Shown in pieces: positions 1 through 64,000 of a stretch of 64,000 nt of DNA (position 1 is the first letter of the stretch; each line of letters opens with the position of its first letter). The notes under the pieces are model-generated. The model was not told where the DNA came from, ran no database searches, and saw only the letters and a list, made by a program, of their open reading frames with translations. A program made the translations under genes and the position numbers. Source of the stretch: a virus; IMG/VR virus record IMGVR_UViG_3300005663_001084, positions 24,929-88,928 of that record; one strand, 5' to 3'.

Positions 1-530
1 ATGCCCGAACACGCGAACAGTTTGTAGGCTTGTCGGTACATGCGGGTGAACTGGAAGCCTGCCACCTTGCTGATCGCGTAGGGTGATTGGGGATCGAGCG
101 GTGTCTCCTCACTTTGTGGGGCGTCGGTCGAAGCGTTCCCGAACATCTCACTCGTGCCTGCAAAGTAGAAACGACAGTCCGGTGCGAGATGCCGCAAAGC
201 CTCCAACAGATGCAATGTGCCGACGGCGTTGATCTGGAACGTATCGAACGGAGAGTCGAACGACTCCTTGACGAAGCTCTGGGCTCCGAGATGGTAGCAC
301 TCGTCCGGCATCACGTTCCGCACCACGTCGAATACGCTGGCGTAGACCTGCAAATCTCCGCTGTGCAACACCAGATCGTTCGCAATGTGGTGGATGCGAC
401 CTGCCCGATCTGCCGGGTCTTCGACAGCCGCTCTCCTGACGAGCCCGTGAACTTCGTAGCCCTTCTCCAGCAGAAGCTCAGACAGATACGATCCATCCTG
501 CCCCGTGATTCCAGTAATGAATGCTCTCAT
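1..530 (-). CDS. gmd: GDP-mannose 4,6-dehydratase, N-terminal part; the C-terminus lies beyond the window start
   Basis: The reverse-complement translation from ATG 528-530 reads MRAFITGITGQDGSYLSELLLEKGYEVHGLVRR...YHLGAQSFVKESFDSPF...SPYAISKVAGF. This carries the Rossmann GxxGxxG and the Gmd and SDR signature blocks. The plus-strand ORF 87..689 is its antisense. Confidence 0.85.
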   Translation of the reverse strand, partial: MRAFITGITGQDGSYLSELLLEKGYEVHGLVRRAAVEDPADRAGRIHHIANDLVLHSGDLQVYASVFDVVRNVMPDECYHLGAQSFVKESFDSPFDTFQINAVGTLHLLEALRHLAPDCRFYFAGTSEMFGNASTDAPQSEETPLDPQSPYAISKVAGFQFTRMYRQAYKLFACSG

Positions 531-559
531 GGTCGGCCCCAGCCCCTTCGGCCATCCGG

Positions 560-886
560 TCACCCCGGCGGCATGTCGTCCGGCTCTCCAGTGTTTAGAT
601 CGAGGTGCTCGCCTTCGCCCTCATCTGGATACTCGGACAGACCCGCAGTCCCATGGACGCGCAGATCGGTTTCGTGGACCAGCTTGTAGAACTCCGCCCA
701 CATCGACTCCTCGTACTCCTCGGCCGACATGTCGTCAGGCGGAGCGGTCTGAGCCCCGATCTTCTGATTCGGCGTGCCGGTCTTCTCGTCGTGGTAATCC
801 GCGAAGGCACGCAGCGCCTCGCTGAGACCGCCCTCGAAATCGTCGGGCAGTCTGAAGTACAGCATGCCGAAGTGAAGGATCTTCAT
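560..886 (-). CDS. hypothetical acidic protein
   Basis: Internal Met (MKILHFG...) of ORF 560..1066. Its start overlaps the stop of the upstream gene as ATGA at 884-888. Confidence 0.5.
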   Translation of the reverse strand: MKILHFGMLYFRLPDDFEGGLSEALRAFADYHDEKTGTPNQKIGAQTAPPDDMSAEEYEESMWAEFYKLVHETDLRVHGTAGLSEYPDEGEGEHLDLNTGEPDDMPPG

Positions 887-1185
887 CACGCCTTCTCCAG
901 GTTCATCAGCATCTCGATGGCCTCGCTCAGCAGCGACCTCGGGATCGACGTATCTTCCCACCAGCCGTCTGCATCCTCCAGCATCGACACGCCCAGCACA
1001 AAGCCGTTTGGCTCGCCCCGGGTGAGGCAGGGCCTCGGGTAGGTGCCAATAGACAGCAGCGGCCACTCCGCGTCGCTTGGACGGTAGATCCGCTTCTCCA
1101 ACATCTGGTCGAGTGACTTCACCGGCCGGGCCAGGATGTCCAGGTCCTCAACTTTGACGCGGGTCCACTCGATGCTCATACCCAT
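886..1185 (-). CDS. hypothetical protein
   Basis: ORF directly downstream of a class-1 leaderless promoter. The second ATG (MSIEWT) lies 6 nt after the GATAAC -10. Confidence 0.55.
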   Translation of the reverse strand: MGMSIEWTRVKVEDLDILARPVKSLDQMLEKRIYRPSDAEWPLLSIGTYPRPCLTRGEPNGFVLGVSMLEDADGWWEDTSIPRSLLSEAIEMLMNLEKA

Positions 1186-1230
1186 GTTATCGGGACGGAG
1201 GGGCTATTCGGGCAGGTAAATTTACACGGC
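1186..1230 (-). promoter_or_regulatory. class-1 conserved promoter, minus-strand copy
   Basis: The reverse complement reads taCCTGCCcGAATAGCCccTCCgtcCCGATAACatgggtATG. This matches the window-wide consensus. Confidence 0.6.
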
Positions 1231-1737
1231 GGCTTTTCTACCTCGCTTTCGCTTGGCCTTGATACGGTCGATGGCGTCGAAAACGATCCGAAGCTCATCG
1301 AGGTGCTTCCAGCGTTCGCGCCACTGCTCGGCCTCCTGCAACGCAATTGCCAACAGGTTCGCGCGCCGATCCGCGTCGCTGAGGATCTCCACGGTGGGAA
1401 AGTACGCCCCGCCCTGGGACGTGGGATTCTCCGTGTAGAACGCGCGCACGACTGTGGGCTCCTGCTTCCCCATGGGCTTGCGGTAGATCGTGACTTCGAT
1501 GTTCCGGATGAGGAGCCGCGCCTGCTCCAAGCGATGATCGTTGGCTGCGCTATGATTATCCCAAGTGAAGAAACTGTGCATCGGACTCTTCTTCGCGTGT
1601 GCTCGTCGCAGAACCTCCTCGGGGAGAATCCCGCCCTCGTCTTTCCGGATGGTTTCGAGTTCCTGACCGATGTCGTTGGCCAGCGCTTTCTGTACCTTCG
1701 TGTACCGAGATCCCTTTTTGAAATTGTACTTCGCCAT
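1222..1737 (-). CDS. hypothetical protein
   Basis: ORF 1222..1794. The internal start MAKYNFKK is preceded by GGAGG 6 nt upstream. Confidence 0.55.
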   Translation of the reverse strand: MAKYNFKKGSRYTKVQKALANDIGQELETIRKDEGGILPEEVLRRAHAKKSPMHSFFTWDNHSAANDHRLEQARLLIRNIEVTIYRKPMGKQEPTVVRAFYTENPTSQGGAYFPTVEILSDADRRANLLAIALQEAEQWRERWKHLDELRIVFDAIDRIKAKRKRGRKAAV

Positions 1738-1802
1738 GATGACCTCCAGGAAAAAGTTGGAGGGAGGACCCCTCCATGGAGCCCTCCCTCGCAACCAAGA
1801 AA

Positions 1803-2123
1803 CTACCCAGCCGCAGCGCTGTGCGACTTACGTGTCTTGCCGCCGCTGGCGACCTGGAAGCCGCCCCACGTGCCGCCCTTCTCCGTACGCCATTCGCCGA
1901 GGCCGACGGAGATACCCGCTTCCGCCAGCAAGTTCACGATGGTCGTCTCGTCGATACGATCCGCGTTGAACAGGATCGACACATTGGTCTTCCATCCCGC
2001 AGGGAACTCCCCTCGGTAGCGAAGATCCATTGGACGTGCCGGGCCTACCGATCCATGCCTAACTGCCACTTCTGTCAAACCAACCCTCAACGCTGGAGAC
2101 ACAGCGCTGCCTACCCAACCCAA
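1803..2123 (-). CDS. hypothetical protein
   Basis: ORF in the same orientation as its neighbours; no recognisable motif. Confidence 0.3.
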   Translation of the reverse strand: MGWVGSAVSPALRVGLTEVAVRHGSVGPARPMDLRYRGEFPAGWKTNVSILFNADRIDETTIVNLLAEAGISVGLGEWRTEKGGTWGGFQVASGGKTRKSHSAAAG

Positions 2124-2130
2124 ATTCAGA

Positions 2131-2622
2131 TCATTCCCCTTCCGGCGGAATAATGGCGGCTATCAACATCTCTCCAAGTTTTGGCCAGTACTCCTTAAAT
2201 TTGGAGCCGCCTTTGATATACGTTATCCTGTAGCCACTATCCTCAGCCGAGTTCGTAGGCCCATTTTTAATGGCGACCCACCCATGCGCCTCCCAGCACT
2301 TCAACACCTCGACACGCTGCAAAGTTCGCAACTCAAACTCCGCCACGGCCAACTGATTGTGGCTGAAGTAGCAGTCGTTATCTTCGCGCCACAGGCAAGT
2401 TCGTTTGATGACGTCCAGGATGACGTTCTCTCTCAGCATTCCAACCAAGAGAGGCATTGCCATAAGACTGGTCAGGATATCGATCTGCTGCTGCTTGTCT
2501 GTTGTGAATTTGTGCTCCGCCAAGATATCCAACACAGCGCGAGTCAGACTCAACGCAGCGAGCCGACGCGTAGAGCCGCTGTTCAGAGGGACCTTGGTAA
2601 CCGTGATACTGTCTCTACCCAT
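2131..2622 (-). CDS. hypothetical protein; paralog of 9076..9558
   Basis: Start MGRDSITV lies directly after a class-1-like promoter. The C-terminal half aligns with 9076..9558: CWEAHGWV and YWESKGWV, and YWPKLGEML and YWPKLLEML. Confidence 0.6.
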   Translation of the reverse strand: MGRDSITVTKVPLNSGSTRRLAALSLTRAVLDILAEHKFTTDKQQQIDILTSLMAMPLLVGMLRENVILDVIKRTCLWREDNDCYFSHNQLAVAEFELRTLQRVEVLKCWEAHGWVAIKNGPTNSAEDSGYRITYIKGGSKFKEYWPKLGEMLIAAIIPPEGE

Positions 2623-2665
2623 AATAATATCATCGGATTGGCCGAGCATCCTGCTCAGACCAAAT
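2623..2665 (-). promoter_or_regulatory. class-1-like leaderless promoter
   Basis: The reverse complement reads ggCCAATCCGATGATattattATG. The -10 and spacer are conserved; the upstream part has diverged. Confidence 0.5.
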
Positions 2666-2699
2666 CCGAAAAATATTTGGAGACCGCTGAATTTTAGGA

Positions 2700-3092
2700 T
2701 CAGCGCAACCTGCGCCCGGTGCCGCCACGGTCCAGTTCTCCCCAGGGGAAGTACCAGATCTCGAAGTCGTCCGGGAGGTGCTCCGCCAGCCGCTTCGCGA
2801 CGTGATTTGCCTTCCGGGCGGCCATACGCTGCTCGAAAGCCCACGGCGTGAGGCTGGCCATGCGCTTCGTAACGTCGATGCGCCCGGCAAACTGCGGGGG
2901 TCCTTCCATGCCAACGTCGAGGTGGTAGGTGTCCGGATCGACACCTTCCTGGCTGGCGAAGCTGAACTGACCATCTGACCACTTCCAGGCGTCGAAGTCC
3001 TTGGAGCCGCTGCGGTAGTGGCCGATGTCGGTGTAGTGCTGAGGAGCGGCCTCGCAGAGCAGCTTACGGATGACTTGGCGGGTGGAGTCCAT
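2700..3092 (-). CDS. L-family protein 1; shares its C-terminal domain with 3092..4057
   Basis: N-terminus MDSTRQVIRKLLCEAA. ATGA-coupled to the upstream gene. Confidence 0.7.
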   Translation of the reverse strand: MDSTRQVIRKLLCEAAPQHYTDIGHYRSGSKDFDAWKWSDGQFSFASQEGVDPDTYHLDVGMEGPPQFAGRIDVTKRMASLTPWAFEQRMAARKANHVAKRLAEHLPDDFEIWYFPWGELDRGGTGRRLR

Positions 3093-4057
3093 CAGTACAT
3101 TCTCTGCCCAGGCCTGCCGCGTTGCTGCCCGCTGAAGTACCAGACCGCCTCGACCTCGGGGAACCGGTCGACGAGCCGCTTCACGACGACCTTCGCTTTC
3201 CGTGCAGCGATGGGATTGTCGAGCAGGTCCCAGGCCGTGATGCTGGCCTCGCGCCGCTGAGGGTCGTAGCGTCCGCCGAAGTCAGGAGCGCCCTGAGTGT
3301 CGTAAATCAGGTTGTGGAACTTGTTCGGATCGACGCCTTCATCGCTGGCAACGCGCAGCCGACCTTCGTCCCAGATCCACGCGTCGGTACCTTCGCCGTG
3401 GCCGACGGTGAGGTAGTTGGCGGGGGCTTCGTCCAGGACCGCCTCGGCCCGGACCAGGGATTTGTCCTGGATCTCGTAGCCCTCAACGGCACCGACGTTC
3501 GCATAGTCGAAGCCTTGCAGGACCGCAACTTTCTGTTCGGCGAACCGACCGTGGACGATGTAGTAGGCAGCCTGCCCAACGACCTCGGTGAACAGCGCAG
3601 GCCGGGCTTCCACGGTAGCCAGCTTGGCGTGCGTGTTGTACGCGGCGAGTTCCCCACGGAGTGTGAACGGCTGACCGCGGGCGATGTGCGTGAAGTAATC
3701 GTGGACGGTCCGGAATAGCAGATTGTCCTCGACGCTGAAGACCGGGTGCTCAGAATCTCCGCTGTAGATTTTTAGAACGCCTGTCTCGCGGAAGTCCCGC
3801 TGCATTTCTTCAGACGACTCGTACGGGTCCTCGTCCGTGTACTCGACACGGGACCGGCCCAGGAACCGGCGAAACAGAATTTTGTTGCTGCTGTTGAGCG
3901 CCTCCCAGTGGCGGGCCGCGTCCGGGTCGTAACTGGGAGCCTCCTCGTAGGCGTCAGCGACGAGCCGCGCGTACTCGTTAAAATCTTTAAGTTCGAGCTT
4001 CTCGCGCACGTCCGCTTCGAGAAGCAGCTTCCGGATGGCTGTGCGGGTAGCGTCCAT
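3092..4057 (-). CDS. L-family protein 2 (321 aa)
   Basis: N-terminus MDATRTAIRKLLLEAD. The C-terminal approximately 110 aa are homologous to protein 1 (EGVDP..., AARKA..KRL...WYF). Confidence 0.7.
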   Translation of the reverse strand: MDATRTAIRKLLLEADVREKLELKDFNEYARLVADAYEEAPSYDPDAARHWEALNSSNKILFRRFLGRSRVEYTDEDPYESSEEMQRDFRETGVLKIYSGDSEHPVFSVEDNLLFRTVHDYFTHIARGQPFTLRGELAAYNTHAKLATVEARPALFTEVVGQAAYYIVHGRFAEQKVAVLQGFDYANVGAVEGYEIQDKSLVRAEAVLDEAPANYLTVGHGEGTDAWIWDEGRLRVASDEGVDPNKFHNLIYDTQGAPDFGGRYDPQRREASITAWDLLDNPIAARKAKVVVKRLVDRFPEVEAVWYFSGQQRGRPGQRMY

Positions 4058-4431
4058 CAGATCTTCACGTCCTTCCGCAACGAAATGTGGACACCGGGGT
4101 TGATCTCGTCCAGCTTCAACCTGAGCTTGATGACCTCGACCTGATGCGGCCTGAGATTACGATCCCGCGCGGCGTAGAACGCGGCGTCCTTCGGGCTGTC
4201 AGCAACATACGTACCTGCCCGCAGAACGTCGTAATCACTGCGCTTCGGACGACCGTGATACAGTTCGACGGTCCCATCGAGCAGGATCGGGATGCCGTGG
4301 CGCTCCAGGTACTCGCCTACGGTTTCCTTGCCGAGAACCGGGTGGTCGAGCCAGACGCGGTTCAGACCCCCCTCGTCGTCGGCATCAGCCTCGTAGAGGA
4401 TCTTCCGGATGGCTTGGCGGGTGGCGTCCAT
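4057..4431 (-). CDS. L-family protein 3; possible H-Y-E ADP-ribosyltransferase- or Tpt1-like fold
   Basis: N-terminus MDATRQAIRKILYEAD. Motifs LYHGRP, GTYVADS and VEV. Confidence 0.65.
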   Translation of the reverse strand: MDATRQAIRKILYEADADDEGGLNRVWLDHPVLGKETVGEYLERHGIPILLDGTVELYHGRPKRSDYDVLRAGTYVADSPKDAAFYAARDRNLRPHQVEVIKLRLKLDEINPGVHISLRKDVKI

Positions 4432-4907
4432 CAGCGGCCCTCGATCTTGTCCGCGACGTTCACCATCTGCGAGAGCATGTTCCGGTAGCCGCCGCCGTGT
4501 TCGATGTTGGGGACGTCCGCGCTGTGAACCGCATCGATCTCGGTCTCACCGCGCTGAAGCGCCTCAATCGCCCGGTGGTGACCGTCCAGTATGAACCAGG
4601 CAGCGCGCTTTTCGAGCTTGCTGACCAGGAGCGGACTCTTAGCAGCATGGTAGGATAACTCCCCTTTCTCGATTTCACTGAAGGTTTTATCAATCTTCGG
4701 TTCCCAGGCGTACAGGCTGCGCAGCCGGACGCGCCAGGGTTTTCCCTTGATCGCGGCCTCAGCCAACAGACGCTTCACAAGATCGGGTGGGTAGCCCCGG
4801 TCAGAGCAGCCAGGAGGGGGTGCGGAGATCGAGCCGTCGCCGACCTGTTGGAAGACGCCGCGACCCTCGTTGAGGATGGAGCGAATGGCTTTGCGGGTGG
4901 GGTCCAT
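4431..4907 (-). CDS. L-family protein 4 with ParB/DGQHR-like nuclease domain
   Basis: N-terminus MDPTRKAIRSILNEG. Motif WFILDGHHRAIEALQRG, which is the ParB/Srx-type DGxHR signature. Confidence 0.7.
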   Translation of the reverse strand: MDPTRKAIRSILNEGRGVFQQVGDGSISAPPPGCSDRGYPPDLVKRLLAEAAIKGKPWRVRLRSLYAWEPKIDKTFSEIEKGELSYHAAKSPLLVSKLEKRAAWFILDGHHRAIEALQRGETEIDAVHSADVPNIEHGGGYRNMLSQMVNVADKIEGR

Positions 4908-4976
4908 CAGTCGTTTAGCATCCGCCGGGATTGTCCTCGTGGAATGAACTCGTCAGGTCGGCGTAGTGCATCGCAG

Positions 4977-5414
4977 TCAGTCTTCCTTGCCACCGCATAC
5001 GAGGGCGTTGTAGGTCAGCGCCACAGTCAGCAGGTTGTTGTGCTCGTAGGACAGCTTGGGGATCTCCAGCGACCGGAGGGTCATCTGCGGCTCGCCGTCG
5101 ATGTAGAGCATCCATCGGCCGGTGCGCACCGGCTCCCAGTCCGGGGAGTCCGGGCTGGTCTCGATGAGGTCGTTGCCGTCCCGGTCGAGGAACTTCAGCA
5201 CCATCTCGGGGACACGGCTCAGCAGGATCTGCCGGAACGAGACGGGCACCTCGAAGGCGACCCCCTCGTCGCGCATGTACTGGAGGACTTTCTCAGTGGC
5301 CTCTTCACCGATCCGGTCAGCGAGGTTCTGCGCCCACGGGTGGTCCATGGTCATCAGGTCGTAGGGCGCAGCGTCGAGGATCTGGAAGACGTTGCTGGGC
5401 TTCGGGAAGGGCAT
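4977..5414 (-). CDS. hypothetical protein
   Basis: ORF. Upstream sequence is TTGGCC-N18-TATACT followed by an AGGAGA ribosome-binding site. Confidence 0.5.
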   Translation of the reverse strand: MPFPKPSNVFQILDAAPYDLMTMDHPWAQNLADRIGEEATEKVLQYMRDEGVAFEVPVSFRQILLSRVPEMVLKFLDRDGNDLIETSPDSPDWEPVRTGRWMLYIDGEPQMTLRSLEIPKLSYEHNNLLTVALTYNALVCGGKED

Positions 5415-5480
5415 GGCAGGTCTCCTGGTAGGTGGCAGATAGTATACCCGACCACCGGACAGGAGGCCAACAGTCAGATA

Positions 5481-6059
5481 TCAGGTCCCGATCTGGTCGG
5501 CGTCCACGTACTTGACCTGCTGTCCGCAGCCGATGCAACGGTCGAGCATCTCGATCCGTCCGTCGTCATCCCGGCGGAGCAGCAGTGTGCCCACCACGCA
5601 GAACGGACACTCCCGCGAGAACGAGTCTGCCCGCACCGGCTCCAGGTCAGCGTAGTAGATCCGGAGGATAGGCTTCTCGATGTTACTTGGCTTCGTCGGC
5701 TCAAGTTTCGTCGAAATCAGCACCCGGCTGTAATAGTCGCCCCGGAACCCCTCAGAGTCGAAACGGGTCCGCTTGGGATCGATAGCATCCGTCGGGTCCA
5801 TGTAACCCACCCGAGCGCCTGCGTCCTCCAGATGACCGCCGATGATACGAGCCAAGGTGGTCTTCCCGCAGCCGAGGATACCGCTCAAGGAGATCTCGAC
5901 CATGCCGTGGCCTTCGACGTTGCAATCTTTCACGAGCGCATCCACCTTCTCGGCCATCTCCGGAGAGAAGACCTCGTTCCCACGAACAGTGCTCTCCAGG
6001 ATCTCGTCCTGCGCGCCGTACACGCGGTCTACCAGCTTCTTCCTGTGATCGTCGTCCAT
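5481..6059 (-). CDS. P-loop NTPase, possibly (d)NMP-kinase-like, with C-terminal zinc ribbon
   Basis: Walker A GILGCGKTTLARIIG. C-terminal CPFC...CIGCG. Confidence 0.55.
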   Translation of the reverse strand: MDDDHRKKLVDRVYGAQDEILESTVRGNEVFSPEMAEKVDALVKDCNVEGHGMVEISLSGILGCGKTTLARIIGGHLEDAGARVGYMDPTDAIDPKRTRFDSEGFRGDYYSRVLISTKLEPTKPSNIEKPILRIYYADLEPVRADSFSRECPFCVVGTLLLRRDDDGRIEMLDRCIGCGQQVKYVDADQIGT

Positions 6060-6103
6060 CGCTACTCCAAGTTGATCGGATCTTCAAGGTCATTCATAGT
6101 CAG

Positions 6104-6592
6104 TTACTCCTCAAGAATCTCCGGGTCGTCCAGAACCAAGCCGACGGCGACCCCGGCGGCCAGCCCCCACTTGAACTCGTCCATAAACTCAGGCATCTCA
6201 GCGTCACGCGCGAGAAGATCCGTCTGCGGGTACACCGCTTCAAGCGCATCGAACATCCGGATCATCGCCAAACTTTGCTTGGCGTCCGGCCCGTACAGCC
6301 CGATCCCGTTGAGGCTAAGGCGAACCATGTCGAGCGCAGCTTCGATGATGTGGGTAGTCGCCCTGTCCCCGTACTGCTCACGGAATGCCTGCATCGCCTT
6401 CTCAGCGACCTGGATTACCATCTTCTTCCCGCTGGTCAAGGTGACGATCCGGCACGTGGACGGCAGGACTAAGTTCCCGTCAGCGTCAAAAGATGACTGG
6501 TTGAGCTTGCAATCCCACAGAGCGATGATCCGCTCGAAGTCCTTCAGCGTGAAAGTGAGGGGGTTAGTGGTATCAGCCGCTGTACCGCTCAT
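6104..6592 (-). CDS. hypothetical protein
   Basis: ORF, ATGA-coupled to its downstream gene. Confidence 0.5.
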   Translation of the reverse strand: MSGTAADTTNPLTFTLKDFERIIALWDCKLNQSSFDADGNLVLPSTCRIVTLTSGKKMVIQVAEKAMQAFREQYGDRATTHIIEAALDMVRLSLNGIGLYGPDAKQSLAMIRMFDALEAVYPQTDLLARDAEMPEFMDEFKWGLAAGVAVGLVLDDPEILEE

Positions 6593-6771
6593 CGGGGTGT
6601 CTCCTTCTTCCTCAACGCCAGCATACCGCCCGTCGACGAGAGCAGAATCAGCATCGACGCTCCAAAGCCTGTGAGCAAGTGACTCTCCAACGACTGGCCC
6701 GTGGCTCCCAGGTACAGGAAGAACACGGCCATGAGCGTCAGCATGGTGACGTTAATTTTGACCAGCAGCAT
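6589..6771 (-). CDS. small membrane protein (60 aa)
   Basis: Internal start MLLVKINVTMLTLMAVFFLYLG, which is hydrophobic. Confidence 0.4.
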   Translation of the reverse strand: MLLVKINVTMLTLMAVFFLYLGATGQSLESHLLTGFGASMLILLSSTGGMLALRKKETPR

Positions 6772-7022
6772 CACGCCTCCAGTGGAATCGCCGGGACCCA
6801 GGCCCCATGACGGTGAGCCTCGGTATGGGAGCCGTCCGACTTGGCCAGACGCTTCTCCCAGACCCGGATGGTGCGCTCCAGCAGCTTCTTGCCGCCCGCG
6901 TCCCATTGCCGGAGGCAGTCGACGGCACAGACGACCCCGCGCTCGTCGCCTTTGTACTCAGCGATCTTTTGGGCAAGATCAGCGATGGCGGCAGCCGGGT
7001 TTTTACCGAAACAGATTCTCAT
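6771..7022 (-). CDS. hypothetical protein
   Basis: ORF with stop-start overlap to its neighbours. Confidence 0.45.
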   Translation of the reverse strand: MRICFGKNPAAAIADLAQKIAEYKGDERGVVCAVDCLRQWDAGGKKLLERTIRVWEKRLAKSDGSHTEAHRHGAWVPAIPLEA

Positions 7023-7234
7023 CAGTCCTTCTCCATGTGCTCGCGGACACTCAGTTCTTCTTTAAGCACGTCGTAGTGATCCTGCCACGTGGACGAGTCC
7101 TTCGTGAGAAGCTGCGCGGTGTCCACAGGGTTGTCCCAACTGGGATTCTCCCGGCACGCAAGCAGCCGTTTGCGATAGGCCAGCAGGCGAGGCGTAGTGA
7201 GTTTTTTGAGTTCGTCAGCCGTGAGGAGCTTCAT
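7022..7234 (-). CDS. hypothetical protein
   Basis: Internal start MKLLTADELKK, ATGA-coupled. Confidence 0.4.
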   Translation of the reverse strand: MKLLTADELKKLTTPRLLAYRKRLLACRENPSWDNPVDTAQLLTKDSSTWQDHYDVLKEELSVREHMEKD

Positions 7235-7728
7235 CAGAGCCCCACATCCAGGGCTTCCTGATGCCGACAGTGATAACAAGTCGAAACCTGCGGATACTGC
7301 GTCCAGTGATGGTCTTTATGCCACTCGCGCGGGACGCCCTCCATGCCGCACAACGCCTTACCGTGGTAGAGGATGTGGACGATCAGGAACGAACGGGGCT
7401 TGGATGTCAAACCGTGCATGCGGGTGGCCGTCTCCAGGTCGTCGGCGAACGGCTGAACCAAGCGGTAGCCCACCGACTCACCGCCGCCGGACTGCGTCCC
7501 GTCGAGGGCAATCTTGAATATCACAGCGGAAGCGCCATGAGATTGGACCCGGATCAGGCCCCGGAGGCTCCTTTCACGGTCGTAGGTCGTCATCTCCATG
7601 TCGCCGTCGGGCATCGGGTCGTCGGTGAACGGGATCTCGGCGCGGGCCTGCTCGCAGGCCGCAACAAGCTCGCGGAGGGTCGTCTCGGTGAGAAGAACCC
7701 GGGCGGCGTTGATTTGGATCTCAGACAT
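7234..7728 (-). CDS. hypothetical protein
   Basis: ORF, coupled to its neighbours. Confidence 0.5.
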   Translation of the reverse strand: MSEIQINAARVLLTETTLRELVAACEQARAEIPFTDDPMPDGDMEMTTYDRERSLRGLIRVQSHGASAVIFKIALDGTQSGGGESVGYRLVQPFADDLETATRMHGLTSKPRSFLIVHILYHGKALCGMEGVPREWHKDHHWTQYPQVSTCYHCRHQEALDVGL

Positions 7729-7970
7729 CAGGCATCCCTATCCAGGTCGACCGCGTCAGCTTCCAGGTACCGCTTAGCGAAGTCGATGACCTCCAGAGTC
7801 GTGTTGAACACGAAGCGCTCAGTCGTCGCTTCCTTGCGGATCTTCTCGTCGAACCCGCGAGTTTTCTTGAGCACCTTGATATCCACGGTGAAGCCATTCT
7901 CCACGCGCTTGATCTTGATCTCCCGGTGGGAGGGAGGACCGACCTCAGGCATTATGCTAGCATTGGCCAT
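7728..7970 (-). CDS. hypothetical protein
   Basis: Internal start MANASIMPEV. Confidence 0.4.
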   Translation of the reverse strand: MANASIMPEVGPPSHREIKIKRVENGFTVDIKVLKKTRGFDEKIRKEATTERFVFNTTLEVIDFAKRYLEADAVDLDRDA

Positions 7971-8233
7971 CAGGAGTTCTCCTCGATCTCGGCAATGCGC
8001 TCCCAGACCCAGTCGGCGTGACAATGATGGGTCGTGTGCGGTCCGGTCACGTGGTAGCGCCGCCCATGCTCATGGATCTTCTGGCCCGGCTCTCGCCCTT
8101 TGGCCTCCCGGCACCGCTTACACAGGCGGGCGGCGGTACGCTTCAGTTCATCAATCCGAACCCGCGTCTCAAGCAACCTGTCCCGCTCCGCTTGGTTCGC
8201 CTCGTCTTGTTCTGCGCGCAGGTCAACCACCAT
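7970..8233 (-). CDS. hypothetical basic protein
   Basis: ORF with a CxxC...HHCH motif. Confidence 0.45.
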   Translation of the reverse strand: MVVDLRAEQDEANQAERDRLLETRVRIDELKRTAARLCKRCREAKGREPGQKIHEHGRRYHVTGPHTTHHCHADWVWERIAEIEENS

Positions 8234-8829
8234 CAGGATTCCTTATTTTTCTCGTGCACCACTCTGGCGATGGCAATCGGGCATTCGTCGTCGTGTTCCA
8301 ACTCCTCAGGGTTCACAGACCGGTTGTTGCAGAACTTGCAGGACCAGCCCCGGACCATTGACTCGATACCCTTGGGGTCCAACTCCAGCCAATCGATATC
8401 CGCACTGCCCTTGAGATCGACAAAGACACCTTCGTACCTCGCGGCCACGTCGAACAGGTTGCTGCACTCCAGGGACATGTGATCCAGGGCGCGAAGGATC
8501 TGGTCCCGGACGATCCGCTCGATCTGCGGGCCGTCGTCCACGTCCACGTCGTTATCTTCGACGAGACCCCTGATCTCACGAGACGCTTCCTCGACGCAAG
8601 CCTGGACAACGACGTCCCGCTCGGTCAGAGTCCGGACACGCGTCACACGTTCGAGCAGTTCGGCGTACTCAGGGATCGCGCTATGTGCGGGCGGCAGCCG
8701 CATCACCACTTCGCGCAGGGGCGTCTCTCGTGGCTTGACCTCGGACCCCGGTGTGACAACGGGTTTCTTGGTCGTGGAGAACACGATGTGTTCGTAATCA
8801 TCGACCCCTTTGAATTCGTCAGGCATCAA
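8233..8829 (-). CDS. hypothetical protein
   Basis: ORF with C-terminal CKFC...ECP cysteines. Confidence 0.5.
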   Translation of the reverse strand: MMPDEFKGVDDYEHIVFSTTKKPVVTPGSEVKPRETPLREVVMRLPPAHSAIPEYAELLERVTRVRTLTERDVVVQACVEEASREIRGLVEDNDVDVDDGPQIERIVRDQILRALDHMSLECSNLFDVAARYEGVFVDLKGSADIDWLELDPKGIESMVRGWSCKFCNNRSVNPEELEHDDECPIAIARVVHEKNKES

Positions 8830-9041
8830 TCAGGCCTCCTGGACCCCTGACCGAAGCCCTTCTCCGGCTCGGCCCCTTCCGCGTGGAAAGTGTGGTCCTG
8901 GCGAATCGCGGCAGGCAGGACCACGGTGGAGAGCCACTTGATGGCGTCTGCGACCGCGCGAGCGTGGCCATGGTCCATGGCCGAGAACGTCTCCTTGCGC
9001 TGCGGAAAGCTGCCCATTGTCTCGATTTTGATCAGACCCAT
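8826..9041 (-). CDS. hypothetical protein
   Basis: ORF coupled to 8233..8829. Confidence 0.4.
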   Translation of the reverse strand: MGLIKIETMGSFPQRKETFSAMDHGHARAVADAIKWLSTVVLPAAIRQDHTFHAEGAEPEKGFGQGSRRPD

Positions 9042-9075
9042 CGCAGTTCCTCTTCGGCCTCGAACTCCACGTCAA

Positions 9076-9558
9076 TCACGCAATGGCAGGAAGCGTGACA
9101 GCGCGGAGCATCTCCAGGAGTTTGGGCCAATACTCCTCAACTGGAGATCCATCTTCGATGTACCGCATGCAGTACACGAAATCCTCTTCGGAGCGTTTGG
9201 CATGCAACTCGACCCAACCCTTCGACTCCCAGTACTTTAGAACCTCAATACGCTGCAAATACACCAACTCTGTGTGCAGCGCTTCCAACCGGCTTTGAGT
9301 GAAGTGGTGGCTATCCACAGTACTCAGCAGGCAGTTCCGGTCAACGACTTCCAGAATGGTCTCCAGGCTGAGCGTACCGACCAGGGCAGGTAGCTTCTTC
9401 AGCTTGTTCATAATCTCCAAGACCTGCTCATCGCGTACCGAGAAATCCCAGTCTTCCAGGATTCCCTGCACTGCGGTTCCCAGACTAGCTGCGGCCGTAA
9501 GCCGGTAGGCCTCCTCACAACGGGGCATCAGAATCCTGTCGTCATCTGGTCTGCTCAT
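9076..9558 (-). CDS. hypothetical protein; paralog of 2131..2622
   Basis: The ATG sits 6 nt after the GATAAT of a class-1 promoter. Shares the YWPKLLEML block with its paralog. Confidence 0.6.
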   Translation of the reverse strand: MSRPDDDRILMPRCEEAYRLTAAASLGTAVQGILEDWDFSVRDEQVLEIMNKLKKLPALVGTLSLETILEVVDRNCLLSTVDSHHFTQSRLEALHTELVYLQRIEVLKYWESKGWVELHAKRSEEDFVYCMRYIEDGSPVEEYWPKLLEMLRAVTLPAIA

Positions 9559-9605
9559 AACAGTATTATCGGATCGGGGCGGCTATTTAGCCAAGGAAAA
9601 TTATC
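9559..9605 (-). promoter_or_regulatory. class-1 conserved leaderless promoter
   Basis: The reverse complement reads aattttccTTGGCTAAATAGCCgcCCcGATCCGATAATactgttATG. Confidence 0.65.
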
Positions 9606-11514
9606 CGGCAGCGTTTAACCGCTCAACCGCCTTGGAGAACGCAAGAACACGTAAGTAGGTAGTGTCTCTCACTTTTCCTGAAATCGCCTCGATGATCTTT
9701 TTTGCAGTACACTCGGCGATCCTGGCCCCTCTGGACAGTTCCTTCACAGAGTATCCCGCACACAGCGAGCGCATCACATGCGTGTCGACGAACACGGGAA
9801 GGTCCTCCCAGTGCCGGAGGCATACCTGCATCAGCATCCGCTTAAACAAATCCTTTTCCACACTGACCTGGGCACGCGCTATGCCGGAGACAAGCGCGCT
9901 GCCCTTCCGAGCCCTAGGTTGCCGTGGGCGATTTACCTTCGGACGCTTGACCACGCGAGTCCTCGCCTCTTTCAAGGCCTCGGCCGCTTGCGTGATCTGA
10001 TCAGCCCAGTGCTGCCGAACCCGACGGCCGGGCTTGTCCAAGTCGTAGAGGTACTCGTAAATGGTGTACCGTTTCATCCCGGTCACTTCCGCTACAACGC
10101 TGGCGGCCATCCCTCGAATCAGTGGCGCAATCTCCGAGAGCAGCACCGACCGTATAGGATTACAACGCAGTTGTACTTCCCGAGCCACCTTCGCTGCACA
10201 AGCACCCACGCAGTACCGGGACCGCCAGTTGAGCGGGAGGTCCGCCTTGCAGACGCAACACGCACGATAAGCCAGGGGCAGGTCTGGGCGAACGGTACCA
10301 AAAGCTGCCTGACTCACACGAACAATTCCCACGCTGACCTCGGCCACAACCTTTTGCTGCGTCTGCCCGGCGGCGTAGCGTTCGCGGATATCGCGGATGA
10401 GATCGTCATCGTCGAACCAATCCGGCTTTGGCTCTCGCAGCAACGCCTGTAACCGATACCGCTCCTTCTGCTTGGCTTCTACGAATTTCTCCAAACATTT
10501 CGTAGAACAATAAACCCAGCGACTGGGCGGCAAAGGAGACTTCCCACACTGCTTACATACGGTGCCAACCTGACTTTCCTTCCGCTCCTTCTTTAGCTCC
10601 CTCGACCGCCGAACCCCAGCGACCGCGCGCACCTGGGCGTGTCCCGCCGCGACACACTCACCCGTACAGTACTTGATGTACTTTCTTGGTCTTCCGAATC
10701 GGACGTAGAAGCGGTTGCATTTCGCACACCGTGGAGCGACCCGACCGCGACGCGTTCGCTGCTTCTTGCTTGGTGTAACCGGTTTATTGCCTATGAGGAA
10801 GTTTGCCGCATCTGCCTGCATTCCGTCGTAAGCGACGTCCAGCGCGGCTTTGCGAAGACGCACGCGCATAGCCTTCTGCCCACAGCCCCTACGCTGCGTC
10901 GAGCTTGGGCAGAACAGGGGCAGCTTGCCACCCTTCGGCGGTCGGCGAGCTTTGAATGTTTTTTCACAGTGCGCACAGACGATACTGATTGCACGAAGCG
11001 GGATCAGGGGAAGGTGCTTGTACGTCTTTCCAACCGCGACAGCGTATACCGATGCCGAGCAGACATCGAACTCCTCGGCCAGGGAATAGGATGTCTGACC
11101 ATCCGCCCAACGATCCCGGACTTCCATTACCTCGGCGTCGCTAAACAGTCCTCTACTGCCCCGACGACTCCGCCCTCTCGGGATAGTCCTTGCCCGGACG
11201 TCGTTTTCTATGGCACGCGCCTTACGGATTGCATACTTGGACGCGGCCTCACCGATCTGAGGGTACAGCGCCCGGTAGCTCCGCTTCTTAACGACGTCTT
11301 TGCAGGCGTCGTCACAGTACTGCTGATTGTAATTCTCGGCGTAAAAAGGCCCCTCGCAGGCGTTACACTCTCGGGCAGTGTCCCAGGCCCAGGTCTTACC
11401 CCGCAAAATATTACCGACGCAGGACTTATCTACGCTGTACGTCTTCGCAATACGTGCCCGGCTCCACCCCTGCCGGGCGCGCTTCCGAATCAGATCCGCC
11501 CGGCGGCGAGTCAT
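9601..11514 (-). CDS. multi-domain DNA-binding protein with four to five tandem HTH plus zinc-ribbon modules
   Basis: Repeated HTH-like segments: RARQGWSRARIAKTYSV, RDRWADGQTSYSLAEEF, RERYAAGQTQQKVVAEV. Each is followed by Cxx C...YC(S/T)xxC zinc ribbons. The start is taken at the internal Met MTRRRADL. Confidence 0.6.
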   Translation of the reverse strand: MTRRRADLIRKRARQGWSRARIAKTYSVDKSCVGNILRGKTWAWDTARECNACEGPFYAENYNQQYCDDACKDVVKKRSYRALYPQIGEAASKYAIRKARAIENDVRARTIPRGRSRRGSRGLFSDAEVMEVRDRWADGQTSYSLAEEFDVCSASVYAVAVGKTYKHLPLIPLRAISIVCAHCEKTFKARRPPKGGKLPLFCPSSTQRRGCGQKAMRVRLRKAALDVAYDGMQADAANFLIGNKPVTPSKKQRTRRGRVAPRCAKCNRFYVRFGRPRKYIKYCTGECVAAGHAQVRAVAGVRRSRELKKERKESQVGTVCKQCGKSPLPPSRWVYCSTKCLEKFVEAKQKERYRLQALLREPKPDWFDDDDLIRDIRERYAAGQTQQKVVAEVSVGIVRVSQAAFGTVRPDLPLAYRACCVCKADLPLNWRSRYCVGACAAKVAREVQLRCNPIRSVLLSEIAPLIRGMAASVVAEVTGMKRYTIYEYLYDLDKPGRRVRQHWADQITQAAEALKEARTRVVKRPKVNRPRQPRARKGSALVSGIARAQVSVEKDLFKRMLMQVCLRHWEDLPVFVDTHVMRSLCAGYSVKELSRGARIAECTAKKIIEAISGKVRDTTYLRVLAFSKAVERLNAAG

Positions 11515-12152
11515 CTTTTGCGTTTTTTGCTTGCCTTGGTGCGCAATAGCTGTTGGATCTTCTTGATCACGGTGCCCCGAGTGACGCGGTACCGCGTTCC
11601 GGTCGACATAATGGCCCATACGACGCCCTTGTCATCCAGTTCCGCGTCCGCGACGAACGGGACGGTCTTGCGGGTCCGGTTGAGCGGCAGCTTCGGCCTA
11701 GTGAACCCGAGCGCATCCGACAGAGGACGCGGGTCGGCGATCTCCAGGGCTTTGTCGATGGCCTTGTCGATCTTGACCCGGGTGATGCCGCCCTGGTTCT
11801 GCTTGACCCGCAGCATGTTCAGGTAGCTCGCACCGATCCCGCGCATCATGGCCACCTTGAGCGACTTGTCGGGCAGGTTCCCCCGGCCGACTTCGAGCAT
11901 CACCTTGAGGTGCTCCAGGCTGCGGAACAGGACGCCGTGCTCGACGAGGCAGCGGTCCGTGAACTTGACGAACTCCTCGGGGGGCAGCTTATCAGACACT
12001 TCGACCATGATGTACGAGACCTCCAGAAGGAAGTCGGACTCGGCCTCCCCGTACTGGTCGATGATGCGCATCGCGGCGGCTGCGGACTTGACTGCGCGGA
12101 TCTCCTTCATCGTGGTGTAGGACAGCTTGCGGCGCGTTTTAACTTTGGGCAC
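11511..12152 (-). CDS. hypothetical protein
   Basis: ORF; basic C-terminal tail KKRKR. Confidence 0.5.
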   Translation of the reverse strand: MPKVKTRRKLSYTTMKEIRAVKSAAAAMRIIDQYGEAESDFLLEVSYIMVEVSDKLPPEEFVKFTDRCLVEHGVLFRSLEHLKVMLEVGRGNLPDKSLKVAMMRGIGASYLNMLRVKQNQGGITRVKIDKAIDKALEIADPRPLSDALGFTRPKLPLNRTRKTVPFVADAELDDKGVVWAIMSTGTRYRVTRGTVIKKIQQLLRTKASKKRKR

Positions 12153-12585
12153 GGTGCTTCTCCTTGTGTGGAGGTAACATTTTGTACGTAGATTCCATCA
12201 GGTCCACCTCGACCAGCTTCGCCAGTTCGTCCGGTAGGGCCATGATGCTCGTGATGATGTCAAAGTGGTCGGTGACGCCTTCTGCGGTGATGCCATCAGA
12301 CATGCCGTCCGCGATCCAGTCCATCAGGATCAGGAAGTCCGTCAGATCGTAGGCAAACCCACTGTCTGCGTGTCGACGCTCCCAATAGCGATCCAGGTAC
12401 TTCTCGGCGCGGACAACTGCCCCAGCATCGCACAGGGAGGGGTACGCATCGCAGTGCTGAACGGTCATCTGCTCGACGGTGGCCGTCAGCCACTGCTTGA
12501 TCTCGTAGCCAGTGCAGATATCAGCGATCTGGGGTACTTCGGCGTCCATACCTGTATCATCGGGGTGGCCGGAATCGAAGCTCAT
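12139..12585 (-). CDS. hypothetical acidic protein
   Basis: ORF directly downstream of a class-1 promoter. Confidence 0.5.
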   Translation of the reverse strand: MSFDSGHPDDTGMDAEVPQIADICTGYEIKQWLTATVEQMTVQHCDAYPSLCDAGAVVRAEKYLDRYWERRHADSGFAYDLTDFLILMDWIADGMSDGITAEGVTDHFDIITSIMALPDELAKLVEVDLMESTYKMLPPHKEKHRAQS

Positions 12586-12640
12586 AATAGTACTATCGGA
12601 TTCGGACAGCTATTTGGTCAGGTAATTTTGTGGGTCAAGC
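12586..12640 (-). promoter_or_regulatory. class-1 conserved leaderless promoter
   Basis: The reverse complement reads cacaaaattacCTGACCAAATAGCtgTCCgaATCCGATAGTactattATG. Confidence 0.65.
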
Positions 12641-13144
12641 CATCGCCTCCACGCAGTTGTACCACCGGCAGGAGCCCTGAGCAATGCCCGACAGCGGCAG
12701 TCCACACCCAGGGCAGGGCCTCAACGCGGGCCGGTCCAGTTGGAACTCAGACTCCAGGCCGCTCGCCTCGTAGATGCTGCCAGTCAGCAGGTACGGCGGC
12801 ACCCAGCCCGTACCCCGGCGACCCTCCTCGAAGCCCTTCATCTCGCAGTCGGAAGGGATCTCCTCGTGAAGAACCGTGAGCCGGTGGGCCGTCACGGGGC
12901 ACCAATCGTGGATCTTGGCGGCCAGCCGCGCGAACCATTCGATGGGCTGTGTTTCCTCCAGGTCCTCGGGCTCGATTACGTCCTCCAGGATCATCGTGTC
13001 GGCCAGAGCCTGCGGGGTGGAACCGATGTCGTCCAGCGTGAAGTAGCGGACCTTGGTAGGGAAATGACTGTGCCATATCCACTTGCCGAGATTGAATAGC
13101 TCGCTGTTGTCGATATTGAGAAGGTAGCAGATGTTGGCCCTCAC
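12635..13144 (-). CDS. hypothetical protein
   Basis: ORF with a C-terminal CPGC...CRWYNC cysteine cluster. Confidence 0.5.
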   Translation of the reverse strand: MRANICYLLNIDNSELFNLGKWIWHSHFPTKVRYFTLDDIGSTPQALADTMILEDVIEPEDLEETQPIEWFARLAAKIHDWCPVTAHRLTVLHEEIPSDCEMKGFEEGRRGTGWVPPYLLTGSIYEASGLESEFQLDRPALRPCPGCGLPLSGIAQGSCRWYNCVEAMA

Positions 13145-13217
13145 GCCTTCTCCAGACTACCCGTTTTCGTCACAGAGCCAGCAGGAGCGGCAAGTTGAAT
13201 AGTCATCCCGATTCCGT

Positions 13218-13544
13218 TCAGTGGACGAGGGATATGGACTGGAGTAATTCAGCGGTTTCGTGGATGTCCTTGTTGCGGGTGACGATATGATGTGCGGAAG
13301 CGTGCGCGGTCTGCTGACGGGCGAGGGGGAGTTCTCGGTAGACGTGAACGACGTATCCATTACTTCCCTTCTTCAGACCCCGGTGGGCCAACGTCGTGAC
13401 GATGCCATTGTGAAAAGTCAGAAAGAAGCAGTTTTCCGCGCGGGGTCCATTGTGGGGGAGGGTAGTCTCTGCCACGGCTGCACGGGTCTTCTGTACGTCG
13501 TCAAGTTCAGACCACCTCTTCCAGTCTTTCGTCGGGCGCTTCAT
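13218..13544 (-). CDS. hypothetical protein
   Basis: ORF; a GAGGAC-type ribosome-binding site lies upstream. Confidence 0.45.
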   Translation of the reverse strand: MKRPTKDWKRWSELDDVQKTRAAVAETTLPHNGPRAENCFFLTFHNGIVTTLAHRGLKKGSNGYVVHVYRELPLARQQTAHASAHHIVTRNKDIHETAELLQSISLVH

Positions 13545-13592
13545 GTCGGGTCCTCGTCTGACGTCTCCTAAATCATAAAGAGGTAGCAGATG

Positions 13593-13700
13593 TTACCCAT
13601 CAGCCTTCATCTGGTCCTTGGCTTTCTTGCGTTCCTTACGACGCGCCTGCCTGCGGCGCTTCTGAGACGCACTCGCATGTCTGATCTTTGTCCTGGCCAT
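13593..13700 (-). CDS. possible small basic peptide (35 aa)
   Basis: MARTKIRHASASQKRRRQARRKERKKAKDQMKADG, with a strong GGAGAGG ribosome-binding site 4 nt upstream. Absent from the ORF track because it is shorter than 60 aa. Confidence 0.3.
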   Translation of the reverse strand: MARTKIRHASASQKRRRQARRKERKKAKDQMKADG

Positions 13701-13774
13701 TTATCCTCTCCAATGTTCGGCCGCGAAGAGCCGGGCAAGACCAACGAGTATCCAAACCCACCAGTACTTGTCGC

Positions 13775-14113
13775 TCACGTCGGCCTCTTCAGCAGGCCCG
13801 GCTCCATGCGATTGTACCCGGAGTGCGGGTAGGCGCAGATGCGGCAGCTTAGCTGCGGAATGACCGACGTATGGCCGCAGTTGGGACAGTCAAAGAACCG
13901 GTTCAAGTCGGCCTCCGCCGCCTTTCTCACGGTTTCTTCGTAGCGCGCCTCCATCAGGTCCTGCGCAGCCTCAAACGCTTCCATTGCCTCAAGAATCTGG
14001 CGATACTCCGCATCGCTGAACTCACACAAGGTTCCGTGGGACTCGTCTTCCTCATCCTCGATCACCGAGAAATGCGGGTAGTGCTCGTCGCAGTCGATTG
14101 AGATCTTGGGCAT
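13775..14113 (-). CDS. zinc-ribbon protein
   Basis: Internal start MPKISIDCDEHYP. Cysteines CPNCGH...CRIC. Confidence 0.45.
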   Translation of the reverse strand: MPKISIDCDEHYPHFSVIEDEEDESHGTLCEFSDAEYRQILEAMEAFEAAQDLMEARYEETVRKAAEADLNRFFDCPNCGHTSVIPQLSCRICAYPHSGYNRMEPGLLKRPT

Positions 14114-14145
14114 GGGACGCGCTCCTCTCCTACCCTGTGGCATCT

Positions 14146-14364
14146 TCAGGCCACGTGGCCTGTCGGTTTCTTGATGGACTCCTCCAGGACGGCCTTCACC
14201 TCGATGCGCCAGCGCCCGTGCCAACCGCACTTGTCACAATCCAGAGTCAGATCCTCGTCGCGACCCATGTGCCCGCAGTCTACGCTGAACTTCGAGCCGC
14301 AGCCCGGACAGGTGGCCCTCACGTGCATGTGGCTAATTTCGCAGTAGTCGATCTTGACGTCCAT
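14146..14364 (-). CDS. zinc-ribbon protein (72 aa)
   Basis: CPGCGSK...CDKCGWHG. Its ATG abuts a class-1 promoter. Confidence 0.5.
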   Translation of the reverse strand: MDVKIDYCEISHMHVRATCPGCGSKFSVDCGHMGRDEDLTLDCDKCGWHGRWRIEVKAVLEESIKKPTGHVA

Positions 14365-14418
14365 AACAGTGTTATCGGATCGGGACGGCTATTTGGTCAG
14401 ATAATTTTGCGGGTCAGA
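14365..14418 (-). promoter_or_regulatory. class-1 conserved leaderless promoter
   Basis: The reverse complement reads cgcaaaattatCTGACCAAATAGCCgTCCcgATCCGATAACactgttATG. Confidence 0.65.
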
Positions 14419-14437
14419 GGAGGGAGAGAAATTTCGC

Positions 14438-14773
14438 TTAGTTGCCCCTCGTACGCGGCTGCCGCGTCTCGGGGTCCATCTCGTACGTCATCACTTCGTT
14501 GCAGAAAGTAATCGTCCCGCCGCCAGACAGTTTGCCGTCCCACACCTTGCCCCACGTCTCGTCTTCCCGCGAGCCAGTGATTGTGACACGGAACCCTACG
14601 TGTTCGCCTTCAGCGAGAACCCATGATGCCCCCGTCCAGTCTACACCTTCCGCCGGTTCCGCAACCCGCTGTCCCAGCGGATAACACAGCACCGTCTTGT
14701 TGCTAGGCATGGGAGTCTCGTCTTCAGGAGCCTCAGTGAGGAGGTGTCGGAGAGCTTTGCGGGTCTGATCCAT
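14438..14773 (-). CDS. L-family protein 5 (111 aa)
   Basis: Internal start MDQTRKALRHLLTEAPE of ORF 14438..15253. Confidence 0.65.
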   Translation of the reverse strand: MDQTRKALRHLLTEAPEDETPMPSNKTVLCYPLGQRVAEPAEGVDWTGASWVLAEGEHVGFRVTITGSREDETWGKVWDGKLSGGGTITFCNEVMTYEMDPETRQPRTRGN

Positions 14774-14836
14774 GGGCAGCAGTATACCTGGATATTCGAG
14801 GATTGCGAAATTGAAACGGGCAAAAATTTTGTGTGG
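14774..14836 (-). promoter_or_regulatory. class-2 upstream motif with a TATACT leaderless -10
   Basis: The reverse complement reads CACACAAAATTTTTGCCCGTTTCAATTTCGCAatcctcgaatatccaggTATACTgctgcccATG. Confidence 0.55.
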
Positions 14837-14837
14837 C

Positions 14838-15362
14838 TCAGGTCTGTAGGTCCAGGCGCAGGAAGATGGCTTCGTAATTCTCCCGGGACTCGCGATGCGT
14901 CTCCACAAAGCCAAAACGCTCGTACAAGTGGTGGGCCGCCCGCTCGTCGTCGAGATCAGACGTAAACAGCTTGAGGCACTCGTAGCCCTCATCCTTGGCC
15001 CGCTGAATCGTGAAGCGCAGCAAATCGGTCCCCAGGCCCTGCTTCCGGTGGTCGGGATGAACGCAGAACCAACCGACCCAGATCGCCTCGGGCGTAGGAA
15101 TCTCGTTGTAGAAGCCAGTAACCCCAGTGACCACACCGTTTTCAATAGCAACCCAGTAGCGAATGTCGGAGCACTCGTGGGCTTCCATGAAATCGGTGTG
15201 GGACCCAGGACGGGTGGCCTCCTCAAAGCAGCGCTTGATGGATTCCTGGTCATCGTCCTTGAACACCTGCTGCGTCAACAGCATGGCCTGATCGGCGAAC
15301 TCAGCGGTGAGCGGCAAGGGCTTCACAACAGTATTATTGGATCGGAAGGCCTGTTTACCCAA
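14838..15362 (-). CDS. GNAT family N-acetyltransferase
   Basis: Motif VHPDHRKQGLGTDLL (GNAT motif A) and C-terminal YERFGF. A GTG start near 15326, 6 nt after the promoter GATAAT-like -10, is equally likely. Confidence 0.7.
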   Translation of the reverse strand: MGKQAFRSNNTVVKPLPLTAEFADQAMLLTQQVFKDDDQESIKRCFEEATRPGSHTDFMEAHECSDIRYWVAIENGVVTGVTGFYNEIPTPEAIWVGWFCVHPDHRKQGLGTDLLRFTIQRAKDEGYECLKLFTSDLDDERAAHHLYERFGFVETHRESRENYEAIFLRLDLQT

Positions 15363-15375
15363 GGAAATCCGACTC
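15327..15375 (-). promoter_or_regulatory. class-1 leaderless promoter variant
   Basis: The reverse complement reads atttccTTGGGTAAAcAGgCCtTCCgATCCaATAATactgttGTG. Confidence 0.5.
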
Positions 15376-15867
15376 GGGAAACCTCTTCGCGCGTCGCATG
15401 AGAGCCTCAGGCGTCATCCGGGGGTGCATCAGGTCGGTGACATCGACCTTGATGGCCTCCCGCTGATCCCAGACGTCGAGGTAGACCGTGTCGCCCAGCG
15501 TCAGGCCGGGCAGCAGGACGCGCAGGCGATTCAGAACCTCGGAGTCGAGCGTGGGCACCGTAATCCCGTCGTCGTAGCCGCGAATCCAGCCGTGTTCTAG
15601 CGCTTCGGCCTCAACCCGTTGGCGGTCGTGGGGATCGTCGGAAACCGTGCTCACCTCGTCCAGCAACTCCTCGATGCCCGGGTCGCCAGGGTACATCTCA
15701 GGAAAGCGCCTCAAGGCCTCAGCGGCGTGCGTCGTCCAGCCACTCCCAGTCCAGCCACTCCCAATGTTGATGTACTCGCCGTCGGGCAGGAGCCACCAGC
15801 GGCCCAGCCATGTGGACTCGCGGGCCTCGGTGAGGATGGAACGGATGGCGTGACGGGTGGAATCCAT
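15355..15867 (-). CDS. L-family protein 6; WxLPDG-domain paralog of protein 7
   Basis: N-terminus MDSTRHAIRSILTEAR. Motifs WWLLPDGEYINIGSGW and HGWIRGYDDG. Confidence 0.7.
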   Translation of the reverse strand: MDSTRHAIRSILTEARESTWLGRWWLLPDGEYINIGSGWTGSGWTTHAAEALRRFPEMYPGDPGIEELLDEVSTVSDDPHDRQRVEAEALEHGWIRGYDDGITVPTLDSEVLNRLRVLLPGLTLGDTVYLDVWDQREAIKVDVTDLMHPRMTPEALMRRAKRFPESDFLG

Positions 15868-16391
15868 TAGGCCTGCCGCGTGACTTGGGCAGGATGCTTT
15901 GCCAGCAGAACCGTCTCCACATCGGCGTACATGTACCCACTGCCATATTCGAGCAGGATTTTGCCCTTCGTGGCACCCCGGTCGAGCAGGAACGTCTGTA
16001 TACGCCTCAGCGACTCAGCATCGAACTCCAGCATGTCGAAGCCGCCGGTATCGGTTACACGAATCCAGCCATCCCGGATCGCCACCTGCTCAGGGTTGTT
16101 CATGTAGCGCGCGACGAAGTCAGGCTTCTTGGCGTACTCCCGAGCAATATCGGCGTGGACGTCGTACCAGGGGCCGTCGAAGGTCTCGTCCATGATGTCC
16201 TGCTCAGAGGCCGACAGGAACCCCCAGTCGATCTCAGCAGCGACGGCCAGAGCAGCCGCCTCGTGATTCCAGCCACTGTCTTCAACAGTCACAACCTCGC
16301 CATCAGGCAGAATCCAGTAATCAGCACGGAGCACGTCGGCAGCATCGGACTCAGTGAGCAGCTTTCGGATGGCGTGACGGGTCTGATCCAT
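15867..16391 (-). CDS. L-family protein 7; WxLPDG-domain paralog of protein 6
   Basis: N-terminus MDQTRHAIRKLLTESD. Motifs YWILPDGEVVTVEDSGW and DGWIRVTDTGG. Confidence 0.7.
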   Translation of the reverse strand: MDQTRHAIRKLLTESDAADVLRADYWILPDGEVVTVEDSGWNHEAAALAVAAEIDWGFLSASEQDIMDETFDGPWYDVHADIAREYAKKPDFVARYMNNPEQVAIRDGWIRVTDTGGFDMLEFDAESLRRIQTFLLDRGATKGKILLEYGSGYMYADVETVLLAKHPAQVTRQA

Positions 16392-16460
16392 GGCGAAAAC
16401 ATCATATCAGGGAATCCGGGGATCTCGAAATTGAAACGGCCCAAAATTTTGTGTGTTCGG
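16392..16460 (-). promoter_or_regulatory. class-2 upstream motif
   Basis: The reverse complement reads CGAACACACAAAATTTTGGGCCGTTTCAATTTCGAGatccccggattccctGATATGatgttttcgccATG. Confidence 0.5.
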
Positions 16461-16461
16461 A

Positions 16462-16992
16462 TCAGGCCTCATCCCGTTGGATAGCCTCGTCAAGCGCCTT
16501 TACCCAGCCCGACCACTTGTTGTGCCTGCGCTGCGTTGTTTCGAGAGACGTCTCGGCACGCCGGATCTGTCTGGTGTCGGCCTCCTTACGGGCCTTGTTA
16601 AGCCACTCTTGAGCGTTGCGAAGGCGGGTCTCAGTCTGCACCTGATATTTGTAGCAGTAGCCGCGCAGGCTCGCCAGAGGGGAGGTGTGCAGTTCCATAC
16701 CGCAGTGCGGACAGAAGCGGGTGTCTCGGTTTTGTCCGCAACAGAAACGACGTCCGGCCATGGGGAGAGGACCGATCATACCACGTGCCCAGGTACTGAT
16801 CTCGGCCTCCGTCGCCGAACCGCAGCGGGGGCGCGCGAGCAAGCGAACAGACAAGGCCTCGCGCGGGTGCTCGCCGTCAAGCAGGTCGCGGCCGACTTTT
16901 ATGTCAGATGAGGATAAGACATTCTTCGCCCCGGTAGTCAGGTCGTCGAAGCCCGGCAAGTCTCGCACAGGTGTGTCCAGCGGGACGTCCAT
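16462..16992 (-). CDS. zinc-ribbon protein (176 aa)
   Basis: Internal start MDVPLDTPV lies exactly 6 nt after the GATAAT of a class-1 promoter. Cysteines CPHCGMEL and CCGQNRDTRFC. Confidence 0.55.
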   Translation of the reverse strand: MDVPLDTPVRDLPGFDDLTTGAKNVLSSSDIKVGRDLLDGEHPREALSVRLLARPRCGSATEAEISTWARGMIGPLPMAGRRFCCGQNRDTRFCPHCGMELHTSPLASLRGYCYKYQVQTETRLRNAQEWLNKARKEADTRQIRRAETSLETTQRRHNKWSGWVKALDEAIQRDEA

Positions 16993-17040
16993 AACAGTAT
17001 TATCGGCCTGCGAGGGCAATTTGGGCAGGTGAAAATCAGG
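16993..17040 (-). promoter_or_regulatory. class-1 leaderless promoter variant
   Basis: The reverse complement reads gattttcaCCTGCCCAAATtGCCcTCgcaggCCGATAATactgttATG. Confidence 0.55.
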
Positions 17041-17761
17041 AAACCAGGATCTTAATGCCCAGCCCGGCCTCCAGCTTCTCAACGGTAGAGCGACGAACAG
17101 CCTTCTTGCTCTGATAGAATATGTGATAGATCGTGTCTTCCGGCACGCCACAAGTCCGCGCAGTCTCGGCCAGATTTCGATCACGCAGAACTTCTCGGAC
17201 GACCTCAACTGGAACGTTGCGGCCTGCATCCGGACGTGGCATGTCCTCGGAGGCGTGACGTTTTCCATGACAGTCGGAGCAGAGCCAAAGCACATCCAGG
17301 CGACGGCTGTAGTCCTCGTGGTGAGCCTCCAGCCGCCCATCGGCACCACACTCCGAACAGCAGTCCGGTTTGACCATACGGCCACGCAGAACAGCGCTCT
17401 CAACCGCACTGCGCGCCAGATAGCGGTCACGGTGCTTGGCATACGAACGGTTCCTGTACTCGCGTTGCTGCTTGTTGATGTGCTCTCGATTATTCGTGGC
17501 GTAGGCCTTCGCAGAAGAATTACGACAGTCCCGGCACTGATTCGCGAGACCGTCGGCCTTCTTTCGATTTCGATGGTGGGCAGAGATGGGTTGGGTCTGG
17601 CGGCACTTCGAGCAACGCTTTACAGCCACGTCCTTACAGTGCGGACACAAAGTCAGGCCCTCGTCTATCGCATCAGCGAGACGTATGATCCTTGGCTCAG
17701 CCATGCAGCTTGCGATCACGTGGTAGTGCTCGTCTTGGCCAGCGAAGTAGGAAATAAGCAT
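17036..17761 (-). CDS. HNH endonuclease with N-terminal Cys-rich region and C-terminal HTH
   Basis: HNH signature CSECGADGRLEAHHEDYSRRLDVLWLCSDCHGKRH. C-terminal segment TARTCGVPEDTIYHIF. Confidence 0.65.
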   Translation of the reverse strand: MLISYFAGQDEHYHVIASCMAEPRIIRLADAIDEGLTLCPHCKDVAVKRCSKCRQTQPISAHHRNRKKADGLANQCRDCRNSSAKAYATNNREHINKQQREYRNRSYAKHRDRYLARSAVESAVLRGRMVKPDCCSECGADGRLEAHHEDYSRRLDVLWLCSDCHGKRHASEDMPRPDAGRNVPVEVVREVLRDRNLAETARTCGVPEDTIYHIFYQSKKAVRRSTVEKLEAGLGIKILVS

Positions 17762-18060
17762 AATGTATCCTCAAAACGTATCTTCTCCAACGTACCAGGA
17801 AATTAGGCGATTTCAAAGAGTAAAGGTGAAAAATTTCTGTGTGTTCGCCTGGGCCACCCCCACCCACCCCCTTTCTATCCCACAGGGGACCCCTGATATC
17901 CAAGGGATAGAAAGGACCCCCCTCCCAGGGGCCGGTGTACCGGCCTGGGGCGTCACTGGGCTGCCCACCGGCCCGCAGAGCGGGCTTGTGGGTCACAGGT
18001 GGCTGGGAGTGAGCGACAACAGGTGTTGAGGTGCACAGGTGAGCGGCAACGATGTTCCAC

Positions 18061-18108
18061 GGGGAACAAAGCGGCCCCTGATTGCGAGACATGGCAATCA
18101 GGGGCCGC
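18061..18108 (-). terminator. possible intrinsic terminator hairpin
   Basis: Perfect 15-bp stem GCGGCCCCTGATTGC, 8-nt loop, then GCAATCAGGGGCCGC. A TTTGTT tract follows on the minus strand. Confidence 0.45.
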
Positions 18109-18369
18109 TGGTGTATTGAGGCCGGAAGGCCGAGGTCAGACCACAGCCCTCCGGCTGGACAGGACCTGCTCGTCTCTGGTGGACGGGTGCAGGAGCTTGG
18201 GCTCACTCTACCTCTGGCTGATGGGCGTGTCAACCCTAGCGTTGGGCTGGCAGTCAGGCTGGCTGACCGAATAGAACCCCTCCGTTGATAGCGCTTCGCT
18301 AGGCCTCTCTTATAGAGAGAGTCTAGCGAGAGGCTGTACCCAGATAAAGATCATCCAGCGCTCCTTAGC

Positions 18370-18398
18370 TCTTGACAGACAGAGCCACAGAGTATAAG
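18370..18398 (+). promoter_or_regulatory. sigma70-like promoter for the HNH gene
   Basis: TCTTGACA-N15/17-TATAAG. A GGAGAG ribosome-binding site lies 7 nt before ATG 18427. Confidence 0.45.
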
Positions 18399-18426
18399 CT
18401 CCCTGAACCAGTTACGGAGAGCCAGA

Positions 18427-18954
18427 ATGGAAGAGCAGTGGAGGGTTATCCCCAGCGTCCCGTACTACGAGATCAGCGACCATGGTAGGGTTAGACGACT
18501 GGTGCCAGCTATTGGTACCTGGGTTGGCAGGGTCAAGACACCCTACGTCACAGCCAACGGCTACCTGAAGATCTCGTTGTCCGTGGACAAGAAGAGGTTC
18601 CAGCGCTTCGTCCACAGGTTGGTGGCAGAGGCGTTCATCGGTCCGATCCCAGACCTGCACCACGTCCATCACCTGGACCACGACAAGCAGAACAACCGGG
18701 CCACGAACCTGGAATGCCTGTCCCGCCGCCAGAACCAGCAGCTTACCCACACCACGCCGGTCAAGCGCAGCGCCATGGGCGGCATCCCTGAGATGCTGGT
18801 CCAGGCCTGGGCCAGGGGCTGGATGTTATGCGACGTGGCCGCTCAGCTTGAAGTGGACGAGGCACAGCTTAGCCGCTGGCTGCTACGGGAGGAGCTACCC
18901 AACGGTCGGCAGGCTGAGATCAGCCAGCGCCTGTGGTCGCTCGTGATAGGCTAG
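18427..18954 (+). CDS. HNH homing endonuclease (NUMOD4 plus HNH_3 type)
   Basis: Motifs PYYEISDHGRVRRL and HHVHHLDHDKQNNRATNLECLSRRQN. Confidence 0.75.
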   Translation: MEEQWRVIPSVPYYEISDHGRVRRLVPAIGTWVGRVKTPYVTANGYLKISLSVDKKRFQRFVHRLVAEAFIGPIPDLHHVHHLDHDKQNNRATNLECLSRRQNQQLTHTTPVKRSAMGGIPEMLVQAWARGWMLCDVAAQLEVDEAQLSRWLLREELPNGRQAEISQRLWSLVIG

Positions 18955-19176
18955 GCTACGAGGAGGACCAGCGCTGTGACAAGACCCACGCCAACCACGC
19001 CCAGGAATGCTAGGAGGATCAGGAGCCAGAACCCCAGGTACGCCATCATCGCCGCGAAGATGATCTTCTCCAGGAAGCGCAGCATCAGGCCACTCCCGTT
19101 AAGAAGCAGTAGATCCCCACGGCCACGATGAGGACGATCAGGAACAGGGTGAGGTCGTCGAGTTGGGGCTCGTGCA

Positions 19177-20166
19177 TCAGGCCACCGCCTCGACCAGACG
19201 GCCAGGGCCGGTGGGCTCAGTTACGAGGTCGCCGCCGAACAGCGCGTGGTACCGCGTCGTCGCCTCGACCCAGGCCTCAGCCACGTGGCAGTTGGGAATG
19301 CGCTTGCCCTTCACGCCGCTGAGGTAGCGGGCCAGGGCCTTCAGGTCGAAGCAGGCCGGGGTCGGCCGCACGGTCAGTTGTTCGTACTCGCCATGGTAGC
19401 CGTCGCTGAGAACGATCAGCTTGAACTCGAACTCCAGCCTCCACATATCGGTATCATCTGACACGGTCATATTGCCATGGCTGGTCTCTATGACACCCCC
19501 GGCCAGTGGCCCCTCCCACGTTATGGTGTAGCCAGTCGAGGTGTAGCCCTCACGCGGCTCCACATTCATGCGTGAGAGGCCGTAGCGTTCCTGTGACGCC
19601 ACGATCTCCACGTCACCATAGGCTCGCTTGGTCCGCTGGCTGAGGAAGTTCTCCTGAAGCGCAGCGGGCGGGTTGAGCAGTACGTCGATGATCCGGCGGG
19701 CCAGTGGCCGCAAGCCGTCACGATACTGATCCACCCGGTCGATGCTGGCGTAGTCGACCTCGTAGTTGTTGAGCGTATCCATGTAGCCGATTTGCCCGCG
19801 ACCGTCCGGACGGTCGCTGATCTCGTTGTTCACGTTCCAGGTCTTCCCGGCATCGCGCCCCTCGGCCCGGGTTGTCTCCCACATGTCGTCCATGCGCCGC
19901 TGGCAGAAGATCTGGACGAACTTCTCCAGGTGGTTCTCGTCGCTCGCCAGCATGGCCAGGGTCTCCGGCCGGTGGCCCGAGATCCACTCCAGCAGGACCA
20001 TCACGCCGTATTGGTAGTAATCATCCTGGCACAGGGACGGGTCGCGCGTGATCCTGGCGAAGCGGGCCGCCACGCGGCCGATGATGATATCGCTGCGCGA
20101 CAGCACATCTGAGAGGACAGCGTCGGATGACACCGGCGCGTCCGGCAACGGGAATTTAGGTGGCAT
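19177..20166 (-). CDS. hypothetical protein (329 aa)
   Basis: Long ORF on its own between two non-coding regions. No confident motif. Confidence 0.5.
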   Translation of the reverse strand: MPPKFPLPDAPVSSDAVLSDVLSRSDIIIGRVAARFARITRDPSLCQDDYYQYGVMVLLEWISGHRPETLAMLASDENHLEKFVQIFCQRRMDDMWETTRAEGRDAGKTWNVNNEISDRPDGRGQIGYMDTLNNYEVDYASIDRVDQYRDGLRPLARRIIDVLLNPPAALQENFLSQRTKRAYGDVEIVASQERYGLSRMNVEPREGYTSTGYTITWEGPLAGGVIETSHGNMTVSDDTDMWRLEFEFKLIVLSDGYHGEYEQLTVRPTPACFDLKALARYLSGVKGKRIPNCHVAEAWVEATTRYHALFGGDLVTEPTGPGRLVEAVA

Positions 20167-20919
20167 GGGGTGGGGCTCTCCTGCACTCGGGTCCTATCCG
20201 CCAGTCACCATACCGGGACGCGCCACGCGCGTCAAGGACTTTTCGTGAGATTTGCTACATTTTCTTGTGGGAGTTTATCAACAGGTCGTCAACAACGCCT
20301 CCTCCGCCCGGCCGCCAGCGTAGTCAGAGCCAATACCTGTGTAGCATACGTCCAGTCTCACCGGGGTGGAGCGGAGGAGGGGCCAACGAAGTGTTCAGAA
20401 ACTCGCGGAAATCTCGCGTGCCAGCGTGACCCCTCGCACCCCCGACACTTATCTTCTGTCTATGTGTAGGCTATCACTACACTTAGTTGTGTAACACGTT
20501 ACATTGCTACATATAGCATGCTACATCCTTCTCACCTGCCCGATCCCCAGGTCGCTGCACCGTGACCACCCGACATCTGTGTCCGCCGGTGGCGGCTGGT
20601 GACTCTGTAACCCGTTGGCCTCATTGACCTCACTCATTGTTGCACTTTTGTTGCAGTCTTATTTCAATGGGCTGCCGGTAGCCGCTGTCCAAGTTGAGCC
20701 GCTGTCTGGACTGGGGGCGCTGGGCTGTCCACATCTTGGACTGCCAGCTTATCCACATACTGTCAACATGACCATGTCGTTATGGCGCAGTGACACACCT
20801 AACGCATCCCAATCCAGTTCAATTTGGAGCCTATTATTTACATTGAGCCGTTGTTGTTGCAGTTATTTACAGTTACTGCGTTGAGGGCACCGGCCGCACG
20901 GCGGCCCGGCCCATGGGAG

Positions 20920-20970
20920 GGTGGGAGGATTTACATGACCAAAAAGCCGTCCGAATCCGATAATACCTGT
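20920..20970 (+). promoter_or_regulatory. class-1 conserved leaderless promoter
   Basis: ttaCATGACCAAAAAGCCgTCCgaATCCGATAATAcctgtATG. It lies inside track ORF 20824..21969. Confidence 0.6.
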
Positions 20971-21969
20971 ATGACCACCGCAGCGACCACCGACGTAGAC
21001 ACGCTCTTCAACCGGTTCGCCAAGATGGCCTCGGACACGTTCAAGCCCACCGGCCTGTACCCGGACAGTGCAGTGCTGTCGATGCTTCAGCGGGCTGAGG
21101 TGTTCTGCTTCCCCTCCATGCTCACCGCTGAAGAGAGGCCCGAAAGCGCCACGATCCTGAAGACTCGCCTGCCCCATAAGGCCTGTGCTATGGTCTCCCC
21201 TCGGGCAGTCACAGTGTTCGGTGGTCAAACCTTACACCACGGTCGCCAAGGCATCGATATCGATACAATCGAGAACCTGGACTCAGCGTGGGGTGCTAGG
21301 CTCAAGCGAATCGCTGACAGTACGCAAACAGATCTCAACACGAGTCTCGACAGCGTAAAGCTCTGGACAGGGTTCGACTCTGTCGTCATGTACTACCCGG
21401 GCGAGAAGACGAGTGGCGACCTGTTGGCCTACGGGTGGGCGTTGCTGGTTGAGGACGACACCAGTGGTGGTGCAACGAGGATAATCATGCCGCCAAAAGT
21501 GGTGATCATGCGTACCGGCAGGAAGCCCGAGCTACTGGTGAGCGACAGGCAGGACCACGGGATGTCTCATCAGGACGTTAAACTCGTGATAGAGAGCATG
21601 GAGCGCCACGCCATGATCGGTATGGGAGAGGTGGCTGTAGCCTCCGCTCCAATCAGTCGTGTCGTCCTGCGGGAACGTCCTGTCAAGAAGCCCAAGCGTC
21701 CTAGCCGGTACATCGGCCGGGTGGGCGAGAAGCCGAGGACCATCCTCATCGATCCCAGTAACCGTGAGTCCATTCAATACGTTGGTTTGGGTGGGCATCG
21801 TGGTCCGCTGCTCGAAGGCCACAAGCGCCGTGGCCACCACCGGACTTACCGGTCTGAGCGCTATAAGAAGATGCGGGGCAAAACCGCCTGGGTAAAGCCG
21901 ACGTGGATCGGACCCCGAAACTGGACGGACCATGGACGCGTCTACATCGTACAGGTAGTAGGAGGATGA
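20971..21969 (+). CDS. hypothetical protein (332 aa)
   Basis: Start moved to MTTAATTDV because a leaderless promoter ends 6 nt upstream. The first 49 codons of the track ORF are the promoter read through. Confidence 0.55.
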   Translation: MTTAATTDVDTLFNRFAKMASDTFKPTGLYPDSAVLSMLQRAEVFCFPSMLTAEERPESATILKTRLPHKACAMVSPRAVTVFGGQTLHHGRQGIDIDTIENLDSAWGARLKRIADSTQTDLNTSLDSVKLWTGFDSVVMYYPGEKTSGDLLAYGWALLVEDDTSGGATRIIMPPKVVIMRTGRKPELLVSDRQDHGMSHQDVKLVIESMERHAMIGMGEVAVASAPISRVVLRERPVKKPKRPSRYIGRVGEKPRTILIDPSNRESIQYVGLGGHRGPLLEGHKRRGHHRTYRSERYKKMRGKTAWVKPTWIGPRNWTDHGRVYIVQVVGG

Positions 21970-21973
21970 CAAC

Positions 21974-22276
21974 GTGACTGAGATCAACTGGCGTAGTGCC
22001 GACGAGCACATGATTGCTGATGTGGATGACGTGAAGCTGACCGCCTACAACCCTATCAACCAGTCTGCCTGGAACGTGGTGGCCAAGCGCCCCGCGTTCG
22101 AGGTCGACTACGATGATGTGAAGCGGCAGAGGATTCAGGAAGTCGAAGTCACGATGAAGGTCGTTGCTCAGGGTGCCGACACCGAGTCCCTGAACAGTGT
22201 GGGGCAGCGGGCTCTGGATGCTCTGGAAGGGATGCGCCGCCGTCTGGAGACCGATGTTACTACGGTAGGCGTGTGA
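21974..22276 (+). CDS. hypothetical protein
   Basis: ORF following 20971..21969. GGAGGATGA lies upstream. Confidence 0.45.
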   Translation: MTEINWRSADEHMIADVDDVKLTAYNPINQSAWNVVAKRPAFEVDYDDVKRQRIQEVEVTMKVVAQGADTESLNSVGQRALDALEGMRRRLETDVTTVGV

Positions 22277-22292
22277 GGGTCAGAGGCGGGTA

Positions 22293-22709
22293 CTACCGGC
22301 CAGTAACTACGTAGCGGCTCTTGAGTTCGTCCCCGTCAACACTGGGATGGCTGTAGTAGACGCCTCCCTCGGAGGTGTACAGATCCACGTCGAGGGTACT
22401 GGTGAACTGGTCTACCGTAGGATCTAGGATGTGACTGCCGACGATCACCCATGTGTGGTCCCACTCCTCAAGCTCCTCGAATCCGGGCCGGTCTCCTGTG
22501 ACTGTGATGAACTGGCCGCCTTGGATCTTTGCCTGGATTCCTTTGGCGCGGAGAAGTTTGACGAGTCCCTCGGCGGTCTCGCTGCAATCCCCGAACTGGG
22601 CAACGTCGCACACGAACTGCTTACGGGCCTGCTTGGCAAGATCAATGGTGGCGTCCGTGATCGACTCAGTGAGCATCCTGCGTATGACTGTTCTGGTGGA
22701 GTCCATCAC
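22293..22709 (-). CDS. L-family protein 8
   Basis: N-terminus MMDSTRTVIRRMLTESI. Confidence 0.65.
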   Translation of the reverse strand: MMDSTRTVIRRMLTESITDATIDLAKQARKQFVCDVAQFGDCSETAEGLVKLLRAKGIQAKIQGGQFITVTGDRPGFEELEEWDHTWVIVGSHILDPTVDQFTSTLDVDLYTSEGGVYYSHPSVDGDELKSRYVVTGR

Positions 22710-23098
22710 ATGGCTCTCAACTTCTCAATGAACTCTACGACTTCCAGGTCTGCGAATTCCCTGTCCTGAAGCCACTCGTACGTGTCGCAGGGGACCTCGT
22801 AAGCCATAATGGACCGCGCACCCGACATCATTCTGGCAATCAGCCTGTGGTGTCCGTCCAGGAGTTTGCCGCACGCGATCCAGATCGGCGGAATGTCTTT
22901 GGCCTGCCGGAGCGCCGCGATCTTCTCCGGGTCCTGGTGTAGCTCGTAGGTCAGTATCTGCCTTGGGTCCTCTTCAACCAATTCGGCGGTCAGGTCGATC
23001 CCGGCTGCGCGGGCTTCGTCAACGACCTCCCGTTCCCAGTCCTTGAGAGGGTCGGCCTCGGTGAGCATCCTGCGTATGGCTGTTCTGGTTGGGTCCAC
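22706..23098 (-). CDS. L-family protein 9 with ParB/DGQHR-like domain
   Basis: GTG start. N-terminus (V)DPTRTAIRRMLTEAD. Motif KLLDGHHRLIARMMSG. Confidence 0.65.
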   Translation of the reverse strand: MDPTRTAIRRMLTEADPLKDWEREVVDEARAAGIDLTAELVEEDPRQILTYELHQDPEKIAALRQAKDIPPIWIACGKLLDGHHRLIARMMSGARSIMAYEVPCDTYEWLQDREFADLEVVEFIEKLRAM

Positions 23099-23145
23099 GG
23101 CAGGCAGTATACCCGGTGGGCCTCAGCATGGCGAGTAGAGCCTCT
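23099..23145 (-). promoter_or_regulatory. TATACT leaderless promoter
   Basis: The reverse complement reads TTGACTcacc...ccaccgggTATACTgcctgccGTG. Compare the 14774 copy, gTATACTgctgcccATG. Confidence 0.45.
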
Positions 23146-23153
23146 TAGGTGAG

Positions 23154-23495
23154 TCAAGCCTGCGGCAGGGTGGGTCTGCGTGCCTCTTCAGACCACAGAA
23201 GGTTGTAGATGGACCCCCTGTCCAGGATCTCGCTCTGTTCGTACTCCTCGCCATACCACAGCAGGACGTCGTCGTCGCCCTCTTTACAAAGCGCCAGCAG
23301 TTCGTATCTTTGCTCCTGATGGCGTAGCATCGTCACCCTGATGTAGTAGGCCGTGTATCCGTCTTCAAAGTCATCCGGCGGATCGCTGCATTCCACCTTG
23401 AAGTCGTCGCCCCATTGGTTGAGGGCTGTCTCGAAGGCCTCGATTACGTCGTCAGTCCGGTCAGTCATACCATGGGCCTCCGTACCTGGGGTCAC
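23154..23495 (-). CDS. hypothetical acidic protein
   Basis: ORF. Confidence 0.45.
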   Translation of the reverse strand: MTPGTEAHGMTDRTDDVIEAFETALNQWGDDFKVECSDPPDDFEDGYTAYYIRVTMLRHQEQRYELLALCKEGDDDVLLWYGEEYEQSEILDRGSIYNLLWSEEARRPTLPQA

Positions 23496-23636
23496 GTCGC
23501 TTCTCCTTGGCTCGCTTCGCCTTCTGGTCCCTGAGTCGCTTGAGATCCTTCAGCGTGAACTGTGGCTTCTCGCCGCCCGCCTTGCAGATCTTCACGTAGT
23601 TCGCGTAGATCTCGGTCAGCAACTTGTCGCTCTCGA

Positions 23637-23867
23637 TCACGGCTGTGGGTCCTGCGGCCGGGCGAACTCTAACGCAACGCAGGTGTCGCAGACGTCGACG
23701 AAGGTCCATTTGTACTCATGGGTTCTGGCCATCCGGTACTCCCACCCGTGGTGCTTGGCCTCCGCTCTCAACTGGGCTGCCCCGAAGTTGGGCTGCTGGA
23801 GACCGCCGAAGTCTGAGAACTGGCGGCCGCAGTGGTCACACAGCAGGTGAACGGGGCGCTGGATCAT
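23637..23867 (-). CDS. zinc-ribbon protein
   Basis: Internal start MIQRPVHLLCDHCGRQF. Cysteines CDTC. Confidence 0.4.
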   Translation of the reverse strand: MIQRPVHLLCDHCGRQFSDFGGLQQPNFGAAQLRAEAKHHGWEYRMARTHEYKWTFVDVCDTCVALEFARPQDPQP

Positions 23868-24103
23868 CAGGCCGCCTTCGAGCGTGCCGTTATCAGCAGA
23901 CACCCGTGCTTGAAGTCGGCTCCGGTGTTCCGCAGCATGTCGGCCATGTGAGCGAGGTTGATCGTTTCGGCAAGGGCACAGGTGGCTACCGTGGGCACCT
24001 CGTAGTAGATGTAACCCGGCCCTTCCTCCACGCCATACGTCACGACCACCACAGCCTCGTCGGGAAGGTCTCCGATTGCCGCCTTCAATTCTCCCACGTT
24101 CAT
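23867..24103 (-). CDS. hypothetical protein
   Basis: Internal start MNVGELKAAIGDLP, coupled to its neighbours. Confidence 0.4.
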   Translation of the reverse strand: MNVGELKAAIGDLPDEAVVVVTYGVEEGPGYIYYEVPTVATCALAETINLAHMADMLRNTGADFKHGCLLITARSKAA

Positions 24104-24681
24104 ACCTGCTCCCTGATCTTCTTCTGGCCGGAGCCGAGACAGACAGGACACTGTACAGTCCCATCGTCACGGGGGCCTGCAAGGATCTGAATCTCCCCAC
24201 TCCCTTTGCACCGCTCGCACTTACTGACTTCCTTGATACCTTTCCGTAGCGTCACCGGCGCGGGCATACGCAACGCCGAGAGCGGCACTGACTGCTCGTC
24301 GATGTGCTCCCGTACCCTATCGATGTGGTCCCGGATCGCGTACATGGCCTCGCAGCGCATCTTCGCAGTAGCGTGGGCCATCTTGAAATCAAGGGAGTAG
24401 TTGCCCCATTGTGGTCCCTCTAGTTCACTGGCTGCCCGGATTAACTCGTCCATGTATTCGTCGCACAATCCCATTTCCGCAATCTTCACCTCGGCTTGCG
24501 CGACGGCGTCACGCGAGTGACAGAAGTCAGGAAGATGGTCGTCCCCTATCGACTCGCCACGGCCACGCCCATACGGATGCCAGAGTCGCCAGCCGTGCGG
24601 GTTCGCGTCGAACTCCCACTGCATGACGTGTTCGGCCACGAATTGGTTGTACTCCCACGTCTCCATCTTCTTGTCAATCAC
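24100..24681 (-). CDS. hypothetical protein; paralog of 25434..25799
   Basis: Shared blocks QAEVKIAEMGL and RAEAKIARMGI, and AKMRCEAMYAIRDHI and ARERCEAMYAMREQI. C-terminal CERCKGSG...CPVCLGSG. Confidence 0.5.
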   Translation of the reverse strand: MIDKKMETWEYNQFVAEHVMQWEFDANPHGWRLWHPYGRGRGESIGDDHLPDFCHSRDAVAQAEVKIAEMGLCDEYMDELIRAASELEGPQWGNYSLDFKMAHATAKMRCEAMYAIRDHIDRVREHIDEQSVPLSALRMPAPVTLRKGIKEVSKCERCKGSGEIQILAGPRDDGTVQCPVCLGSGQKKIREQV

Positions 24682-24721
24682 TGCTGGTTCTCCTTCAGAG
24701 CCGGTAGTTGGTCACGCTGGA

Positions 24722-24964
24722 TCATGCCGTCACGCCCATCTCCTTCAGCTTTTCAAAGACATCCTCGGGGATCTTCTCCCAGAAGACGATGTGCCGGAGC
24801 TTGTAGCCGCCCTGCTGAGGTTTATGGAGCCAGAGCAGCGGGTGCTTGCTAGTGATGAGGCTGCGGAAGGCGGGGCCTTGGACATGCCCGCCGTGGTCAG
24901 GCGTGCTCAGGTAGTACTGCGTCTCTTCGGTGTAGCAGACGTAGTATCGGGTCCGGCTGGGCAT
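24722..24964 (-). CDS. hypothetical protein
   Basis: ORF. Confidence 0.4.
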   Translation of the reverse strand: MPSRTRYYVCYTEETQYYLSTPDHGGHVQGPAFRSLITSKHPLLWLHKPQQGGYKLRHIVFWEKIPEDVFEKLKEMGVTA

Positions 24965-25437
24965 CAGTAAAATCCTCCGTCTGGACTGTCAGCGCCATCC
25001 TCGACCCTCAAATTGTTGGTCCTCGTTGAGGGTGTGAACGTCTGCCCGCACCCGATACACTGAATCTCTCCTGACAATCCCGACATATCATCCTTCCACT
25101 TGTAGATCGGAGCGAATACGACCTCGGCGCTGTTGGCCCCACAGTGGGGACATATTTCATCGGGATGCTTGGGGTCCTTCTCCTCCGGCCACGTCTCGCC
25201 CTTGGGGTCGGCTGGATACTTCAGGTCGCCCTGGGGGTAGGTGAAATGGTCCATGCGGTCGACGGCCTCCTTCAGTCTGGCCTCTGACCGCTTCAGCCGC
25301 TCGCCCTGCATCTTGGCGATCTCCGCGCGGGCTGCCTTCATCGCGTTGTCGACTCCCTCGGCGCGGCCGATGCGGTAGCCGACCGCTATGCCCACCACGT
25401 GGGCGATCAGTATGTAGACCAGAGTCTCGATCATCAT
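24964..25437 (-). CDS. membrane-anchored zinc-ribbon protein
   Basis: N-terminal transmembrane segment MMIETLVYILIAHVVGIAVG. Cysteines CPHCGAN...CIGCGQ. Confidence 0.45.
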   Translation of the reverse strand: MMIETLVYILIAHVVGIAVGYRIGRAEGVDNAMKAARAEIAKMQGERLKRSEARLKEAVDRMDHFTYPQGDLKYPADPKGETWPEEKDPKHPDEICPHCGANSAEVVFAPIYKWKDDMSGLSGEIQCIGCGQTFTPSTRTNNLRVEDGADSPDGGFY

Positions 25438-25799
25438 GCTGCCCTCGCTCTCTCAATCTGTTCCCGCATGGCGTACATGGCCTCGCAGCGCTCGCGGGCG
25501 GTGGCTGTAACCATTGCGAGTTTGGCACGCACGGTCAACTCCTTCAGTCCCAGGGCACTGAGAATAACGTCGCGCAGCGAGAGCCAGTATCGAGCAGGAA
25601 TCCCCATCCTTGCGATCTTCGCCTCGGCTCGCGCGGCGGCGTTGAGGTCGGTGGTGAACAAGGGACAAGTAGGCGCATTAACCCAGGCTCTGCCTTTGGG
25701 GTCGTTTTCATCCTTCTTCCAAGCGCGGTTGCCAATCATCACGGACTCGACGCCAAAGACGGCGTTCCAGACCCACGCATCCAGTTCGGAGTCAGTCAT
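25434..25799 (-). CDS. hypothetical protein; paralog of 24100..24681
   Basis: Internal start MTDSELDAWVW. Shares the blocks listed for its paralog. Confidence 0.45.
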   Translation of the reverse strand: MTDSELDAWVWNAVFGVESVMIGNRAWKKDENDPKGRAWVNAPTCPLFTTDLNAAARAEAKIARMGIPARYWLSLRDVILSALGLKELTVRAKLAMVTATARERCEAMYAMREQIERARAA

Positions 25800-26071
25800 T
25801 TCAAGGCCTCGTCGATCTGCTCCGGCGTGAAGCTCTCCGGTGCGCGGTCGGCCTGCTTCCAAAGGGCACGACCTACCTCCTTCAGCCGCTCGATCTCGTC
25901 CAGCAGGGTCGCGGTCCTGTAGGCCAGATCGTGCGCCCGTGTCACGCACAACTCCCGGTTGCCTTGGCTCCGGTGACGTTGGTAGGATGCCAACAGTTCC
26001 CTCGTTCTCGCCAGATCGGTTTCGGTCAGGTGGTCAGTCCTCATAGTGCCGGTTCTCCTTGCTTCGGTCAC
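25796..26071 (-). CDS. hypothetical protein
   Basis: ORF. Confidence 0.4.
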   Translation of the reverse strand: MTEARRTGTMRTDHLTETDLARTRELLASYQRHRSQGNRELCVTRAHDLAYRTATLLDEIERLKEVGRALWKQADRAPESFTPEQIDEALK

Positions 26072-26271
26072 GTCTTCTCCTCGACGACAGACAGTTCCAG
26101 AGAATCGCCCAGAAGCCTCGCTGTGACGGTATTGGACGTATGCGTCGTGTCCCAGTCTCTGCTGGCCAAATCCAACAACGCCTCCTCGGCGAGACGAACA
26201 GCTTCGTCTTTGGATTTGGCCATGACGTTTACATCGACAAGCACATTGAATGTGACCCGGTATCTAGCCAT
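26068..26271 (-). CDS. hypothetical protein
   Basis: ORF. Confidence 0.35.
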   Translation of the reverse strand: MARYRVTFNVLVDVNVMAKSKDEAVRLAEEALLDLASRDWDTTHTSNTVTARLLGDSLELSVVEEKT

Positions 26272-26713
26272 CGTGGGCTGCCATCTGGTCGGCCTCTTCC
26301 CGGCTGGTCACCGAGTCGCAGTTCTTGCCGTCGTATCGCTCGGCGTGCTCGCAGCAAACATCGTACTCGGCCACCACGCCCCAGCAGTTGACGTCGATCC
26401 GCTTCGTGGCTCGCTCGTGGCAGCAGTAGCACTGCTGGTCGAAGTCGAGAAGGCCGGTCTTCTTCGTGTAGCTCGTGTGCCACATGCGACCGTACCGTTC
26501 GTTGAGGTAGGCCTCGCGATTCTCCTGCTCGGCCCGGTGAATGTGGTTCTGCTCTACCTGACAGAAGCAGCGGGTGGCCTCCGGGTCGACGTGGTGCCAG
26601 CCGTCATCTTGCTTCTCGACGTCCCAGCCATCGCCGCACTGCTTGCAGCGGCTCCAGGTCAGCGACTTGATCCCGTCGGCCCGGCCACGGTAGTAGTCCT
26701 GAGACTCAGGCAT
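26264..26713 (-). CDS. Cys/His-rich protein
   Basis: Internal start MPESQDYYRGR. Many CxxC and CCH motifs. Confidence 0.45.
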   Translation of the reverse strand: MPESQDYYRGRADGIKSLTWSRCKQCGDGWDVEKQDDGWHHVDPEATRCFCQVEQNHIHRAEQENREAYLNERYGRMWHTSYTKKTGLLDFDQQCYCCHERATKRIDVNCWGVVAEYDVCCEHAERYDGKNCDSVTSREEADQMAAHDG

Positions 26714-27149
26714 CGGTGGGCTCCGGCTCGAACAGAGCGTCGCTGGCTTGTCGACGAGGACACGTACTCCGATGCGTCGATAGAGGTTCACTGTGCAGCA
26801 GGACAGGACACTGGCATGTGCCGTTCCGGATCGTGGTCAGGATCTTGCGAAGGCGGTCGTTCTCAGCGTCCCGGGCCTTGATCTGTAGTACGTTCATGGC
26901 GTTGCCCGTCAGATCCAAGGCCGCCTTCAGCGATTGAACCTTGTCCTTCAGCCGGTCCTCGCGCTTCTCGTGAAAGGCTCCCTCGGCTCGGTTCAACAGT
27001 TCGACGTACCGGTCGTTGTAGGCCTGGAGCCGCCGGACCTCGTCGATGCACTCCTCCAGGTAGTCAGCCACCGGGTCCTCACCTGTGGGACTCGCAGCCC
27101 TGAGGCGGCGCGCAGCTTGCTCCACTTCAGTCAGGCGCTCGGACGTCAT
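26706..27149 (-). CDS. coiled-coil protein
   Basis: Internal start MTSERLTEVEQAARRL. Confidence 0.4.
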   Translation of the reverse strand: MTSERLTEVEQAARRLRAASPTGEDPVADYLEECIDEVRRLQAYNDRYVELLNRAEGAFHEKREDRLKDKVQSLKAALDLTGNAMNVLQIKARDAENDRLRKILTTIRNGTCQCPVLLHSEPLSTHRSTCPRRQASDALFEPEPTDA

Positions 27150-27230
27150 GGTCAGGTCTCCGTATGCAAGAACACCCGCAACCCTGGCATTTCTCACGAA
27201 TATCCCGTTTAAGTGCCATTGTGGGTCTCC

Positions 27231-27575
27231 TTACCTGGGGTCCTTCGGCGGCATCGACACATTCGGCACCTTGCACTGAAGGCGGCCGGTCCGTACTCCT
27301 TCGAGATTCAGATTCGGCATCTCAGGCGGCTCCATCTTCACCGCGCACACGCCGAACTCGTCAGGCGACATCCGCACCATCGAACATTCCCCCTCGCCCT
27401 TTGGTTTGCACATGGACGTGAAGTGCTGCGGCACCGGGTACCCGCGCTTCATGCACCACTCGTTGATCCGCATCCGTGCCCCGATGTCGCCTTCCGCCAG
27501 TACCACAATCATCCCCTGGTGCTGTGGCATGTTCAGCTTCGCGAGGTACATCGTCACATCCTTATACGATTTCAT
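27231..27575 (-). CDS. hypothetical protein
   Basis: Internal start MKSYKDVTMYLAKL. Confidence 0.4.
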   Translation of the reverse strand: MKSYKDVTMYLAKLNMPQHQGMIVVLAEGDIGARMRINEWCMKRGYPVPQHFTSMCKPKGEGECSMVRMSPDEFGVCAVKMEPPEMPNLNLEGVRTGRLQCKVPNVSMPPKDPR

Positions 27576-27832
27576 GTCGGCTCCGGGGTGTGGGCTCTGT
27601 AGGCCAGCGCCTGTAGGTGCTCGACCTGATCCTGGTGGCTGGCGAAGTACTTCTCGCCGCCCTCCTCGATGGTGGCCAGGATCTTCTTCAGGCGGTCGAT
27701 CTCGGCGTCCTTTTCCTTGATCAGGCAATCGACATGGTAGAGCTTGCCGGTTTCGTCCAGGTGTTGTGCCGCACCGTAGGCAACTACTTCGTTACAGAAG
27801 GCGCAGTCTCGGTAGTTATTGGAGTCAGTCAT
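27572..27832 (-). CDS. hypothetical protein
   Basis: Internal start MTDSNNYRDCAFCNEVV. Confidence 0.4.
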   Translation of the reverse strand: MTDSNNYRDCAFCNEVVAYGAAQHLDETGKLYHVDCLIKEKDAEIDRLKKILATIEEGGEKYFASHQDQVEHLQALAYRAHTPEPT

Positions 27833-27833
27833 C

Positions 27834-28037
27834 TCACTCCTCCTTCGCATCTTCAGTCCGATCAAAATACCCCTTCCCATCCTTGATTGTGTACCAATGT
27901 AATTTGCACTTCCCCGGACCACTTGTATCTTCCGGATACGGAAGTCCGATCCTGCTAGGCATTAGTCCACCGTAAAGCTCGTGAACAATCCCATCGAGCG
28001 GCCCGCCGACGAAAAGAATCTGCCGGGGGGAACTCAT
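27834..28037 (-). CDS. hypothetical protein
   Basis: ORF. Confidence 0.35.
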   Translation of the reverse strand: MSSPRQILFVGGPLDGIVHELYGGLMPSRIGLPYPEDTSGPGKCKLHWYTIKDGKGYFDRTEDAKEE

Positions 28038-28333
28038 CCGGATACCCCGCCGTCTTCGGCCTCTCTAGCCTCTCTAGCCTCTCTAGCCTCTCTGGCCCGT
28101 ATGGCTGCGAGGGCTCTGTCGCGGTCTACGTCGTTGGCGTGGACATGCCAATGCTGCGACTTACGCGCTGCGGCCAACTCCTGCCGCAGCCCTTCGGCGT
28201 ACTCATCCAGCGCGGCGGTGATGACTCTCTCAGTACAGCCACTATGGAGACCTCCAAAACGTCGGCAACAACTCTCCAAGAGTGTCATTACAGTCTCGTC
28301 CACGATCTTGTCCCGCAGTTCGTTGGTCATCAC
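28034..28333 (-). CDS. NELRDK-family protein (member A) with AREAREAREARE repeat
   Basis: Blocks MMTNELRDKIV and AALDEYAEGLRQELAAAR. The C-terminal (ARE)x4 is encoded by a 9-bp tandem repeat. Confidence 0.5.
   Translation of the reverse strand: MMTNELRDKIVDETVMTLLESCCRRFGGLHSGCTERVITAALDEYAEGLRQELAAARKSQHWHVHANDVDRDRALAAIRAREAREAREAREAEDGGVSG
28063..28098. repeat. 9-bp tandem repeat (CCTCTCTAG) x4 inside a CDS
   Basis: gcctctctagcctctctagcctctctagcctctctggcc. Confidence 0.8.
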
Positions 28334-28605
28334 TCCTCCCCTTCGTCTTCAGCCTGCGATTCGCGCCAGCGTTTGAGCAGGGCCTCGCGGGCTTTCTCGT
28401 CCATCCGCATCATCGAAAGCGGGTAGTACCGCGCGCCGTCGTCATCCGTGATCCTCACGTGAGGCTCGGCGAATCGTTTGATCCCCTCGCGCACTCCAAC
28501 TCTGTAACCCACCCCGATGCCAATCAGGAAAGCGACAAACGCGCAAACGATCACCATACAAAACCACGACCAATCCCATAATGAGTCCGGCTTTGCCATC
28601 TTCAC
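28330..28605 (-). CDS. membrane protein
   Basis: Transmembrane segment WFCMVIVCAFVAFLIGIGVGY. Confidence 0.4.
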   Translation of the reverse strand: MKMAKPDSLWDWSWFCMVIVCAFVAFLIGIGVGYRVGVREGIKRFAEPHVRITDDDGARYYPLSMMRMDEKAREALLKRWRESQAEDEGEE

Positions 28606-29216
28606 TCCTCCCCGCCGCCTTCAGCTAGCTCGGCCTCGATGCCTTCCAGGATTTTTGTAGCGGCCTCACGCTCGGCATCGCTGACAGGTCCAGTACCGAG
28701 TACGATAAGAATCTCTCCATTATCCCCGGTTATGCCGATCTGTTGACCACTGGCGGAATCTCGAAGAAACCCCAGCGCGTCCTTTTGGTACTGTTCTTTG
28801 GTTAGGACCTTCATTTTTCCTGTGTCGTCTTCGTCCCGCAACTTCTCCTCGTCGTCTTTGGCTTGTATGGTAGCGAGAGCTTTCTTAGCGCAGTGAGCCC
28901 ACTGCGCTATGTCTAGGTACCAAGTCAAAGCCTTACGCGCGACGGCCAACTTGATTCGGTAGCCTTCGTTTTGAACCCGATAATTCTCTGCCAACATTTT
29001 AACAGACCGCAAACAAGCAGATTGATCTTCTAGCTCGTGCCGCAACCCCTCGGCGTATTCGTTCAGCGCGGCGGCGATGATGGGACTCACCTTTTCATAT
29101 GCTTTGTTCCGCAACGCCGCGTATTCTTTACAATCCATGTCGCAGCGGTCGCCGAAAACGCCGGACACAGCCGCTGTTATCTTCCGTGCGATATTTTCCT
29201 GTCGTTCGTCGCTCAT
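28602..29216 (-). CDS. NELRDK-family protein (member B)
   Basis: Block AALNEYAEGLRHELEDQ. Confidence 0.5.
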   Translation of the reverse strand: MSDERQENIARKITAAVSGVFGDRCDMDCKEYAALRNKAYEKVSPIIAAALNEYAEGLRHELEDQSACLRSVKMLAENYRVQNEGYRIKLAVARKALTWYLDIAQWAHCAKKALATIQAKDDEEKLRDEDDTGKMKVLTKEQYQKDALGFLRDSASGQQIGITGDNGEILIVLGTGPVSDAEREAATKILEGIEAELAEGGGEE

Positions 29217-29244
29217 CGTTCTTCCTTTCCGCCGTCTTCGACGG

Positions 29245-29349
29245 CTACCACCATCCCGTGATGACCCCGGCGATGAGAATCATATACCACACGACTATCA
29301 AGATCCCAATAATGAGCCACACCTCCGGTGGCGGGGTGTCCGGGTTCAT
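29245..29349 (-). CDS. possible small membrane peptide (34 aa)
   Basis: MNPDTPPPEVWLIIGILIVVWYMILIAGVITGWW, ATGA-coupled to 29346..29654. Not in the ORF track. Confidence 0.3.
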   Translation of the reverse strand: MNPDTPPPEVWLIIGILIVVWYMILIAGVITGWW

Positions 29350-29654
29350 GCCTTCTCGCCTTTGTCGGCCTGCATGGCTTTGAGCGCTTCACGGGCGGTG
29401 TCGGCCTGCCCCTGCGCCCAGGGTGATGCACCGCCACTATAGCGTCTGATTTCCTTCAGTGCGGTCATCGCCACATCCAAATTATCCCGCAGCCCCTTGG
29501 CGTACTCGTCCAGCGCGTCGGCGATGATGGGAACTGCCACGTCCCAGCGCACCGAGATATGGTTTGCGCCATAAAAAGTGCAATCTTCTTCGAGAGTCTC
29601 CGACAATGCCCGCGCGATCTTGTCCCGCAGTTCGTTGGAGTCAGGCATCTTCAT
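29346..29654 (-). CDS. NELRDK-family protein (member C)
   Basis: Blocks MKMPDSNELRDKIA and ADALDEYAKGLRDNL. Confidence 0.5.
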   Translation of the reverse strand: MKMPDSNELRDKIARALSETLEEDCTFYGANHISVRWDVAVPIIADALDEYAKGLRDNLDVAMTALKEIRRYSGGASPWAQGQADTAREALKAMQADKGEKA

Positions 29655-30096
29655 CCTCCCCGCCGTCCTTGTAAGCCTCTTGAATGAGCTTCAATCCTTT
29701 GCGTATCTGGTCTGGGTTGTCGCTCTCGGAGATCTTGTGCAGCACGACTGAACGAATCTTGGCCAGGAATTCGACTTTATCAATGATTAGAGCCTCTTCG
29801 GGCTGCATGGCTGCGAGAGTTTCTCGGGTAATCTCGCGACACCGAATAGTCTCTTCGGACTTACCGGTAATCCATGTAGTACATATTTCTTGGATCTTAC
29901 CCAATGCCTCCCGACTTACGGCCAACTTCTCTCGCAGCCCCTCGGCATACTCGTCCAGTGCGGCCGCGACGTAGCTAGGTAACTTGTCCAGGCCTTGGAT
30001 CATGCGTGGCTCGTGGACAAGCCATGCGTCGGCCCATTTATGTGACCACTCGTCCGCGACCTTGTCCCGCAGTTCGTTTTTGTCAGGCATCTCCAT
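29641..30096 (-). CDS. NELRDK-family protein (member D)
   Basis: Internal start MEMPDKNELRDKVA. Block AALDEYAEGLREKL. Confidence 0.5.
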   Translation of the reverse strand: MEMPDKNELRDKVADEWSHKWADAWLVHEPRMIQGLDKLPSYVAAALDEYAEGLREKLAVSREALGKIQEICTTWITGKSEETIRCREITRETLAAMQPEEALIIDKVEFLAKIRSVVLHKISESDNPDQIRKGLKLIQEAYKDGGEDEDA

Positions 30097-30400
30097 CTCC
30101 CACTTTCTCTTTGATCGCGTCCAGGGCATCTTGCGCGGCCAGCACGTGACATAAAAAACCGTGTCGAGGCTCGGTAACATCTTCATCGGTAATCACGTGC
30201 GGGCAGCTACAGCCTCTGGCGATGATGAACTTAAAAGCATTTGCAGCCACGTACAGGGCTTCGACCTGCTTTTGGCCCCGAGAGTCTTTCAGCCTCCTCA
30301 CCATCACCCCGCGATGATGAAGGCAATACCTCTTACTGTCGAGCCTTGGGTCAGTGTAGATACCAATAGTGCCACAGTCCAGAAATTCACATTTAGCCAT
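30083..30400 (-). CDS. Cys/His-rich protein
   Basis: MAKCEFLDCG...CLHH...CSCPH. Confidence 0.45.
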   Translation of the reverse strand: MAKCEFLDCGTIGIYTDPRLDSKRYCLHHRGVMVRRLKDSRGQKQVEALYVAANAFKFIIARGCSCPHVITDEDVTEPRHGFLCHVLAAQDALDAIKEKVGDGDA

Positions 30401-30422
30401 GCTCAGTTCTCCTCGTCGTCCA

Positions 30423-30962
30423 TCATAAGATGCGTCCGTCCTCGTAAGCCTTCGCGAACTCCTTCGCGAACTCCGGGCTCAGGTCCATCAGGGCATGTCG
30501 GATGGCGTTGGCTGTCCGGCCCGGGTCCCGGCCTTCCAGGAACGTCTCCTTGCAGCTATCCACGAAGCGCTGGAGAGGGTGGTTCAGGTCGTCTGCCCGC
30601 TCTAAAGCATTTAGCGCTCCACGGGCGATGTCATAGACTGAGCCTTTACTTCGGTCGGTCTCGGCCATGAGGATATTGATGGTGCTCTGGTCGATTTTTA
30701 GTAAGTCGTATCCATCTTGAGTCAGCTTGCGTTGCAGGTCGAGCGCCTCAGTCAAACGCTCGACCTCGGCCTGCTGGGCGTCGAGCGCATCCAGTAGCCG
30801 TCCGGACTCCTGGGCCAACTCCCACGCGAGGCGCACCGGACCGTTCATATCGGTCAGGTTTACCCCGTGCATCGTGTTCAGCTTCTGCATGCGGGCGAAC
30901 CTGCTCTTTAGGTTGTCCCGCTTTTCCTGGAGTAGCACGTCATCCATCGTCAGGCTCCTCAT
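30423..30962 (-). CDS. hypothetical protein
   Basis: ORF. Confidence 0.45.
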   Translation of the reverse strand: MRSLTMDDVLLQEKRDNLKSRFARMQKLNTMHGVNLTDMNGPVRLAWELAQESGRLLDALDAQQAEVERLTEALDLQRKLTQDGYDLLKIDQSTINILMAETDRSKGSVYDIARGALNALERADDLNHPLQRFVDSCKETFLEGRDPGRTANAIRHALMDLSPEFAKEFAKAYEDGRIL

Positions 30963-31221
30963 CCATTATGTCGCCCAGCCGGTCGAACAGGTAGTCCGCC
31001 TTTAGATCGACGTTGATCGCCGTGAAGCGTAACCGCTGGCAAACATTAGATATGGGAAACATATCGCCTTCGACACCTCCGGGACCAGCGGCTGACTCAG
31101 CCAGTGCTCGGATAATGTGGAAACACTCACGCAGTGCCTCCTCGGCGTCGCCCAGGTTCTCGATGAGGTCCATTCTGAAGCGGCCCCGGTCGTCTACGAT
31201 GCTGGCGAATGATCCTGCCAT
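30940..31221 (-). CDS. hypothetical protein
   Basis: Internal start MAGSFASIVDD. Confidence 0.4.
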   Translation of the reverse strand: MAGSFASIVDDRGRFRMDLIENLGDAEEALRECFHIIRALAESAAGPGGVEGDMFPISNVCQRLRFTAINVDLKADYLFDRLGDIMDEEPDDG

Positions 31222-31370
31222 CAGACTGCTCCCGTGCAGATCAGGGTGACCAGGACCCCGGCCGCGCCGCCGAGTACGACACCGATCCAGAAGGACATCC
31301 ACTGTTTGAAGCGGACCTCCCGGACCAACTGCATCGTGTGGAACTCTCTAAGCTCGTGGTCAGTGGCCAT
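31221..31370 (-). CDS. possible small membrane protein (49 aa)
   Basis: MATDHELREFHTMQLVREVRFKQWMSFWIGVVLGGAAGVLVTLICTGAV. Its stop overlaps the start of the downstream gene. Not in the ORF track. Confidence 0.35.
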   Translation of the reverse strand: MATDHELREFHTMQLVREVRFKQWMSFWIGVVLGGAAGVLVTLICTGAV

Positions 31371-31626
31371 CGGTTGACTCCTGCGGCTCGAACAAAGCGC
31401 TGGTCACGATCTCCTTCACCGCGCTCACGTTACCCATGATGACGTAGTGGCGGGCGCAGATCAGGGCGTGCCGGAGCCGGTTGATCTCGTTGACGCACTC
31501 CTTCATGTCGACGGTGTAGGTATTCTCCCAGTGGCCATCATCCGGGTCCACCGTGGCCACGAACTTCTGGTGCTCCCGCAGGCGCTTCAAGGTCATCAGG
31601 GCTGGGGTTCCTTGCTCCATGACCAT
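31360..31626 (-). CDS. hypothetical protein
   Basis: The ATG lies 6 nt after the GATAAT of a class-1 promoter. Confidence 0.5.
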   Translation of the reverse strand: MVMEQGTPALMTLKRLREHQKFVATVDPDDGHWENTYTVDMKECVNEINRLRHALICARHYVIMGNVSAVKEIVTSALFEPQESTDGH

Positions 31627-31665
31627 ATTATCGGATCGGCAGGGCAGTTTGCCCAGAATTTCTTG
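31627..31665 (-). promoter_or_regulatory. class-1 leaderless promoter, minus-strand member of a divergent pair
   Basis: The reverse complement reads aaattCTGGGCAAActGCCcTgCCgATCCGATAATatggtcATG. Confidence 0.6.
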
Positions 31666-31698
31666 CCCAAATAGCCCTCTGAATCCGATAATACAGGC
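31650..31698 (+). promoter_or_regulatory. class-1 leaderless promoter, plus-strand member of a divergent pair
   Basis: gaatttcTTGCCCAAATAGCCcTCtgaATCCGATAATAcaggcATG. Confidence 0.65.
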
Positions 31699-31953
31699 AT
31701 GAAGACCAAGACGGCCCGGCCCATGTATCTGATCGTGCCCGACAACGCGCCGCCCTACGTACTCAAAGGCAGGATGACTGTGGCCATCAAGGACAAGCTC
31801 GGTGGCTCGCGCAACAAGCTGCTCAAGATTGAAGACGGTGTCGCGTCGCAGCTATCTATGACCGGACACTTCACCGAGAAGGACCCGTGGTCCTGGGTCG
31901 AGGTGCCACGGCAGACGTTCGCGACGCCGGAGAAGGAGGCTCCCAGTGACTGA
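31699..31953 (+). CDS. hypothetical protein
   Basis: Leaderless start 6 nt after the -10. Confidence 0.55.
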   Translation: MKTKTARPMYLIVPDNAPPYVLKGRMTVAIKDKLGGSRNKLLKIEDGVASQLSMTGHFTEKDPWSWVEVPRQTFATPEKEAPSD

Positions 31954-32194
31954 GCCCGACGGCACACCGATCCAGCCCCTCGCCGCCGACGTGGTCCCGC
32001 GTATGATCCCCGAGCGTGAGGAGTGGCCGGATGCCTGTTGCGACGAGTGCGGTAATCAGCAGCACATTTGCAGTGGTGAGGGCTGGGTCTTTAACGAGCA
32101 GTACTACCGCGATACGAAGACGAACCGGGTGCTCTGCCCTCAGTGCGCGGTCGACGTGCTCCAGGGTGTAGAGCACGTGGAGGAGAAACCGTGA
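31946..32194 (+). CDS. zinc-ribbon protein
   Basis: CCDECGNQ...CPQCA. Confidence 0.5.
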   Translation: MTEPDGTPIQPLAADVVPRMIPEREEWPDACCDECGNQQHICSGEGWVFNEQYYRDTKTNRVLCPQCAVDVLQGVEHVEEKP

Positions 32195-32373
32195 AGTGTC
32201 CCAAGTGCGGAGCAGAGAACACCAGCTTGTACGGCTACTTCGATGAGCCAGAGACGATGCGCTGCAACGCCTGCCTCGACCGGCGGGAGCGCTGGGTCAG
32301 GCTCGCCATGTTGGTTGGGCTGGTGACGGCTTTCGTGATACTAATCGTGATGCTGAGGGGGCTGCTTCAATGA
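32191..32373 (+). CDS. zinc-ribbon plus transmembrane protein (60 aa)
   Basis: GTG start after GGAGGAGA. CPKCGAE...CNAC, then transmembrane segment LAMLVGLVTAFVILIVML. Confidence 0.45.
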   Translation: MKCPKCGAENTSLYGYFDEPETMRCNACLDRRERWVRLAMLVGLVTAFVILIVMLRGLLQ

Positions 32374-32849
32374 CGCTTGACCTAGAGAAGATCAAAGAAG
32401 CCCTGGCGTCACGCCCGACCAACTGCCCGTACTGCAAGATCTCCGTGCCGGGTTCGGTCCAGATGGCGTGCACGAACCTGGAGGATGACTGCGAGTTTCA
32501 GATCTGGTGCAGTGGCTGTTGGGCGCACGGACCGACGTGTAGCACTTTGCAAAGTGCACTCGACGGCTGGAACAGAGTGGCTGACGCGTCAGACGACAAG
32601 GCGCTTGACGAGTACGAGATCGCGAACCTCATGGGCCTGTTGATGCGGTCGGCCGAGCATGACAACGGCGACTGGTTTTGCCAAGTCATGTACAAGCTGA
32701 TCGCCGAGTGCCGGGTGCAGGGCCTGAAGATGCTCGACAACAACTTCGGCGACCGGATCAACGTGGAGACCCTCGCGCTCATGTCTTCAACCCAGTGGAC
32801 GCTGCGCCCCGGCCAGCAAATGCTGAGCGGAGGCTGCCAAGATGGCTGA
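32370..32849 (+). CDS. Cys-rich protein
   Basis: CPYCKI...CSGCWAHGPTC. Confidence 0.5.
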   Translation: MTLDLEKIKEALASRPTNCPYCKISVPGSVQMACTNLEDDCEFQIWCSGCWAHGPTCSTLQSALDGWNRVADASDDKALDEYEIANLMGLLMRSAEHDNGDWFCQVMYKLIAECRVQGLKMLDNNFGDRINVETLALMSSTQWTLRPGQQMLSGGCQDG

Positions 32850-32854
32850 AGGAG

Positions 32855-33052
32855 ATGAAGATGGCGAGTGAAGTTTCCAACGAGACGATGATCGAAGAAT
32901 CTCTGGAGGTCGCGTCGGATGCCCTGAACGACTGGGAGTACAAGTTTCTGATAAGCATCAAGGAACGGGTCGACCAGGGCCGCGAACTCACAGACAATCA
33001 GCAGGACAAGCTGGACCAGATCTACAAGAAGGTCTGCGACTCTCCGTACTAA
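32855..33052 (+). CDS. hypothetical acidic protein
   Basis: MKMASEVSNE, with GGAG directly upstream. Confidence 0.45.
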   Translation: MKMASEVSNETMIEESLEVASDALNDWEYKFLISIKERVDQGRELTDNQQDKLDQIYKKVCDSPY

Positions 33053-33358
33053 ATGGCGCGGAACAACATGACTGTGAAGTACTTCAAGCTGAAGGTGGCA
33101 GGGCTCTCCGTGTTCTTCGTGGTGATGGTAACCTGGGGGCTCGGAGCCTCCATCAAGAACCACAACCAGCATATGGCTAACCTGTACGCTGCCGAAGACC
33201 AGCCCTTCGTCAATCAAGCAGGCCAGCACGTCGTCACGATTACCAACTACCGACTGGCCGCGTGGCTGAAGCGGCACCCAGAAGCAGTGGTCGTCGCCTT
33301 AACGTCCCACCATGGTGGGACGGCCATCGTGGTCTACACAATTTACGAGGTGGAGTAG
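33053..33358 (+). CDS. membrane-anchored protein
   Basis: Transmembrane segment LSVFFVVMVTWGLGA. Confidence 0.45.
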   Translation: MARNNMTVKYFKLKVAGLSVFFVVMVTWGLGASIKNHNQHMANLYAAEDQPFVNQAGQHVVTITNYRLAAWLKRHPEAVVVALTSHHGGTAIVVYTIYEVE

Positions 33359-33525
33359 ATGATCAAGATCCCGCAAATACTCAACTGGATACTAGCCGTC
33401 ACGGCCGGTACCGCACTGATCGCCGCTGCTCAGTACCACGACAGCACCTTCGTGTGTGTCATTGGCGGCGTGCTGTCGGTGTTGGGCCTGATCGGACTGC
33501 TGAAAGAGATGGCTGGCGACTGATG
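33358..33525 (+). CDS. small membrane protein (55 aa)
   Basis: MIKIPQILNWILAVTAGTALIAAAQ...VIGGVLSVLGLIGLL. Not in the ORF track. Confidence 0.35.
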
Positions 33526-33548
33526 GGCAAGGTGAGGTGCGGTAGTCT

Positions 33549-33800
33549 TTGGTTAGGTCCGACATGGGAGATACAACGATGACTGAGGATCGCAATTGTC
33601 GGGTGTGGGTGTCAAGGGGGGATCTGATTCTACTGCTGGCTGCGTTGGCGTTCCTGCTCCTATGCACGATCACGATTGGCCTGAGCAGCATCAACAACAC
33701 CCTGGAACAGATCCGGGACCGCCTGCCCGCGCCCGTGGTTGAGAAGGAGAAGCCAGGACTGACGACAACGCCATCGTTGGCGACTGACTGGCCTCGTTGA
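33549..33800 (+). CDS. membrane protein
   Basis: Transmembrane segment LILLLAALAFLLLCTITIGL. Confidence 0.4.
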   Translation: MVRSDMGDTTMTEDRNCRVWVSRGDLILLLAALAFLLLCTITIGLSSINNTLEQIRDRLPAPVVEKEKPGLTTTPSLATDWPR

Positions 33801-33809
33801 GGAGGTACT

Positions 33810-33986
33810 ATGAAAATCTCACTCGCTGCAATCATAATCACGTTCCTGTCAGTGGCTATTTGCGTTGTCGAAGGCTTGGCTTGGTATCCTGACAATGAGG
33901 TTTTTGCTGGCATCTTCACGAACCACTTGCTTCTAGGTATTGTCCTCTTTGTAGTCATCGAGATGAGCTTTAGGAGACACAACTGA
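33810..33986 (+). CDS. small membrane protein (58 aa), AT-rich
   Basis: MKISLAAIIITFLSVAICVVEGLAWYPDNEVFAGIFTNHLLLGIVLFVVIEMSFRRHN. GC is markedly lower than the surroundings. Not in the ORF track. Confidence 0.35.
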   Translation: MKISLAAIIITFLSVAICVVEGLAWYPDNEVFAGIFTNHLLLGIVLFVVIEMSFRRHN

Positions 33987-34053
33987 TGGGCTGGATGTAC
34001 TGCGGACAGGACGACTTGGGCCGGGACATCGGCTACGGCGAGGAGGTTGCGAA

Positions 34054-34299
34054 GTGCTGACTCTCTGCGCCCATATCGGATGTCCGGCAAAGATCCTGCT
34101 CACCATCGAGCACATAATGACCGAAGGTATCGTTTGGTACTGCCGTCGCCACACGCCTGCGTCAGCCAGCAAGGCCAAGGCACAGTATCTGTTCGACAAG
34201 TGCGTGAAGGAACTGGGGGCGTTAGGCTACGAGATCCTGGACAGCCACGAGTCTCTGGAGCCGGTGGGGATCTTTCTCATCGAGGACAACGATGAGTGA
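34054..34299 (+). CDS. hypothetical protein
   Basis: ORF with cysteines CAHIGCP...YCRRH. Confidence 0.4.
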   Translation: MLTLCAHIGCPAKILLTIEHIMTEGIVWYCRRHTPASASKAKAQYLFDKCVKELGALGYEILDSHESLEPVGIFLIEDNDE

Positions 34300-34543
34300 C
34301 ACTGTGGTCGACTTGGTGGCCTCGTTCAAGTACTTCAATGTCCATGGGTGGCCACGGAAGAAACACCGCAAAACCCGGGACTACACGGTCGTCTGCAAGA
34401 AGGGCTCCACCCTGGGTGAGATCGTGTTCTACAGTAACTGGCGGCAGCACGTCCTGGTCCCAACATCGGGCACAGTTTGGAGCAAGGGCTGCCTCGCCAA
34501 CGTGAACGAGTTCATCGAAGGTATTGGAAGGAAGTGGAGGTGA
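34292..34543 (+). CDS. hypothetical protein
   Basis: ORF. Confidence 0.4.
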   Translation: MSDTVVDLVASFKYFNVHGWPRKKHRKTRDYTVVCKKGSTLGEIVFYSNWRQHVLVPTSGTVWSKGCLANVNEFIEGIGRKWR

Positions 34544-34546
34544 CTT

Positions 34547-34765
34547 GTGAAAGAAGCTGAAGCGACAAACGGTGAGAAGCTGAAGGCTTTAGTGGCATCG
34601 TTTAATCTCAGATGTACCTTGACGACCGCCCTGAAGCACATAGAGCCATTTGGCCCGGAACGTACGTGCTGGGATGAGTGGGCAGACCAGCTTAAACGCT
34701 TCCAGACGGAGGCTGCATTCCCTCCCGATCCCTTCTGGTCTCCGCCACCTAAGCCTAAAGCGTAA
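34547..34765 (+). CDS. hypothetical protein
   Basis: GTG start after GGAGGTGA. Confidence 0.35.
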   Translation: MKEAEATNGEKLKALVASFNLRCTLTTALKHIEPFGPERTCWDEWADQLKRFQTEAAFPPDPFWSPPPKPKA

Positions 34766-34774
34766 CTTTTCTAC

Positions 34775-34815
34775 ATTTTCTCCTAGCCAAATAGCCTTCC
34801 CAATCCGATAGTACT
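34775..34815 (+). promoter_or_regulatory. class-1 conserved promoter
   Basis: ttttctCCTAGCCAAATAGCCtTCCcaATCCGATAGTActc. It sits ahead of the NAD salvage operon. Confidence 0.6.
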
Positions 34816-34856
34816 CATAGCGGGTTTAACCGATACCGCACGCATGGAGACACCAG

Positions 34857-35786
34857 ATGAAAGAAGTCAGCCCCCCGGCGGCAGATGTCGGCGTCCTAGT
34901 CGGCAGGTTCCAAGTCCACAAACTCCACGAAGCACACCTGGAACTGATCAGGCACGTGGTCAAGCACCACGACCGCGTGATGATCTTCCTGGGCATGTCG
35001 CCGTGCCGCGTCACGAGGAACAACCCCCTCGACTTCGACGCCCGCAAAGCGATGATCCAGGACGCCTTCCCGGACGTAAGTGTCTACTACGTCAGGGACT
35101 GCCGACCCGATGACCTGTGGTCTAAGCGCCTCGACAACATGATCTATGAGCACATCAAGCCGGGCGCGAAGGTCCTGCTGTACGGTGGGCGCGACGCGTT
35201 CATCAAGCACTACGAAGGCAAGATCCCCACGCGCGAGTTGGAGCAGGAGGTCTTCATCTCGGGCACCGCCGTGCGCAACACCATCGCCAACACCGTGCCC
35301 AAGACGACCGACTTCCGCGCCGGGGTCATCTGGGCCTCCCAGAATCAGTACCCGCGTGCCATCCCCACCGTCGACGTGGCCGTCTGGGACGAGACCGGCG
35401 AGAAGCTCCTACTGGCCCGCAAGCCCGACGAGGATCTCTACCGCTTCATCGGCGGCTTTGCCACTGGCCCAACGTACGAGTCCGACGCGCGGCGCGAGGT
35501 CGACGAGGAAGCGCACATCGCCATCACCGATCCAGTCTACGTGGGCTCGCATCAGGTCGACGACTGGCGCTACCGCAGCGAGGCCGACAAGATCGTCACG
35601 CTCCTATTCGAGGCCAAGCGGCTCAGCGGCAACCCACGTCCCGACGATGACATCGCTGAACTCAAGTGGTTTGATTTCGCAACACTCCGCGACGAAATGG
35701 TCGTCCCGGAGCACCGTCCACTCCTCAAGATGCTTCAATGCAAGAGGGAGACACACCATGAAGACGAACATCGTACTGGCGACTGA
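34857..35786 (+). CDS. nadM: bifunctional NMN adenylyltransferase/Nudix hydrolase (NadM-Nudix type)
   Basis: N-terminal cytidylyltransferase-fold block VLVGRFQVHKLHEAHLELI. Nudix box GGFATGPTYESDARREVDEEAHI. The 3' end overlaps the nadV start. Confidence 0.8.
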   Translation: MKEVSPPAADVGVLVGRFQVHKLHEAHLELIRHVVKHHDRVMIFLGMSPCRVTRNNPLDFDARKAMIQDAFPDVSVYYVRDCRPDDLWSKRLDNMIYEHIKPGAKVLLYGGRDAFIKHYEGKIPTRELEQEVFISGTAVRNTIANTVPKTTDFRAGVIWASQNQYPRAIPTVDVAVWDETGEKLLLARKPDEDLYRFIGGFATGPTYESDARREVDEEAHIAITDPVYVGSHQVDDWRYRSEADKIVTLLFEAKRLSGNPRPDDDIAELKWFDFATLRDEMVVPEHRPLLKMLQCKRETHHEDEHRTGD

Positions 35787-37140
35787 CAGCTACAAGCTCA
35801 CCCACTGGAATCAGTACCCACGCGGCACGGAGAAGGTCTACTCCTACTTCGAGGCGAGGCCCGGCGCGAAGTACCGCGACACCGTGTTCTTCGGTCTCCA
35901 GTACATCATCGCCGAGTACCTCGCAGGCCACGTCGTCACGACCCAGAAGATCGACGAGGCCGAGGCGTTGGCAGCCCAGCACTTCGGCAATCCGAACATC
36001 TTCAACCGCGCCCGCTGGGACCACATCGTCGACCAGCACGACGGCCGCCTGCCTGTCCGCATCAAGGCGGTGCCCGAGGGCACGCCGGTCCCTGTCAACA
36101 ACGTGATGATGACCATCGAGAACACGGACCCGGCCTGCTACTGGCTGACCAACCACCTGGAGACGATCCTCACGCACGTGTGGTACCCGTCCACCGTGGC
36201 CACGCAGAGCCGGGAGGCCAAGCGGATCTGCAAGAGGTACCTCGAAGAGACTGCCGAGTCCGCTGGCGGCCTGGACTTCATGCTGCACGACTTCGGCTAC
36301 CGTGGCGTGTCGTCGGTGGAGTCGGCTGGCCTCGGCGGCGCTGGTCACCTCGTCAACTTCCACGGCACTGACACCATCGCGGCGATGGAACTGCTGCGTC
36401 AGTACTACGATGCCGACGTACCCGCGTTCAGCGTACCGGCCACCGAACACAGCGTGATGACCGCGCACGGTGCAGACGGTGAGAACTGGGTGCTGTCGCA
36501 ACTGCTCGATGCCTACCCTACCGGCATCCTGTCCATCGTGATCGACTCGTACGACTACCGGAAGTTCATCAAGATGGCAGGCACGACGTTCAAGGATCGC
36601 ATCCTTGCCCGCGACGGCAAGGTCGTCTTCCGTCCCGACAGCGGAGATCCGTGCGAGGTGACACTGGAGGTCCTGGAACTGCTGGGCGAGTACTTCGGGT
36701 CAGCCGACGGTAAGCCCGGCTACAAGATCCTGCACCCCCAGGTCGGCGTGATCTGGGGCGATGGCATCGATCTCGAAGACATGGAGCGCATCCTGGCCGA
36801 CATCACCTACGCGGGTTGGAGCGCCGAGAACATGGTGTTCGGCATGGGCGGCGGCCTGCTCCAGAAAGTCAACCGCGACATCCAGCGCTTCGCGTTCAAG
36901 AGCAGCTACCAGGAGCGCGGCGGCGAAGGCCACGACATCTTCAAGGAGCCCATCGACAAGACCAAGACCAGCAAGAAGGGCCGACTGAAGCTGGTGCGCC
37001 TCGAAGGCGCGCACGGCTCCACGCTGACCACCGTCGGCATCGATGATCCACGCGAGGACCTGCTGGAGACGGTCTTCGAGGGCGGTCAGGTCCTGAAACG
37101 TTACAGCCTGGACGAGATCCGCGCGAGAGCAGCACTGTAA
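35758..37140 (+). CDS. nadV: nicotinamide phosphoribosyltransferase (NAMPT/NadV)
   Basis: MKTNIVLATDSYKLTHWNQYP...FGYRGVSS...HGTDT. It is co-linear with the NAMPT family throughout. The track ORF 35146..37140 is over-extended into the nadM alternate frame. Confidence 0.85.
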   Translation: MKTNIVLATDSYKLTHWNQYPRGTEKVYSYFEARPGAKYRDTVFFGLQYIIAEYLAGHVVTTQKIDEAEALAAQHFGNPNIFNRARWDHIVDQHDGRLPVRIKAVPEGTPVPVNNVMMTIENTDPACYWLTNHLETILTHVWYPSTVATQSREAKRICKRYLEETAESAGGLDFMLHDFGYRGVSSVESAGLGGAGHLVNFHGTDTIAAMELLRQYYDADVPAFSVPATEHSVMTAHGADGENWVLSQLLDAYPTGILSIVIDSYDYRKFIKMAGTTFKDRILARDGKVVFRPDSGDPCEVTLEVLELLGEYFGSADGKPGYKILHPQVGVIWGDGIDLEDMERILADITYAGWSAENMVFGMGGGLLQKVNRDIQRFAFKSSYQERGGEGHDIFKEPIDKTKTSKKGRLKLVRLEGAHGSTLTTVGIDDPREDLLETVFEGGQVLKRYSLDEIRARAAL

Positions 37141-37184
37141 CACCCAGAAGCAGCCCCGGATGCACGTTATTGGCCCGGGGTTGC

Positions 37185-37221
37185 TTTTTACCTGCCCGAA
37201 TAGCCATCCCGATCCGATGAT
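37185..37221 (+). promoter_or_regulatory. class-1 conserved promoter
   Basis: tttaCCTGCCCGAATAGCCaTCCcgATCCGATGATatg. Confidence 0.55.
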
Positions 37222-37692
37222 ATGGGTGGAGACAAGCAGATGCACAAGAACTACCTGGAGATCGACCCGCGCGGCGGGCCAACCAACGTACCTGCCGGTC
37301 AGGTCTTTGGTGGCGTGCGCTTCACGTTACTGAAGGGAGCCACAGAACAGCGAGTGGAAGTCAACTCGCTGTTCTGTGGACCGGCAGTGATCAGCAGGAT
37401 CAACTTGGACCCGCACGGCGCGACCTCGGCGGTGGTCTACCAGCTTGTTCACGATGGCCAGATCACATGCGTCTGGCACCAAAGACACCTTGGGCCAGCC
37501 CTCCAGATCTTTGACCGGCGCTACGACATCTCCCGGGACCGCGAGGCCGAACGGCGTGGCGAGAACCTGAAGGAGTTCGGCGAGCAGTCGGCCCGGGCAC
37601 TGGTGGGCATGACCAGGGCCGACCGGATGAGCATCATGCACCGAGCTATGGTGCCCGGTGCAGGCGAGGAGGCGTGGACATGGGTCAAGTAA
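37222..37692 (+). CDS. hypothetical protein
   Basis: ORF. The alternative start ATG 37240 (MHKNY) follows GGAG. Confidence 0.45.
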   Translation: MGGDKQMHKNYLEIDPRGGPTNVPAGQVFGGVRFTLLKGATEQRVEVNSLFCGPAVISRINLDPHGATSAVVYQLVHDGQITCVWHQRHLGPALQIFDRRYDISRDREAERRGENLKEFGEQSARALVGMTRADRMSIMHRAMVPGAGEEAWTWVK

Positions 37693-37898
37693 AGAAGGTA
37701 ACCTTGGAACTCGACGTGGAACTGACCGAGGAGCAGCTTCAGAAGATCTTGATCGCCTGCGCGCAGACCATCGCAGAGAAGCTGGGCGAGGGTCACGACG
37801 TACAGGTGATACAGAATCCTGTTGCGTTCCCCACTATGACTGGCCTGTCCCACATCGTCATGGAGCACAGCATCGTGGCGGTCGACCTGGAGAGGTAA
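37674..37898 (+). CDS. hypothetical protein
   Basis: ORF. Confidence 0.35.
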   Translation: MDMGQVKKVTLELDVELTEEQLQKILIACAQTIAEKLGEGHDVQVIQNPVAFPTMTGLSHIVMEHSIVAVDLER

Positions 37899-37900
37899 CA

Positions 37901-38518
37901 GTGGAATACTACGAGTCACATTGCCCTGACTGTAACGCGACCTACCGTTGGGTTGGCTACAAGACTGGCATCGGCAAGACGCCCGAGCAGCTTGCTGCTA
38001 TGAATCGCCTGCACACTACCTGCGAGAGATGCGGCAGCACGAACCTGAAGACTGGGCTCGACCACGGCAGCCCGGAAGCGCAGGCGTACGACTCGGCGTT
38101 GAAAGGCACGATCAGCAGAATGCTACAGCCCACCCAGGAGGTGCGGACAGTCAAGACGACCGAGACCAAGCTCAGTGACGATGTGTGCCTGACTTGCCTT
38201 TTCTCCCACATGGAGCAGGTGTCTGTTGAGGATGGGAAGCTGAAAGTCCTTGGTCGGCTCGGCTATCCACCCGTTCTCAAGGGCTCTGTGGAGGCTGACT
38301 TTAAGATCGAGGTGGAACCTGAGACGGGCCATTTACGGGCACTCGTGGCTGGCCCGATCCGAACGGATTCTCATCCCATCAAGTACCGTGTGGACGTGGC
38401 TGAATTGGGGATGAGAGTGCACTGGATTGGAGATGCAAAAAGACGATGGCTAATGAGACGGACTGGGAAGAAACGTTGGAGGAACTTTGATGGCGGTGAC
38501 CCCCCTTCGAGAACATAG
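37901..38518 (+). CDS. zinc-ribbon protein
   Basis: GTG start after GGAGAGG. CPDCNATY...CERCGS. Confidence 0.45.
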   Translation: MEYYESHCPDCNATYRWVGYKTGIGKTPEQLAAMNRLHTTCERCGSTNLKTGLDHGSPEAQAYDSALKGTISRMLQPTQEVRTVKTTETKLSDDVCLTCLFSHMEQVSVEDGKLKVLGRLGYPPVLKGSVEADFKIEVEPETGHLRALVAGPIRTDSHPIKYRVDVAELGMRVHWIGDAKRRWLMRRTGKKRWRNFDGGDPPSRT

Positions 38519-38566
38519 GCCCCCTCGGCGTCAATGACCACGATGTGAAGTACGGAGACAACCAAG

Positions 38567-38785
38567 ATGACACTCAACGGTGAAGCGCGAGGGATCGCAG
38601 ATCTGCATCGCTGCCAGATCCAGGGCTACCTCAAGGCGGTCAAGGCTACGCTGTACTCGCTGGAGGAAGACTGCTCGCTGTTCAAGCATATGCCCAAGAC
38701 GCACATTCAGATCGGTAACCTGCTCTCCCAACTTGGACACGTCATGGCTGAGTGTGACGACGAGTTCTTGACGCAGGCACGCTGA
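38567..38785 (+). CDS. hypothetical protein
   Basis: ORF. Confidence 0.4.
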   Translation: MTLNGEARGIADLHRCQIQGYLKAVKATLYSLEEDCSLFKHMPKTHIQIGNLLSQLGHVMAECDDEFLTQAR

Positions 38786-39078
38786 TGGTCCCCCCGATCC
38801 ATCTCAACGACTCCGGCCCACGCGTCGCCCACTGGATCTTCTGTCCACGCTGTGGGTGGCAGACGCCCAAGCCCAACAGCGCCTGCGCCAATACCTGTTG
38901 CGGTAATGACCTCCACTACGCTGACCTGAGTCAGGCTGACCTCGACGAGATGGAGCGCGACGGCCTCACCGTCAAGGAGTTGGTCGACCGCTACTGGCAG
39001 AAGAGACGGGACGCTCAGCCGAAGCCTAAGAAGTTGCCGGACGAGGACCCGTACGACTGGAAGCCGCCGGAGGAGTAG
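38785..39078 (+). CDS. zinc-ribbon protein
   Basis: CPRCGWQTP...CANTCCG. Confidence 0.45.
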   Translation: MVPPIHLNDSGPRVAHWIFCPRCGWQTPKPNSACANTCCGNDLHYADLSQADLDEMERDGLTVKELVDRYWQKRRDAQPKPKKLPDEDPYDWKPPEE

Positions 39079-39079
39079 G

Positions 39080-39283
39080 ATGAGCGAGTTGATCACGTTC
39101 TCCGAGGAACTGATCCCCCAGGTCGTCAGGATCATGCGGATGGGGATCGTCGTGGCCATGAAGCGAGAGGACAAGAGAGGCAACCGCGAAGAGCGTGCCC
39201 TTGTGAAACGTGCTGCGGTGGCGCTGGAAGAGCAGTGCGTCTCGCTTATGGAGTACTGGGACCAGATGCAGAGCGAGGACTGA
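39080..39283 (+). CDS. hypothetical protein
   Basis: ORF. Confidence 0.4.
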   Translation: MSELITFSEELIPQVVRIMRMGIVVAMKREDKRGNREERALVKRAAVALEEQCVSLMEYWDQMQSED

Positions 39284-39285
39284 CT

Positions 39286-39636
39286 GTGGGCGAAGCAAGG
39301 TCGTTGGTTCCCGGCAAGCCCCTCATCTGCCAAGTGTGCGAGAAGAACGAGGCCAAAGGCGTCTGCTGCGTGCCCAGCGTCCCATACTCGGCAGCGTACT
39401 GTCAGGAGTGTCTGAACGCCAATGCACACCCCTGGTTTATCATCGTGGCCAACACAGCCTGCGTGGGCAGCTACGAGGACTGCGCCCCGTGGTGGAAAGA
39501 GATGGTCGAGGATACCTGCAAGCACCTGGGCAAGACTCTGGAAGAGTTCAAGGCCGAGGTTCTCAAGGACGTCGAGGATATGGAGCGGAGTCTGCTGGAG
39601 CAACTGGGAGATCCGGATAACGGACAGGAGGACTGA
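39286..39636 (+). CDS. Cys-rich protein
   Basis: GTG start. CQVCEKNEAKGVCCVP...CQECLN. Confidence 0.45.
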   Translation: MGEARSLVPGKPLICQVCEKNEAKGVCCVPSVPYSAAYCQECLNANAHPWFIIVANTACVGSYEDCAPWWKEMVEDTCKHLGKTLEEFKAEVLKDVEDMERSLLEQLGDPDNGQED

Positions 39637-39671
39637 CACGTGTACGACTACGCAGATTTTCGTCCGGCCGC

Positions 39672-40103
39672 CTAAGCACCGTACTTCTCTCGTACGGTCT
39701 CCGCATACTTGGGCACCACAGCCACCGGGATCTGCTCGAAGCCTGCGTCACGCAGCACAGCGAAGCGGTGGCGACCGTTGGTGAATCCGGGCAGGCCGGA
39801 CTCGTACGGCCCAATCTCGGGCATGATGATCGGCACGTCCGGGTTGTCGTGGAACCACTGCTGGAACTTCTCATACCTGTTGCTGATCGTAGGCCCGGTG
39901 CCGCCGGGGCCTACGTAGTCCGACGACTGCGCCCAGGCCGCGTCGAACTTGGCCACGTCCACTACGACCTCAACATCGGTACCGGCACGTTCAGGTTTGA
40001 CGAACAGACGACCGCCAACATTGAACTTCTTGTGAGGAGAACTCTCCGGAGGCCGCTCCGCTGCCTCGGTCAGGATGTGGCGTATGGCTCGGCGCGCGTC
40101 CAT
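39672..40103 (-). CDS. L-family protein 10 with ParB-like domain
   Basis: N-terminus MDARRAIRHILTEAA. Motif GFTNGRHRFAVLRDAGF. Confidence 0.65.
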   Translation of the reverse strand: MDARRAIRHILTEAAERPPESSPHKKFNVGGRLFVKPERAGTDVEVVVDVAKFDAAWAQSSDYVGPGGTGPTISNRYEKFQQWFHDNPDVPIIMPEIGPYESGLPGFTNGRHRFAVLRDAGFEQIPVAVVPKYAETVREKYGA

Positions 40104-41095
40104 CAGTCACCTGCCTGACGCTGACGTTCCCGGCGGGCGAACAGCTTAGTCTTCTCTTTCTCCGCACGGCGTACAGACACAATCTTCACACTGGCATACT
40201 TGGTGCGTAGTTGATTGATCGCTTCGTGCCACCTGTCCACGCTTTTCATCACGTCGGTCCAGGTGTCGAAGGCGTAGCCTCGCTTACCCAAAAACGGAAA
40301 CTCCCCTGTCTTCTTCCAGTGCGGGTAAGCATCCATGTACTTCTGCTCAGGGCTGATCACCCAGATATCACTGGACTCCGGAACTTTAAGGGCACCGGAC
40401 TTCACTGCCCACTCGACCTCGGCAGAGTACAACGCGCCCATGTTCTTCACGCCCTGATGAAACCACTTCTTCCATTCGGAAGCGTCTGGGAAGTCCGGCT
40501 GGTCGTAGTCCAGGTGGCTCGTAATTGCTCTTCGGTATGGGTCGTCTGAGTTGTGCTCTTCATCCAGGAACTGCAAGAACAGCCTGACCATATCGTCGAC
40601 GCTGTTTATCCTGCGCCCTGATCTCGCGATCCAGTGGCCAAAACTCTGTAGTGGCCCGCTGTACTGGAATCCGTAGTGTTGCTGCGCCGCCCCGAAATCT
40701 CTGAGCGCTTTCAGGACGTAACTTCCCATCTTCGTAAGGATCTGCTGTGGGTCTCCGGGACTGTTGAACAGACGGCCGAGGGCTTCCATGTTGTTGGCCA
40801 TGAGGTACGCTGGATCGTCGTACCGGATCATCGATACGTCGTTGAGGGCGGCCACGTCATCGCCGGGCATGCGGATCAGGAGTTCGCGGAGTTGTCCCCA
40901 GTCCATGATCATGTCCTGAATGGACGTGGCCCCGATACCCTTCAGCCCTTCGAGGCGACCGCTCATCAGATTAGCGAGCATCTCGTCATAGTTATAGGAC
41001 CCGAAGTCCAGCGCGAGGTAGAAGTATTGAGGCACGGCAGCGTCGGCTGCCTCGGTCAGCATGATGCGGCGCATGGCTGTGCGGGTGGGGTCCAT
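40103..41095 (-). CDS. L-family protein 11 (330 aa)
   Basis: N-terminus MDPTRTAMRRIMLTEAA. ATGA-coupled. Confidence 0.7.
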   Translation of the reverse strand: MDPTRTAMRRIMLTEAADAAVPQYFYLALDFGSYNYDEMLANLMSGRLEGLKGIGATSIQDMIMDWGQLRELLIRMPGDDVAALNDVSMIRYDDPAYLMANNMEALGRLFNSPGDPQQILTKMGSYVLKALRDFGAAQQHYGFQYSGPLQSFGHWIARSGRRINSVDDMVRLFLQFLDEEHNSDDPYRRAITSHLDYDQPDFPDASEWKKWFHQGVKNMGALYSAEVEWAVKSGALKVPESSDIWVISPEQKYMDAYPHWKKTGEFPFLGKRGYAFDTWTDVMKSVDRWHEAINQLRTKYASVKIVSVRRAEKEKTKLFARRERQRQAGD

Positions 41096-41718
41096 CAGTA
41101 GTAGCTCGGGTTGTAGGGCCGGTCCTCGCCGTACTGCTCGACCAGGGCACGCAGGCTGTCGTCCAAATGCTCGACGGCCTCGCGATACTTGCTGTTGTTG
41201 AGTGGGTAGTACAGGGTGCCTGTCCGCTCGTAGACTACGAGAATCCCCAACGTCGCCTCGGCCAGCTTGATGACCACGTCGTAGCAGGCGTCAGCCGCCG
41301 CGCGGTACAGCGGGTCCTCCACCTGGAGCGAGCCCTTCATCCTGGTGGCGCGCTTGCGTAGCCGTGTCGCGGCCTTCTGCATCGACTCCAACGACTCGTC
41401 CTTGTACTTGCTGACCTCCAGGTGCTCGCGGTACACGTCGCGTACATACTCTTCGTTGACGTGGCGGATGATGCCCATCTCTTCGTTGATGTGGCCGACC
41501 TCGATGCGGAGCGGGCTGGCCTTCGCATAGACCGCAGAGCCCAGCGAGCCCAGGATGCAGTGGACCGCCTCGGCGATGCGCTGGAGGCCAATCTCGTACT
41601 CGGTGTATGCCTGGAACCAGCCGCCTTCTGGCAGGCCGCCGTAGATCGTGCCAAGGGCGCAGTGGTCAGGCGCAGCTTCGGTCAGCATCTGGCGTATGAC
41701 GTGGCGTGTCTGGTCCAT
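41095..41718 (-). CDS. L-family protein 12
   Basis: Internal start MDQTRHVIRQMLTEAA of ORF 41095..41817. Confidence 0.65.
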   Translation of the reverse strand: MDQTRHVIRQMLTEAAPDHCALGTIYGGLPEGGWFQAYTEYEIGLQRIAEAVHCILGSLGSAVYAKASPLRIEVGHINEEMGIIRHVNEEYVRDVYREHLEVSKYKDESLESMQKAATRLRKRATRMKGSLQVEDPLYRAAADACYDVVIKLAEATLGILVVYERTGTLYYPLNNSKYREAVEHLDDSLRALVEQYGEDRPYNPSYY

Positions 41719-41722
41719 CGCG

Positions 41723-43399
41723 TTACTCGAACAGGTGGATCTCTTTCGGATTGAACTCAGCTTCAAGGACTCCCTGAAGTTTGCCGGTCCACTTGTACTG
41801 ACCGGGGTTGACAACACTGAGCCTGCCGGTGTCGCCCTCGAAGTGGCCTTTCCAACGGCTATCGACAGGAGGGTCCAAGTAGTCCCAGACTAGGTTGTGC
41901 GACCACGTGGGCAGTTCACCGTGCTCCTGAAAATACTCTTCCATGGCTTCGTCGTCTTCCAGGTCGAAGTCAACCAAGTCTTCCATGATCTGTTGATGGC
42001 GCTCGACTTGACCGTGATTCAGCACCCATATCTCATGTGTTCTTGGGTCTGTATAATCCATCTCGAACTCGTCGCCAGGATCGACATGGTACGCCTCGTT
42101 GCCATGCCCAAGCTCGAAGTAGAATATCGCTGTACTTTCGTCACCAACCGTGTGCGGGACGACAGGAGACTCGGTCAGCAGGATACCGCGCATGATCTGC
42201 CGCATCGAGTCCGCCACGTGCCGCTCGCGTCCGCGCTGTCCGTAGGCGGGCTCCCCGAACTCGTCCGGCCACGGCGTGTCTTTGTACGACTGAAACTGTG
42301 GATCATCCAAGAACGTGCCAAGGTGTTTCCACCGCAGACGCAGGAGTTCCTCAGGAAGAAGCTCGTGCGTTCGGCTTTGGTTAAGCGGCCACGGGTTGGT
42401 GGGCCTTTCCTCGTCTCCCGGCATGAGGTCGCGTACGCTGCCGGGCTTGACGACGAACGTCGGTCCCACGCGCTCGATGTACTGCCTCCAGAACTCGGGG
42501 TCCGGCTTGCCGTAGAGTACCGTGTAGCGCTGGTACATGTCCGCGCCGGTCCTGGGCATCTGTCTCCAGTGCCATGCGTTGTCGTTCTGGACCGCCCAGA
42601 GGATCTTGTTGGCTCCCCGAAAGCCCACGTCCTGGTCAAGCCGGATGTTGCTGGCCCCAAACATCGCGCCTTTTGTATGCTTGGCGATCTGACCGCGCAC
42701 GGCCCGGAGCAGCTTCTCGTGCGCCTCGCGGACGATTGGCGTCGTCTTGGCTGTCCCACTCCAAGGATCGGTTGCCTTCTCTTCAATCGCCGCGCGCATC
42801 CAAGCTCGGATCATTTCCTTGTATGGGCGGAAGAGTCTCAGGGCGAACTCGCCGGGCATGCGCCGTTCGAGCTTCTCGTTCAAGAACCCGATGAAGTCCT
42901 CGAAGCTCGGCATCATGGCCCCGTCTACCTTGTCGTACCACTCCTTGTCCCAGTGCGCTGCCCCGGTCGCCTTCCGGTAGCTCTCCCAGTCAAGACTGTC
43001 AAGCGCGATCAGGATGGCCTGGGCCGTGTCCGACGAGGGGATGTTCTGGCCCACTCGGCGCATGAAGAGCGTGAGAGGGATGCTGGCCGAAAGCTGGTCT
43101 TCGTCGAACAGCGCGGTCCGCGTCTCGACCTGGAGGCCGAACACGACCGGCGCGCCGCCGAACTTCTCGGCTGCCTTTCTGGCTTCGCTCTCTGCCGTCA
43201 TCGCGTTCTGTGTAGCATAGATGCCTCCGTACGAGGCGATGGTGCCGCGCTCGGGATCGTACTGGCGCTGCTCGGGAGGAATGTCGGCACGCAGGCCCTC
43301 CTTGAAGACCAGACGGGCGCGGCCTGAAGACGTTCCGTGATAGTAGATCTCGCGGGCTTCGGTGAGCATCCTACGTATGGCTTGTCGGGCTGCGTCCAT
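41723..43399 (-). CDS. L-family protein 13 (about 558 aa); possible H-Y-E ADP-ribosyltransferase-like N-terminal domain; internal second leader motif
   Basis: N-terminus MDAARQAIRRMLTEARE. Candidate ART motifs YYHGTSSGR and YGGIYAT. Internal copy SMRQIMRGILLTES. The C-terminal approximately 170 aa are homologous to protein 14 (FYFELGHGN...LPTWSH...KGHFEGDTGRLS...EIHLFE). Confidence 0.7.
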   Translation of the reverse strand: MDAARQAIRRMLTEAREIYYHGTSSGRARLVFKEGLRADIPPEQRQYDPERGTIASYGGIYATQNAMTAESEARKAAEKFGGAPVVFGLQVETRTALFDEDQLSASIPLTLFMRRVGQNIPSSDTAQAILIALDSLDWESYRKATGAAHWDKEWYDKVDGAMMPSFEDFIGFLNEKLERRMPGEFALRLFRPYKEMIRAWMRAAIEEKATDPWSGTAKTTPIVREAHEKLLRAVRGQIAKHTKGAMFGASNIRLDQDVGFRGANKILWAVQNDNAWHWRQMPRTGADMYQRYTVLYGKPDPEFWRQYIERVGPTFVVKPGSVRDLMPGDEERPTNPWPLNQSRTHELLPEELLRLRWKHLGTFLDDPQFQSYKDTPWPDEFGEPAYGQRGRERHVADSMRQIMRGILLTESPVVPHTVGDESTAIFYFELGHGNEAYHVDPGDEFEMDYTDPRTHEIWVLNHGQVERHQQIMEDLVDFDLEDDEAMEEYFQEHGELPTWSHNLVWDYLDPPVDSRWKGHFEGDTGRLSVVNPGQYKWTGKLQGVLEAEFNPKEIHLFE

Positions 43400-43403
43400 T
43401 GCG

Positions 43404-45230
43404 CTACTCAAAAACGTGAATTTCAGTCGGGCTGAACTCGGAGCGGAGCATTCCGATCAACTGGTTGGTGAGTTTGAAGCGTCCAGGGTTCATGGCGCTG
43501 AGCCTTCCGGTGTCACCCTCATAATGACCTTTCCAGTACTGGTCGGGGTTCGGCCAGAGCATACCATGCGACCACGTGGGCAAGCCTCGTCCCTTCTCTT
43601 CTTGTTGATCGACGTAAGCCTGCAACGCTTCGGGATCGCTTAGGTCAACACCCTCGTCCTCGATGTTAGGCATGTTAAGCTGATGGTAACGCTGGATTTC
43701 GCCGTGCATCAGAACCCAAATCTCATGGGTCAGCGGATCGGTGTACTCCATCCCGTCGTCATACGAGGTGTTCCCGTGTCCGAGGTCGAAGTAAAATACG
43801 GATGTACCTTCATCGTCGATCTTGTGGAGCGTGACATCGCTGGCGACGACAGATTCGGGGAGGCTCTCCTTGTCCATCACCACAAGAGCCGGAAGCGCCT
43901 CGACACCCAGGACGTGGAGAGCGTCGTACCGGTGGCTGCCCTCCAGGACGTACGGGCCTTCTTTGTCGACAACCACGATCAGCGGCACGATCCAACCACT
44001 TGCAGCGATCTGCTGCGCCAGTTCGCGGGCCGCCTCGTTGTCATCTCCAGAAGTCTCGAAAGCAGACAAGGGAACGGCGCGGATGCCGGACAGCACCTCG
44101 TAGTCCAGAAGACTGGCCGCGATGGAACTGGTATTTGGAACTTCGTCACCCACGCGGAGGCCGCTGACCTCGTCACCAGCCCGTGGGTAGAGTTCGTCCT
44201 CCTGGGCCTCGGCGAGTATTCGACGTATCACACGTCGGCTTTCGGTCAGCGCCTCGTCCTGCCCGGCGTAAAACCTGCGGATCGCACCCATGATGCGGCG
44301 CGAGTTTTCTCCGGGATCGAACATGTAGGACTTATTCCGTTCGGCCTTCCAGTAGTAGTCGTTACGCTCGTCGAATTCGCCCAGGCCGTCCTCCATATCG
44401 ACCGGCATGCCCTCGGCGCTGAAGTTATCGATCCAGCCCTCCAAGGTCCGGTACTGCGCCGAGGTGGGCTGGACCATCATGTCGAGGCCGCCGTCTTCAG
44501 GCATCAGACGGATCGCGCCCAGGCTCATAAACTCCTGCATGCCGCGCGTGCCGCCCCCGCCGTAACCGATGTTCCGATGGTCAAAGCCGCGCCCGTAGCC
44601 GCCGCCCCCGCCCGAGATCATGTCGCCGTCAGGCAGCAAGTAGAACGCATCGGTGAAGCTGCTCGTGATCCCGAACCGGCCCTTGGCTTTCTCGAACGGG
44701 TCGGCCTCGTCCTCCGCGTCCTCTACGCCGGGCCAGTCCTCCATGGACAGCGGCATCTCGTTGTCTAGCTTTCGGAGAACCTGGAGCGGGATCTCGCGGT
44801 ACCTGGACTCCTGGCCGTTCTGCACACTACGGAATACGGAGCGAGCGTACTCTCCGGCCGACCAGCCGAACTCGTCACTGATCACTCCAATGATCCGGGC
44901 GTGGAAGTCCAGCAGTATCTGGGGTTCGTTCTGGACGAGCGCAGCCATCTCTCCCGGATTCCAGTTGAGTGCGTCGTAGACCGCGCTCCAGATAGTCCGG
45001 TGCTCACCCTCGTCGAACGTAGCCAGCGTGTACTCGGGGAACAGTTCAGTGACAATCCTCTCGTAGCGCTGCCAGTCGTAGTCCCTGTCCTCCTCACGGT
45101 TTACCGCGTCCAGGAAGAACTCCCGCAGGTGATCGTACGTCATGTTCCAGACGTGCCGAGGCTGGGTGGGAGCCTCAACGCTGGCCTGCTCGGCCAACAC
45201 CTGCCGCATCACTAGGCGAGTGGCATCCAT
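43404..45230 (-). CDS. L-family protein 14 (about 608 aa) with internal leader copy, ParB-like domain and a C-terminal domain shared with protein 13
   Basis: N-terminus MDATRLVMRQVLAEQ. Internal copy ESRRVIRRILAEAQ. ParB-like motif YVLEGSHRYDALHVLG. C-terminal FYFDLGHGN...LPTWSH...EIHVFE. Confidence 0.7.
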   Translation of the reverse strand: MDATRLVMRQVLAEQASVEAPTQPRHVWNMTYDHLREFFLDAVNREEDRDYDWQRYERIVTELFPEYTLATFDEGEHRTIWSAVYDALNWNPGEMAALVQNEPQILLDFHARIIGVISDEFGWSAGEYARSVFRSVQNGQESRYREIPLQVLRKLDNEMPLSMEDWPGVEDAEDEADPFEKAKGRFGITSSFTDAFYLLPDGDMISGGGGGYGRGFDHRNIGYGGGGTRGMQEFMSLGAIRLMPEDGGLDMMVQPTSAQYRTLEGWIDNFSAEGMPVDMEDGLGEFDERNDYYWKAERNKSYMFDPGENSRRIMGAIRRFYAGQDEALTESRRVIRRILAEAQEDELYPRAGDEVSGLRVGDEVPNTSSIAASLLDYEVLSGIRAVPLSAFETSGDDNEAARELAQQIAASGWIVPLIVVVDKEGPYVLEGSHRYDALHVLGVEALPALVVMDKESLPESVVASDVTLHKIDDEGTSVFYFDLGHGNTSYDDGMEYTDPLTHEIWVLMHGEIQRYHQLNMPNIEDEGVDLSDPEALQAYVDQQEEKGRGLPTWSHGMLWPNPDQYWKGHYEGDTGRLSAMNPGRFKLTNQLIGMLRSEFSPTEIHVFE

Positions 45231-45688
45231 CAGCCCCAGGCTTCCTTGTCGTGCTGTACCAGCGCGCGGGTCATGTCCTGGGTGAGCGGCTCGACGTTGA
45301 TGGTGTCTTCCGACGGGACCGCAGCCATCCGCTTGAGCCACTGCCCTTCCGCCCCGGCCTGCGAAAGCGGGTCTGCCGTGTCGACCTCCCACTCCTCGCC
45401 GCTCGGGCTGAACGTGACAATGGAGATGTCGCCGCTCCCCATGGCCTGATTCAGATCCCAGTCCATCTTCGAGGCCCAGCGTATGGCGTCGAACTTGTTA
45501 TCGAACGCGAAGATTTCACCCTGGCCGTAGCGCTCGCCAGTCCCAGACATGGCCCAGTTGGAGGGCTGCATCGGGACGAGCCCACGCTTCTGGATATCTG
45601 AGACCCGGTCAGTGGGGGTGACGTGGTAGTACTCGACGCCCTGGGCCTCGGTGAGTATCCGTCTGAGGGCTCTGCGGGTGGGGTCCAT
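45230..45688 (-). CDS. L-family protein 15; possible ART-like fold
   Basis: Internal start MDPTRRALRRILTEAQ. Motifs YYHVTPTDR, GEIFAFD and EEWEVD. Confidence 0.6.
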   Translation of the reverse strand: MDPTRRALRRILTEAQGVEYYHVTPTDRVSDIQKRGLVPMQPSNWAMSGTGERYGQGEIFAFDNKFDAIRWASKMDWDLNQAMGSGDISIVTFSPSGEEWEVDTADPLSQAGAEGQWLKRMAAVPSEDTINVEPLTQDMTRALVQHDKEAWG

Positions 45689-45727
45689 GGAGGTGAATCT
45701 TACTCGTTTTGGCATCCCCGAGTCAAT
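45689..45727 (-). promoter_or_regulatory. sigma70-like promoter for the 45688-to-39672 L-family operon
   Basis: The reverse complement reads TTGACT-N18-TAAGATtcacctccATG. Confidence 0.5.
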
Positions 45728-45729
45728 TT

Positions 45730-45775
45730 GGTAGAAATTCCCTGCCGAAATAGCCCTCCGAATCCGATGATATAG
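45730..45775 (+). promoter_or_regulatory. class-1 conserved promoter, divergent from the previous one
   Basis: agaaattcCCTGCCGAAATAGCCcTCCgaATCCGATGATAtagg. Confidence 0.6.
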
Positions 45776-45840
45776 GTATAAGCCCGGCAGTGGCATCCCG
45801 ATGTGGGGCGACCTACTGCTTGGCACGGTACGGTGCGGTG

Positions 45841-46206
45841 ATGATCTTCAAGGACCTGATCAAACAAGACGAGTTTGCCGGGCACATGGTGTTATGCGTG
45901 CTCACTGCGCACGCCCAGGACGTGGCCAACGGCGACTTCCGCAAGGTCCCCGGCTGGGAGAACATAGACGGCAGGGAACTCGACATCATTCTGAGCATTG
46001 ACGGTGTTGAGGTTCCGTTCCAGCCCGCCATGGAGCGTATGGCCGAATGCCGCGAGGAGTGGATCAAGAAAGAGGCGTTCAATCTGTTCCAGGAGAAGCT
46101 GAGCGGCAAGTTCCCCGAAATCGGAGACCTGCTGGAACAGATCGAACAGAAGATCCGCGACGTTGCGCGCGAGACGTTGGGAATCGAACTGGAAGAGGAC
46201 TACTAA
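45841..46206 (+). CDS. hypothetical protein
   Basis: Internal ATG start MIFKDLIKQ. Confidence 0.45.
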   Translation: MIFKDLIKQDEFAGHMVLCVLTAHAQDVANGDFRKVPGWENIDGRELDIILSIDGVEVPFQPAMERMAECREEWIKKEAFNLFQEKLSGKFPEIGDLLEQIEQKIRDVARETLGIELEEDY

Positions 46207-46608
46207 GTGCGCAAGCCCAACCTGACCGTCGACGAGCTACTGGAGGACATCGAGTGCGAGGGTCTGCGCGAAGCTCAGGAGATCGTTTGCAAGTTCTGCG
46301 GTCATCCCTCCCACTCGGACACCTCGATCAGCAGACTGATCGAGGTTGCCCTGAGTCGTCTGGGAAATCACGACCACCCATCGGATGCTACACTCAAAGA
46401 CTCAGTTAAGTTCTACCAACTGAACTACTACATCACCCTCCTGGAGTACTGCCCGAACTGTGTCTGCGGCGGCGGGGACACCTGCTCGCCATGCCACTGG
46501 TTTCTGGTCACGGCCTCAGAGATCCTGCGCATGGCGGCGCTAGTCAAGACGATCCGACACATCCAGAAAGACGAGGACAAACCATGGCCTACGAATACGA
46601 AACCCTGA
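46207..46608 (+). CDS. Cys-rich protein
   Basis: GTG start. CKFCGH...CPNCVCGGGDTCSPCH. Confidence 0.45.
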   Translation: MRKPNLTVDELLEDIECEGLREAQEIVCKFCGHPSHSDTSISRLIEVALSRLGNHDHPSDATLKDSVKFYQLNYYITLLEYCPNCVCGGGDTCSPCHWFLVTASEILRMAALVKTIRHIQKDEDKPWPTNTKP

Positions 46609-46850
46609 AGCCCCAACTCCTCACCGACGACGGGCAGCGCATGTTCATCCAGGGCCGCGACGAGGTACTCAAGCTGATGCCGAACCGCAGCGACTCCGTT
46701 CTTATGGGTCGGGCTTTGGATTTCTTCAAGGCCGGGGACAGTTGGCTGAAGATGGCCTGTGTGGATCGTATGGTCGAGATCGGAGACCTCCACGAGATCT
46801 CTGGCGACAACGTCGTTGCCCAACACCGAGTATTCGTGAGAGCGCGGTAA
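46584..46850 (+). CDS. hypothetical protein
   Basis: Internal start MAYEYETLKP. Confidence 0.4.
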   Translation: MAYEYETLKPQLLTDDGQRMFIQGRDEVLKLMPNRSDSVLMGRALDFFKAGDSWLKMACVDRMVEIGDLHEISGDNVVAQHRVFVRAR

Positions 46851-46852
46851 TC

Positions 46853-47335
46853 ATGCCAGAAGATCACGACTGGAAAGCGATCAGCCAACTGATGGAGCAG
46901 GCGTCCGTCCTGGCCCAGCGGTACAATCTGTGCATCTGGAACGGCATCAAAGCTGACGGCAGCAGGCACATCGAAGCCTACCGCATGAAGCGTGGCGAGA
47001 AGGACGTTGTGCTGACTACCCCGAGCATGGAAAAAATGATCGAGAAGCTCACCGTGATGGCTGTAGAGGGGAAGCTGGAACATCACGACCGCGCCGTCGA
47101 AGACATCGACCCAGAGATCTGGCACCTGCACATCGACAGCGCTGCGTTCAATCTGCTGCACAAGACACAGGATCTGCACCAGACGTTCAGTCATCTGATC
47201 GGCCCGGTAGGGCTGGTGTACGACCGGTACTGCGTCATCGACATGCAGCTACGGAACCTGTGCCTATCTATCCAAAACCTAACCAGTTCGATACGCAAAG
47301 TCCCCATTCGAGAAAGAGAGAAGAAGCATGGATAA
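46853..47335 (+). CDS. hypothetical protein
   Basis: Internal start MPEDHDWKAIS. Confidence 0.45.
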   Translation: MPEDHDWKAISQLMEQASVLAQRYNLCIWNGIKADGSRHIEAYRMKRGEKDVVLTTPSMEKMIEKLTVMAVEGKLEHHDRAVEDIDPEIWHLHIDSAAFNLLHKTQDLHQTFSHLIGPVGLVYDRYCVIDMQLRNLCLSIQNLTSSIRKVPIREREKKHG

Positions 47336-48002
47336 TCCGATCATCGTGGCCCTCGATGGCATCGACATGTCGAAGGCTATCGCTCTCGCGCAGCTATTGA
47401 AGGATGACGTGTGGGGGTTCAAGGTCAACGACCTGTTCTTCCAGCACGGCATCCAGGCTGCCAACAACCTCGGGGTCTTTGGCAACGTCATGCTCGATGG
47501 GAAGTTCCACGACATCCCGAATACCGTGGAGAACACCACGAAGAAGATCGCAATCTTCGGCCACCCGGCTCCCGGCATCGTTACCATACACGCCTCCGGC
47601 GGCCCTGCGATGATACGGGCTGCTGTTGAGTACCTTCCGGGAAAGGTTGCGGCTGTCACCGTGCTCACGTCATTAGACGAGGACGCCTGCATGCACGTTT
47701 ACAACGTGCGGCCTGAGGTTGCCGTCAAGCGCCTCGCCAGTATGGCCCACGAATACGGAGCCAGCTTCATTGTGTGCAGCCCTCTGGAACTTGCCGCGCT
47801 CAAAGACATCCCTCGTCCCAAGATCGTCCCAGGCATCCGCCCGCTCTGGTACCAGGAGGCTGACGATCAGGCGCGGAAAATGACTCCTGCCGAGGCAATG
47901 GAAGCCGGGGCCGGGTTCCTGGTCATGGGCCGTCCGATCCTGCGCGCGGACGATCCGGTCGAAGCCGCGCAGCGCACACTCGAAGAGATCAAGAAGGGGT
48001 AA
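47328..48002 (+). CDS. pyrF: orotidine 5'-phosphate decarboxylase
   Basis: IVALDGIDM...FKVN; LDGKFHDIPNTV (catalytic DxKxxDIPNT); HASGG; VTVLTS; PGIRP; GRPI. All OMPDC signature blocks are present, in order. Confidence 0.85.
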   Translation: MDNPIIVALDGIDMSKAIALAQLLKDDVWGFKVNDLFFQHGIQAANNLGVFGNVMLDGKFHDIPNTVENTTKKIAIFGHPAPGIVTIHASGGPAMIRAAVEYLPGKVAAVTVLTSLDEDACMHVYNVRPEVAVKRLASMAHEYGASFIVCSPLELAALKDIPRPKIVPGIRPLWYQEADDQARKMTPAEAMEAGAGFLVMGRPILRADDPVEAAQRTLEEIKKG

Positions 48003-48004
48003 CT

Positions 48005-48823
48005 ATGTCACGCGACTGGAAGAACACAGGACTCTACCAGGAGTTCAACCAGGACGATGCGGACACCCGCGTCGAACGGTTCATTGAGGCCGCCGCCAAG
48101 CTGACCGTCGAGTTCCTGGAGGACCAGGATGCCTTCTGGCATTGGGACGGCCACAAGCACGTGGCGGAGTTGACCAGCGGCAAGCTGAGCAACTTCTTCG
48201 CCAACTGCACGCCGATCTTCACACACCCCGGCATCCAGAAGGACATCGCACACGCACTGTGCGAGAAGCTGGTGCGCAGCGTGTACGTCGGGATGGATAA
48301 GTTCCTGGGGAAGCCCGCAGGATACCACGGTCAGCCACGTATACTCACCGACGATAGGCTGTTCAAGACGCACCCTAACCGCTGGGTCGTCGGCTCCGCC
48401 ATGGGCAGCATCGGCCTCGCGCAGTCCATCGCCTCGGTCCTGGGCCAGGGCTGGAAGGCCGCATTCGCCGACAAAGGTGGCGACGGCATGGAACTCAAGC
48501 GGTTCGACCTGGGGGAAGCGCCCATGGTCCTGCTCTGCGAGGATGTGTTCACAACCGGTGGGACCATCAAGTCGACGATCATGGCCGTCGAGAAGAAGCA
48601 CGAGGACGTTCTCTTCGTGCCCGAGGTCCCGACCATCATCAACCGCAACCCGGGCTACTCCTTCCAGGTCAAGCAGGGTGGACCCGGCTTCCACTTCCCG
48701 GCGCTCATCACCAAGGTCGCTGAAACCTGGGACGATGTCACCAGCCTGCCCGAGCGCATGAAAGGCTGCGTCCCGATCCGGCCGAAAGTAGGATGGAAAA
48801 AACTAACAACCGCGATGTTATAG
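48005..48823 (+). CDS. type-I phosphoribosyltransferase, putative orotate PRTase, with a roughly 100-aa N-terminal extension
   Basis: PRPP-binding motif VLLCEDVFTTGGTIKS. Adjacent to pyrF. Confidence 0.6.
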   Translation: MSRDWKNTGLYQEFNQDDADTRVERFIEAAAKLTVEFLEDQDAFWHWDGHKHVAELTSGKLSNFFANCTPIFTHPGIQKDIAHALCEKLVRSVYVGMDKFLGKPAGYHGQPRILTDDRLFKTHPNRWVVGSAMGSIGLAQSIASVLGQGWKAAFADKGGDGMELKRFDLGEAPMVLLCEDVFTTGGTIKSTIMAVEKKHEDVLFVPEVPTIINRNPGYSFQVKQGGPGFHFPALITKVAETWDDVTSLPERMKGCVPIRPKVGWKKLTTAML

Positions 48824-48832
48824 GGGTTTGGA

Positions 48833-49351
48833 ATGGCAGAAAACACGTACCGTTGCTCCGTATGTGAACGAGACTTGCCGGAGTCAAGTTTCCATAAGCA
48901 ATCCAGAAAAGCAGGCAAAGCAGTTCGGCGTCGTCCTGTGGGCTACAAGTGCAGGACATGCCGGACGGAGTACAGAAAGCGGTGGTACCGGAATGGCGGA
49001 AATGCCAGTGTCAAAAGCACGAATCAGCGGCAAAGGTTGACTAATCCAAAGATCAGAATGCTGCATGCCGCGCGGAAGAGAGCGAAAAAGTTGGGACTGC
49101 CGTGCTCTCTGAGCAAGGAAGACTTCGAGATCCCGAAGATCTGCCCTGTTTTAGGTATCCATCTTGAGATTACTCTCGGAGGGATTACCACAAACACACC
49201 GACCATGGATCGGGTAGATAACTCAAAGGGGTATGTTCCTGGAAACGTCCAGGTCATCTCTTGGAGAGCAAACATGATTAAGCGGGACGCAACTATCCCT
49301 GAGTTGGAAGCGATTATTCGGTACATGCGGAAATTCTCCCCGGCTGCATAA
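48833..49351 (+). CDS. HNH homing endonuclease, lower-GC gene
   Basis: Motif MDRVDNSKGYVPGNVQVISWRANMIK. N-terminal CSVCER...CRTCRTEY. Confidence 0.7.
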   Translation: MAENTYRCSVCERDLPESSFHKQSRKAGKAVRRRPVGYKCRTCRTEYRKRWYRNGGNASVKSTNQRQRLTNPKIRMLHAARKRAKKLGLPCSLSKEDFEIPKICPVLGIHLEITLGGITTNTPTMDRVDNSKGYVPGNVQVISWRANMIKRDATIPELEAIIRYMRKFSPAA

Positions 49352-49387
49352 CTGGCGAGCGCTGGCCGACGAGAAGCTGGAGAAGTA

Positions 49388-49600
49388 GTGGGCAGCGAGA
49401 CGCTACCTTACGAGTGTTGGGCGATCATGTCTACGAACGAGAGCCCACGTGTCGTGCGGATCAACGGCCAGTTGGCAGTGTACGACAACCAGCCCGCCGC
49501 GTTGTTTAAGCTGGGTGACATCCTAGAGGCCAACCCAGGCAAGCAACACGCATACGCAGTCAGGCCTGCCACCGTCACCCTGGAGTTTCGAGATGAGTAA
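49388..49600 (+). CDS. hypothetical protein
   Basis: GTG start. Confidence 0.35.
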   Translation: MGSETLPYECWAIMSTNESPRVVRINGQLAVYDNQPAALFKLGDILEANPGKQHAYAVRPATVTLEFRDE

Positions 49601-49973
49601 AAAGTTCGAGCGCGCACGCGTCCGGGTCAAGGGGAACTACGACACGGGAGGCAGGCTGGGCTGGCAAATCGGACCCGAGATCTATGCTGAGCAGTGGTGG
49701 ATTCCTGTGCTCTGGGACGACGACGAAGATCCAGATTGCTTCAAGAAGGTTGGGCTCAACTTCCTGGATCACGGCCAGGAGCAGCGCGAACTCCGACAGA
49801 ACATCCTCGACATAGTCACCGACCTCGTGTCTAAGTTCATGTACTACAACCGAGAAGAAGAAGATGACACGCTCTCAGTCGAACGCCTGGAGCAGGCTTT
49901 CAAAGATGGCGTGATCACCCACGAAGAGGTGGCCGCCCACTTCCTGAAGGAACTGAAGGGCAAGAATGGATGA
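49593..49973 (+). CDS. hypothetical protein
   Basis: ORF. Confidence 0.45.
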   Translation: MSKKFERARVRVKGNYDTGGRLGWQIGPEIYAEQWWIPVLWDDDEDPDCFKKVGLNFLDHGQEQRELRQNILDIVTDLVSKFMYYNREEEDDTLSVERLEQAFKDGVITHEEVAAHFLKELKGKNG

Positions 49974-50361
49974 CATCCCACCACCACTACCACCACCATC
50001 ACCACTAACACGCGCTGATGTCGCCGCCGAAGTCGCTGAGTCCTTCAAGGACTACTACGACGAAGAGGATCGTGGCAAGCTGGAGGTGGCCAGCGTCGAG
50101 GGCATCGACCAGTACGTCCGCAGTCTGAACCTGTACTTCGTCATGGGCGAAATGGACGCAGACAGCGGCGGTCGTGGCTGGATTGCAGAGATCTGGGTCG
50201 ACGAAGCCAAGGCCGAGGAGCGTGCTACGTACATCGAAAAACGCGGTAAGCCTATCTACAAGTACCCGACCTTCTTCAGCGTCCAGGAAATCAACCTTGG
50301 CGAGGAGTTAGAGATCCACAACGAGGACAGAGACCCCCTGCCTCCGCAGCAGCTACCCTGA
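49966..50361 (+). CDS. hypothetical protein
   Basis: ORF with N-terminal Pro-rich repeat PPPLPPPSPL. Confidence 0.45.
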   Translation: MDDIPPPLPPPSPLTRADVAAEVAESFKDYYDEEDRGKLEVASVEGIDQYVRSLNLYFVMGEMDADSGGRGWIAEIWVDEAKAEERATYIEKRGKPIYKYPTFFSVQEINLGEELEIHNEDRDPLPPQQLP

Positions 50362-50371
50362 GGATCGCATA

Positions 50372-50563
50372 GTGCACCTGTATATGCTCTACTGCCTGAC
50401 GACGCACCGCGCCTTCCTGTGGCACTCGCCCAAGCGGGACGACACTGCGGCCGTCGCGAAGGCCAAGACGTTGCTGGTCAAGGGTGGGCACGGAAAGCTG
50501 TACAAAGGGCCGACCGGCGTGGACGAGATGGATTTCCTGGAGAACGTCTATGGCCCGCTATAA
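50372..50563 (+). CDS. hypothetical protein
   Basis: GTG start. Confidence 0.35.
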   Translation: MHLYMLYCLTTHRAFLWHSPKRDDTAAVAKAKTLLVKGGHGKLYKGPTGVDEMDFLENVYGPL

Positions 50564-50885
50564 CGATCTGCTTAACGAGCGCCCTCTCCCTGAGATGAAG
50601 TACCGCTGCTGGTTCCGTAAGGAAGATCCCAGAAAAAGGGGAGAAGTAGTCGAGGCAACCAATATCGAGGCTGCTGCCAAGATATTCGCTGAAGAGTGGG
50701 GCGATTGGGAGGAGGGTGTCTTCGACATCCTGGTCAATCCCGTGCGCACCGGTAAGATCTACAATGTCAAAGTCTCAGTGTGGCTGGAGCTAAACACTGA
50801 GACGGACAAGGTCACGCTGACCCGCATCAAGCTGGAAGGCCGCGAGAAGCCGAAGCGAAGGCCGCGCAAGAAGAAGAAGAAGTGA
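50550..50885 (+). CDS. hypothetical basic protein
   Basis: Internal start MARYNDLLNER. C-terminal tail KRRPRKKKKK. Confidence 0.45.
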   Translation: MARYNDLLNERPLPEMKYRCWFRKEDPRKRGEVVEATNIEAAAKIFAEEWGDWEEGVFDILVNPVRTGKIYNVKVSVWLELNTETDKVTLTRIKLEGREKPKRRPRKKKKK

Positions 50886-51094
50886 CCTGGGGATCTCCCA
50901 GGTCGACCTGCGCCCCCGGCCATCGGCGCATTGAGGTGTGTACCAAAATGGCAGCAGACCAAAATGATGCTGACAAAGACGTTATAAAGTTTTCCCCAAT
51001 CCTTGAACACGGTTATCCCCATGATGAGTTACGCGACCTAGCAGAGTTCCGGCAGAAAGTGCTGGCCAGCCTTATGATCAAGCCGTGGCAGATT

Positions 51095-51136
51095 TTTCCT
51101 GACCGATTTAGTCCTCCCAATCCGATAATACATAGT
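51095..51136 (+). promoter_or_regulatory. class-1 conserved promoter inside track ORF 50882..51355
   Basis: tttcCTGACCGAtTTAGtCCtCCcaATCCGATAATAcatagtATG. It sits in a roughly 240-bp AT-rich stretch. Confidence 0.55.
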
Positions 51137-51355
51137 ATGAGCATGACGACAGACGAAGTTGTTGCCTGGATGCTGGAGATGGCGGAGAGGCGCGTTCCCT
51201 TCCGCTTGGAGTACAACATCAACTACGGCGCGAACAATCGCATAGGCTGGAGCGTGTCCATCTACGGTCACATTGTGGTCGAGTTCGCCCCGACGTTCAC
51301 AGAAGCCATCGCAGAGGCAAAACGAAAGTACGCCGAGGTCCTGGCTGATGAGTGA
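51137..51355 (+). CDS. hypothetical protein (72 aa)
   Basis: Start MSMTTDEV is 7 nt after the -10. The upstream part of the track ORF is most likely intergenic. Confidence 0.5.
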   Translation: MSMTTDEVVAWMLEMAERRVPFRLEYNINYGANNRIGWSVSIYGHIVVEFAPTFTEAIAEAKRKYAEVLADE

Positions 51356-51653
51356 CGAGAAGCAGGCCTTTGGTATACTCGGCCGGACGGGCCAGTTCGA
51401 TGGACCGTGGAATTGGTACAGGTTCGACTATGCCGAGGACAAGTTAGTGGTCTCGGCAGAGCCCGTATTCCCGTGGAACACCGTGCACATGGCTCAGCAG
51501 GAAGCGATGAAGTTGATGAAGCAGGAGCCGGACCTCTGGACGACCCAGGTCGTGATCCAGCCCGATGGCTGGGGTCCGAACCTGCCGTACGAGAACAACA
51601 CAACCACCGGGGAGCACCTCGGCTTTGCTCCCTCAGCAGGAGGTAACTGGTAA
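51348..51653 (+). CDS. hypothetical protein
   Basis: Internal start MSDEKQAFGIL. Confidence 0.45.
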   Translation: MSDEKQAFGILGRTGQFDGPWNWYRFDYAEDKLVVSAEPVFPWNTVHMAQQEAMKLMKQEPDLWTTQVVIQPDGWGPNLPYENNTTTGEHLGFAPSAGGNW

Positions 51654-52105
51654 TGGGCGACTACGACGGACCCCCGATGATCCGCGCAGACGTGCGAATC
51701 AAGGGTTTTCAGATAAGCATCATGCGTGCGCTGAGCGAGGAGGTGCGGCCCTTCGCCGAGGACATCCAGCGGCAGGTCGAGCACGCGATCCAGAACATGG
51801 ATCTGGAAAAAGAGCTTGCGGATGTCGTCTCTTACCAAGCCAAAGAAACCATCCGGGACATGGTCAAGCGCCAGTTCCGCGACACCATCCACCAGGAGAA
51901 GTGGGAACAGAAGTTCCAGGCTCTCGTCGAGGAGTACGCCGACAAGTACCTGAACGAACTCGTCGAGGCAGAGGTTAAGCACCGAGTCCGAGACACCGTG
52001 TACAGCGTGATAGGCACGAAAATGCGCGCCACGCTCGGAGAGAAGGTCGAAACCTACGTCAAGGAACTGCTACATGACTCGGAAGGAAGCGGTCAGCCTG
52101 ATTAA
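51653..52105 (+). CDS. hypothetical protein
   Basis: ORF, ATGA-coupled. Confidence 0.5.
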   Translation: MGDYDGPPMIRADVRIKGFQISIMRALSEEVRPFAEDIQRQVEHAIQNMDLEKELADVVSYQAKETIRDMVKRQFRDTIHQEKWEQKFQALVEEYADKYLNELVEAEVKHRVRDTVYSVIGTKMRATLGEKVETYVKELLHDSEGSGQPD

Positions 52106-52273
52106 GGCCCGGCTCGGCGATATCGAGCATTGGTCTGCGGAGTTCAAGGAGCGTTGCACGGACGGCGTCCTGCGGCGGGACTTGATCTTGTTCGAGAAAC
52201 AGTGCAAGGTGTTTAGCGACGAGCTATTCATCCTGTGCCTGAAGACGCACGGCCATCTTGTGAGAGACGACGT

Positions 52274-52711
52274 ATGTCAGACGACAGCCCCCTCGACTAC
52301 GACCGGGTCCTGAACCGGATTGTCGACGGTATCGAAGGTATGCTGCCCGACCCGTTACAGTGGAGTTCGGACCGCGTCAAGACAATCATACGAGCGATCC
52401 TGGTCGAGGTGGAAGAGGTCGTCCACATCTCCTCGCACAACGCGGGATGCGCCATCGCGGCCAACAAGCTGCTCGACATCGCCAAGACAGGCAGGCACGG
52501 CGGAACCTTCGGGGGCGAGTCCATGGAGGCTTGCGCCCAGGAGATCCTCAAGCTGCACGCCGACCACCTGCGCATGGAGAAGCTGGAACGAGGCGATTCT
52601 CTCTGCATCGAGAGAGGAACCCCGATCACCACACGTCAGTTAGTCCTTCCCGAGGGGGACACGCTGCGAGAGCAAATCGACAAGGCCGAATTTACCAACG
52701 AGGTGACCTGA
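52274..52711 (+). CDS. hypothetical protein
   Basis: Internal start MSDDSPLDYDR. Confidence 0.45.
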   Translation: MSDDSPLDYDRVLNRIVDGIEGMLPDPLQWSSDRVKTIIRAILVEVEEVVHISSHNAGCAIAANKLLDIAKTGRHGGTFGGESMEACAQEILKLHADHLRMEKLERGDSLCIERGTPITTRQLVLPEGDTLREQIDKAEFTNEVT

Positions 52712-52790
52712 TGGACGTAGACGAACAGTTCGACAAGATCATCCAGGACGCGATCACCGAGGCGTCTGGGATCGACTGCTCCATCAAGGT

Positions 52791-53312
52791 TCAGTCGTAG
52801 AAGACGTTCTCAGTCTTGCCGCCATAGAACATGTGAGCGGCGGCAAGACGATTTCCAAAGGGTCCGTAGAAATTCTGGTTCGAGGCCAACCAGAATTCTC
52901 CACCTCTGCGGAGAATGTACGCAGCGTGCCAGTCACCGCTCTTGCTGCCTACGTACACGCGCCAGCTTTCGGAGTACCTGTCCTTCAACACACACTCGGC
53001 GATTCGCATCATGTCGTCGCAGTCGCCGTAGTTCAGGACCACGCTGACCCAAGGCACGCTGGAGTAGTCGAGTCTGCCGCCCCAGGGGTCCTGCTTCCAC
53101 TTGAAGCCGCGCTCCTTGTACCACGCTGCAAGCTGGTAGCCGGTCCGGAACTGACCGCGCATCAGCCGCAGTTCTCGTACAGCCCGGCGGCGCTTGAAGA
53201 AGTAACGAACGTACTGGCCAAGTCCCAGGAACCAGTCCCGGACGCGAACGCCCTTGTCGAAGACGAGATCGGCTGCCTCGGGGTGGCGAGCCAGCCAGCG
53301 GGGTGCAGACAT
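52791..53312 (-). CDS. hypothetical protein; possible Cys peptidase-like fold
   Basis: Internal start MSAPRWLARHP. Motif VLNYGDCDDMMRIAEC...DWHAAY suggests a Cys-His pair, but the call is weak. Confidence 0.4.
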   Translation of the reverse strand: MSAPRWLARHPEAADLVFDKGVRVRDWFLGLGQYVRYFFKRRRAVRELRLMRGQFRTGYQLAAWYKERGFKWKQDPWGGRLDYSSVPWVSVVLNYGDCDDMMRIAECVLKDRYSESWRVYVGSKSGDWHAAYILRRGGEFWLASNQNFYGPFGNRLAAAHMFYGGKTENVFYD

Positions 53313-53322
53313 GTGGGTCTCC

Positions 53323-53739
53323 TTATGGCTGAATCCGGTACGCCGCCCCGTCCCACTCCCCACCCAGCTTCTCCCAGGCTCTCGCAGCGGCTTTGGTAAG
53401 CTGAACGTCGCTCCTGACTGCCAGACCATAGTATCCGGCCAGCGCCTTGAGCACACGGCCGTACAAACCCTGGCCTCGGTACTCATCATCGATGTTGGCG
53501 TTCCGGACGACCAGGAGGCCTTTATCCCAGCCGTGGAACAGGTGACCTTCGCCGACGCCCTCACCATCGTGAAACACCATCCAGTTGATGGAGTTAATGG
53601 CGTAGGGCTCGACACTGACAGTGAACCCGTCTCCGATGCTGAACTCGGCAGGCTGTTCCTTGCCGATCATGGCCAAGGTATGGTCATCGGCCTCGTGGAG
53701 TTCCCGGGTCACAATCTGGTGTACAGGCGGGGCTTCCAT
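53323..53739 (-). CDS. GNAT family N-acetyltransferase
   Basis: Motif A DDEYRGQGLYGRVLKAL. Confidence 0.6.
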   Translation of the reverse strand: MEAPPVHQIVTRELHEADDHTLAMIGKEQPAEFSIGDGFTVSVEPYAINSINWMVFHDGEGVGEGHLFHGWDKGLLVVRNANIDDEYRGQGLYGRVLKALAGYYGLAVRSDVQLTKAAARAWEKLGGEWDGAAYRIQP

Positions 53740-53782
53740 GCCAGAATCCTAGCATAGCGCCGATCTCTCAGCAAATCCCCAG

Positions 53783-53825
53783 TTTTCACCTAGCCAAATA
53801 GCCTTCCCAATCCGATAACATAGTT
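53783..53825 (+). promoter_or_regulatory. class-1 conserved promoter
   Basis: ttttcaCCTAGCCAAATAGCCtTCCcaATCCGATAACAtagttATG. The ATG opens only a 14-codon ORF before the real gene at 53903. Confidence 0.6.
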
Positions 53826-53902
53826 ATGGAGCCTCTCCTACAGGACCAGTTCACAGAATCCAGGCATTGAGCCGGTAGAGACAGAACCCCCGGAGTACTA
53901 CG

Positions 53903-54382
53903 ATGAGTGACAAGAGTGTTGTCGCGTTTGATCCCGATGCCCTCAAGAAGGCGATCCGTGGCCGCGTCCAAGCCGCCTTCGTCGACATGATCCCGGACGA
54001 GGCCTGGGACAAGATGGTCAGCGGGGAGATCGACAGCTTCTTCAAGGAACCGCAGAAAGTCGTCACGGCGGAGGAGAAGCGCCACAGCCGGAATCAGTCC
54101 TGGCAGAGCGACCAGTACGAAATCTCCCGCGTCGAGATGACGCCTTTCCGGCAGGTCGTCTACGATCAACTTCGGCCGCTCGTCATCGCCGAAATCGTGA
54201 AACGCATCAATTCCGCCAATTTCGAGTCTGTGTGGTTTAACGAAGGCGAGCACCGGCTCGGACCCTTTTTTGAAAAGATCCTCCGGGACTGTGTACCCGA
54301 AATGGTGGCTCTCATGTTCAAGGGCGTTTTCGCCCGTGCAGCCGGTGCCACGATGGAGAGCCTCAGGAACCAGCAGTTCTAA
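53903..54382 (+). CDS. hypothetical protein
   Basis: GGAG lies 8 nt upstream. Confidence 0.5.
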   Translation: MSDKSVVAFDPDALKKAIRGRVQAAFVDMIPDEAWDKMVSGEIDSFFKEPQKVVTAEEKRHSRNQSWQSDQYEISRVEMTPFRQVVYDQLRPLVIAEIVKRINSANFESVWFNEGEHRLGPFFEKILRDCVPEMVALMFKGVFARAAGATMESLRNQQF

Positions 54383-54696
54383 TGTGCGTCCACGTCACTA
54401 TGCAAGATATCCGGCTGGGCAAGCCTGACAGCCCGGCATACGGCCCAATCGCTTTGGCAGTTGGCCGCGCCCAGGGTGGCGGCGTAGCCAGCGTCTACTA
54501 CTCCGACATTCTCACGACACGGGGGATCTTCGAGACGCCGGAAGAGGTGTGCCAGTGGATATTGGCATTTGACCACGGAGAGGCCTCGGGATATTTACCA
54601 CCCCCATTTACCTTCACTCTAAAAAATAAAGCCCGTTTTGAAGCGTACCCGATGCCCGATCCTCCCTGGCCCCGGTGGTTGTGGAGGTGGGACTGA
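54382..54696 (+). CDS. hypothetical protein
   Basis: ORF, coupled. Confidence 0.45.
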   Translation: MCVHVTMQDIRLGKPDSPAYGPIALAVGRAQGGGVASVYYSDILTTRGIFETPEEVCQWILAFDHGEASGYLPPPFTFTLKNKARFEAYPMPDPPWPRWLWRWD

Positions 54697-54959
54697 TGCA
54701 CGACTTGTCCGAAGAACACATCGCTACGCTCCGGCTTGCGGATAAGCAGGGCGGACTCACGTTCCAATGCGAGAAGAATGGTCCCCATCTCCTAACCGTG
54801 CTCGATGAAGACGCCCCCTGCTCTCGGCCGGTCGCGGCTGACCTGTCACGTTGGGGACTCATCCAGGTAGTCGGTGCCTCGGATACACAGATAGGGTACA
54901 AACTCACTGACGAAGCCAAAGAGTGGCTTCGAGAACACCCGGAGACTGATGATGCGTAA
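54696..54959 (+). CDS. hypothetical protein
   Basis: Internal start MHDLSEEH. Confidence 0.4.
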   Translation: MHDLSEEHIATLRLADKQGGLTFQCEKNGPHLLTVLDEDAPCSRPVAADLSRWGLIQVVGASDTQIGYKLTDEAKEWLREHPETDDA

Positions 54960-55383
54960 ACCCAGCGACGAGTTCTGGGCAGCCTTCCGTTGCGGCGGAA
55001 GCCTCGTCATCCTGTGCGAGCACTGCGGACGGACACACTTCTGTACCACTTCCGGGGCTGTCGACTACAACGAAGGTGAACTGGAAGAGCTACTGGAGAA
55101 GGCCAAGAAAGACCCCGACATGTACCGTGAAGACGGCACGTACAGCAGCATCGAGTGGGGATACATCGGCGGGAAGCAGTCTGTCATGCACTGCCCCTGC
55201 AACGAAGAGAAGATCGCTCCCTACGAACAGTTCATCATCGTCCACGCCGAACAGATCCTGGAGTATCTCCAGAGCCGAGCTAATAAAAAACTCAGGAGTT
55301 CTCAGAGCCTCATGGACAAGGTCAACGAGACACTTAACGCCACAGAGGAAGCAGACAATGCGAGTAACCGTAGCCCCGAATGA
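54949..55383 (+). CDS. zinc-binding protein
   Basis: CEHCGRTHFC...HCPC. Confidence 0.45.
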   Translation: MMRKPSDEFWAAFRCGGSLVILCEHCGRTHFCTTSGAVDYNEGELEELLEKAKKDPDMYREDGTYSSIEWGYIGGKQSVMHCPCNEEKIAPYEQFIIVHAEQILEYLQSRANKKLRSSQSLMDKVNETLNATEEADNASNRSPE

Positions 55384-56566
55384 ACCGCCCGAGTCCTGGA
55401 CCTCATCGGTTTTCCTCGCCGGTCCCACGCCACGCAAAGAGGGCGACACCCGCTGGCGTGACAAAGCTATCGCGGAGTTCAAGAAGAGAGGCTTCGACGG
55501 TGTGATCCTCGACCCCGAGCGTGAGGACTGGCCCGAAGACAAAGAGGGCTACGAAGAGCAGATCCACTGGGAGCAGGAGATGCGCGAGCGGTGCGACGTA
55601 ATCCTGTTCTTCGTCCCGCGCCACATGGAACTGGCCCCCGGACTGACGACCAACATCGAGTTCGGCCAGGACCTATCAGGCTGGAAGGTCGTCTACGGCA
55701 GGCCCAACGACGCGGTCAAGATGGACTACATGGATCTCATCTACAAGCAGCGCTACAAGGTGGTCCACGAGACGTCCATCGAGGCCACGGTCCAGGCCGC
55801 CATGGACATGATCGAGACGCTCACGGAGAAGATCCACGACGTCGAGGCGGAGACGAGTGCGCTGCGTGAGGACGGCGAGACCTATGTGCCTCTTCACATC
55901 TGGTCGTCTCCCCAGTTCCAGTCCTGGTACAAGGCTCAGCTTGCCGTGGGCAACCGTCTTGACGCCGCCCGCGTGGAGTACGCGTTCGTGATGCCCAAGG
56001 CAGGGCTGCTGTTCATGTTCGTACTGTGGGTCAAGGTCTGGATCGAGGCAGAGCAGCGGCACAAGGAGAACGAGTTCATCGTCAGCCGCACCGACATCTC
56101 CACCATCGTGGCGTACAAGAAGGCGCTGTCCGGATCGCTGGCCGACACTGAACTGGTCCTGGTCCAGGAGTTCCGCAGCCCGGTCCGTAACAGCAGCGGC
56201 TTCGTCTACGAGTTGCCCGGTGGGTCAAGCATCAAGCCTGGGCAGGACCCGCTACAGATCGCGGCCGAAGAACTCCACGAGGAAACCGGCATCAAGATCG
56301 ACGACCCGAAGCGGTTCGTTCAGGTCATGCCGAAGCAGCTTGTCGCCACCATGCTCACGCACCAAGCCCACGTCTTCGCCATCGAACTGACCGAGGAGGA
56401 GATGGCTGTCGCGCGGGCCAAGGACGCGGCCGACGAGACCCACGGTCTGGAAGAGGACTCGGAGAAGACCTACGTCCGGGTCACGACGTTCGGTGAGCTT
56501 CCCGACCGCGATGTCGACTGGTCGACCATCGGGATGATCACCACGGCCCTACGCCAGGAACTCTGA
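55358..56566 (+). CDS. fusion of nucleoside 2-deoxyribosyltransferase-like (DNPH1/NDT fold) and Nudix hydrolase
   Basis: N-terminal SVFLAGPTP...CDVILFFVP...TNIEFG. C-terminal Nudix-like box GGSSIKPGQDPLQIAAEELHEETG. The start was moved from the over-extended track ORF 55076. Confidence 0.5.
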   Translation: MRVTVAPNEPPESWTSSVFLAGPTPRKEGDTRWRDKAIAEFKKRGFDGVILDPEREDWPEDKEGYEEQIHWEQEMRERCDVILFFVPRHMELAPGLTTNIEFGQDLSGWKVVYGRPNDAVKMDYMDLIYKQRYKVVHETSIEATVQAAMDMIETLTEKIHDVEAETSALREDGETYVPLHIWSSPQFQSWYKAQLAVGNRLDAARVEYAFVMPKAGLLFMFVLWVKVWIEAEQRHKENEFIVSRTDISTIVAYKKALSGSLADTELVLVQEFRSPVRNSSGFVYELPGGSSIKPGQDPLQIAAEELHEETGIKIDDPKRFVQVMPKQLVATMLTHQAHVFAIELTEEEMAVARAKDAADETHGLEEDSEKTYVRVTTFGELPDRDVDWSTIGMITTALRQEL

Positions 56567-56567
56567 C

Positions 56568-56864
56568 ATGCCTCCAGCGATTATGATGTCTTACGACCGT
56601 GTGCAGGTCTTCCGGTTTGGCGACGGCACTGATTGGGTTGCTACGCGTGACGTCGACGAGGCCATCAAGTGGTACTGTGCCGAGAACGGGTTCGAGGATG
56701 CCGACGATGCCGGATTCGATCCGAATCCCGTCTGCCTGATGACCGAGCACTACATCGAAGGGAACAACCCTGAAGCAGGTCGGGAGACCTTCCTCGACTG
56801 CATCAAGATACGCATTAAGAATGGCTGGGAGTTCCCGGCCGTCATCAGCAGCGAGAACTCCTGA
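56568..56864 (+). CDS. hypothetical protein
   Basis: ORF. Confidence 0.45.
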   Translation: MPPAIMMSYDRVQVFRFGDGTDWVATRDVDEAIKWYCAENGFEDADDAGFDPNPVCLMTEHYIEGNNPEAGRETFLDCIKIRIKNGWEFPAVISSENS

Positions 56865-56865
56865 T

Positions 56866-57687
56866 ATGAATGATGATTACCATGGTCCTCCGCCAGGAGT
56901 TACAGCCATGAATTTCGACACCGAGCTTGTGCAGTGCATGGTCGACCGCATCTGCGATTTTCACAGGGGCCAGACCCGTAAGGCCCTGCCGATCCCGTAC
57001 ACCTTTCATCTCTTCGACGTGGCCAAGACGCTGGTCAACTGGGGCATCGAAGATGCCGACGTCATTGCCGCTGGTCTGGGGCACGACCTGATCGAGGACA
57101 CCAAGGACAGTCACCCCAGCCTGATCGCACAATTCGGCACACGTATCGCCGGGATGATCGACGAACTGACTTGGGTCAAGGAGGACGGCACCAGTCGGAC
57201 GGCCAAGGTCAAGCACTGGAAGCAGTTCGCCGAGCACTCCACCATCCAGGCCCTGGTCATCAAGGCGGCCGACCGCTACTGCAACGTCCGGGACTACGCC
57301 CGGCAGCGCAGTCGGGACAACGAGTACGAAGGCGAGTACGCGGCCCGGTATGCCTGCTATCTGTACCCGGTGTGGCGGGCGATCTACACTCGGCAGGACG
57401 AGGTCTCTCGGGTCTTCGGAGACAGGGCGCAGCGGCTCATGGACCCGGACATCCGGTGGATCATCCGCCTCATCCGCTGCGACGTGAAGATTTGCCTGGA
57501 CGTCATCAACTCCAGGACGGTCCTCATCGACGGCGCTCTGGACATCGGGCTGGGCAAGGAACTTTGCGACGCTCAGGCTGATCTGGAGAGGCTGAACCAC
57601 GAGCGCTCCAAGAACGAGAAGGAGATCCAGGCAGCCGAATTGAGGCTCCATAAGCTGAATAGGCGGGCCTCCGATGAGCCTGAGTGA
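56866..57687 (+). CDS. HD-domain phosphohydrolase of the SpoT/Mesh1 small-alarmone-hydrolase type
   Basis: FHRGQTRKALPIPYTFHLFDVAKTL...AAGLGHDLIEDT matches the RelA/SpoT HD signature. The alternative start ATG 56908 has an AGGAG ribosome-binding site. Confidence 0.65.
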   Translation: MNDDYHGPPPGVTAMNFDTELVQCMVDRICDFHRGQTRKALPIPYTFHLFDVAKTLVNWGIEDADVIAAGLGHDLIEDTKDSHPSLIAQFGTRIAGMIDELTWVKEDGTSRTAKVKHWKQFAEHSTIQALVIKAADRYCNVRDYARQRSRDNEYEGEYAARYACYLYPVWRAIYTRQDEVSRVFGDRAQRLMDPDIRWIIRLIRCDVKICLDVINSRTVLIDGALDIGLGKELCDAQADLERLNHERSKNEKEIQAAELRLHKLNRRASDEPE

Positions 57688-57714
57688 CCCTCTATACATT
57701 TTTATTGGATTTGT

Positions 57715-57750
57715 AACCGTAAATACCCCTCCAAATCCGATAATATAAGT
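57715..57750 (+). promoter_or_regulatory. class-1 promoter variant
   Basis: gtAACCGTAAATAcCCcTCCaaATCCGATAATAtaagt. ATG follows 14 nt downstream. Confidence 0.5.
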
Positions 57751-57758
57751 AGTGCTAC

Positions 57759-58166
57759 ATGGACGATGAAATACTACAGCGCGAAGTGACCCTGGCCCTG
57801 GAGAAGGAACTCCAGGGCTATCAAAGCACGGTTGACCTGCTGAAGCAGGGCTTGAAGGAGGCCAAGAACCGGGCCAACATCAAGTTCAACGTGCACCTCC
57901 GCTGCATATGGGCCGACCACGGCGGCAGGGACGCCAAGGCCGAGCGCACCCGGGACCTGGAGAAGGCTCTCAAGAACGCGGTCACCCGTTACCTCAAGAT
58001 CAACAAGCGGTCCGATGTCCAGGCCCAGTGGCAGGTCACGTTCCAGCTTCCCTGCGGAGCAGGCGGGAAGGTCCCCGACAAAGTATGGAAGCCTCTCGCC
58101 ATCAAGGTGCTGGAGAAGTACGCACCCAGTACGTCCAGCTTGCAGCGTTGGAAGGGTGAGCTATGA
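57759..58166 (+). CDS. hypothetical protein
   Basis: ORF. Confidence 0.5.
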   Translation: MDDEILQREVTLALEKELQGYQSTVDLLKQGLKEAKNRANIKFNVHLRCIWADHGGRDAKAERTRDLEKALKNAVTRYLKINKRSDVQAQWQVTFQLPCGAGGKVPDKVWKPLAIKVLEKYAPSTSSLQRWKGEL

Positions 58167-58513
58167 GCACCGCCATGCAGAAGCTGAAGGAGGAGCTTGC
58201 CACGGCCGACGCCAAGGTCGATCAGATCTCAGGTGAGCTTACGAAAGCTGTCGAAATCAGGAACTCAGTCCTCGACCGCATGTTCGAGACTGACACAGGC
58301 TTCCGCATCGGGGGCGACGCTATCCAGACGCTGTCGTATGGAAGTAGGCCTCCGCGCCGTGTGAAAATCTTGCGCCTGACTAATCGCGATTGGAGCAACG
58401 GCAAAAACTGGTGGTGCGCAGTTCAAATTTACAAGAAAGACGGGACGCTTGGAAAGAACGAGGCCCGGGTATTCAGCGCCAAGGACGAACTCGCACAGGT
58501 TGACAAGGAATAG
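58163..58513 (+). CDS. hypothetical protein
   Basis: ORF, ATGA-coupled. Confidence 0.45.
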   Translation: MSTAMQKLKEELATADAKVDQISGELTKAVEIRNSVLDRMFETDTGFRIGGDAIQTLSYGSRPPRRVKILRLTNRDWSNGKNWWCAVQIYKKDGTLGKNEARVFSAKDELAQVDKE

Positions 58514-58515
58514 CT

Positions 58516-58788
58516 ATGCCTCATGGCGAGAAGACGCGAATCGGCATCGAGATCTTCAACGCTTTTGACCTGACCCGAGGTCGAGTCGAGGAAGACTTCG
58601 AGCCCGAAGCACTGGCGTACAGAGAGTGGCCGAGCGTCCCCATCAAGGGCGACCGGATCTACCTTAGCGAGACAGACAAAACGTACGAGGTCCTGTGGCG
58701 AACCTGGAGTTCCTTGGTAGACGGCAAGGCTGTGGTGATCACGACCGGAGCGTACGTCACACTCGCAGTGCAGGAGGTAGACCACTGA
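58516..58788 (+). CDS. hypothetical protein
   Basis: ORF. Confidence 0.45.
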   Translation: MPHGEKTRIGIEIFNAFDLTRGRVEEDFEPEALAYREWPSVPIKGDRIYLSETDKTYEVLWRTWSSLVDGKAVVITTGAYVTLAVQEVDH

Positions 58789-59426
58789 TGGCCAAAGTCA
58801 CCAAAGCTCAGCGTGCCAAGGTCGCGAAGGCCCTGAATAAACTGCTGGCCGAGCGCCGGATCTCTGACGGCGGCTACGCTCCGGCCACCGAACAGGACAT
58901 CGATCAAATCCACGTCCTGTTCTGCACGATCATCGAAGCCAAGTGGGGAAGCGATCCTGATGGCGATCTGCCTGTCGAATACAAGTTGATCAACCGCCAC
59001 ACAGAAGAGCGACTTCACTACTACCCGATCCCGTACGGCCACCGGCTCAAGGACTTCGAGGCGATGCGGAATCGGGTAAGCCTGCTGATGGCCAACTTGG
59101 ACATGGCTCAGGAAGCTGTGAGCAAAATGATGCGTGGCTTCATGGACTACGACATGCCTCGGATAGGCCTCACGTACCGGAACTGGTACATGGGAGGTGC
59201 CGCGCCGCACCAACGCGGCCACTACTGGGCCGCAAGCTCGAAGCTATTCAAGGGACGTCAGGTTGTCGAAGTTACGCACGGACAACCAACCGGTCGAGGC
59301 TTGGTCGTCCGGTTGCCGGGACAGGATGAACAGATTTCGCTGGACGAGATCAAGCTCTGGGGTCCCCAAGTCCTGAATTTCGACAGTGGACCGCTACCTT
59401 GGGGAGATTCCAACGATGAAAAATAA
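58788..59426 (+). CDS. hypothetical protein
   Basis: Internal start MAKVTKAQRAK overlapping the previous stop. Confidence 0.5.
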   Translation: MAKVTKAQRAKVAKALNKLLAERRISDGGYAPATEQDIDQIHVLFCTIIEAKWGSDPDGDLPVEYKLINRHTEERLHYYPIPYGHRLKDFEAMRNRVSLLMANLDMAQEAVSKMMRGFMDYDMPRIGLTYRNWYMGGAAPHQRGHYWAASSKLFKGRQVVEVTHGQPTGRGLVVRLPGQDEQISLDEIKLWGPQVLNFDSGPLPWGDSNDEK

Positions 59427-59637
59427 GTTCTTGCCTACTCTGATGGTCTGGGTAGTGGGCTACGCACTCGGTGCCGCGTCCGTAGGGTGCATTGTAGGTA
59501 TTGTCCACGTGGTCTATAATCCTCCTGATCCGGGCGAAGCGCCCCTCGGTATGCCGATAGCAGGCCTCGGGCTGTTCACCCTTGCTTTCATCCTCGGCAT
59601 CATCCTAACGACGATGTACGATACGGAGAAGAAATGA
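59416..59637 (+). CDS. membrane protein (2 transmembrane segments)
   Basis: MKNKFLPTLMVWVVGYALGAASVGCIVGIV...GLGLFTLAFILGIIL. Confidence 0.45.
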   Translation: MKNKFLPTLMVWVVGYALGAASVGCIVGIVHVVYNPPDPGEAPLGMPIAGLGLFTLAFILGIILTTMYDTEKK

Positions 59638-59906
59638 CCAACGAACACAAAGATGGGTGGAAACCCTCGCTCACATCGAAGTGTGCTGTCTGCAACGAGC
59701 GCCGGGCCGAGATCAACCTGAATAGCGTCACCGGGCACACCGGACAGTACTACGACATGTCTCCCGAGGCCATGTCGCAGACCCTGCGGTTCTGCAAGAA
59801 CAGTACCAAGTGCCGCGAGGTCGCGGGCGCGATGGTCCGCCTGAAGATGCCGTACGACCACCCAGAATGCTGGCGAGCGGAGCAAAAGAAGCTCGACGGC
59901 AGATGA
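59634..59906 (+). CDS. Cys-rich protein
   Basis: CAVCNERR...FCKNSTKC...HPECW. Confidence 0.45.
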   Translation: MTNEHKDGWKPSLTSKCAVCNERRAEINLNSVTGHTGQYYDMSPEAMSQTLRFCKNSTKCREVAGAMVRLKMPYDHPECWRAEQKKLDGR

Positions 59907-59910
59907 TTCT

Positions 59911-59955
59911 GTAAAATTTCCTTGCGTAAATACCCCTTCCGATCCGATAACATTG
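59911..59955 (+). promoter_or_regulatory. class-1 promoter variant
   Basis: aaatttcCTTGCGTAAATAcCCcTtCCgATCCGATAACAttgg. An AGGAGG ribosome-binding site follows. Confidence 0.5.
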
Positions 59956-59970
59956 GTAGGAGGACTGCTC

Positions 59971-61107
59971 ATGCCTGACCTGCTAAGCTCTGACGACTGG
60001 GAAAAGCGACTCTTCGGAGACTATAGACGTCAGTGGTGGGCGGGTGCAGAAGTCTATCGCATGGGCTCCACCCTCGACGAGCCTGTCCTCGAAGCAGATC
60101 AGGCTGCCCTCGATGCTTGGCGTGAGAAAGTCACCGATCCTCAGGCGATCAAGGCTTTCGAGGACGAGTACCTGTGCACGCGCCCGCGACAAGACGAGGC
60201 CCGGCAGCAGGCCAAGACCAAACTGTTCCGTGCGGCCTACGGCAAGTCTTCTCTTACTGACGCTACCAAAGTGTGGATGCAGGCGGAGATGCTGCGCAAG
60301 GAAAGGCAGGCCGACAGCGGCACCACGTCTCCCGAAAATGTCTCCGGCGTCGTCACAACCAAGTTCACCAGTGCCACGCAGGGCAAAGTCGACGTGGTCG
60401 ACGGCAGTAACGACGTCCATGTCAGCACCCACGACGGTGCGACACAGTGTACGTTCACCGTCGAGATCCCCGGCGTCGACCAGTGGATCGTCGACGAGTA
60501 CCGGCGGAACCTGAAGACACTGCGGGACATCTACGGAGACCAGATCAGCGATGTCGTCCTGCCGGAGCAGACCGAAGAGGCGCTACGTGAGTTCAACGAG
60601 AACTTCCGGCGGCACGCCAGCAGTCTGTACAGCAGTCCCGAAGTCGTGAAGACAACCGACTTGCTTGGCATGCTCCTGCTGGATACGCTGGGTACGCTGG
60701 CAACGGGAGTCAGCGTCAACTACTGGAGCCTGCAACGTTACACCTTGAAAGACCTGGGCGAAGAGCGGCAGGCACTGGGCATCCCAGTTGGGTGCGCCGC
60801 CCAAGGCCGGAACATCGTGATTCGCAAGGCCGGTAAGAACTACCCGCACGTCAACGGTCACGAGTGGCACATTGATCACACAGAGTGTAGCGCCAGTCTC
60901 ATCTCCCCCGCGTTCCCGACGTATGAGCGGGCGAACGCGGTGGCCGAACAACTTATCAACAACTGTCAGTGGGGGCTGTCAGGCTACGAACCTGGAGAGG
61001 TTTTCAACAACTTCCCCGCTCACATGGGCGAGTACATGCAGTACATGACTCGTCGTGACGTGGACTTTGTGGATTACCAGACGTGGCTGCTACGCTTCCA
61101 TCGTTAA
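59971..61107 (+). CDS. hypothetical protein (379 aa)
   Basis: ATG start MPDLLSSDDW after AGGAGG. The track start 59953 is a TTG. Confidence 0.55.
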   Translation: MPDLLSSDDWEKRLFGDYRRQWWAGAEVYRMGSTLDEPVLEADQAALDAWREKVTDPQAIKAFEDEYLCTRPRQDEARQQAKTKLFRAAYGKSSLTDATKVWMQAEMLRKERQADSGTTSPENVSGVVTTKFTSATQGKVDVVDGSNDVHVSTHDGATQCTFTVEIPGVDQWIVDEYRRNLKTLRDIYGDQISDVVLPEQTEEALREFNENFRRHASSLYSSPEVVKTTDLLGMLLLDTLGTLATGVSVNYWSLQRYTLKDLGEERQALGIPVGCAAQGRNIVIRKAGKNYPHVNGHEWHIDHTECSASLISPAFPTYERANAVAEQLINNCQWGLSGYEPGEVFNNFPAHMGEYMQYMTRRDVDFVDYQTWLLRFHR

Positions 61108-61508
61108 TGGCCCAGCGAGAGATCATTCATCGGCTGTCCAAATGCTTCCAGGCCCTGCCTCGCAGAGACTGGTTGGGCAACTTGGTGTGGCATGCCAAGA
61201 AGGGCAACCCGGTCCTGTGCGGGTCGACCGATCACGACTGGTACATCAAGTACGGGTTCGGATCGCCTGCTGTCATGGCCGTCACGCGCGCCGACCTCAC
61301 TAAGTTCCAGCCCACCATGAAAGTCGACGAGCTTCCGGCCCATATCCGGCACCAAGTCGTTGCGGCGTTCGAGTCGCTCTGCGTACCATACGGCTACGAT
61401 GTCTACATGGATACGTTGGAAGCGGCCTCGCAAGCGGATGTCTACGAGGCCATCCTGTCGCTGGAAGGGTCGGACTTCGAGGAAGACTCAGTTCCGAAGG
61501 GCACGTAG
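61107..61508 (+). CDS. hypothetical protein
   Basis: Internal start MAQREIIHRL overlapping the stop (TAATG). Confidence 0.45.
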   Translation: MAQREIIHRLSKCFQALPRRDWLGNLVWHAKKGNPVLCGSTDHDWYIKYGFGSPAVMAVTRADLTKFQPTMKVDELPAHIRHQVVAAFESLCVPYGYDVYMDTLEAASQADVYEAILSLEGSDFEEDSVPKGT

Positions 61509-61805
61509 GACCGTGTCCCGAACGCCGCCCTTCTTCTGGGGCGGCTCACCCAGATCCAGTTCGCCCTGAACCTCTTTCGGCTCCGGCTTGACCGGCTTCT
61601 CCTCAGGCTCCGGCTCGGAATGCTGGACTAGCTGGCCCGGCTTGGTCCGAGCGTGCACACTGCGACGGGAAGTCTCATTCTGGACGTCCTCCCAGTCCAC
61701 CTTGTAGCGCTCGGACGCCTTGAAGATGGACTGCATGAAGGGAAGGCCACGCTGGCGACGAAGCTGGGATGCGAAGTCGGCGGCTCTTTCGATACGGTCA
61801 GGCAT
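61488..61805 (-). CDS. hypothetical protein
   Basis: ORF. Confidence 0.45.
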   Translation of the reverse strand: MPDRIERAADFASQLRRQRGLPFMQSIFKASERYKVDWEDVQNETSRRSVHARTKPGQLVQHSEPEPEEKPVKPEPKEVQGELDLGEPPQKKGGVRDTVLRALRN

Positions 61806-61818
61806 GATTGGTCCTCAG

Positions 61819-62295
61819 TTATGGGCCGAACAGGGTACGGACCTGGATCTTCGACTCCAGTGTAGCCTGCTTGCTCTCGAACTTGTAGCGGCGAAGCTCT
61901 CCGGGGTTGATGATGTCGAGGAAGTCCCGGTAAGGAACCTCGAAGATCTGCATGCCCCTGCCGCCGGGACCACTGATGTCGATGTAGAACTGGGTACCCA
62001 TCTCCCGGACGCCTGCGTCGAGGTAGGTCTGCTGGACTCGGCGGAGCAGATCCTTGGTGAGCGTCTGCGCCTCAAATCCAGTCCCGACTAAGCGCGCCCA
62101 GCCCTGAGCCTTGGCCCAGTCCTCGTAGGTGCCGCCCTCCAGGTCCTTGTTGAAGCGCTCGCGGTAGTAATCCCCGGCGACCGCTTCGTGCCGACGCTGT
62201 CCGGTCACGGGCAGGATGGTCCCGTCAGGCAGGAGCCAACTGTACGTGGCGTCTGCCTCAAGCAGGAGCGTAGTGACGTCGTGCTGCGAGGTCAT
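61819..62295 (-). CDS. WxLPDG-domain protein; homolog of L-family proteins 6 and 7 but lacking the leader
   Basis: Internal start MTSQHDVTTLLLEADATYSWLLPDGTILPVTGQRRHEAVAGDYY. Compare YWILPDGEVVTV in protein 7. Confidence 0.5.
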   Translation of the reverse strand: MTSQHDVTTLLLEADATYSWLLPDGTILPVTGQRRHEAVAGDYYRERFNKDLEGGTYEDWAKAQGWARLVGTGFEAQTLTKDLLRRVQQTYLDAGVREMGTQFYIDISGPGGRGMQIFEVPYRDFLDIINPGELRRYKFESKQATLESKIQVRTLFGP

Positions 62296-62316
62296 ACTTG
62301 ACTTTCTTCCTGGGGT

Positions 62317-63219
62317 TTGTACAATAGGATCATGTACAAGACCTGCACAAACCCGACGTGCCAACAGTCTAACCCACAGTCGGTCTCAAACTTCGCTATC
62401 GACCGGCGTGTCAAGACGAAGATATCTTATCAGGCTAGGTGCAGGGACTGCAAGCGGCAAGCCGCCCGGGAGAACAGGCGGAAACGTGTACAGGAGAGCA
62501 AGGGTCTTTATTCTCGATGGAGTACGATGAAAACTCGGTGCTATAACAAGAACTGCGACGCGTATAAGTACTATGGAGCCCGAGGGATTGAGGTATGTAA
62601 AGGCTGGAGAGAATCCTACGGAGCCTTTGAGGCGTGGGCTCTAGCCTCCGGCTACGACCCGAAGAAGACGCTGGACCGCGTAGACTGCACCGGACCGTAC
62701 TCCCCAGATAACTGCCGGTGGGCGACGTGCCAGGAGCAGGCACTAAACACTCGTAGGACGAATCCTGGAAGACACAAGCCAAAGCCCAGAAAGAGTAAGT
62801 CCAGCAGAGCCCCTCTCGAAGTAGTGATGAAAAGACGCTGGTACGATATGCGAAACAGATGCAGCAATCCGAACAACAGAGCGTACCTCCACTACGGGGG
62901 CAGAGGCATTCTCATAGCCTCAGAGTGGCAGGACTTTGCCACCTTCCGCATTTGGCTGATCAGCCAGGGTTTCAAGGTAGAACTTACATTGGATCGTGTC
63001 GACGTAAACGGATCGTACTCCCCAGAAAACTGTCGGCTTGCAACAAGAACACAGCAAGCCAGAAACACACGACAGGTTAGGTTGTCCAGAGAAAAGGCAG
63101 CAGAGATCAGGATACTCTCTGCCCAAGGTGTATCCGGTAGGCAGATCGCCAAGCGATTTGGAGTTACGCCACCAACCATTTACTCAGTGCTAAACGGAAG
63201 ACTTTGGCGCACGCCATAG
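62317..63219 (+). CDS. tandem-domain DNA-binding protein (actinophage HNH-like/YGGRGI family) with C-terminal HTH; lower GC
   Basis: Two repeats of RW..M..RC.N.....Y.YYG(A/G)RGI.VC..W..F..F........LDRVD..G.Y.P.NCR.AT, followed by RQIAKRFGVTPPTIYSVLNG. Confidence 0.5.
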   Translation: MYNRIMYKTCTNPTCQQSNPQSVSNFAIDRRVKTKISYQARCRDCKRQAARENRRKRVQESKGLYSRWSTMKTRCYNKNCDAYKYYGARGIEVCKGWRESYGAFEAWALASGYDPKKTLDRVDCTGPYSPDNCRWATCQEQALNTRRTNPGRHKPKPRKSKSSRAPLEVVMKRRWYDMRNRCSNPNNRAYLHYGGRGILIASEWQDFATFRIWLISQGFKVELTLDRVDVNGSYSPENCRLATRTQQARNTRQVRLSREKAAEIRILSAQGVSGRQIAKRFGVTPPTIYSVLNGRLWRTP

Positions 63220-63663
63220 ACGACACCAACCTTCTGGTCGAATCCAATTCCTTATTTGTGAACATAAATTCTTCCCGTTCGAGACTTTCATGTACGAAAA
63301 TTCACAATTCCCGCAGCGCTGAGTCTCGCTGGCCGACTCGTCGGTGTACTCGGCGTCGGCAGGGTCCATCTTGTACGCGTCGGTGCCGCTGCCCAGGATG
63401 TAGTAGAGCAGGGGCTCACGCATCTGGACCTCGGGCGGCAGGCGGGACCAGTCGCGGATCACCTTCTTGACCGGGGAGGGAGCCTGGGTTCCGGCCTCCG
63501 GATAGCCGCGCACCCGGACCGGCTTCTCCGGTGCAGGGTCCGGTTGCGGATTGAGGTCGCGGGGCTCGACGGTGCCCTGCGACATCATCTCTTCGTCGTC
63601 CTCAGGCGGGAGCGGGGCCTGCTCGTTCAGCAGCTTCCGCATCGCCCTGCGTGTCTGGTCCAT
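63190..63663 (-). CDS. L-family protein 16
   Basis: N-terminus MDQTRRAMRKLLNEQA. C-terminal CGNCEF...C. Confidence 0.65.
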   Translation of the reverse strand: MDQTRRAMRKLLNEQAPLPPEDDEEMMSQGTVEPRDLNPQPDPAPEKPVRVRGYPEAGTQAPSPVKKVIRDWSRLPPEVQMREPLLYYILGSGTDAYKMDPADAEYTDESASETQRCGNCEFSYMKVSNGKNLCSQIRNWIRPEGWCRLWRAPKSSV

Positions 63664-64000
63664 TCATCTGCACTCCGAGTTCCTGAAGTTCCTCGTCCCA
63701 GTCCGAGGTGTCACGGTCCGAGAGTTCCTGAAGGAGCGTGGCGTCGATACTGTAGCGGCCCTCTAGGTAGTCAGCCATGCCGCCGGTCTGGTGCGTGAGG
63801 TTGACGATCTCATTTAGCTTACCGAAAAGCTGCTGCATAGGAAACTGCTGGGCGTCGGCCTCGATCTTCTCCAGTACCTCAACCCCGTCCTCGATCCGTT
63901 CGCGCGTGGCCTCGATACCCAGAGGCTGCCAGTGATCCCACCACACGGGGAAGACGAACGTCTGGTACAGTTCCCGCAGGAAGCTGCTAGGATCGGCGTC
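63602..64000 (-). CDS. hypothetical protein; the ORF continues past the window end
   Basis: The open frame extends upstream of the track start 63946 with no stop before position 64000. Confidence 0.35.
   Translation of the reverse strand, partial: DADPSSFLRELYQTFVFPVWWDHWQPLGIEATRERIEDGVEVLEKIEADAQQFPMQQLFGKLNEIVNLTHQTGGMADYLEGRYSIDATLLQELSDRDTSDWDEELQELGVQMNGPDTQGDAEAAERAGPAPA

Follow-up and report, generated by a model that had tools for sequence, protein, structure and literature searches.

Promoters read by phage-encoded or phage-appropriated sigma factors are familiar from the middle (MotA box plus AsiA) and late (gp55, TATAAATA) classes of T4 and from those of SPO1 gp28 and gp33/34, while ECF sigma factors read promoters such as TGAAAC-N16-CGTA, and the promoters of phage-encoded polymerases are long, near-invariant motifs with the start at a fixed few nucleotides downstream. 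Leaderless transcripts are found for lambda cI, the middle and late genes of Thermus phage phiYS40 and mycobacteriophages, and in the transcriptomes of Mycobacterium and Deinococcus. In T4-like phages, early promoters and the PeSL cassettes (promoter-early stem-loops) have been described (PMC2988021, PMC2839356, PMC4122927), and the T4 MotA box is centred at -30, 12 +/- 1 bp from the -10 (PMC2988021). The -10 element of sigma28 is (-15)GCCGATAA(-8), and position -7 is not read by sigma28 (PMC12784957).

Here we describe a repeated 45-bp motif, termed class I, in a 64-kb window (the whole stretch of phage DNA analysed, 64,000 nucleotides). The source is an uncultured jumbo phage with a contig of at least 224,854 bp, from deep-sea marine sediment at Loki's Castle. 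Like the T4 early promoters and PeSLs, which occur in dozens of near-identical copies, class I has an A/T-rich upstream part, a consensus extending beyond both hexamers and copies concentrated among small ORFan genes, and, as with PeSLs, insertion, deletion and replacement breakpoints between close relatives lie in promoter copies (four junctions here). Unlike them, its hexamers depart from the host consensus (G-12, weak -35), it has no conserved stem-loop (a hairpin of any kind is found in only 2 of the 17 copies), and 12 of the 17 copies abut the start codon, whereas PeSLs end in a Shine-Dalgarno sequence. As in the promoter classes of phage sigma factors, a class-specific motif stands apart from host-type promoters in the same genome and carries a conserved box between -35 and -10, and, as in T4 late TATAAATA, the extended -10 reaches -6. 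However, no element has the same sequence, the box is 10 bp away from the -10 rather than the 12 +/- 1 bp of the MotA box, and the candidate factor, in its predicted fold of sigma domain 2-like, sigma domain 4-like and beta-barrel domains, is unlike gp55 or MotA/AsiA. The class I tCCGATAA at -15..-8 spans the same positions as the -10 element of sigma28, and class I read as TGaCCA-N16-CGAT has the same geometry as the ECF promoter given above, but the sigma28 -35 element (TCTAAAG / TAAAGTTT) and the AAC core of the ECF -35 are absent, the spacers of both types are not sequence-conserved as that of class I is, and, unlike both, the subtype of the relative carries GGCGATAAT.

Copies of the motif and their start codons

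The iterated position-weight matrix found exactly 17 matches in the window, scoring 29.5-57.0 bits, with the 12-29 bit range empty and a best score of 10.6 bits in 20 first-order Markov shuffles that preserve dinucleotide frequency; the 24-bp core with at most 3 mismatches gave 13 matches against 0.00 expected. These are the same 17 copies, on both strands, that the preliminary description had listed. Each is named below after the 3' end of its -10 hexamer (on the minus strand, the lowest plus-strand coordinate).

1180..1230, minus: P1186, 42.9 bits; A/T tract to -1; GATAAC, 6 nt, ATG at 1179 of leaderless gene 886-1179
2623..2673, minus: P2629, 29.5 bits, the most divergent copy; -35/spacer region replaced by a palindrome (hairpin dG -21.6, z -5.4); GATGAT, 6 nt, ATG at 2622 of gene 2131-2622, a paralogue of 9076-9558
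9559..9609, minus: P9565, 53.4 bits; ACTGTT, then ATG at 9558 of gene 9076-9558
12586..12636, minus: P12592, 52.0 bits; -10, 6 nt, ATG at 12585 of gene 12139-12585
14365..14415, minus: P14371, 54.2 bits; ATG at 14364 of gene 14146-14364
15327..15377, minus: P15333, 38.4 bits; -10, 6 nt, GTG at 15326 of GNAT acetyltransferase gene 14838-15326 (Pfam)
16993..17043, minus: P16999, 48.5 bits; AAATTGCC / GGCCGATAAT subtype; ATG at 16992 of gene 16462-16992
20920..20970, plus: P20964, 52.3 bits; ATG at 20971 of gene 20971-21969
31621..31671, minus: P31627, 41.4 bits; ATG at 31620; heads a minus-strand operon of ~8 kb down to ~23154
31648..31698, plus: P31692, 56.6 bits; ATG at 31699; forms with P31627 a divergent back-to-back pair with a common A/T tract
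34768..34818, plus: P34812, 54.0 bits; leader of ~38 nt with GGAGA; drives genes 34857-37140 for NMN adenylyltransferase/Nudix and NAMPT (Pfam)
37177..37227, plus: P37221, 47.1 bits; short leader with GGAGA, ATG at 37240; a terminator-like hairpin (z -2.2) immediately upstream
45727..45777, plus: P45771, 57.0 bits; leader without obvious ribosome-binding site; heads plus-strand block 45790-50885, which contains pyrF (Pfam)
51085..51135, plus: P51129, 42.5 bits; ATG at 51137, 7 nt past the -10
53775..53825, plus: P53819, 50.5 bits; ATG at 53826 opens a 14-codon ORF only; first real gene 53903-54382, with ribosome-binding site
57700..57750, plus: P57744, 41.4 bits; leader of ~8 nt without ribosome-binding site; ATG at 57759
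59907..59957, plus: P59951, 54.3 bits; leader with AGGAGG; ATG at 59971

All 17 copies are intergenic or abut a gene start, and all are co-oriented with their downstream genes. Only one pair of these genes is paralogous, so the repeat did not simply arise along with duplicated genes, and neither a conserved hairpin nor an Rfam family was found among the 17 copies. The fixed geometry to start codons, the strict orientation, the sharp boundaries, the lack of RNA structure or Rfam match and the unrelated genes downstream support the conclusion that the 17 copies form a promoter family.

The start codon lies 6 nt past the -10 in 11 of the 17 copies (10 ATG, 1 GTG) and 7 nt past it in one more, and a ribosome-binding site precedes none of these 12 fixed-distance start codons, against 75 of 130 genes overall. 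The earlier claim of leaderless starts in ten or more copies agrees with these counts, the start at 53819 being that of the mini-ORF. With this spacing, about 12 copies should give leaderless mRNAs, as judged from the sequence. Two of these starts (886-1179 and the GNAT gene at 15326) match orthologue starts in the relative L009, in which both orthologues are internal and led by a ribosome-binding site, and that of 886-1179 has the same start codon and is translationally coupled, without the promoter. Among the five leadered copies, promoter and start codon are a variable distance apart; this speaks for a promoter and against a translation element. A short leader with a GGAGG site had been reported for these other copies; a GGAG-type site is present in three (34812, 37221 and 59951), but none is visible in 45771 and 57744. 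The leaderless layout also occurs in a second promoter type, GGTATACT followed by 7 nt and ATG/GTG. As in known leaderless transcripts, the -10 lies 6-8 nt before an ATG or GTG that would be the first base of the transcript, and internal genes keep their Shine-Dalgarno sequences; unlike in those cases, the leaderless design is tied here to a stereotyped 45-bp cassette in 17 copies.

Conservation profile, other promoter types and a sigma-like protein

The spacer had been described as conserved almost base for base, which holds for 14 of its 18 positions (identical in at least 13 of the 17 copies) but not for -22, -20, -18 and -17, which vary. C-14, C-13, A-11 and A-6 are present in 17/17 copies and G-12 in 16/17, T-7 is relaxed (13/17, with C in 4/17), the -35 hexamer keeps only its T (15/17) and G (13/17), and an A/T tract occupies -44..-39. 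The subtype of the relative has GGCGATAAT and does not retain CC at -14/-13, making a strict extended -10 less convincing. The proposed fit to an actinobacterial principal sigma gained no support: the best protein matches, to jumbo or huge phages infecting Proteobacteria and Bacillus and to uncultured phages, do not point to such a host. The motif also has a weak -35 and G in place of T at -12, and 9/12 matches in a generic sigma-70 scan are reached by only 4 of the 17 copies.

The other promoter types in the window, TTGACG-N17-TATGGT, TTGACT-N18-TAAGAT and GGTATACT (4 copies against 0.38 expected in the window), all have T at -12. These more canonical promoters (TTGAC-N17/18-TAnnnT and GGTATACT) drive a different gene set, that of 17 proteins with a common capsid-targeting-like N-terminus, and an MDxTRxAIRxxLTEA protein directly follows the operon head in 4/5 non-class-I cases versus 0/17 for class I (Fisher's exact p ~0.0007). 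By likeness to the T4 capsid-targeting sequence, the MDxTR proteins are putatively virion-packaged and hence late. In this genome region, nearly all small-ORFan and metabolic operons (NAD salvage, pyrimidine genes, GNAT enzyme) have class I at their head. Since it stands apart from the promoters before putative virion-packaged proteins, class I is probably pre-late, either early or middle in timing.

The preliminary description had also proposed a search for a phage sigma factor or RNA polymerase-binding factor; the window encodes a previously unannotated candidate, whose gene has its own canonical promoter.

19177..20166, minus: candidate sigma-like factor, 329 aa, LCGC14_0163710 (predicted fold)
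20207..20235, minus: canonical TTGACG-N17-TATGGT promoter of the sigma-like gene (scan); leader of ~40 nt with AGGAGA, in contrast to class I

The best structural matches of the 329-aa protein are ECF sigmas, and its predicted fold makes it a candidate reader of the class I motif, although it might just as well be the factor for the GGTATACT class, or for neither. Its promoter is conserved in an alignment of four related contigs, and the motif and the sigma-like gene co-occur in the only motif-carrying relative (L009 and L068, same sample). The window is 64 kb of at least 225 kb, and other sigma factors, RNA polymerase or activators may lie in the remainder. Either an overlapping regulator site or a phage-specific recognition element had been suggested for the conserved spacer; the latter gains weight, because the best-conserved positions fall outside the hexamers, the window also has more canonical promoters and a sigma-like protein is encoded, while for the former the window yielded no homologue of MotA, AsiA or a repressor.

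Polymerase and proposed specificity factor

Our best explanation, in which we place confidence and doubt in about equal measure, is that class I comprises phage promoters on the bacterial multisubunit RNA polymerase with a dedicated phage specificity factor, probably pre-late. The bacterial enzyme would read all 17 copies as one promoter class, and the -16..-6 element (ATCCGATAATA) would set the transcription start at the A of the ATG, 7 nt past GATAAT, so that twelve copies would make leaderless mRNAs, and the remaining five would make leadered mRNAs, three of them with a ribosome-binding site. Because conservation is strongest (-30..-23 AAATAGCC, C-14, C-13, G-12, A-6) where a housekeeping sigma is not base-specific, a dedicated phage-encoded specificity factor is most likely needed for recognition, and the sigma-like protein, itself under a canonical promoter, would be the candidate.

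Possibly, though we hold this only tentatively, the copies are strong early promoters for the host primary-sigma holoenzyme alone, with the extra conservation tuning polymerase binding (A/T tract as UP element, spacer, discriminator) or reflecting the copying of one successful cassette. The TG at -35/-34 is acceptable and the -10 matches at 5/6 with the right spacing, an 18-bp spacer before GATAAT, so that host primary sigma could suffice, as at T4 early promoters; A-11 is invariant, the A/T tract at -44..-39 lies at the place of the proximal UP subsite, and, as is typical of early promoters, ORFan and metabolic genes follow the copies. T4 early promoters likewise have a consensus beyond the sigma-70 elements (PMC2988021). 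Against this stand G instead of T at -12 in 16/17 copies, C at -7 in 4/17, a -35 poorer than those of the window's own canonical promoters, a spacer of 18 and not 17 bp that is better conserved than the -35 hexamer, and the small number of copies reaching 9/12 matches. A promoter with an overlapping operator, whose -30..-13 block is bound by a phage repressor or activator switching the whole class (as with stoperators, phiC31 repressor sites or the MotA box), seems improbable: conservation does peak between the hexamers, a box 10 bp upstream of the -10, at -30..-23, is reminiscent of the T4 MotA box (PMC2988021), and genes for several Cys-rich or HTH-like proteins lie nearby (e.g., 9601-11619, with a weak HTH_7 match), but the block is without dyad or direct-repeat symmetry, and the window lacks the regulator homologues named above. 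Such an operator would be compatible with the dedicated-factor explanation rather than exclusive of it.

We regard it as very unlikely that class I serves an RNA polymerase encoded by the phage, be it single-subunit (T7-like) or multisubunit (phiKZ/AR9-like), even though the genome is jumbo-sized and the long, highly conserved motif ends 6 nt before the presumed start, like the AR9 early consensus AAATATATATTAT-(6N)-G+1 (PMC5312081). Virion-polymerase motifs of the phiKZ/AR9 type (PMC5312081) are short (~13-20 bp), A+T-rich and without a -35, unlike the bipartite -35/-10-type layout with G+C-rich blocks of class I, the AR9 early leaders are 26-491 nt, and such promoters need phage polymerase genes, none of which was seen in the 64-kb window; the sigma-like protein, moreover, implies use of the host core enzyme. 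Scarcely credible, in our view, is an element that is not primarily a promoter but a recombination or cassette junction (integron attC-like, PeSL-like linker), or else an archaeal-virus BRE/TATA promoter. Homology breakpoints between relatives at four copies would suit a junction, but a constant 6-nt distance from the start codons and strict co-orientation are expected of a promoter, and there is no associated recombinase. For an archaeal promoter, AAATAG at -30..-25 is at the place of an archaeal TATA box and the sediment is archaea-rich; yet the sequence upstream is not purine-rich like BRE, AAATAGCC is a poor TATA box, and the sigma-like protein, ribosome-binding sites, hairpin-plus-T terminators (1790-1760; 37166-37200), an encoded HD_4 domain of the ppGpp-hydrolase kind and best matches to bacterial jumbo phages are bacterial traits.

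Relatives and cassette junctions

The motif is confined to this phage and one close relative (L009 and L068), and it is absent from phages with NAMPT at most 74% identical. Identity between the window and the relative is 78% at four-fold degenerate sites and 82% in orthologous promoter cores, so the relative is too close to show purifying selection across genomes. Homology breakpoints against relatives coincide with four promoter copies. The positional orthologue of P14371 in L009 (+5877) has ~21 bp of extra upstream module, P16999 lies in a 49-nt homology island with L009 4019-4067 (87.8%) between unrelated flanks, and the orthologous copy of P20964 in L009 (-943) keeps the copy-specific ACCTGT and drives an unrelated gene. 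In L068, the P34812 copy and its leader are conserved (55.3 bits), and the orthologue of P37221 is directly followed by a two-gene indel. The motif is real and new, and the kind of control element to which it belongs, a phage-specific promoter class, is already familiar. From these alignments, the repeated promoter may act as, or at least coincides with, junctions of gene-cassette swaps between related phages.

The 45-bp motif and its attachment to start codons

The 45-bp motif (class I) is very probably a class of promoter. An iterated weight matrix recovered exactly 17 sites in the window, scoring 29.5-57.0 bits, the interval of 12-29 bits was empty, and the maximum in 20 first-order Markov shuffles, which preserve dinucleotide frequencies, was 10.6 bits. 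The 24-bp core AAATAGCCNTCCNNATCCGATAAT, at three or fewer mismatches, matched 13 times in the window against 0.00 expected. The nine plus-strand and eight minus-strand positions in the preliminary description proved to be a complete list, agreeing with ours within a few bases. With the A of the downstream ATG numbered +1, the motif extends from about -44 to +3 and the information content beyond these limits is zero. An A/T tract (aAAATTt, -44..-39, with T-40 in 16/17 copies) is followed by cTGncc at -36..-31, in which T (15/17) and G (13/17) are kept and the other positions are weak, then by AAATAGCC at -30..-23, each position of which is kept in 13-15 of the 17 copies, by T-21 and C-19, and by ATCCGATAAT at -16..-7. 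C-14, C-13, A-11, T-10 and A-6 are invariant, G-12 is present in 16/17 copies, T-1 and A+1 in 14/17 each, and T-7 in 13/17, the other four having C. T-7 and A-11 are normally the most constrained bases of a -10 element. The 18-bp spacer had been described as conserved almost base for base; this holds for 14 of its 18 positions, identical in at least 13/17 copies, and not for the remaining four, whereas in the -35 hexamer two of six positions are conserved.

Each of the 17 copies is intergenic or adjoins a gene start and is oriented as the downstream genes. A copy marks each change to the plus strand, most minus-strand blocks are headed by one, and the density is about one copy per 3.5 kb. A start codon (ATG/GTG) begins exactly 6 nt after the -10 in 11 copies and 7 nt after it in one, which bears out, with 12 of 17, the leaderless geometry claimed for at least ten. 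Eleven of these 12 codons begin real genes, the twelfth a 14-codon ORF; a Shine-Dalgarno sequence was found in none of the 12, as against 75 of 130 genes overall in the window. Judged from the sequence, 11 or all 12 of the abutting copies are likely to be leaderless. The other five have leaders of about 8-40 nt, and of the GGAGG site ascribed to them GGAG was found in three (34812, 37221, 59951) and not in the other two. Since the motif stands at varying distance from the start codon, it is better read as a promoter than as a translation signal. In L009, a contig of a related phage, the gene 886-1179 and the GNAT gene are internal, coupled genes whose first codons are those predicted to be leaderless in the window; the agreement in these two cases supports the start-codon assignments. 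No conserved secondary structure was found in or upstream of the 17 copies, hairpins occurring at just two (P37221, upstream, z -2.2; P2629, internal), and no structured RNA or known RNA family was matched by Rfam at the motif. Gene duplication was ruled out as the source of the promoter repeat, because there is a single paralogous pair, with 40% amino-acid identity, among the 17 downstream genes. Three arrangements stand apart (copies are named by the 3' end of the -10 hexamer, minus-strand copies by the lowest plus coordinate).

Individual class I copies
31621-31698 (both strands): a divergent pair of copies within 72 bp of intergenic DNA, with a common quasi-palindromic A/T tract (AGAATTTCT) between their -35 regions
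2623-2673 (-): P2629, the most divergent copy; its -35/spacer pairs with the -10-proximal part as a palindrome with 15-bp arms (TCGGATTTGGTCTGAGC...GCTCGGCCAATCCGA; dG -21.6, z -5.4), and it alone in class I resembles a promoter with stem-loop of the PeSL type (the promoter-early stem-loop cassettes of T4-like phages)
53826-53870 (+): the 14-codon ORF (MEPLLQDQFTESRH), which begins where a leaderless start of P53819 is expected and precedes the 53903 gene with its ribosome-binding site; perhaps a leader peptide, perhaps functionless

Gene content and the other promoters of the window

Judged by its gene content and its jumbo-phage matches, the window is a stretch of non-structural genes from an uncultured jumbo phage. 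When 20 kb was compared by megablast with 50,697 phage records nothing matched, and no tRNAs or Rfam families were found in the window. The window has about 130 genes, and a Pfam scan of those outside about 29.6-34.8 kb gave few matches, namely a truncated GDP-mannose dehydratase, GNAT, an HNH/NUMOD4 endonuclease, NMN adenylyltransferase/Nudix and NAMPT, OMP decarboxylase, a T4 Y13H-like protein, a deoxyribosyltransferase-Nudix fusion and HD_4. The top protein matches, at 39-48% identity, were to RsoM2USA, Xanthomonas jumbo phages, Bacillus phage G and the uncultured phages LR7xxxxx. A 548-aa ORFan is 100% identical to a protein on a 224,854-bp contig that also encodes the 329-aa sigma-like protein discussed below, and the latter is 100% identical to 'hypothetical protein LCGC14_0163710 [marine sediment metagenome]' (NCBI). 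The LCGC14 marine sediment metagenome is the Loki's Castle gravity-core metagenome.

Other genes and gene sets observed
34857-37140, 47328-48823, 55358-57687 (+): metabolic set with NAD salvage (NMN adenylyltransferase/Nudix and NAMPT), OMP decarboxylase, the deoxyribosyltransferase-Nudix fusion, whose identity to gp334 of Bacillus phage G is 39%, and a protein with an HD_4 domain, a domain type known from ppGpp hydrolases
41723-43399, 43404-45230 (-): adjacent large proteins whose C-terminal domains, of about 150 aa, are 50% identical; the second has a weak ParB_N match as well
28034-30186 (-); 24100-24681 and 25434-25799; 26706-27197 and 27572-27880: small, local paralogue families of ORFans resembling coiled coils, in the long P31627 operon
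9601-11619 (-): 672-aa basic protein of the P12592 operon, with many CxxC pairs and weak HTH_7 similarity but no tblastn match in the phage collection; possibly a multi-site DNA-binding protein

Class I is accompanied by promoters of other kinds.

Promoters outside class I
Before the 329-aa gene: canonical TTGACG-N17-TATGGT, with a leader of about 40 nt carrying AGGAGA; kept in four relatives
18372: TTGACA-N17-TATAAG, before the HNH gene
45726-45697 (-): TTGACT-N18-TAAGAT, heading the 39672-45688 operon
Second promoter type: -10 of GGTATACT, four copies against 0.38 expected
5441-5470, 14781-14833, 16401-16453, 23106-23134 (-) and 51372-51379 (+): sites of second-type or related promoters

The -10 elements listed here all start with T, whereas that of class I starts with G preceded by CC. 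A 28-bp element, CACAAAATTTTnGnCCGTTTCAATTTCG, lies upstream of the -10 at one GGTATACT copy (14781) and at a related TATGAT promoter (16401). In three cases ATG/GTG follows a second-type -10 by 7-9 nt and is also leaderless by position, so predicted leaderless starts belong to the phage-host system and not to class I alone. The sigma-like and HNH genes are flanked by long non-coding regions at 17762-18426 (665 bp) and 20107-20629 (523 bp), which hold the inverted repeats GGATAGAAAGG / CCTTTCTATCC and canonical TTGACA-type promoters, are kept in relatives (L009 937-1541 and 3349-4060; L066; L067) and gave no Rfam match; their role may be that of a control region, an origin or a non-coding RNA.

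The second-type promoters and TTGACT-N18-TAAGAT drive operons of MDxTR proteins, a set of 17 otherwise unrelated proteins, all on the minus strand, with the common N-terminus MD(x)TRxAIRxxLTEA.

Gene starts of MDxTR proteins (-)
3092, 4057, 4431, 4907, 14773, 15867, 16391, 22709
23098, 40103, 41095, 41718, 43399, 45230, 45688, 63663

Internal copies of this sequence are found in two large proteins, near 42202 and 44237. Four of five non-class-I operon heads stand directly before an MDxTR protein, as against none of the 17 class I copies, and all MDxTR genes with visible context are downstream of a non-class-I promoter. The capsid-targeting sequence of T4 is cut off by the prohead protease at L/I-x-E. 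The T4 internal proteins are diverse and share only this N-terminal sequence (PMC3012670), and the MDxTR set is like them in its diverse bodies and common N-terminus. By this analogy the MDxTR N-terminus has the look of a signal for capsid targeting, or of a propeptide, with a prohead-protease-type L-x-E site at its end; many proteins would then be packaged and injected. If the MDxTR proteins are virion proteins, class I would be a pre-late class.

The sigma-like protein and the competing readings of class I

A phage sigma, suggested earlier as worth searching for, has a candidate in the window.

Candidate specificity factor
19177-20166 (-): 329-aa sigma-like protein

This protein has no sequence match in Pfam, PHROG or PDB, and its family is small, with 17 representatives among 1.84 billion proteins. 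Its AlphaFold model reached a pLDDT of 78 with a 19-sequence alignment (48, poor, with eight sequences), and fold comparison of the model gave sigma domain 2 and sigma domain 4 folds together with a further domain, a beta-barrel; the top 50 fold matches were mostly sigma factors, including FliA, WhiG and T4 gp55. None of the 19 family members had Sigma70_r2/r4 matches above the Pfam gathering score, and sub-threshold Sigma70_r2 matches were seen in four of them (best E 0.0098). The modelled protein shows a sigma-like fold; it may bind core polymerase and read one of the promoter classes.

We propose that class I is a promoter class for bacterial polymerase, in which the extended -10 would set the start on the ATG. 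We lean, without great confidence, towards the need for a dedicated phage-encoded specificity factor, and that this factor is the 329-aa protein is possible and rather doubtful. Less probable still is the scheme taken as a whole, in which a divergent phage sigma (domains 2 and 4, a beta-barrel being inserted), itself expressed from a host-type promoter, would redirect the host core polymerase to the 45-bp class, the first base of the transcript being that of the start codon, most pre-late genes would be expressed as leaderless, Shine-Dalgarno-independent mRNAs, and the class I cassettes would double as homology linkers for ORFan swaps between related huge phages.

The main rival to a dedicated factor is that the host primary sigma alone reads class I, as at T4 early promoters, whose consensus likewise exceeds the classical elements (PMC2988021). 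GATAAT has the features of a sigma-70-family -10 (A-11, T-7 and a distance of 6-8 nt to the start, here taken from the start-codon position); the free spacer of the housekeeping-sigma class is lacking in class I, and a generic sigma-70 scan at 9/12 matches caught 4 of the 17 copies. A lesser rival places an overlapping operator or activator box in class I, comparable to the T4 MotA box, (a/t)(a/t)(a/t)TGCTTtA, which is centred at -30 and lies 12 ± 1 bp from the -10 (PMC2988021). The class I box differs from that of T4 middle promoters, being AAATAGCC at 10 bp from the -10, and no MotA/AsiA family match was found by Pfam among the window proteins encoded outside about 29.6-34.8 kb. Another lesser rival, a promoter for a phage RNA polymerase, draws on the early motifs of AR9 and phiKZ, which also put the start 6 nt downstream (PMC5312081), but the Pfam scan found no phage RNA polymerase gene in the 64-kb window, which is part of a contig of at least 225 kb. 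An archaeal TATA/BRE promoter was rejected because the gene content and the terminators are bacterial and BRE/TATA is matched poorly. The last of the lesser rivals, that class I is a pure recombination site, bears on four junctions at which homology to L009 and L068, contigs from one sample of related phage, breaks at class I copies.

Homology breaks at class I copies
An island of 49 nt that comprises the promoter alone
The orthologue of P20964 drives a gene unrelated to the one in the window
The gene 886-1179 follows the promoter in one genome; the other has an upstream gene instead
Immediately after P37221, an indel of two genes

As a promoter class, class I can be set beside several known systems. 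Its geometry, TGaCCA-N16-CGAT, is ECF-like. Its tCCGATAA at -15..-8 (GGCGATAAT in a relative's copies) is in the same register as the sigma28 (FliA) -10 element, GCCGATAA at -15..-8, and sigma28 does not read -7 (PMC12784957); the sigma28 -35 (TAAAGTTT or TCTAAAG, at about -36..-30) is absent, class I having cTGnccA at -36..-30. The sigma28 register and the ECF-like geometry are leads, not memberships. Class I resembles the PeSL cassettes in preceding ORFans (most of its downstream genes have no Pfam match) in plastic regions, with breakpoints between relatives inside the cassette, but it is without a conserved stem-loop terminator, and terminator-like sites are not enriched. Precedents exist for highly stereotyped class-specific phage promoters, for phage sigmas, for leaderless mRNAs of phages and for promoter cassettes where mosaics join; the new elements are the class I motif itself, the consistency with which it is joined to the start codon in an uncultured huge phage, and the divergent sigma-like protein encoded close by.

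Distribution among relatives and significance

The class I motif was absent from IMG/VR, where a second scan with CGATAATACTGTTRTG gave 54 loci, all chance; 3 + 3 matches on metagenome and genome contigs were likewise rejected as chance, being single, in DNA of 30-45% G+C and without the flanking motif. Six motif copies were found on contigs of a single further sample, SRR24204710, whose sigma-like protein is about 77-78% identical to that of the window and whose NAMPT is 87% identical. Traits peculiar to individual copies, ACCTGT and GATGAT-ATGGGTGGAGA among them, recur in the orthologues of P20964, P16999, P34812 and P37221, and two subtypes occur side by side, AAATAGCC...ATCCGATAAT and AAATTGCC...GGCGATAAT. 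Some of the relative's class I copies bear an upstream module, CACAAAATTTTnGGCCGTTTCAAATTTC, which precedes promoters of the second type in the window. The motif was absent from phages and contigs with less similar NAMPT (63-74% identical), and no analogous motif was found in LR745208 around the gp334-like gene. Promoter cores are 82% identical between window and relative, which cannot prove selection because neutral sites are already 78% identical. L068 has a repeated intergenic element, GGTACGGA(A)GACAA..., at 3340-3360, 4340-4360, 4405-4425 and 4490-4506, and a similar GTACGGAGACAACCAAG lies at 38540-38566 of the window, immediately before the ATG at 38567; the element may be a conserved translation-initiation region.

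To our knowledge, huge phages known from metagenomes alone have almost no transcriptional annotation. With a class-specific promoter one can place the limits of operons, correct start codons and draw a probable temporal division of the genome, and class I alters at least ten gene starts in the window. If the sigma-like protein reads the motif, the two would form a compact orthogonal sigma/promoter pair that could be tested in vitro without phage culture. A systematically leaderless design would narrow the host to lineages good at translating leaderless mRNA, and class I would be a natural case of a phage whose expression programme relies on leaderless translation. Breaks in homology at class I copies carry the PeSL idea, that promoters serve as recombination linkers, beyond the T4-like phages.

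Follow-up and report, generated by a model that had tools for sequence, protein, structure and literature searches.

In phage T4, unrelated proteins carry a capsid-targeting sequence (CTS), a short N-terminal peptide that ends in L-x-E followed by a small residue (PMC9026906, PMC3012670, PMC12373910). The CTS is a propeptide of 10–19 residues that is removed by gp21 (PMC9026906). The giant phages phiKZ and SPN3US (gp175/gp245 protease) pack many, partly paralogous proteins into their heads with propeptides that are thought to target them; the cleavage sites are S/A-x-E, and two of the SPN3US proteins, gp53 and gp54, have an identical 15-residue N-terminus (PMC5694885). It has been argued that polyvalent proteins, each a single giant polypeptide anchored through a MuF or portal domain, are packed into the virion and injected (Iyer, Burroughs, Aravind et al. 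2017, PMC5512222).

We compared these systems with a peptide that opens 16 minus-strand genes in a 64-kb stretch of viral DNA (the window). This peptide, hereafter the leader, has the N-terminal pattern M-D-x-T-R-x-[AV]-[ILM]-R-x-[ILMV]-L-x-E-[ASGQ]. The source phage is uncultured and giant (~225 kb), comes from marine sediment and is represented by a 224,854-bp contig. A first-pass annotation had claimed a shared N-terminus for 16 listed genes, and the motif was present at all 16 starts; 15 of these starts were kept as listed, and the one at 22709 (GTG) was replaced by an ATG at 22706 as the more plausible start. When all six frames of the window were scanned with an HMM of the leader, we obtained 16 matches of 20.7–35.6 bits and one internal match of 13.7 bits (nt ~44237), with everything else at or below 6 bits. 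A degenerate DNA pattern of the leader matched ten times, compared to 0.00 matches expected from shuffled sequence. L12 and E14 are invariant in the 16 members; at position 15, 14 of them have A, S or G and two have Q. Single-residue indels occur in m40103 (MDA-RRAIR) and m41095 (RRIMLTEA). An additional, 17th carrier at 61819–62295 has a degenerate leader, MTSQHDVTTLLLEAD, so that membership totals 16 clear leaders and one degenerate leader.

The leader is under selection mainly as a peptide. Nucleotide identity between leaders is 0.70, 0.79 and 0.52 at codon positions 1, 2 and 3, respectively, and R9 is encoded by five different codons. Identical DNA runs have a median length of 7 nt, the longest (17–18 nt) being found in neighbouring genes, and the amino-acid pattern is kept in diverged relatives despite different DNA. 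Low third-position identity, short shared runs and retention of the pattern in these relatives point to selection on the peptide, bearing out the earlier proposal that the leader is not a DNA repeat. Sharing of identical codons was modestly high (0.495 versus 0.401 ± 0.03 simulated, a value reached in 4 of 2,000 simulations), with ACC at residue T4, CGC at R5 and CTC at L12 over-represented.

Downstream of the leader, the cargo is either unrelated or falls into sub-families that match the first-pass description. At one end of the window (all coordinates refer to minus-strand genes), m3092 (130 aa, 2700–3092; HMM score 34.0 bits) joins the leader MDSTRQVIRKLLCEA to a domain that recurs, with 40% identity, at the C-terminus of m4057. 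The latter (321 aa, 3092–4057) consists of a leader, an uncharacterised domain, a degenerate internal motif, SLVRAEAVLDEAP (nt 3422–3460; aa 200–212), and the m3092-like domain. The small domain of m4431 (124 aa, 4057–4431; 35.2 bits) is ADP-ribosyltransferase (ART)-like by eye only and has no Pfam match. In m4907 (158 aa, 4431–4907), the leader is followed by a 25-aa spacer, the motif PDLVKRLLAEAA (nt 4752–4787; aa 41–52) and a DGHHR-motif domain that is possibly ParB/Srx-like, although the ParB link is weak; in a homologue of this protein (P0026) the leader sits directly on the DGHHR-motif domain.

Uncharacterised cargo follows the leader in the cluster head m14773 (111 aa, 14438–14773), which has a TATACT hexamer 7 nt upstream of its ATG. 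A second cluster head, m16391 (174 aa, 15867–16391; 35.6 bits), carries a ‘WILPDG’ domain and its paralogue m15867 (170 aa, 15355–15867) a ‘WLLPDG’ domain. The latter type is also found in the 17th member (158 aa), a homologue of the N-terminal modules in P0004 (E = 5e-55, residues 1–142) and P0006. The cluster head m23098 (130 aa, 22706–23098) starts with GTG, again with a TATACT hexamer 7 nt upstream, and has a DGHHR-motif domain. Next to it, m22706 (137 aa, 22293–22706) has a Cys-His-Asp domain that may be transglutaminase-like or papain-like (E = 0.019 to Transglut_core, below the curated cut-off).

The first gene of a seven-gene cluster, m45688 (152 aa, 45230–45688), combines the leader with an ART-fold domain. 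It is followed by m45230 (608 aa, 43404–45230; LCGC14_0164260 at NCBI), in which the leader precedes a domain ‘X’ (aa ~24–324), an internal leader, LTESRRVIRRILAEAQ (aa 328–343, nt 44202–44249), a ParB/Srx domain (aa ~344–460) and a domain ‘Z’. The same ‘Z’ domain ends m43399 (558 aa, 41723–43399), where it is preceded by a PARP-like ART domain, a middle region and the motif SMRQIMRGILLTESP (nt 42164–42208; aa 398–412); the ART domain is 27% identical to a C-terminal part of P0017, which is annotated as PARP (PF00644), and 29% identical to m45688. Cargo is helical and uncharacterised in m41718 (207 aa, 41095–41718; 35.3 bits), which is identical to P0025, and uncharacterised in m41095 (330 aa, 40103–41095; 20.7 bits), the member with a one-residue insertion in its leader. 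The one-residue deletion is in m40103 (143 aa, 39672–40103; 26.1 bits), whose leader, MDARRAIRHILTEA, is followed by an NGRHR-motif domain. Finally, m63663 (157 aa, 63190–63663) has a Pro/acid-rich linker and a HiPIP-like four-cysteine domain scoring 25.0 bits against the HIPIP profile (cut-off, 22).

Leader-like motifs are thus found not only at starts but also inside longer proteins, at domain junctions in m45230, m43399 and m4907 and, in degenerate form, in m4057; the strict internal pattern was absent from 14.7 k residues of other window genes. One gene of a relative (P0024) has three copies, which precede its ART, ParB-like and GNAT modules, and also encodes a zinc ribbon; among leader proteins, ART-PolyVal was seen only in this relative (E = 4.6e-5 to Pfam ART-PolyVal, below the curated cut-off). 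Relatives differ in module order, with homology ending precisely where the motif ends: past ‘...RRFYAGQDE[AS]LTE[SC]R[RH]VIRR[IM]L’ the sequence of the window runs on into ParB and that of its relative L016 into the Z domain. Most likely, the leader also marks the places where genes swap cargo modules.

In its domains, the cargo appears to overlap the repertoire of ‘polyvalent’ proteins delivered by virions; X, Z and further domains received no assignment. Nuclease- and ART-like cargo had been noted in the first-pass annotation. m45688 has an ART fold and the middle domain of m45230 a ParB/Srx fold; the ParB-likeness of m4907, m23098 and m40103 is one of motif only. Elsewhere, the ParB/Srx domain of m45230 occurs in fusion with portal proteins of the Mu-gp29 type (P0011 and P0012) and with MuF head-morphogenesis proteins (P0016 and P0019), and it is also found in ART-PolyVal/PARP polyvalent proteins (P0015, P0017–P0019 and P0021). 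E-values to these portal, MuF and ART-PolyVal fusions were ~1e-25 to 1e-34 in a local library of 21 sequences, corresponding to 1e-17 to 1e-26 for the whole database. Pairwise evidence that the cargo may be virion-associated is strong for the ParB domain only. Among ART homologues, P0034, whose N-terminal extension differs from the leader, is encoded next to two tail-tube genes of the T4-gp19 type and on the same strand as these, and P0037, which lacks an extension, is surrounded by early-type genes in another phage.

Our preferred reading, to which we give roughly an even chance, is that the leader is a T4 CTS-like capsid-targeting propeptide with a protease site that also marks the joints of module swapping. 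Like the CTS of IPI–III and Alt, the leader is a short N-terminal peptide (10–19 aa in T4, 15 here) and the sole common part of unrelated proteins, and its end matches [L/I]-x-E plus a small residue, a comparison made on the sequence motif alone. Like the polymorphic ip genes of T-even phages, leader genes occur several per genome in variable loci, and an ADP-ribosyltransferase (Alt in T4) is among the cargo in both cases. The leader end had been likened to the sites of both T4 gp21 and phiKZ; because sites in phiKZ and SPN3US are S/A-x-E, only the T4 motif fits. Interpretation of this end as a cleavage site is by analogy, since L-x-E is a common helical tripeptide. The T4 CTS has the sequence MKTYQEFIAE, to which the leader shows no similarity by eye. 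Other differences are that T4 head genes were not seen in the window or flanks of this uncultured ~225-kb sediment phage, that T-even phages have 3–10 carriers per genome compared to 17 in 64 kb, that T4 carriers are small basic inhibitors and internal proteins whereas mostly acidic enzymes follow the leader, and that the leader also occurs internally between modules.

phiKZ and SPN3US are likewise giant phages with many head-packed proteins, but their propeptides are mostly longer than 100 residues, they have no single short tag on unrelated cargo, and a homologue of their inner-head or ejection proteins was not found here. Leader cargo appears to share with polyvalent proteins a ParB domain of the portal/MuF-fused kind (possibly the DdrB-like type of PMC5512222) and ART-PolyVal/PARP-like ART, GNAT and peptidase-like modules. 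Modules are extensively shuffled in both, and both are predicted to be injected with the DNA. At least two disparate effector domains per polypeptide, a hallmark of polyvalent proteins, occur in m45230 (X, ParB/Srx and Z), m43399 (ART and Z) and P0024. Most leader members carry one module, and their modules are mostly separate genes, each with its own tag, in contrast to one giant anchored polypeptide. Another hallmark, a MuF or portal fusion or virion genes nearby, was absent from the window, and such fusions were seen only in distant homologues; as far as Pfam shows, the leader is not among the described domains of polyvalent proteins.

Several observations count against the capsid reading. 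No capsid, scaffold, portal or prohead-protease genes were recognised in the window or a few kb of its flanks. Upstream of m45688, a sigma-70-like TTGACT-18-TAAGAT (nt 45697–45726) that ends 8 nt before the ATG would suggest early expression from this one cluster head; T4 ip genes are likewise made early. The cargo is mostly acidic (median pI of 5.0), and a HiPIP electron carrier would be an odd thing to inject. The window also contains no MuF, portal or other structural gene, and leader genes lie outside any structural module, in blocks of small uncharacterised genes adjoining nucleotide/NAD metabolism genes.

As to gene starts, four cluster heads have a –10-like hexamer 7–9 nt upstream of the start codon and lack a Shine-Dalgarno sequence, inner cluster genes overlap the stop codon of the upstream gene, and m14773 and m16391 have a 30-nt upstream element in common besides the leader. 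One leader cluster includes a GNAT gene without a leader.

The leader is rare and is an add-on outside the cargo folds. Among 1.84 billion representative proteins, the leader HMM matched seven, all from this phage lineage, and our leader search of IMG/VR returned no matches; the absence of a family match in the libraries searched agrees with the initial impression that this is not a described family. The AlphaFold2 model of m45230 has an isolated helix at residues 2–15 (pLDDT <50), followed by no secondary structure to about residue 26 and then the domain. In m45688 the leader helix (residues 3–16, pLDDT ~61) is apart from the confidently modelled domain; its cargo begins ~3 residues past the helix, and a flexible linker follows the helix in some other members. 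Distant homologues of the m45688 cargo from outside the lineage begin immediately with ‘YHVT’ or bear other short extensions. The helix is amphipathic, with R5 and R9 on one face and A/V7, I/L/M8, I/L/M11 and L12 on another. A Tat or Sec signal peptide was rejected, as the sequence after the leader is polar, acidic or Pro-rich and has no hydrophobic h-region of at least 12 residues. The first-pass annotation had raised the prospect of an ordinary first helix of a fold common to all members, consistent with the predicted helicity and with the similar sequence, by chance, of the N-terminal helix of a Streptomyces protein that is CoA-binding-like by eye. This idea is already contradicted and we give it almost no credence: the helix is low in confidence and detached from the domains, cargo folds differ (ART, ParB/Srx, HiPIP and others), m45688-cargo homologues exist without the leader, and the leader is also found between domains.

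Bacterial-microcompartment encapsulation peptides and encapsulin cargo peptides are short and amphipathic, some with a flexible linker, and send unrelated enzymes into a shell, which in encapsulins has the HK97 capsid fold. They differ from a T4-like tag in that the shells are not virions and no maturation protease is known to remove the peptide, and they have no sequence resemblance to the leader. A helix ahead of its cargo, with a linker in some members, could similarly dock a non-capsid partner (a phage-built compartment, a chaperone or adaptor, a host hub or a self-bundled multi-enzyme complex) with no virion packaging. The non-structural location by metabolic genes, the promoter-like sequence at one cluster head and the acidic cargo, HiPIP included, would suit such docking. 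We nonetheless consider it unlikely, given no hint of a compartment shell or adaptor in the window, the ParB cargo that is elsewhere fused to portal and MuF proteins, and an invariant L-x-E-small end and internal-junction copies that are better explained as a processing site. A leader that is mainly a recombination joint, that is, a 5′ cassette boundary inherited with duplications and having little or no peptide function, would account for the variable module order, the homology break exactly at the motif end (ParB versus Z in L016), the longest runs of 17–18 nt between neighbouring genes, the excess of shared codons (0.495 versus 0.401) and the 30-nt element that accompanies the leader in m14773 and m16391. 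It is improbable in view of the third-position identity of 0.52, the 7-nt median run, the five R9 codons and the amino-acid pattern kept by diverged relatives with different DNA; recombination at the leader is in any case compatible with the capsid-tag explanation rather than an alternative to it. We regard as very improbable that the conserved 5′ coding region acts in RNA or translation, for example in initiation on leaderless or translationally coupled messages, and that the peptide arises only incidentally. Hexamers close to the start without a Shine-Dalgarno sequence, overlapping stop codons and the preferred ACC, CGC and CTC codons point in that direction, but synonymous variation is wide, internal copies far from start codons keep the peptide, and other window genes, like the GNAT gene above, initiate without a leader.

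Under the preferred reading of a capsid-targeting propeptide, the 15-residue amphipathic helix would be a portable tag through which unrelated enzymes all bind the same partner, most likely the scaffold/core or inner capsid surface of the assembling prohead. Tagged enzymes would end up inside the head and enter the host along with the DNA, and the head-maturation protease would most likely remove the tag at [ILMV]-L-x-E before A, S or G. The same site in internal copies would split multi-module proteins, and the tag would be the joint where cargo modules are exchanged between genes. More tentatively, this huge-phage lineage may use a compact ‘address tag plus cut site’ of its own to bring dozens of unrelated enzymes into the capsid, with internal copies cutting multi-module precursors. 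The cargo under that reading would comprise ADP-ribosyltransferases, ParB-type nucleases, acetyltransferases, kinases, peptidases and an iron-sulfur protein. If this is true, polyvalent proteins would have a tag-based, disassembled counterpart in this system, and such tags could reveal the injected-effector repertoire of uncultured phages straight from sequence.

All 16 minus-strand ORFs that a first-pass annotation had listed as sharing a 15-residue N-terminus, M-D-x-T-R-x-[AV]-[ILM]-R-x-[ILMV]-L-x-E-[ASGQ] (the leader), were found to begin with it, although the start given as 22709 (GTG) should move to the ATG at 22706, which yields a canonical MDSTR. Applied to all six frames, a leader HMM gave 16 matches of 20.7–35.6 bits and one internal match of 13.7 bits, with the rest at or below 6 bits, and a degenerate DNA pattern of the leader recovered ten copies compared to 0.00 expected; the motif is far beyond chance in the window. 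Every copy found as an ORF start lies on the minus strand, in groups at 2700–4907 (four genes), 14438–16391 (three), 22293–23098 (two), 39672–45688 (seven) and 61819–63663 (two), within which the start codon mostly overlaps the stop codon of the upstream gene. A 17th leader gene (61819–62295, minus strand) has a degenerate leader, MTSQHDVTTLLLEAD, and is homologous to the N-terminal module of proteins P0004 and P0006. Together, the 17 genes total 11,355 nt, or 17.7% of the window. Weaker leader-like stretches under the HMM threshold, at the N-terminus of 7234–7728 (minus strand; MSEIQINAARVLLTETT) and at about residues 31–45 of 52274–52711 (plus strand; SSDRVKTIIRAILVE), could be decayed copies or chance.

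Over the first 45 nt of the leader genes, mean pairwise identity was 0.67, with values of 0.70, 0.79 and 0.52 at codon positions 1, 2 and 3, respectively. The low third-position identity, the use of five codons for the invariant R9 and the short shared nucleotide runs (median longest run of 7 nt, with maxima of 17–18 nt between adjacent genes) indicate that selection acts mainly on the peptide. The earlier view that conservation lies in the peptide and not in a DNA repeat thus holds in the main, but needs qualifying for a modest excess of shared codons: 49.5% at same-amino-acid columns compared to 40.1 ± 3% in simulations drawing on the genes' own codon usage (observed value reached in 4/2000 runs). 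A small remainder is left for common descent, gene conversion or constraint at the nucleotide level.

We searched for the leader beyond the window at both protein and DNA level. Among 1.84 billion representative proteins, the HMM matched only seven at E ≤ 0.001 (five N-terminal matches, the three-copy protein P0024 and one spurious repeat), and the leader alignment, padded with X, returned only three candidates from a word index of 5.8 billion proteins. Degenerate DNA patterns had zero matches in IMG/VR, three in JGI metagenomes, of which one is plausible (contig L006), and two in GTDB genomes, about the number estimated by chance. One of the GTDB pair, MDDTRQAIRKILLES, a near-perfect chance match, stands at the N-terminus of a Streptomyces spiroverticillatus protein (BMUX01000013.1, 5653–5694) that is of CoA-binding type by eye, which shows the leader sequence to be an ordinary amphipathic helix and lone matches to prove nothing. 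Five related contigs from several metagenome assemblies (Logan, ENA, JGI and NCBI; L008, L009, L010, L014 and L016) likewise hold leader-gene arrays; their leaders are increasingly diverged, but most still end in h-h-x-E-[ASQ]. Loki's Castle sediment (SRR1555743/4) is among the samples that contain this lineage. No cultured relatives of m45230 or m45688 (members are named by their start coordinates) were found by tblastn against 50,697 phage records, in which the ParB segment of m45230 alone drew only weak matches, from Arthrobacter phages. As first stated, the leader corresponds to no recognised family: it is absent from Pfam, and we found no paper describing it.

The window itself (G+C of 59%) looks like a huge-phage accessory region by gene content. 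Many of its genes are small and without known function, and others encode HNH endonucleases, a T4_Y13H domain, an OMP decarboxylase, an HD hydrolase and a nucleoside-deoxyribosyltransferase/Nudix protein with top matches to uncultured huge phages (LR745208, 42%) and Bacillus phage G. The window contained no tRNA genes, and no near-identical phage record was found. The protein from 43404–45230 (minus strand) has the same sequence as NCBI 'hypothetical protein LCGC14_0164260 [marine sediment metagenome]', recorded on a 224,854-bp contig, and further assemblies of 30, 8 and 7 kb cover the same region. An NMN-adenylyltransferase/Nudix gene followed by a nicotinamide phosphoribosyltransferase gene (34857–37140, plus strand) forms an NAD+ salvage pair that could restore NAD+ spent by the phage's own ADP-ribosyltransferases (ARTs) or by host NAD-depleting defences. 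An HNH_3 and NUMOD4 homing-endonuclease-like gene (18427–18954, plus strand), lying opposite in strand within a long minus-strand block, is probably a mobile insertion.

Structure models place the leader outside the domains it precedes. In the AlphaFold2 model of m45230 (22 sequences, mean pLDDT of 72.8), residues 2–15 form a helix with pLDDT <50, residues 16–26 are without secondary structure and the N-terminal X domain follows at pLDDT 90–95. In m45688 (pTM of 0.75), a helix at residues 3–16 has a pLDDT of ~61 and the core begins at residue 20. The leader is retained in the three closest homologues of the m45688 cargo (79–91% identity); distant homologues P0037 and P0038 (46–49% identity in the alignment) start directly at 'YHVT' (MIGQTFYHVT), and others have different short extensions (P0036, MKLRIIESTEKF; P0033, MNFKQYIESEQHE; P0034, MSMRRLVSRLEEAADRKTT). 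The models and the leaderless homologues show that the leader is not part of the cargo folds and contradict the alternative, set out beforehand, that it is the first helix of a common fold. P0033, P0034 and P0036 come from other metagenomes and combine the same ART domain with differing extensions (MKLRIIESTEKF, MNFKQYIESEQHE and MSMRRLVSRLEEAAD); the extension MKLRIIE-S on an ART homologue matches a T4-type I-x-E site, and tags particular to a lineage may be more widespread.

Leader-like motifs also occur inside members, at residues 328–343 of m45230 (LTESRRVIRRILAEAQ), 398–412 of m43399 (SMRQIMRGILLTESP), 41–52 of m4907 (PDLVKRLLAEAA) and, in degenerate form, 200–212 of m4057 (SLVRAEAVLDEAP), and these fall on domain boundaries. 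The strict pattern was found three times in 3,462 cargo residues compared to zero times in 14,731 residues of other predicted genes. In m45230, the motif separates the X domain from a ParB/sulfiredoxin domain, itself followed by a Z domain that recurs in m43399, and is modelled within a helix (326–347, pLDDT 50–68) between two well-modelled domains. Related proteins arrange these modules differently: P0003 joins the leader directly to the ParB domain and has an internal SCRQIMRGILLTESP ahead of the Z domain, while contig L016 encodes the X domain, then DESLTECRHVIRRMLTERAE, then the Z domain directly, with the ParB domain as its own gene behind a diverged leader, MDTGREAVLRILLEQ. P0024 (498 aa) has three leader copies, at residue 1, ~170 (IDESTRSIIRRLLTEA) and ~364 (IDQTRHAIRKLLTEA), preceding in turn an ART-PolyVal-like module, a DGHHR module with a zinc ribbon and a GNAT module, and the next gene is again leader-initiated. 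Homology between these proteins therefore breaks exactly where the motif ends.

Cargo could be assigned with varying confidence. The middle domain of m45230 firmly has a ParB/sulfiredoxin fold (Pfam ParB_N, E = 2e-4; PDB ParB chains, E = 0.005; Foldseek matches to sulfiredoxin and ParB), as m63663 is firmly a HiPIP (25.0 bits against a Pfam cut-off of 22). With moderate support, the m43399 N-terminus is a related ART (29% identity to m45688 and 27% to a C-terminal stretch of P0017, annotated PARP, PF00644), and m22706 is weakly transglutaminase-core-like (E = 0.019). For m4907, m23098 and m40103, which share a GxHR motif, we keep the ParB assignment at motif level only because hhalign probabilities were ≤53% and PDB sequence searches gave no ParB match. 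GNAT-like, protein-kinase-like and ART-PolyVal domains in relatives were below Pfam cut-offs. A GNAT acetyltransferase (14838–15326, minus strand; E = 4e-18) between m14773 and m15867 is without a leader; the GNAT-like modules of P0024 and L010 have one. Fold searches with the m45230 X and Z domains gave no convincing match. The C-terminal half of X recurs (37% identity over residues 166–304) in a 2201-aa protein of IMGVR_UViG_3300033142_001753 (8837–15442) with no Pfam match and uninformative neighbours, probably a giant polyvalent protein. In other phages, the m45230 ParB domain occurs in fusions with Mu-gp29-type portal proteins (P0011 and P0012), MuF head-morphogenesis proteins (P0016 and P0019) and ART-PolyVal or PARP polyvalent proteins. 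This is the domain set of polyvalent proteins, for which packaging and injection have been argued (PMC5512222).

In m63663 (63190–63663, minus strand), the HiPIP-like domain is preceded by a Pro/acid-rich linker; we rejected a Tat-signal reading of its 'TRRAMRKLL' because the hydrophobic core is missing. Its start is overlapped by ~62 nt by an upstream ORF (63602–63946, minus strand) and its 3' end by ~30 nt by a gene on the plus strand (~62527–63219) that weakly matches HTH_7, and gene calls here may need revision.

Upstream of m45688, which heads the largest cluster, a sigma-70-like TTGACT-18-TAAGAT ends 8 nt before the ATG. Hexamers resembling a −10 element head four leader clusters on the minus strand (TAAGAT, within 45689–45726; TATACT, within 14774–14790 and 23099–23115; TATGAT, within 16392–16410), ending 7–9 nt before the start codon with a Shine-Dalgarno sequence in none of the four, and these heads, including 23098 with its GTG start, may be leaderless mRNAs. 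A 30-nt element, CACACAAAATTTT[TG]G[CG]CCGTTTCAATTTCG, has exactly two copies (14806–14835 and 16426–16455, minus strand), ~35–60 nt upstream of cluster heads m14773 and m16391, and could represent a promoter or regulatory segment that was duplicated and moves along with the leader. A shared promoter candidate, GGTATACTGC, was discarded (five matches compared to 1.9 expected, no enrichment).

By analogy, the closest precedent is the capsid-targeting sequence (CTS) of T4, a 10- to 19-residue N-terminal propeptide that sends IPI–III and Alt to the scaffolding core and is removed by gp21 at L/I-x-E (PMC9026906, PMC5694885). In T-even phages, the polymorphic internal proteins have only this sequence in common (PMC3012670, PMC12373910). 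The first-pass annotation had likened the leader end to both T4 gp21 and phiKZ sites; the T4 half of that comparison stands, but the phiKZ half fails because phiKZ and SPN3US sites are S/A-x-E (PMC5694885). On the T4 model, the leader would load cargo enzymes into the prohead and then be removed, and internal sites would separate the modules of multi-module precursors. T4 gp23, gp24, gp22 and gp21 likewise have L/I-x-E at their propeptide boundaries, and a change at position 10 of the T4 CTS blocks its cleavage. Five features of the leader fit such a tag: its position and length, its amphipathic-helix character, its termination in an invariant L-x-E plus small residue, its internal copies where modules join, and the cargo repertoire. 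Gene context offers a hint in the same direction: P0034, the ART homologue with another extension, has two tail-tube genes of T4-gp19 type beside it in the same orientation; P0037, without an extension, is found in the company of early-type genes in another phage. Weighing against capsid loading are the lack of any recognisable head or protease gene in the window, the non-structural location of the leader genes, the sigma-70-like sequence heading the largest cluster, the acidic cargo (median pI of 5.0) and the HiPIP among it. L-x-E is also a common helical tripeptide, which weighs against reading it as a cleavage site. On balance, we put the chances of capsid targeting with propeptide removal at about even.

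For a docking tag with a non-capsid partner, the evidence against capsid loading leaves some room, and the T4-like ending and module-joint copies lead us to consider it unlikely. The shuffled module orders could also reflect a recombination joint without peptide function, which we regard as improbable given the codon-position pattern; recombination at the tag is in any case compatible with capsid targeting. Action at the RNA level could draw on the −10-like hexamers of cluster heads that have no Shine-Dalgarno sequence, yet the divergent third positions make it very improbable. Least credible is a shared structural helix: the leader is indeed helical, but its low-pLDDT helix lies outside the domains and distant m45688 homologues do without it.

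If the capsid-targeting model holds, a CTS-like system would exist in an unrelated, uncultured huge-phage lineage, differing from that of T4 in its many more carriers, its enzyme cargo of polyvalent type and the placement of the tag between modules as well. The T4 strategy of one tag with many interchangeable cargoes would then have arisen independently, or diverged past recognition, in a distant lineage. Stand-alone effectors would be tied to giant polyvalent proteins through a common module set, and a second, unrelated packaging tag would be available for placing foreign proteins in phage heads. Sequence alone would then reveal which proteins an uncultured giant phage injects as its first strike, with at least 17 enzymes as candidates for host takeover or anti-defence.
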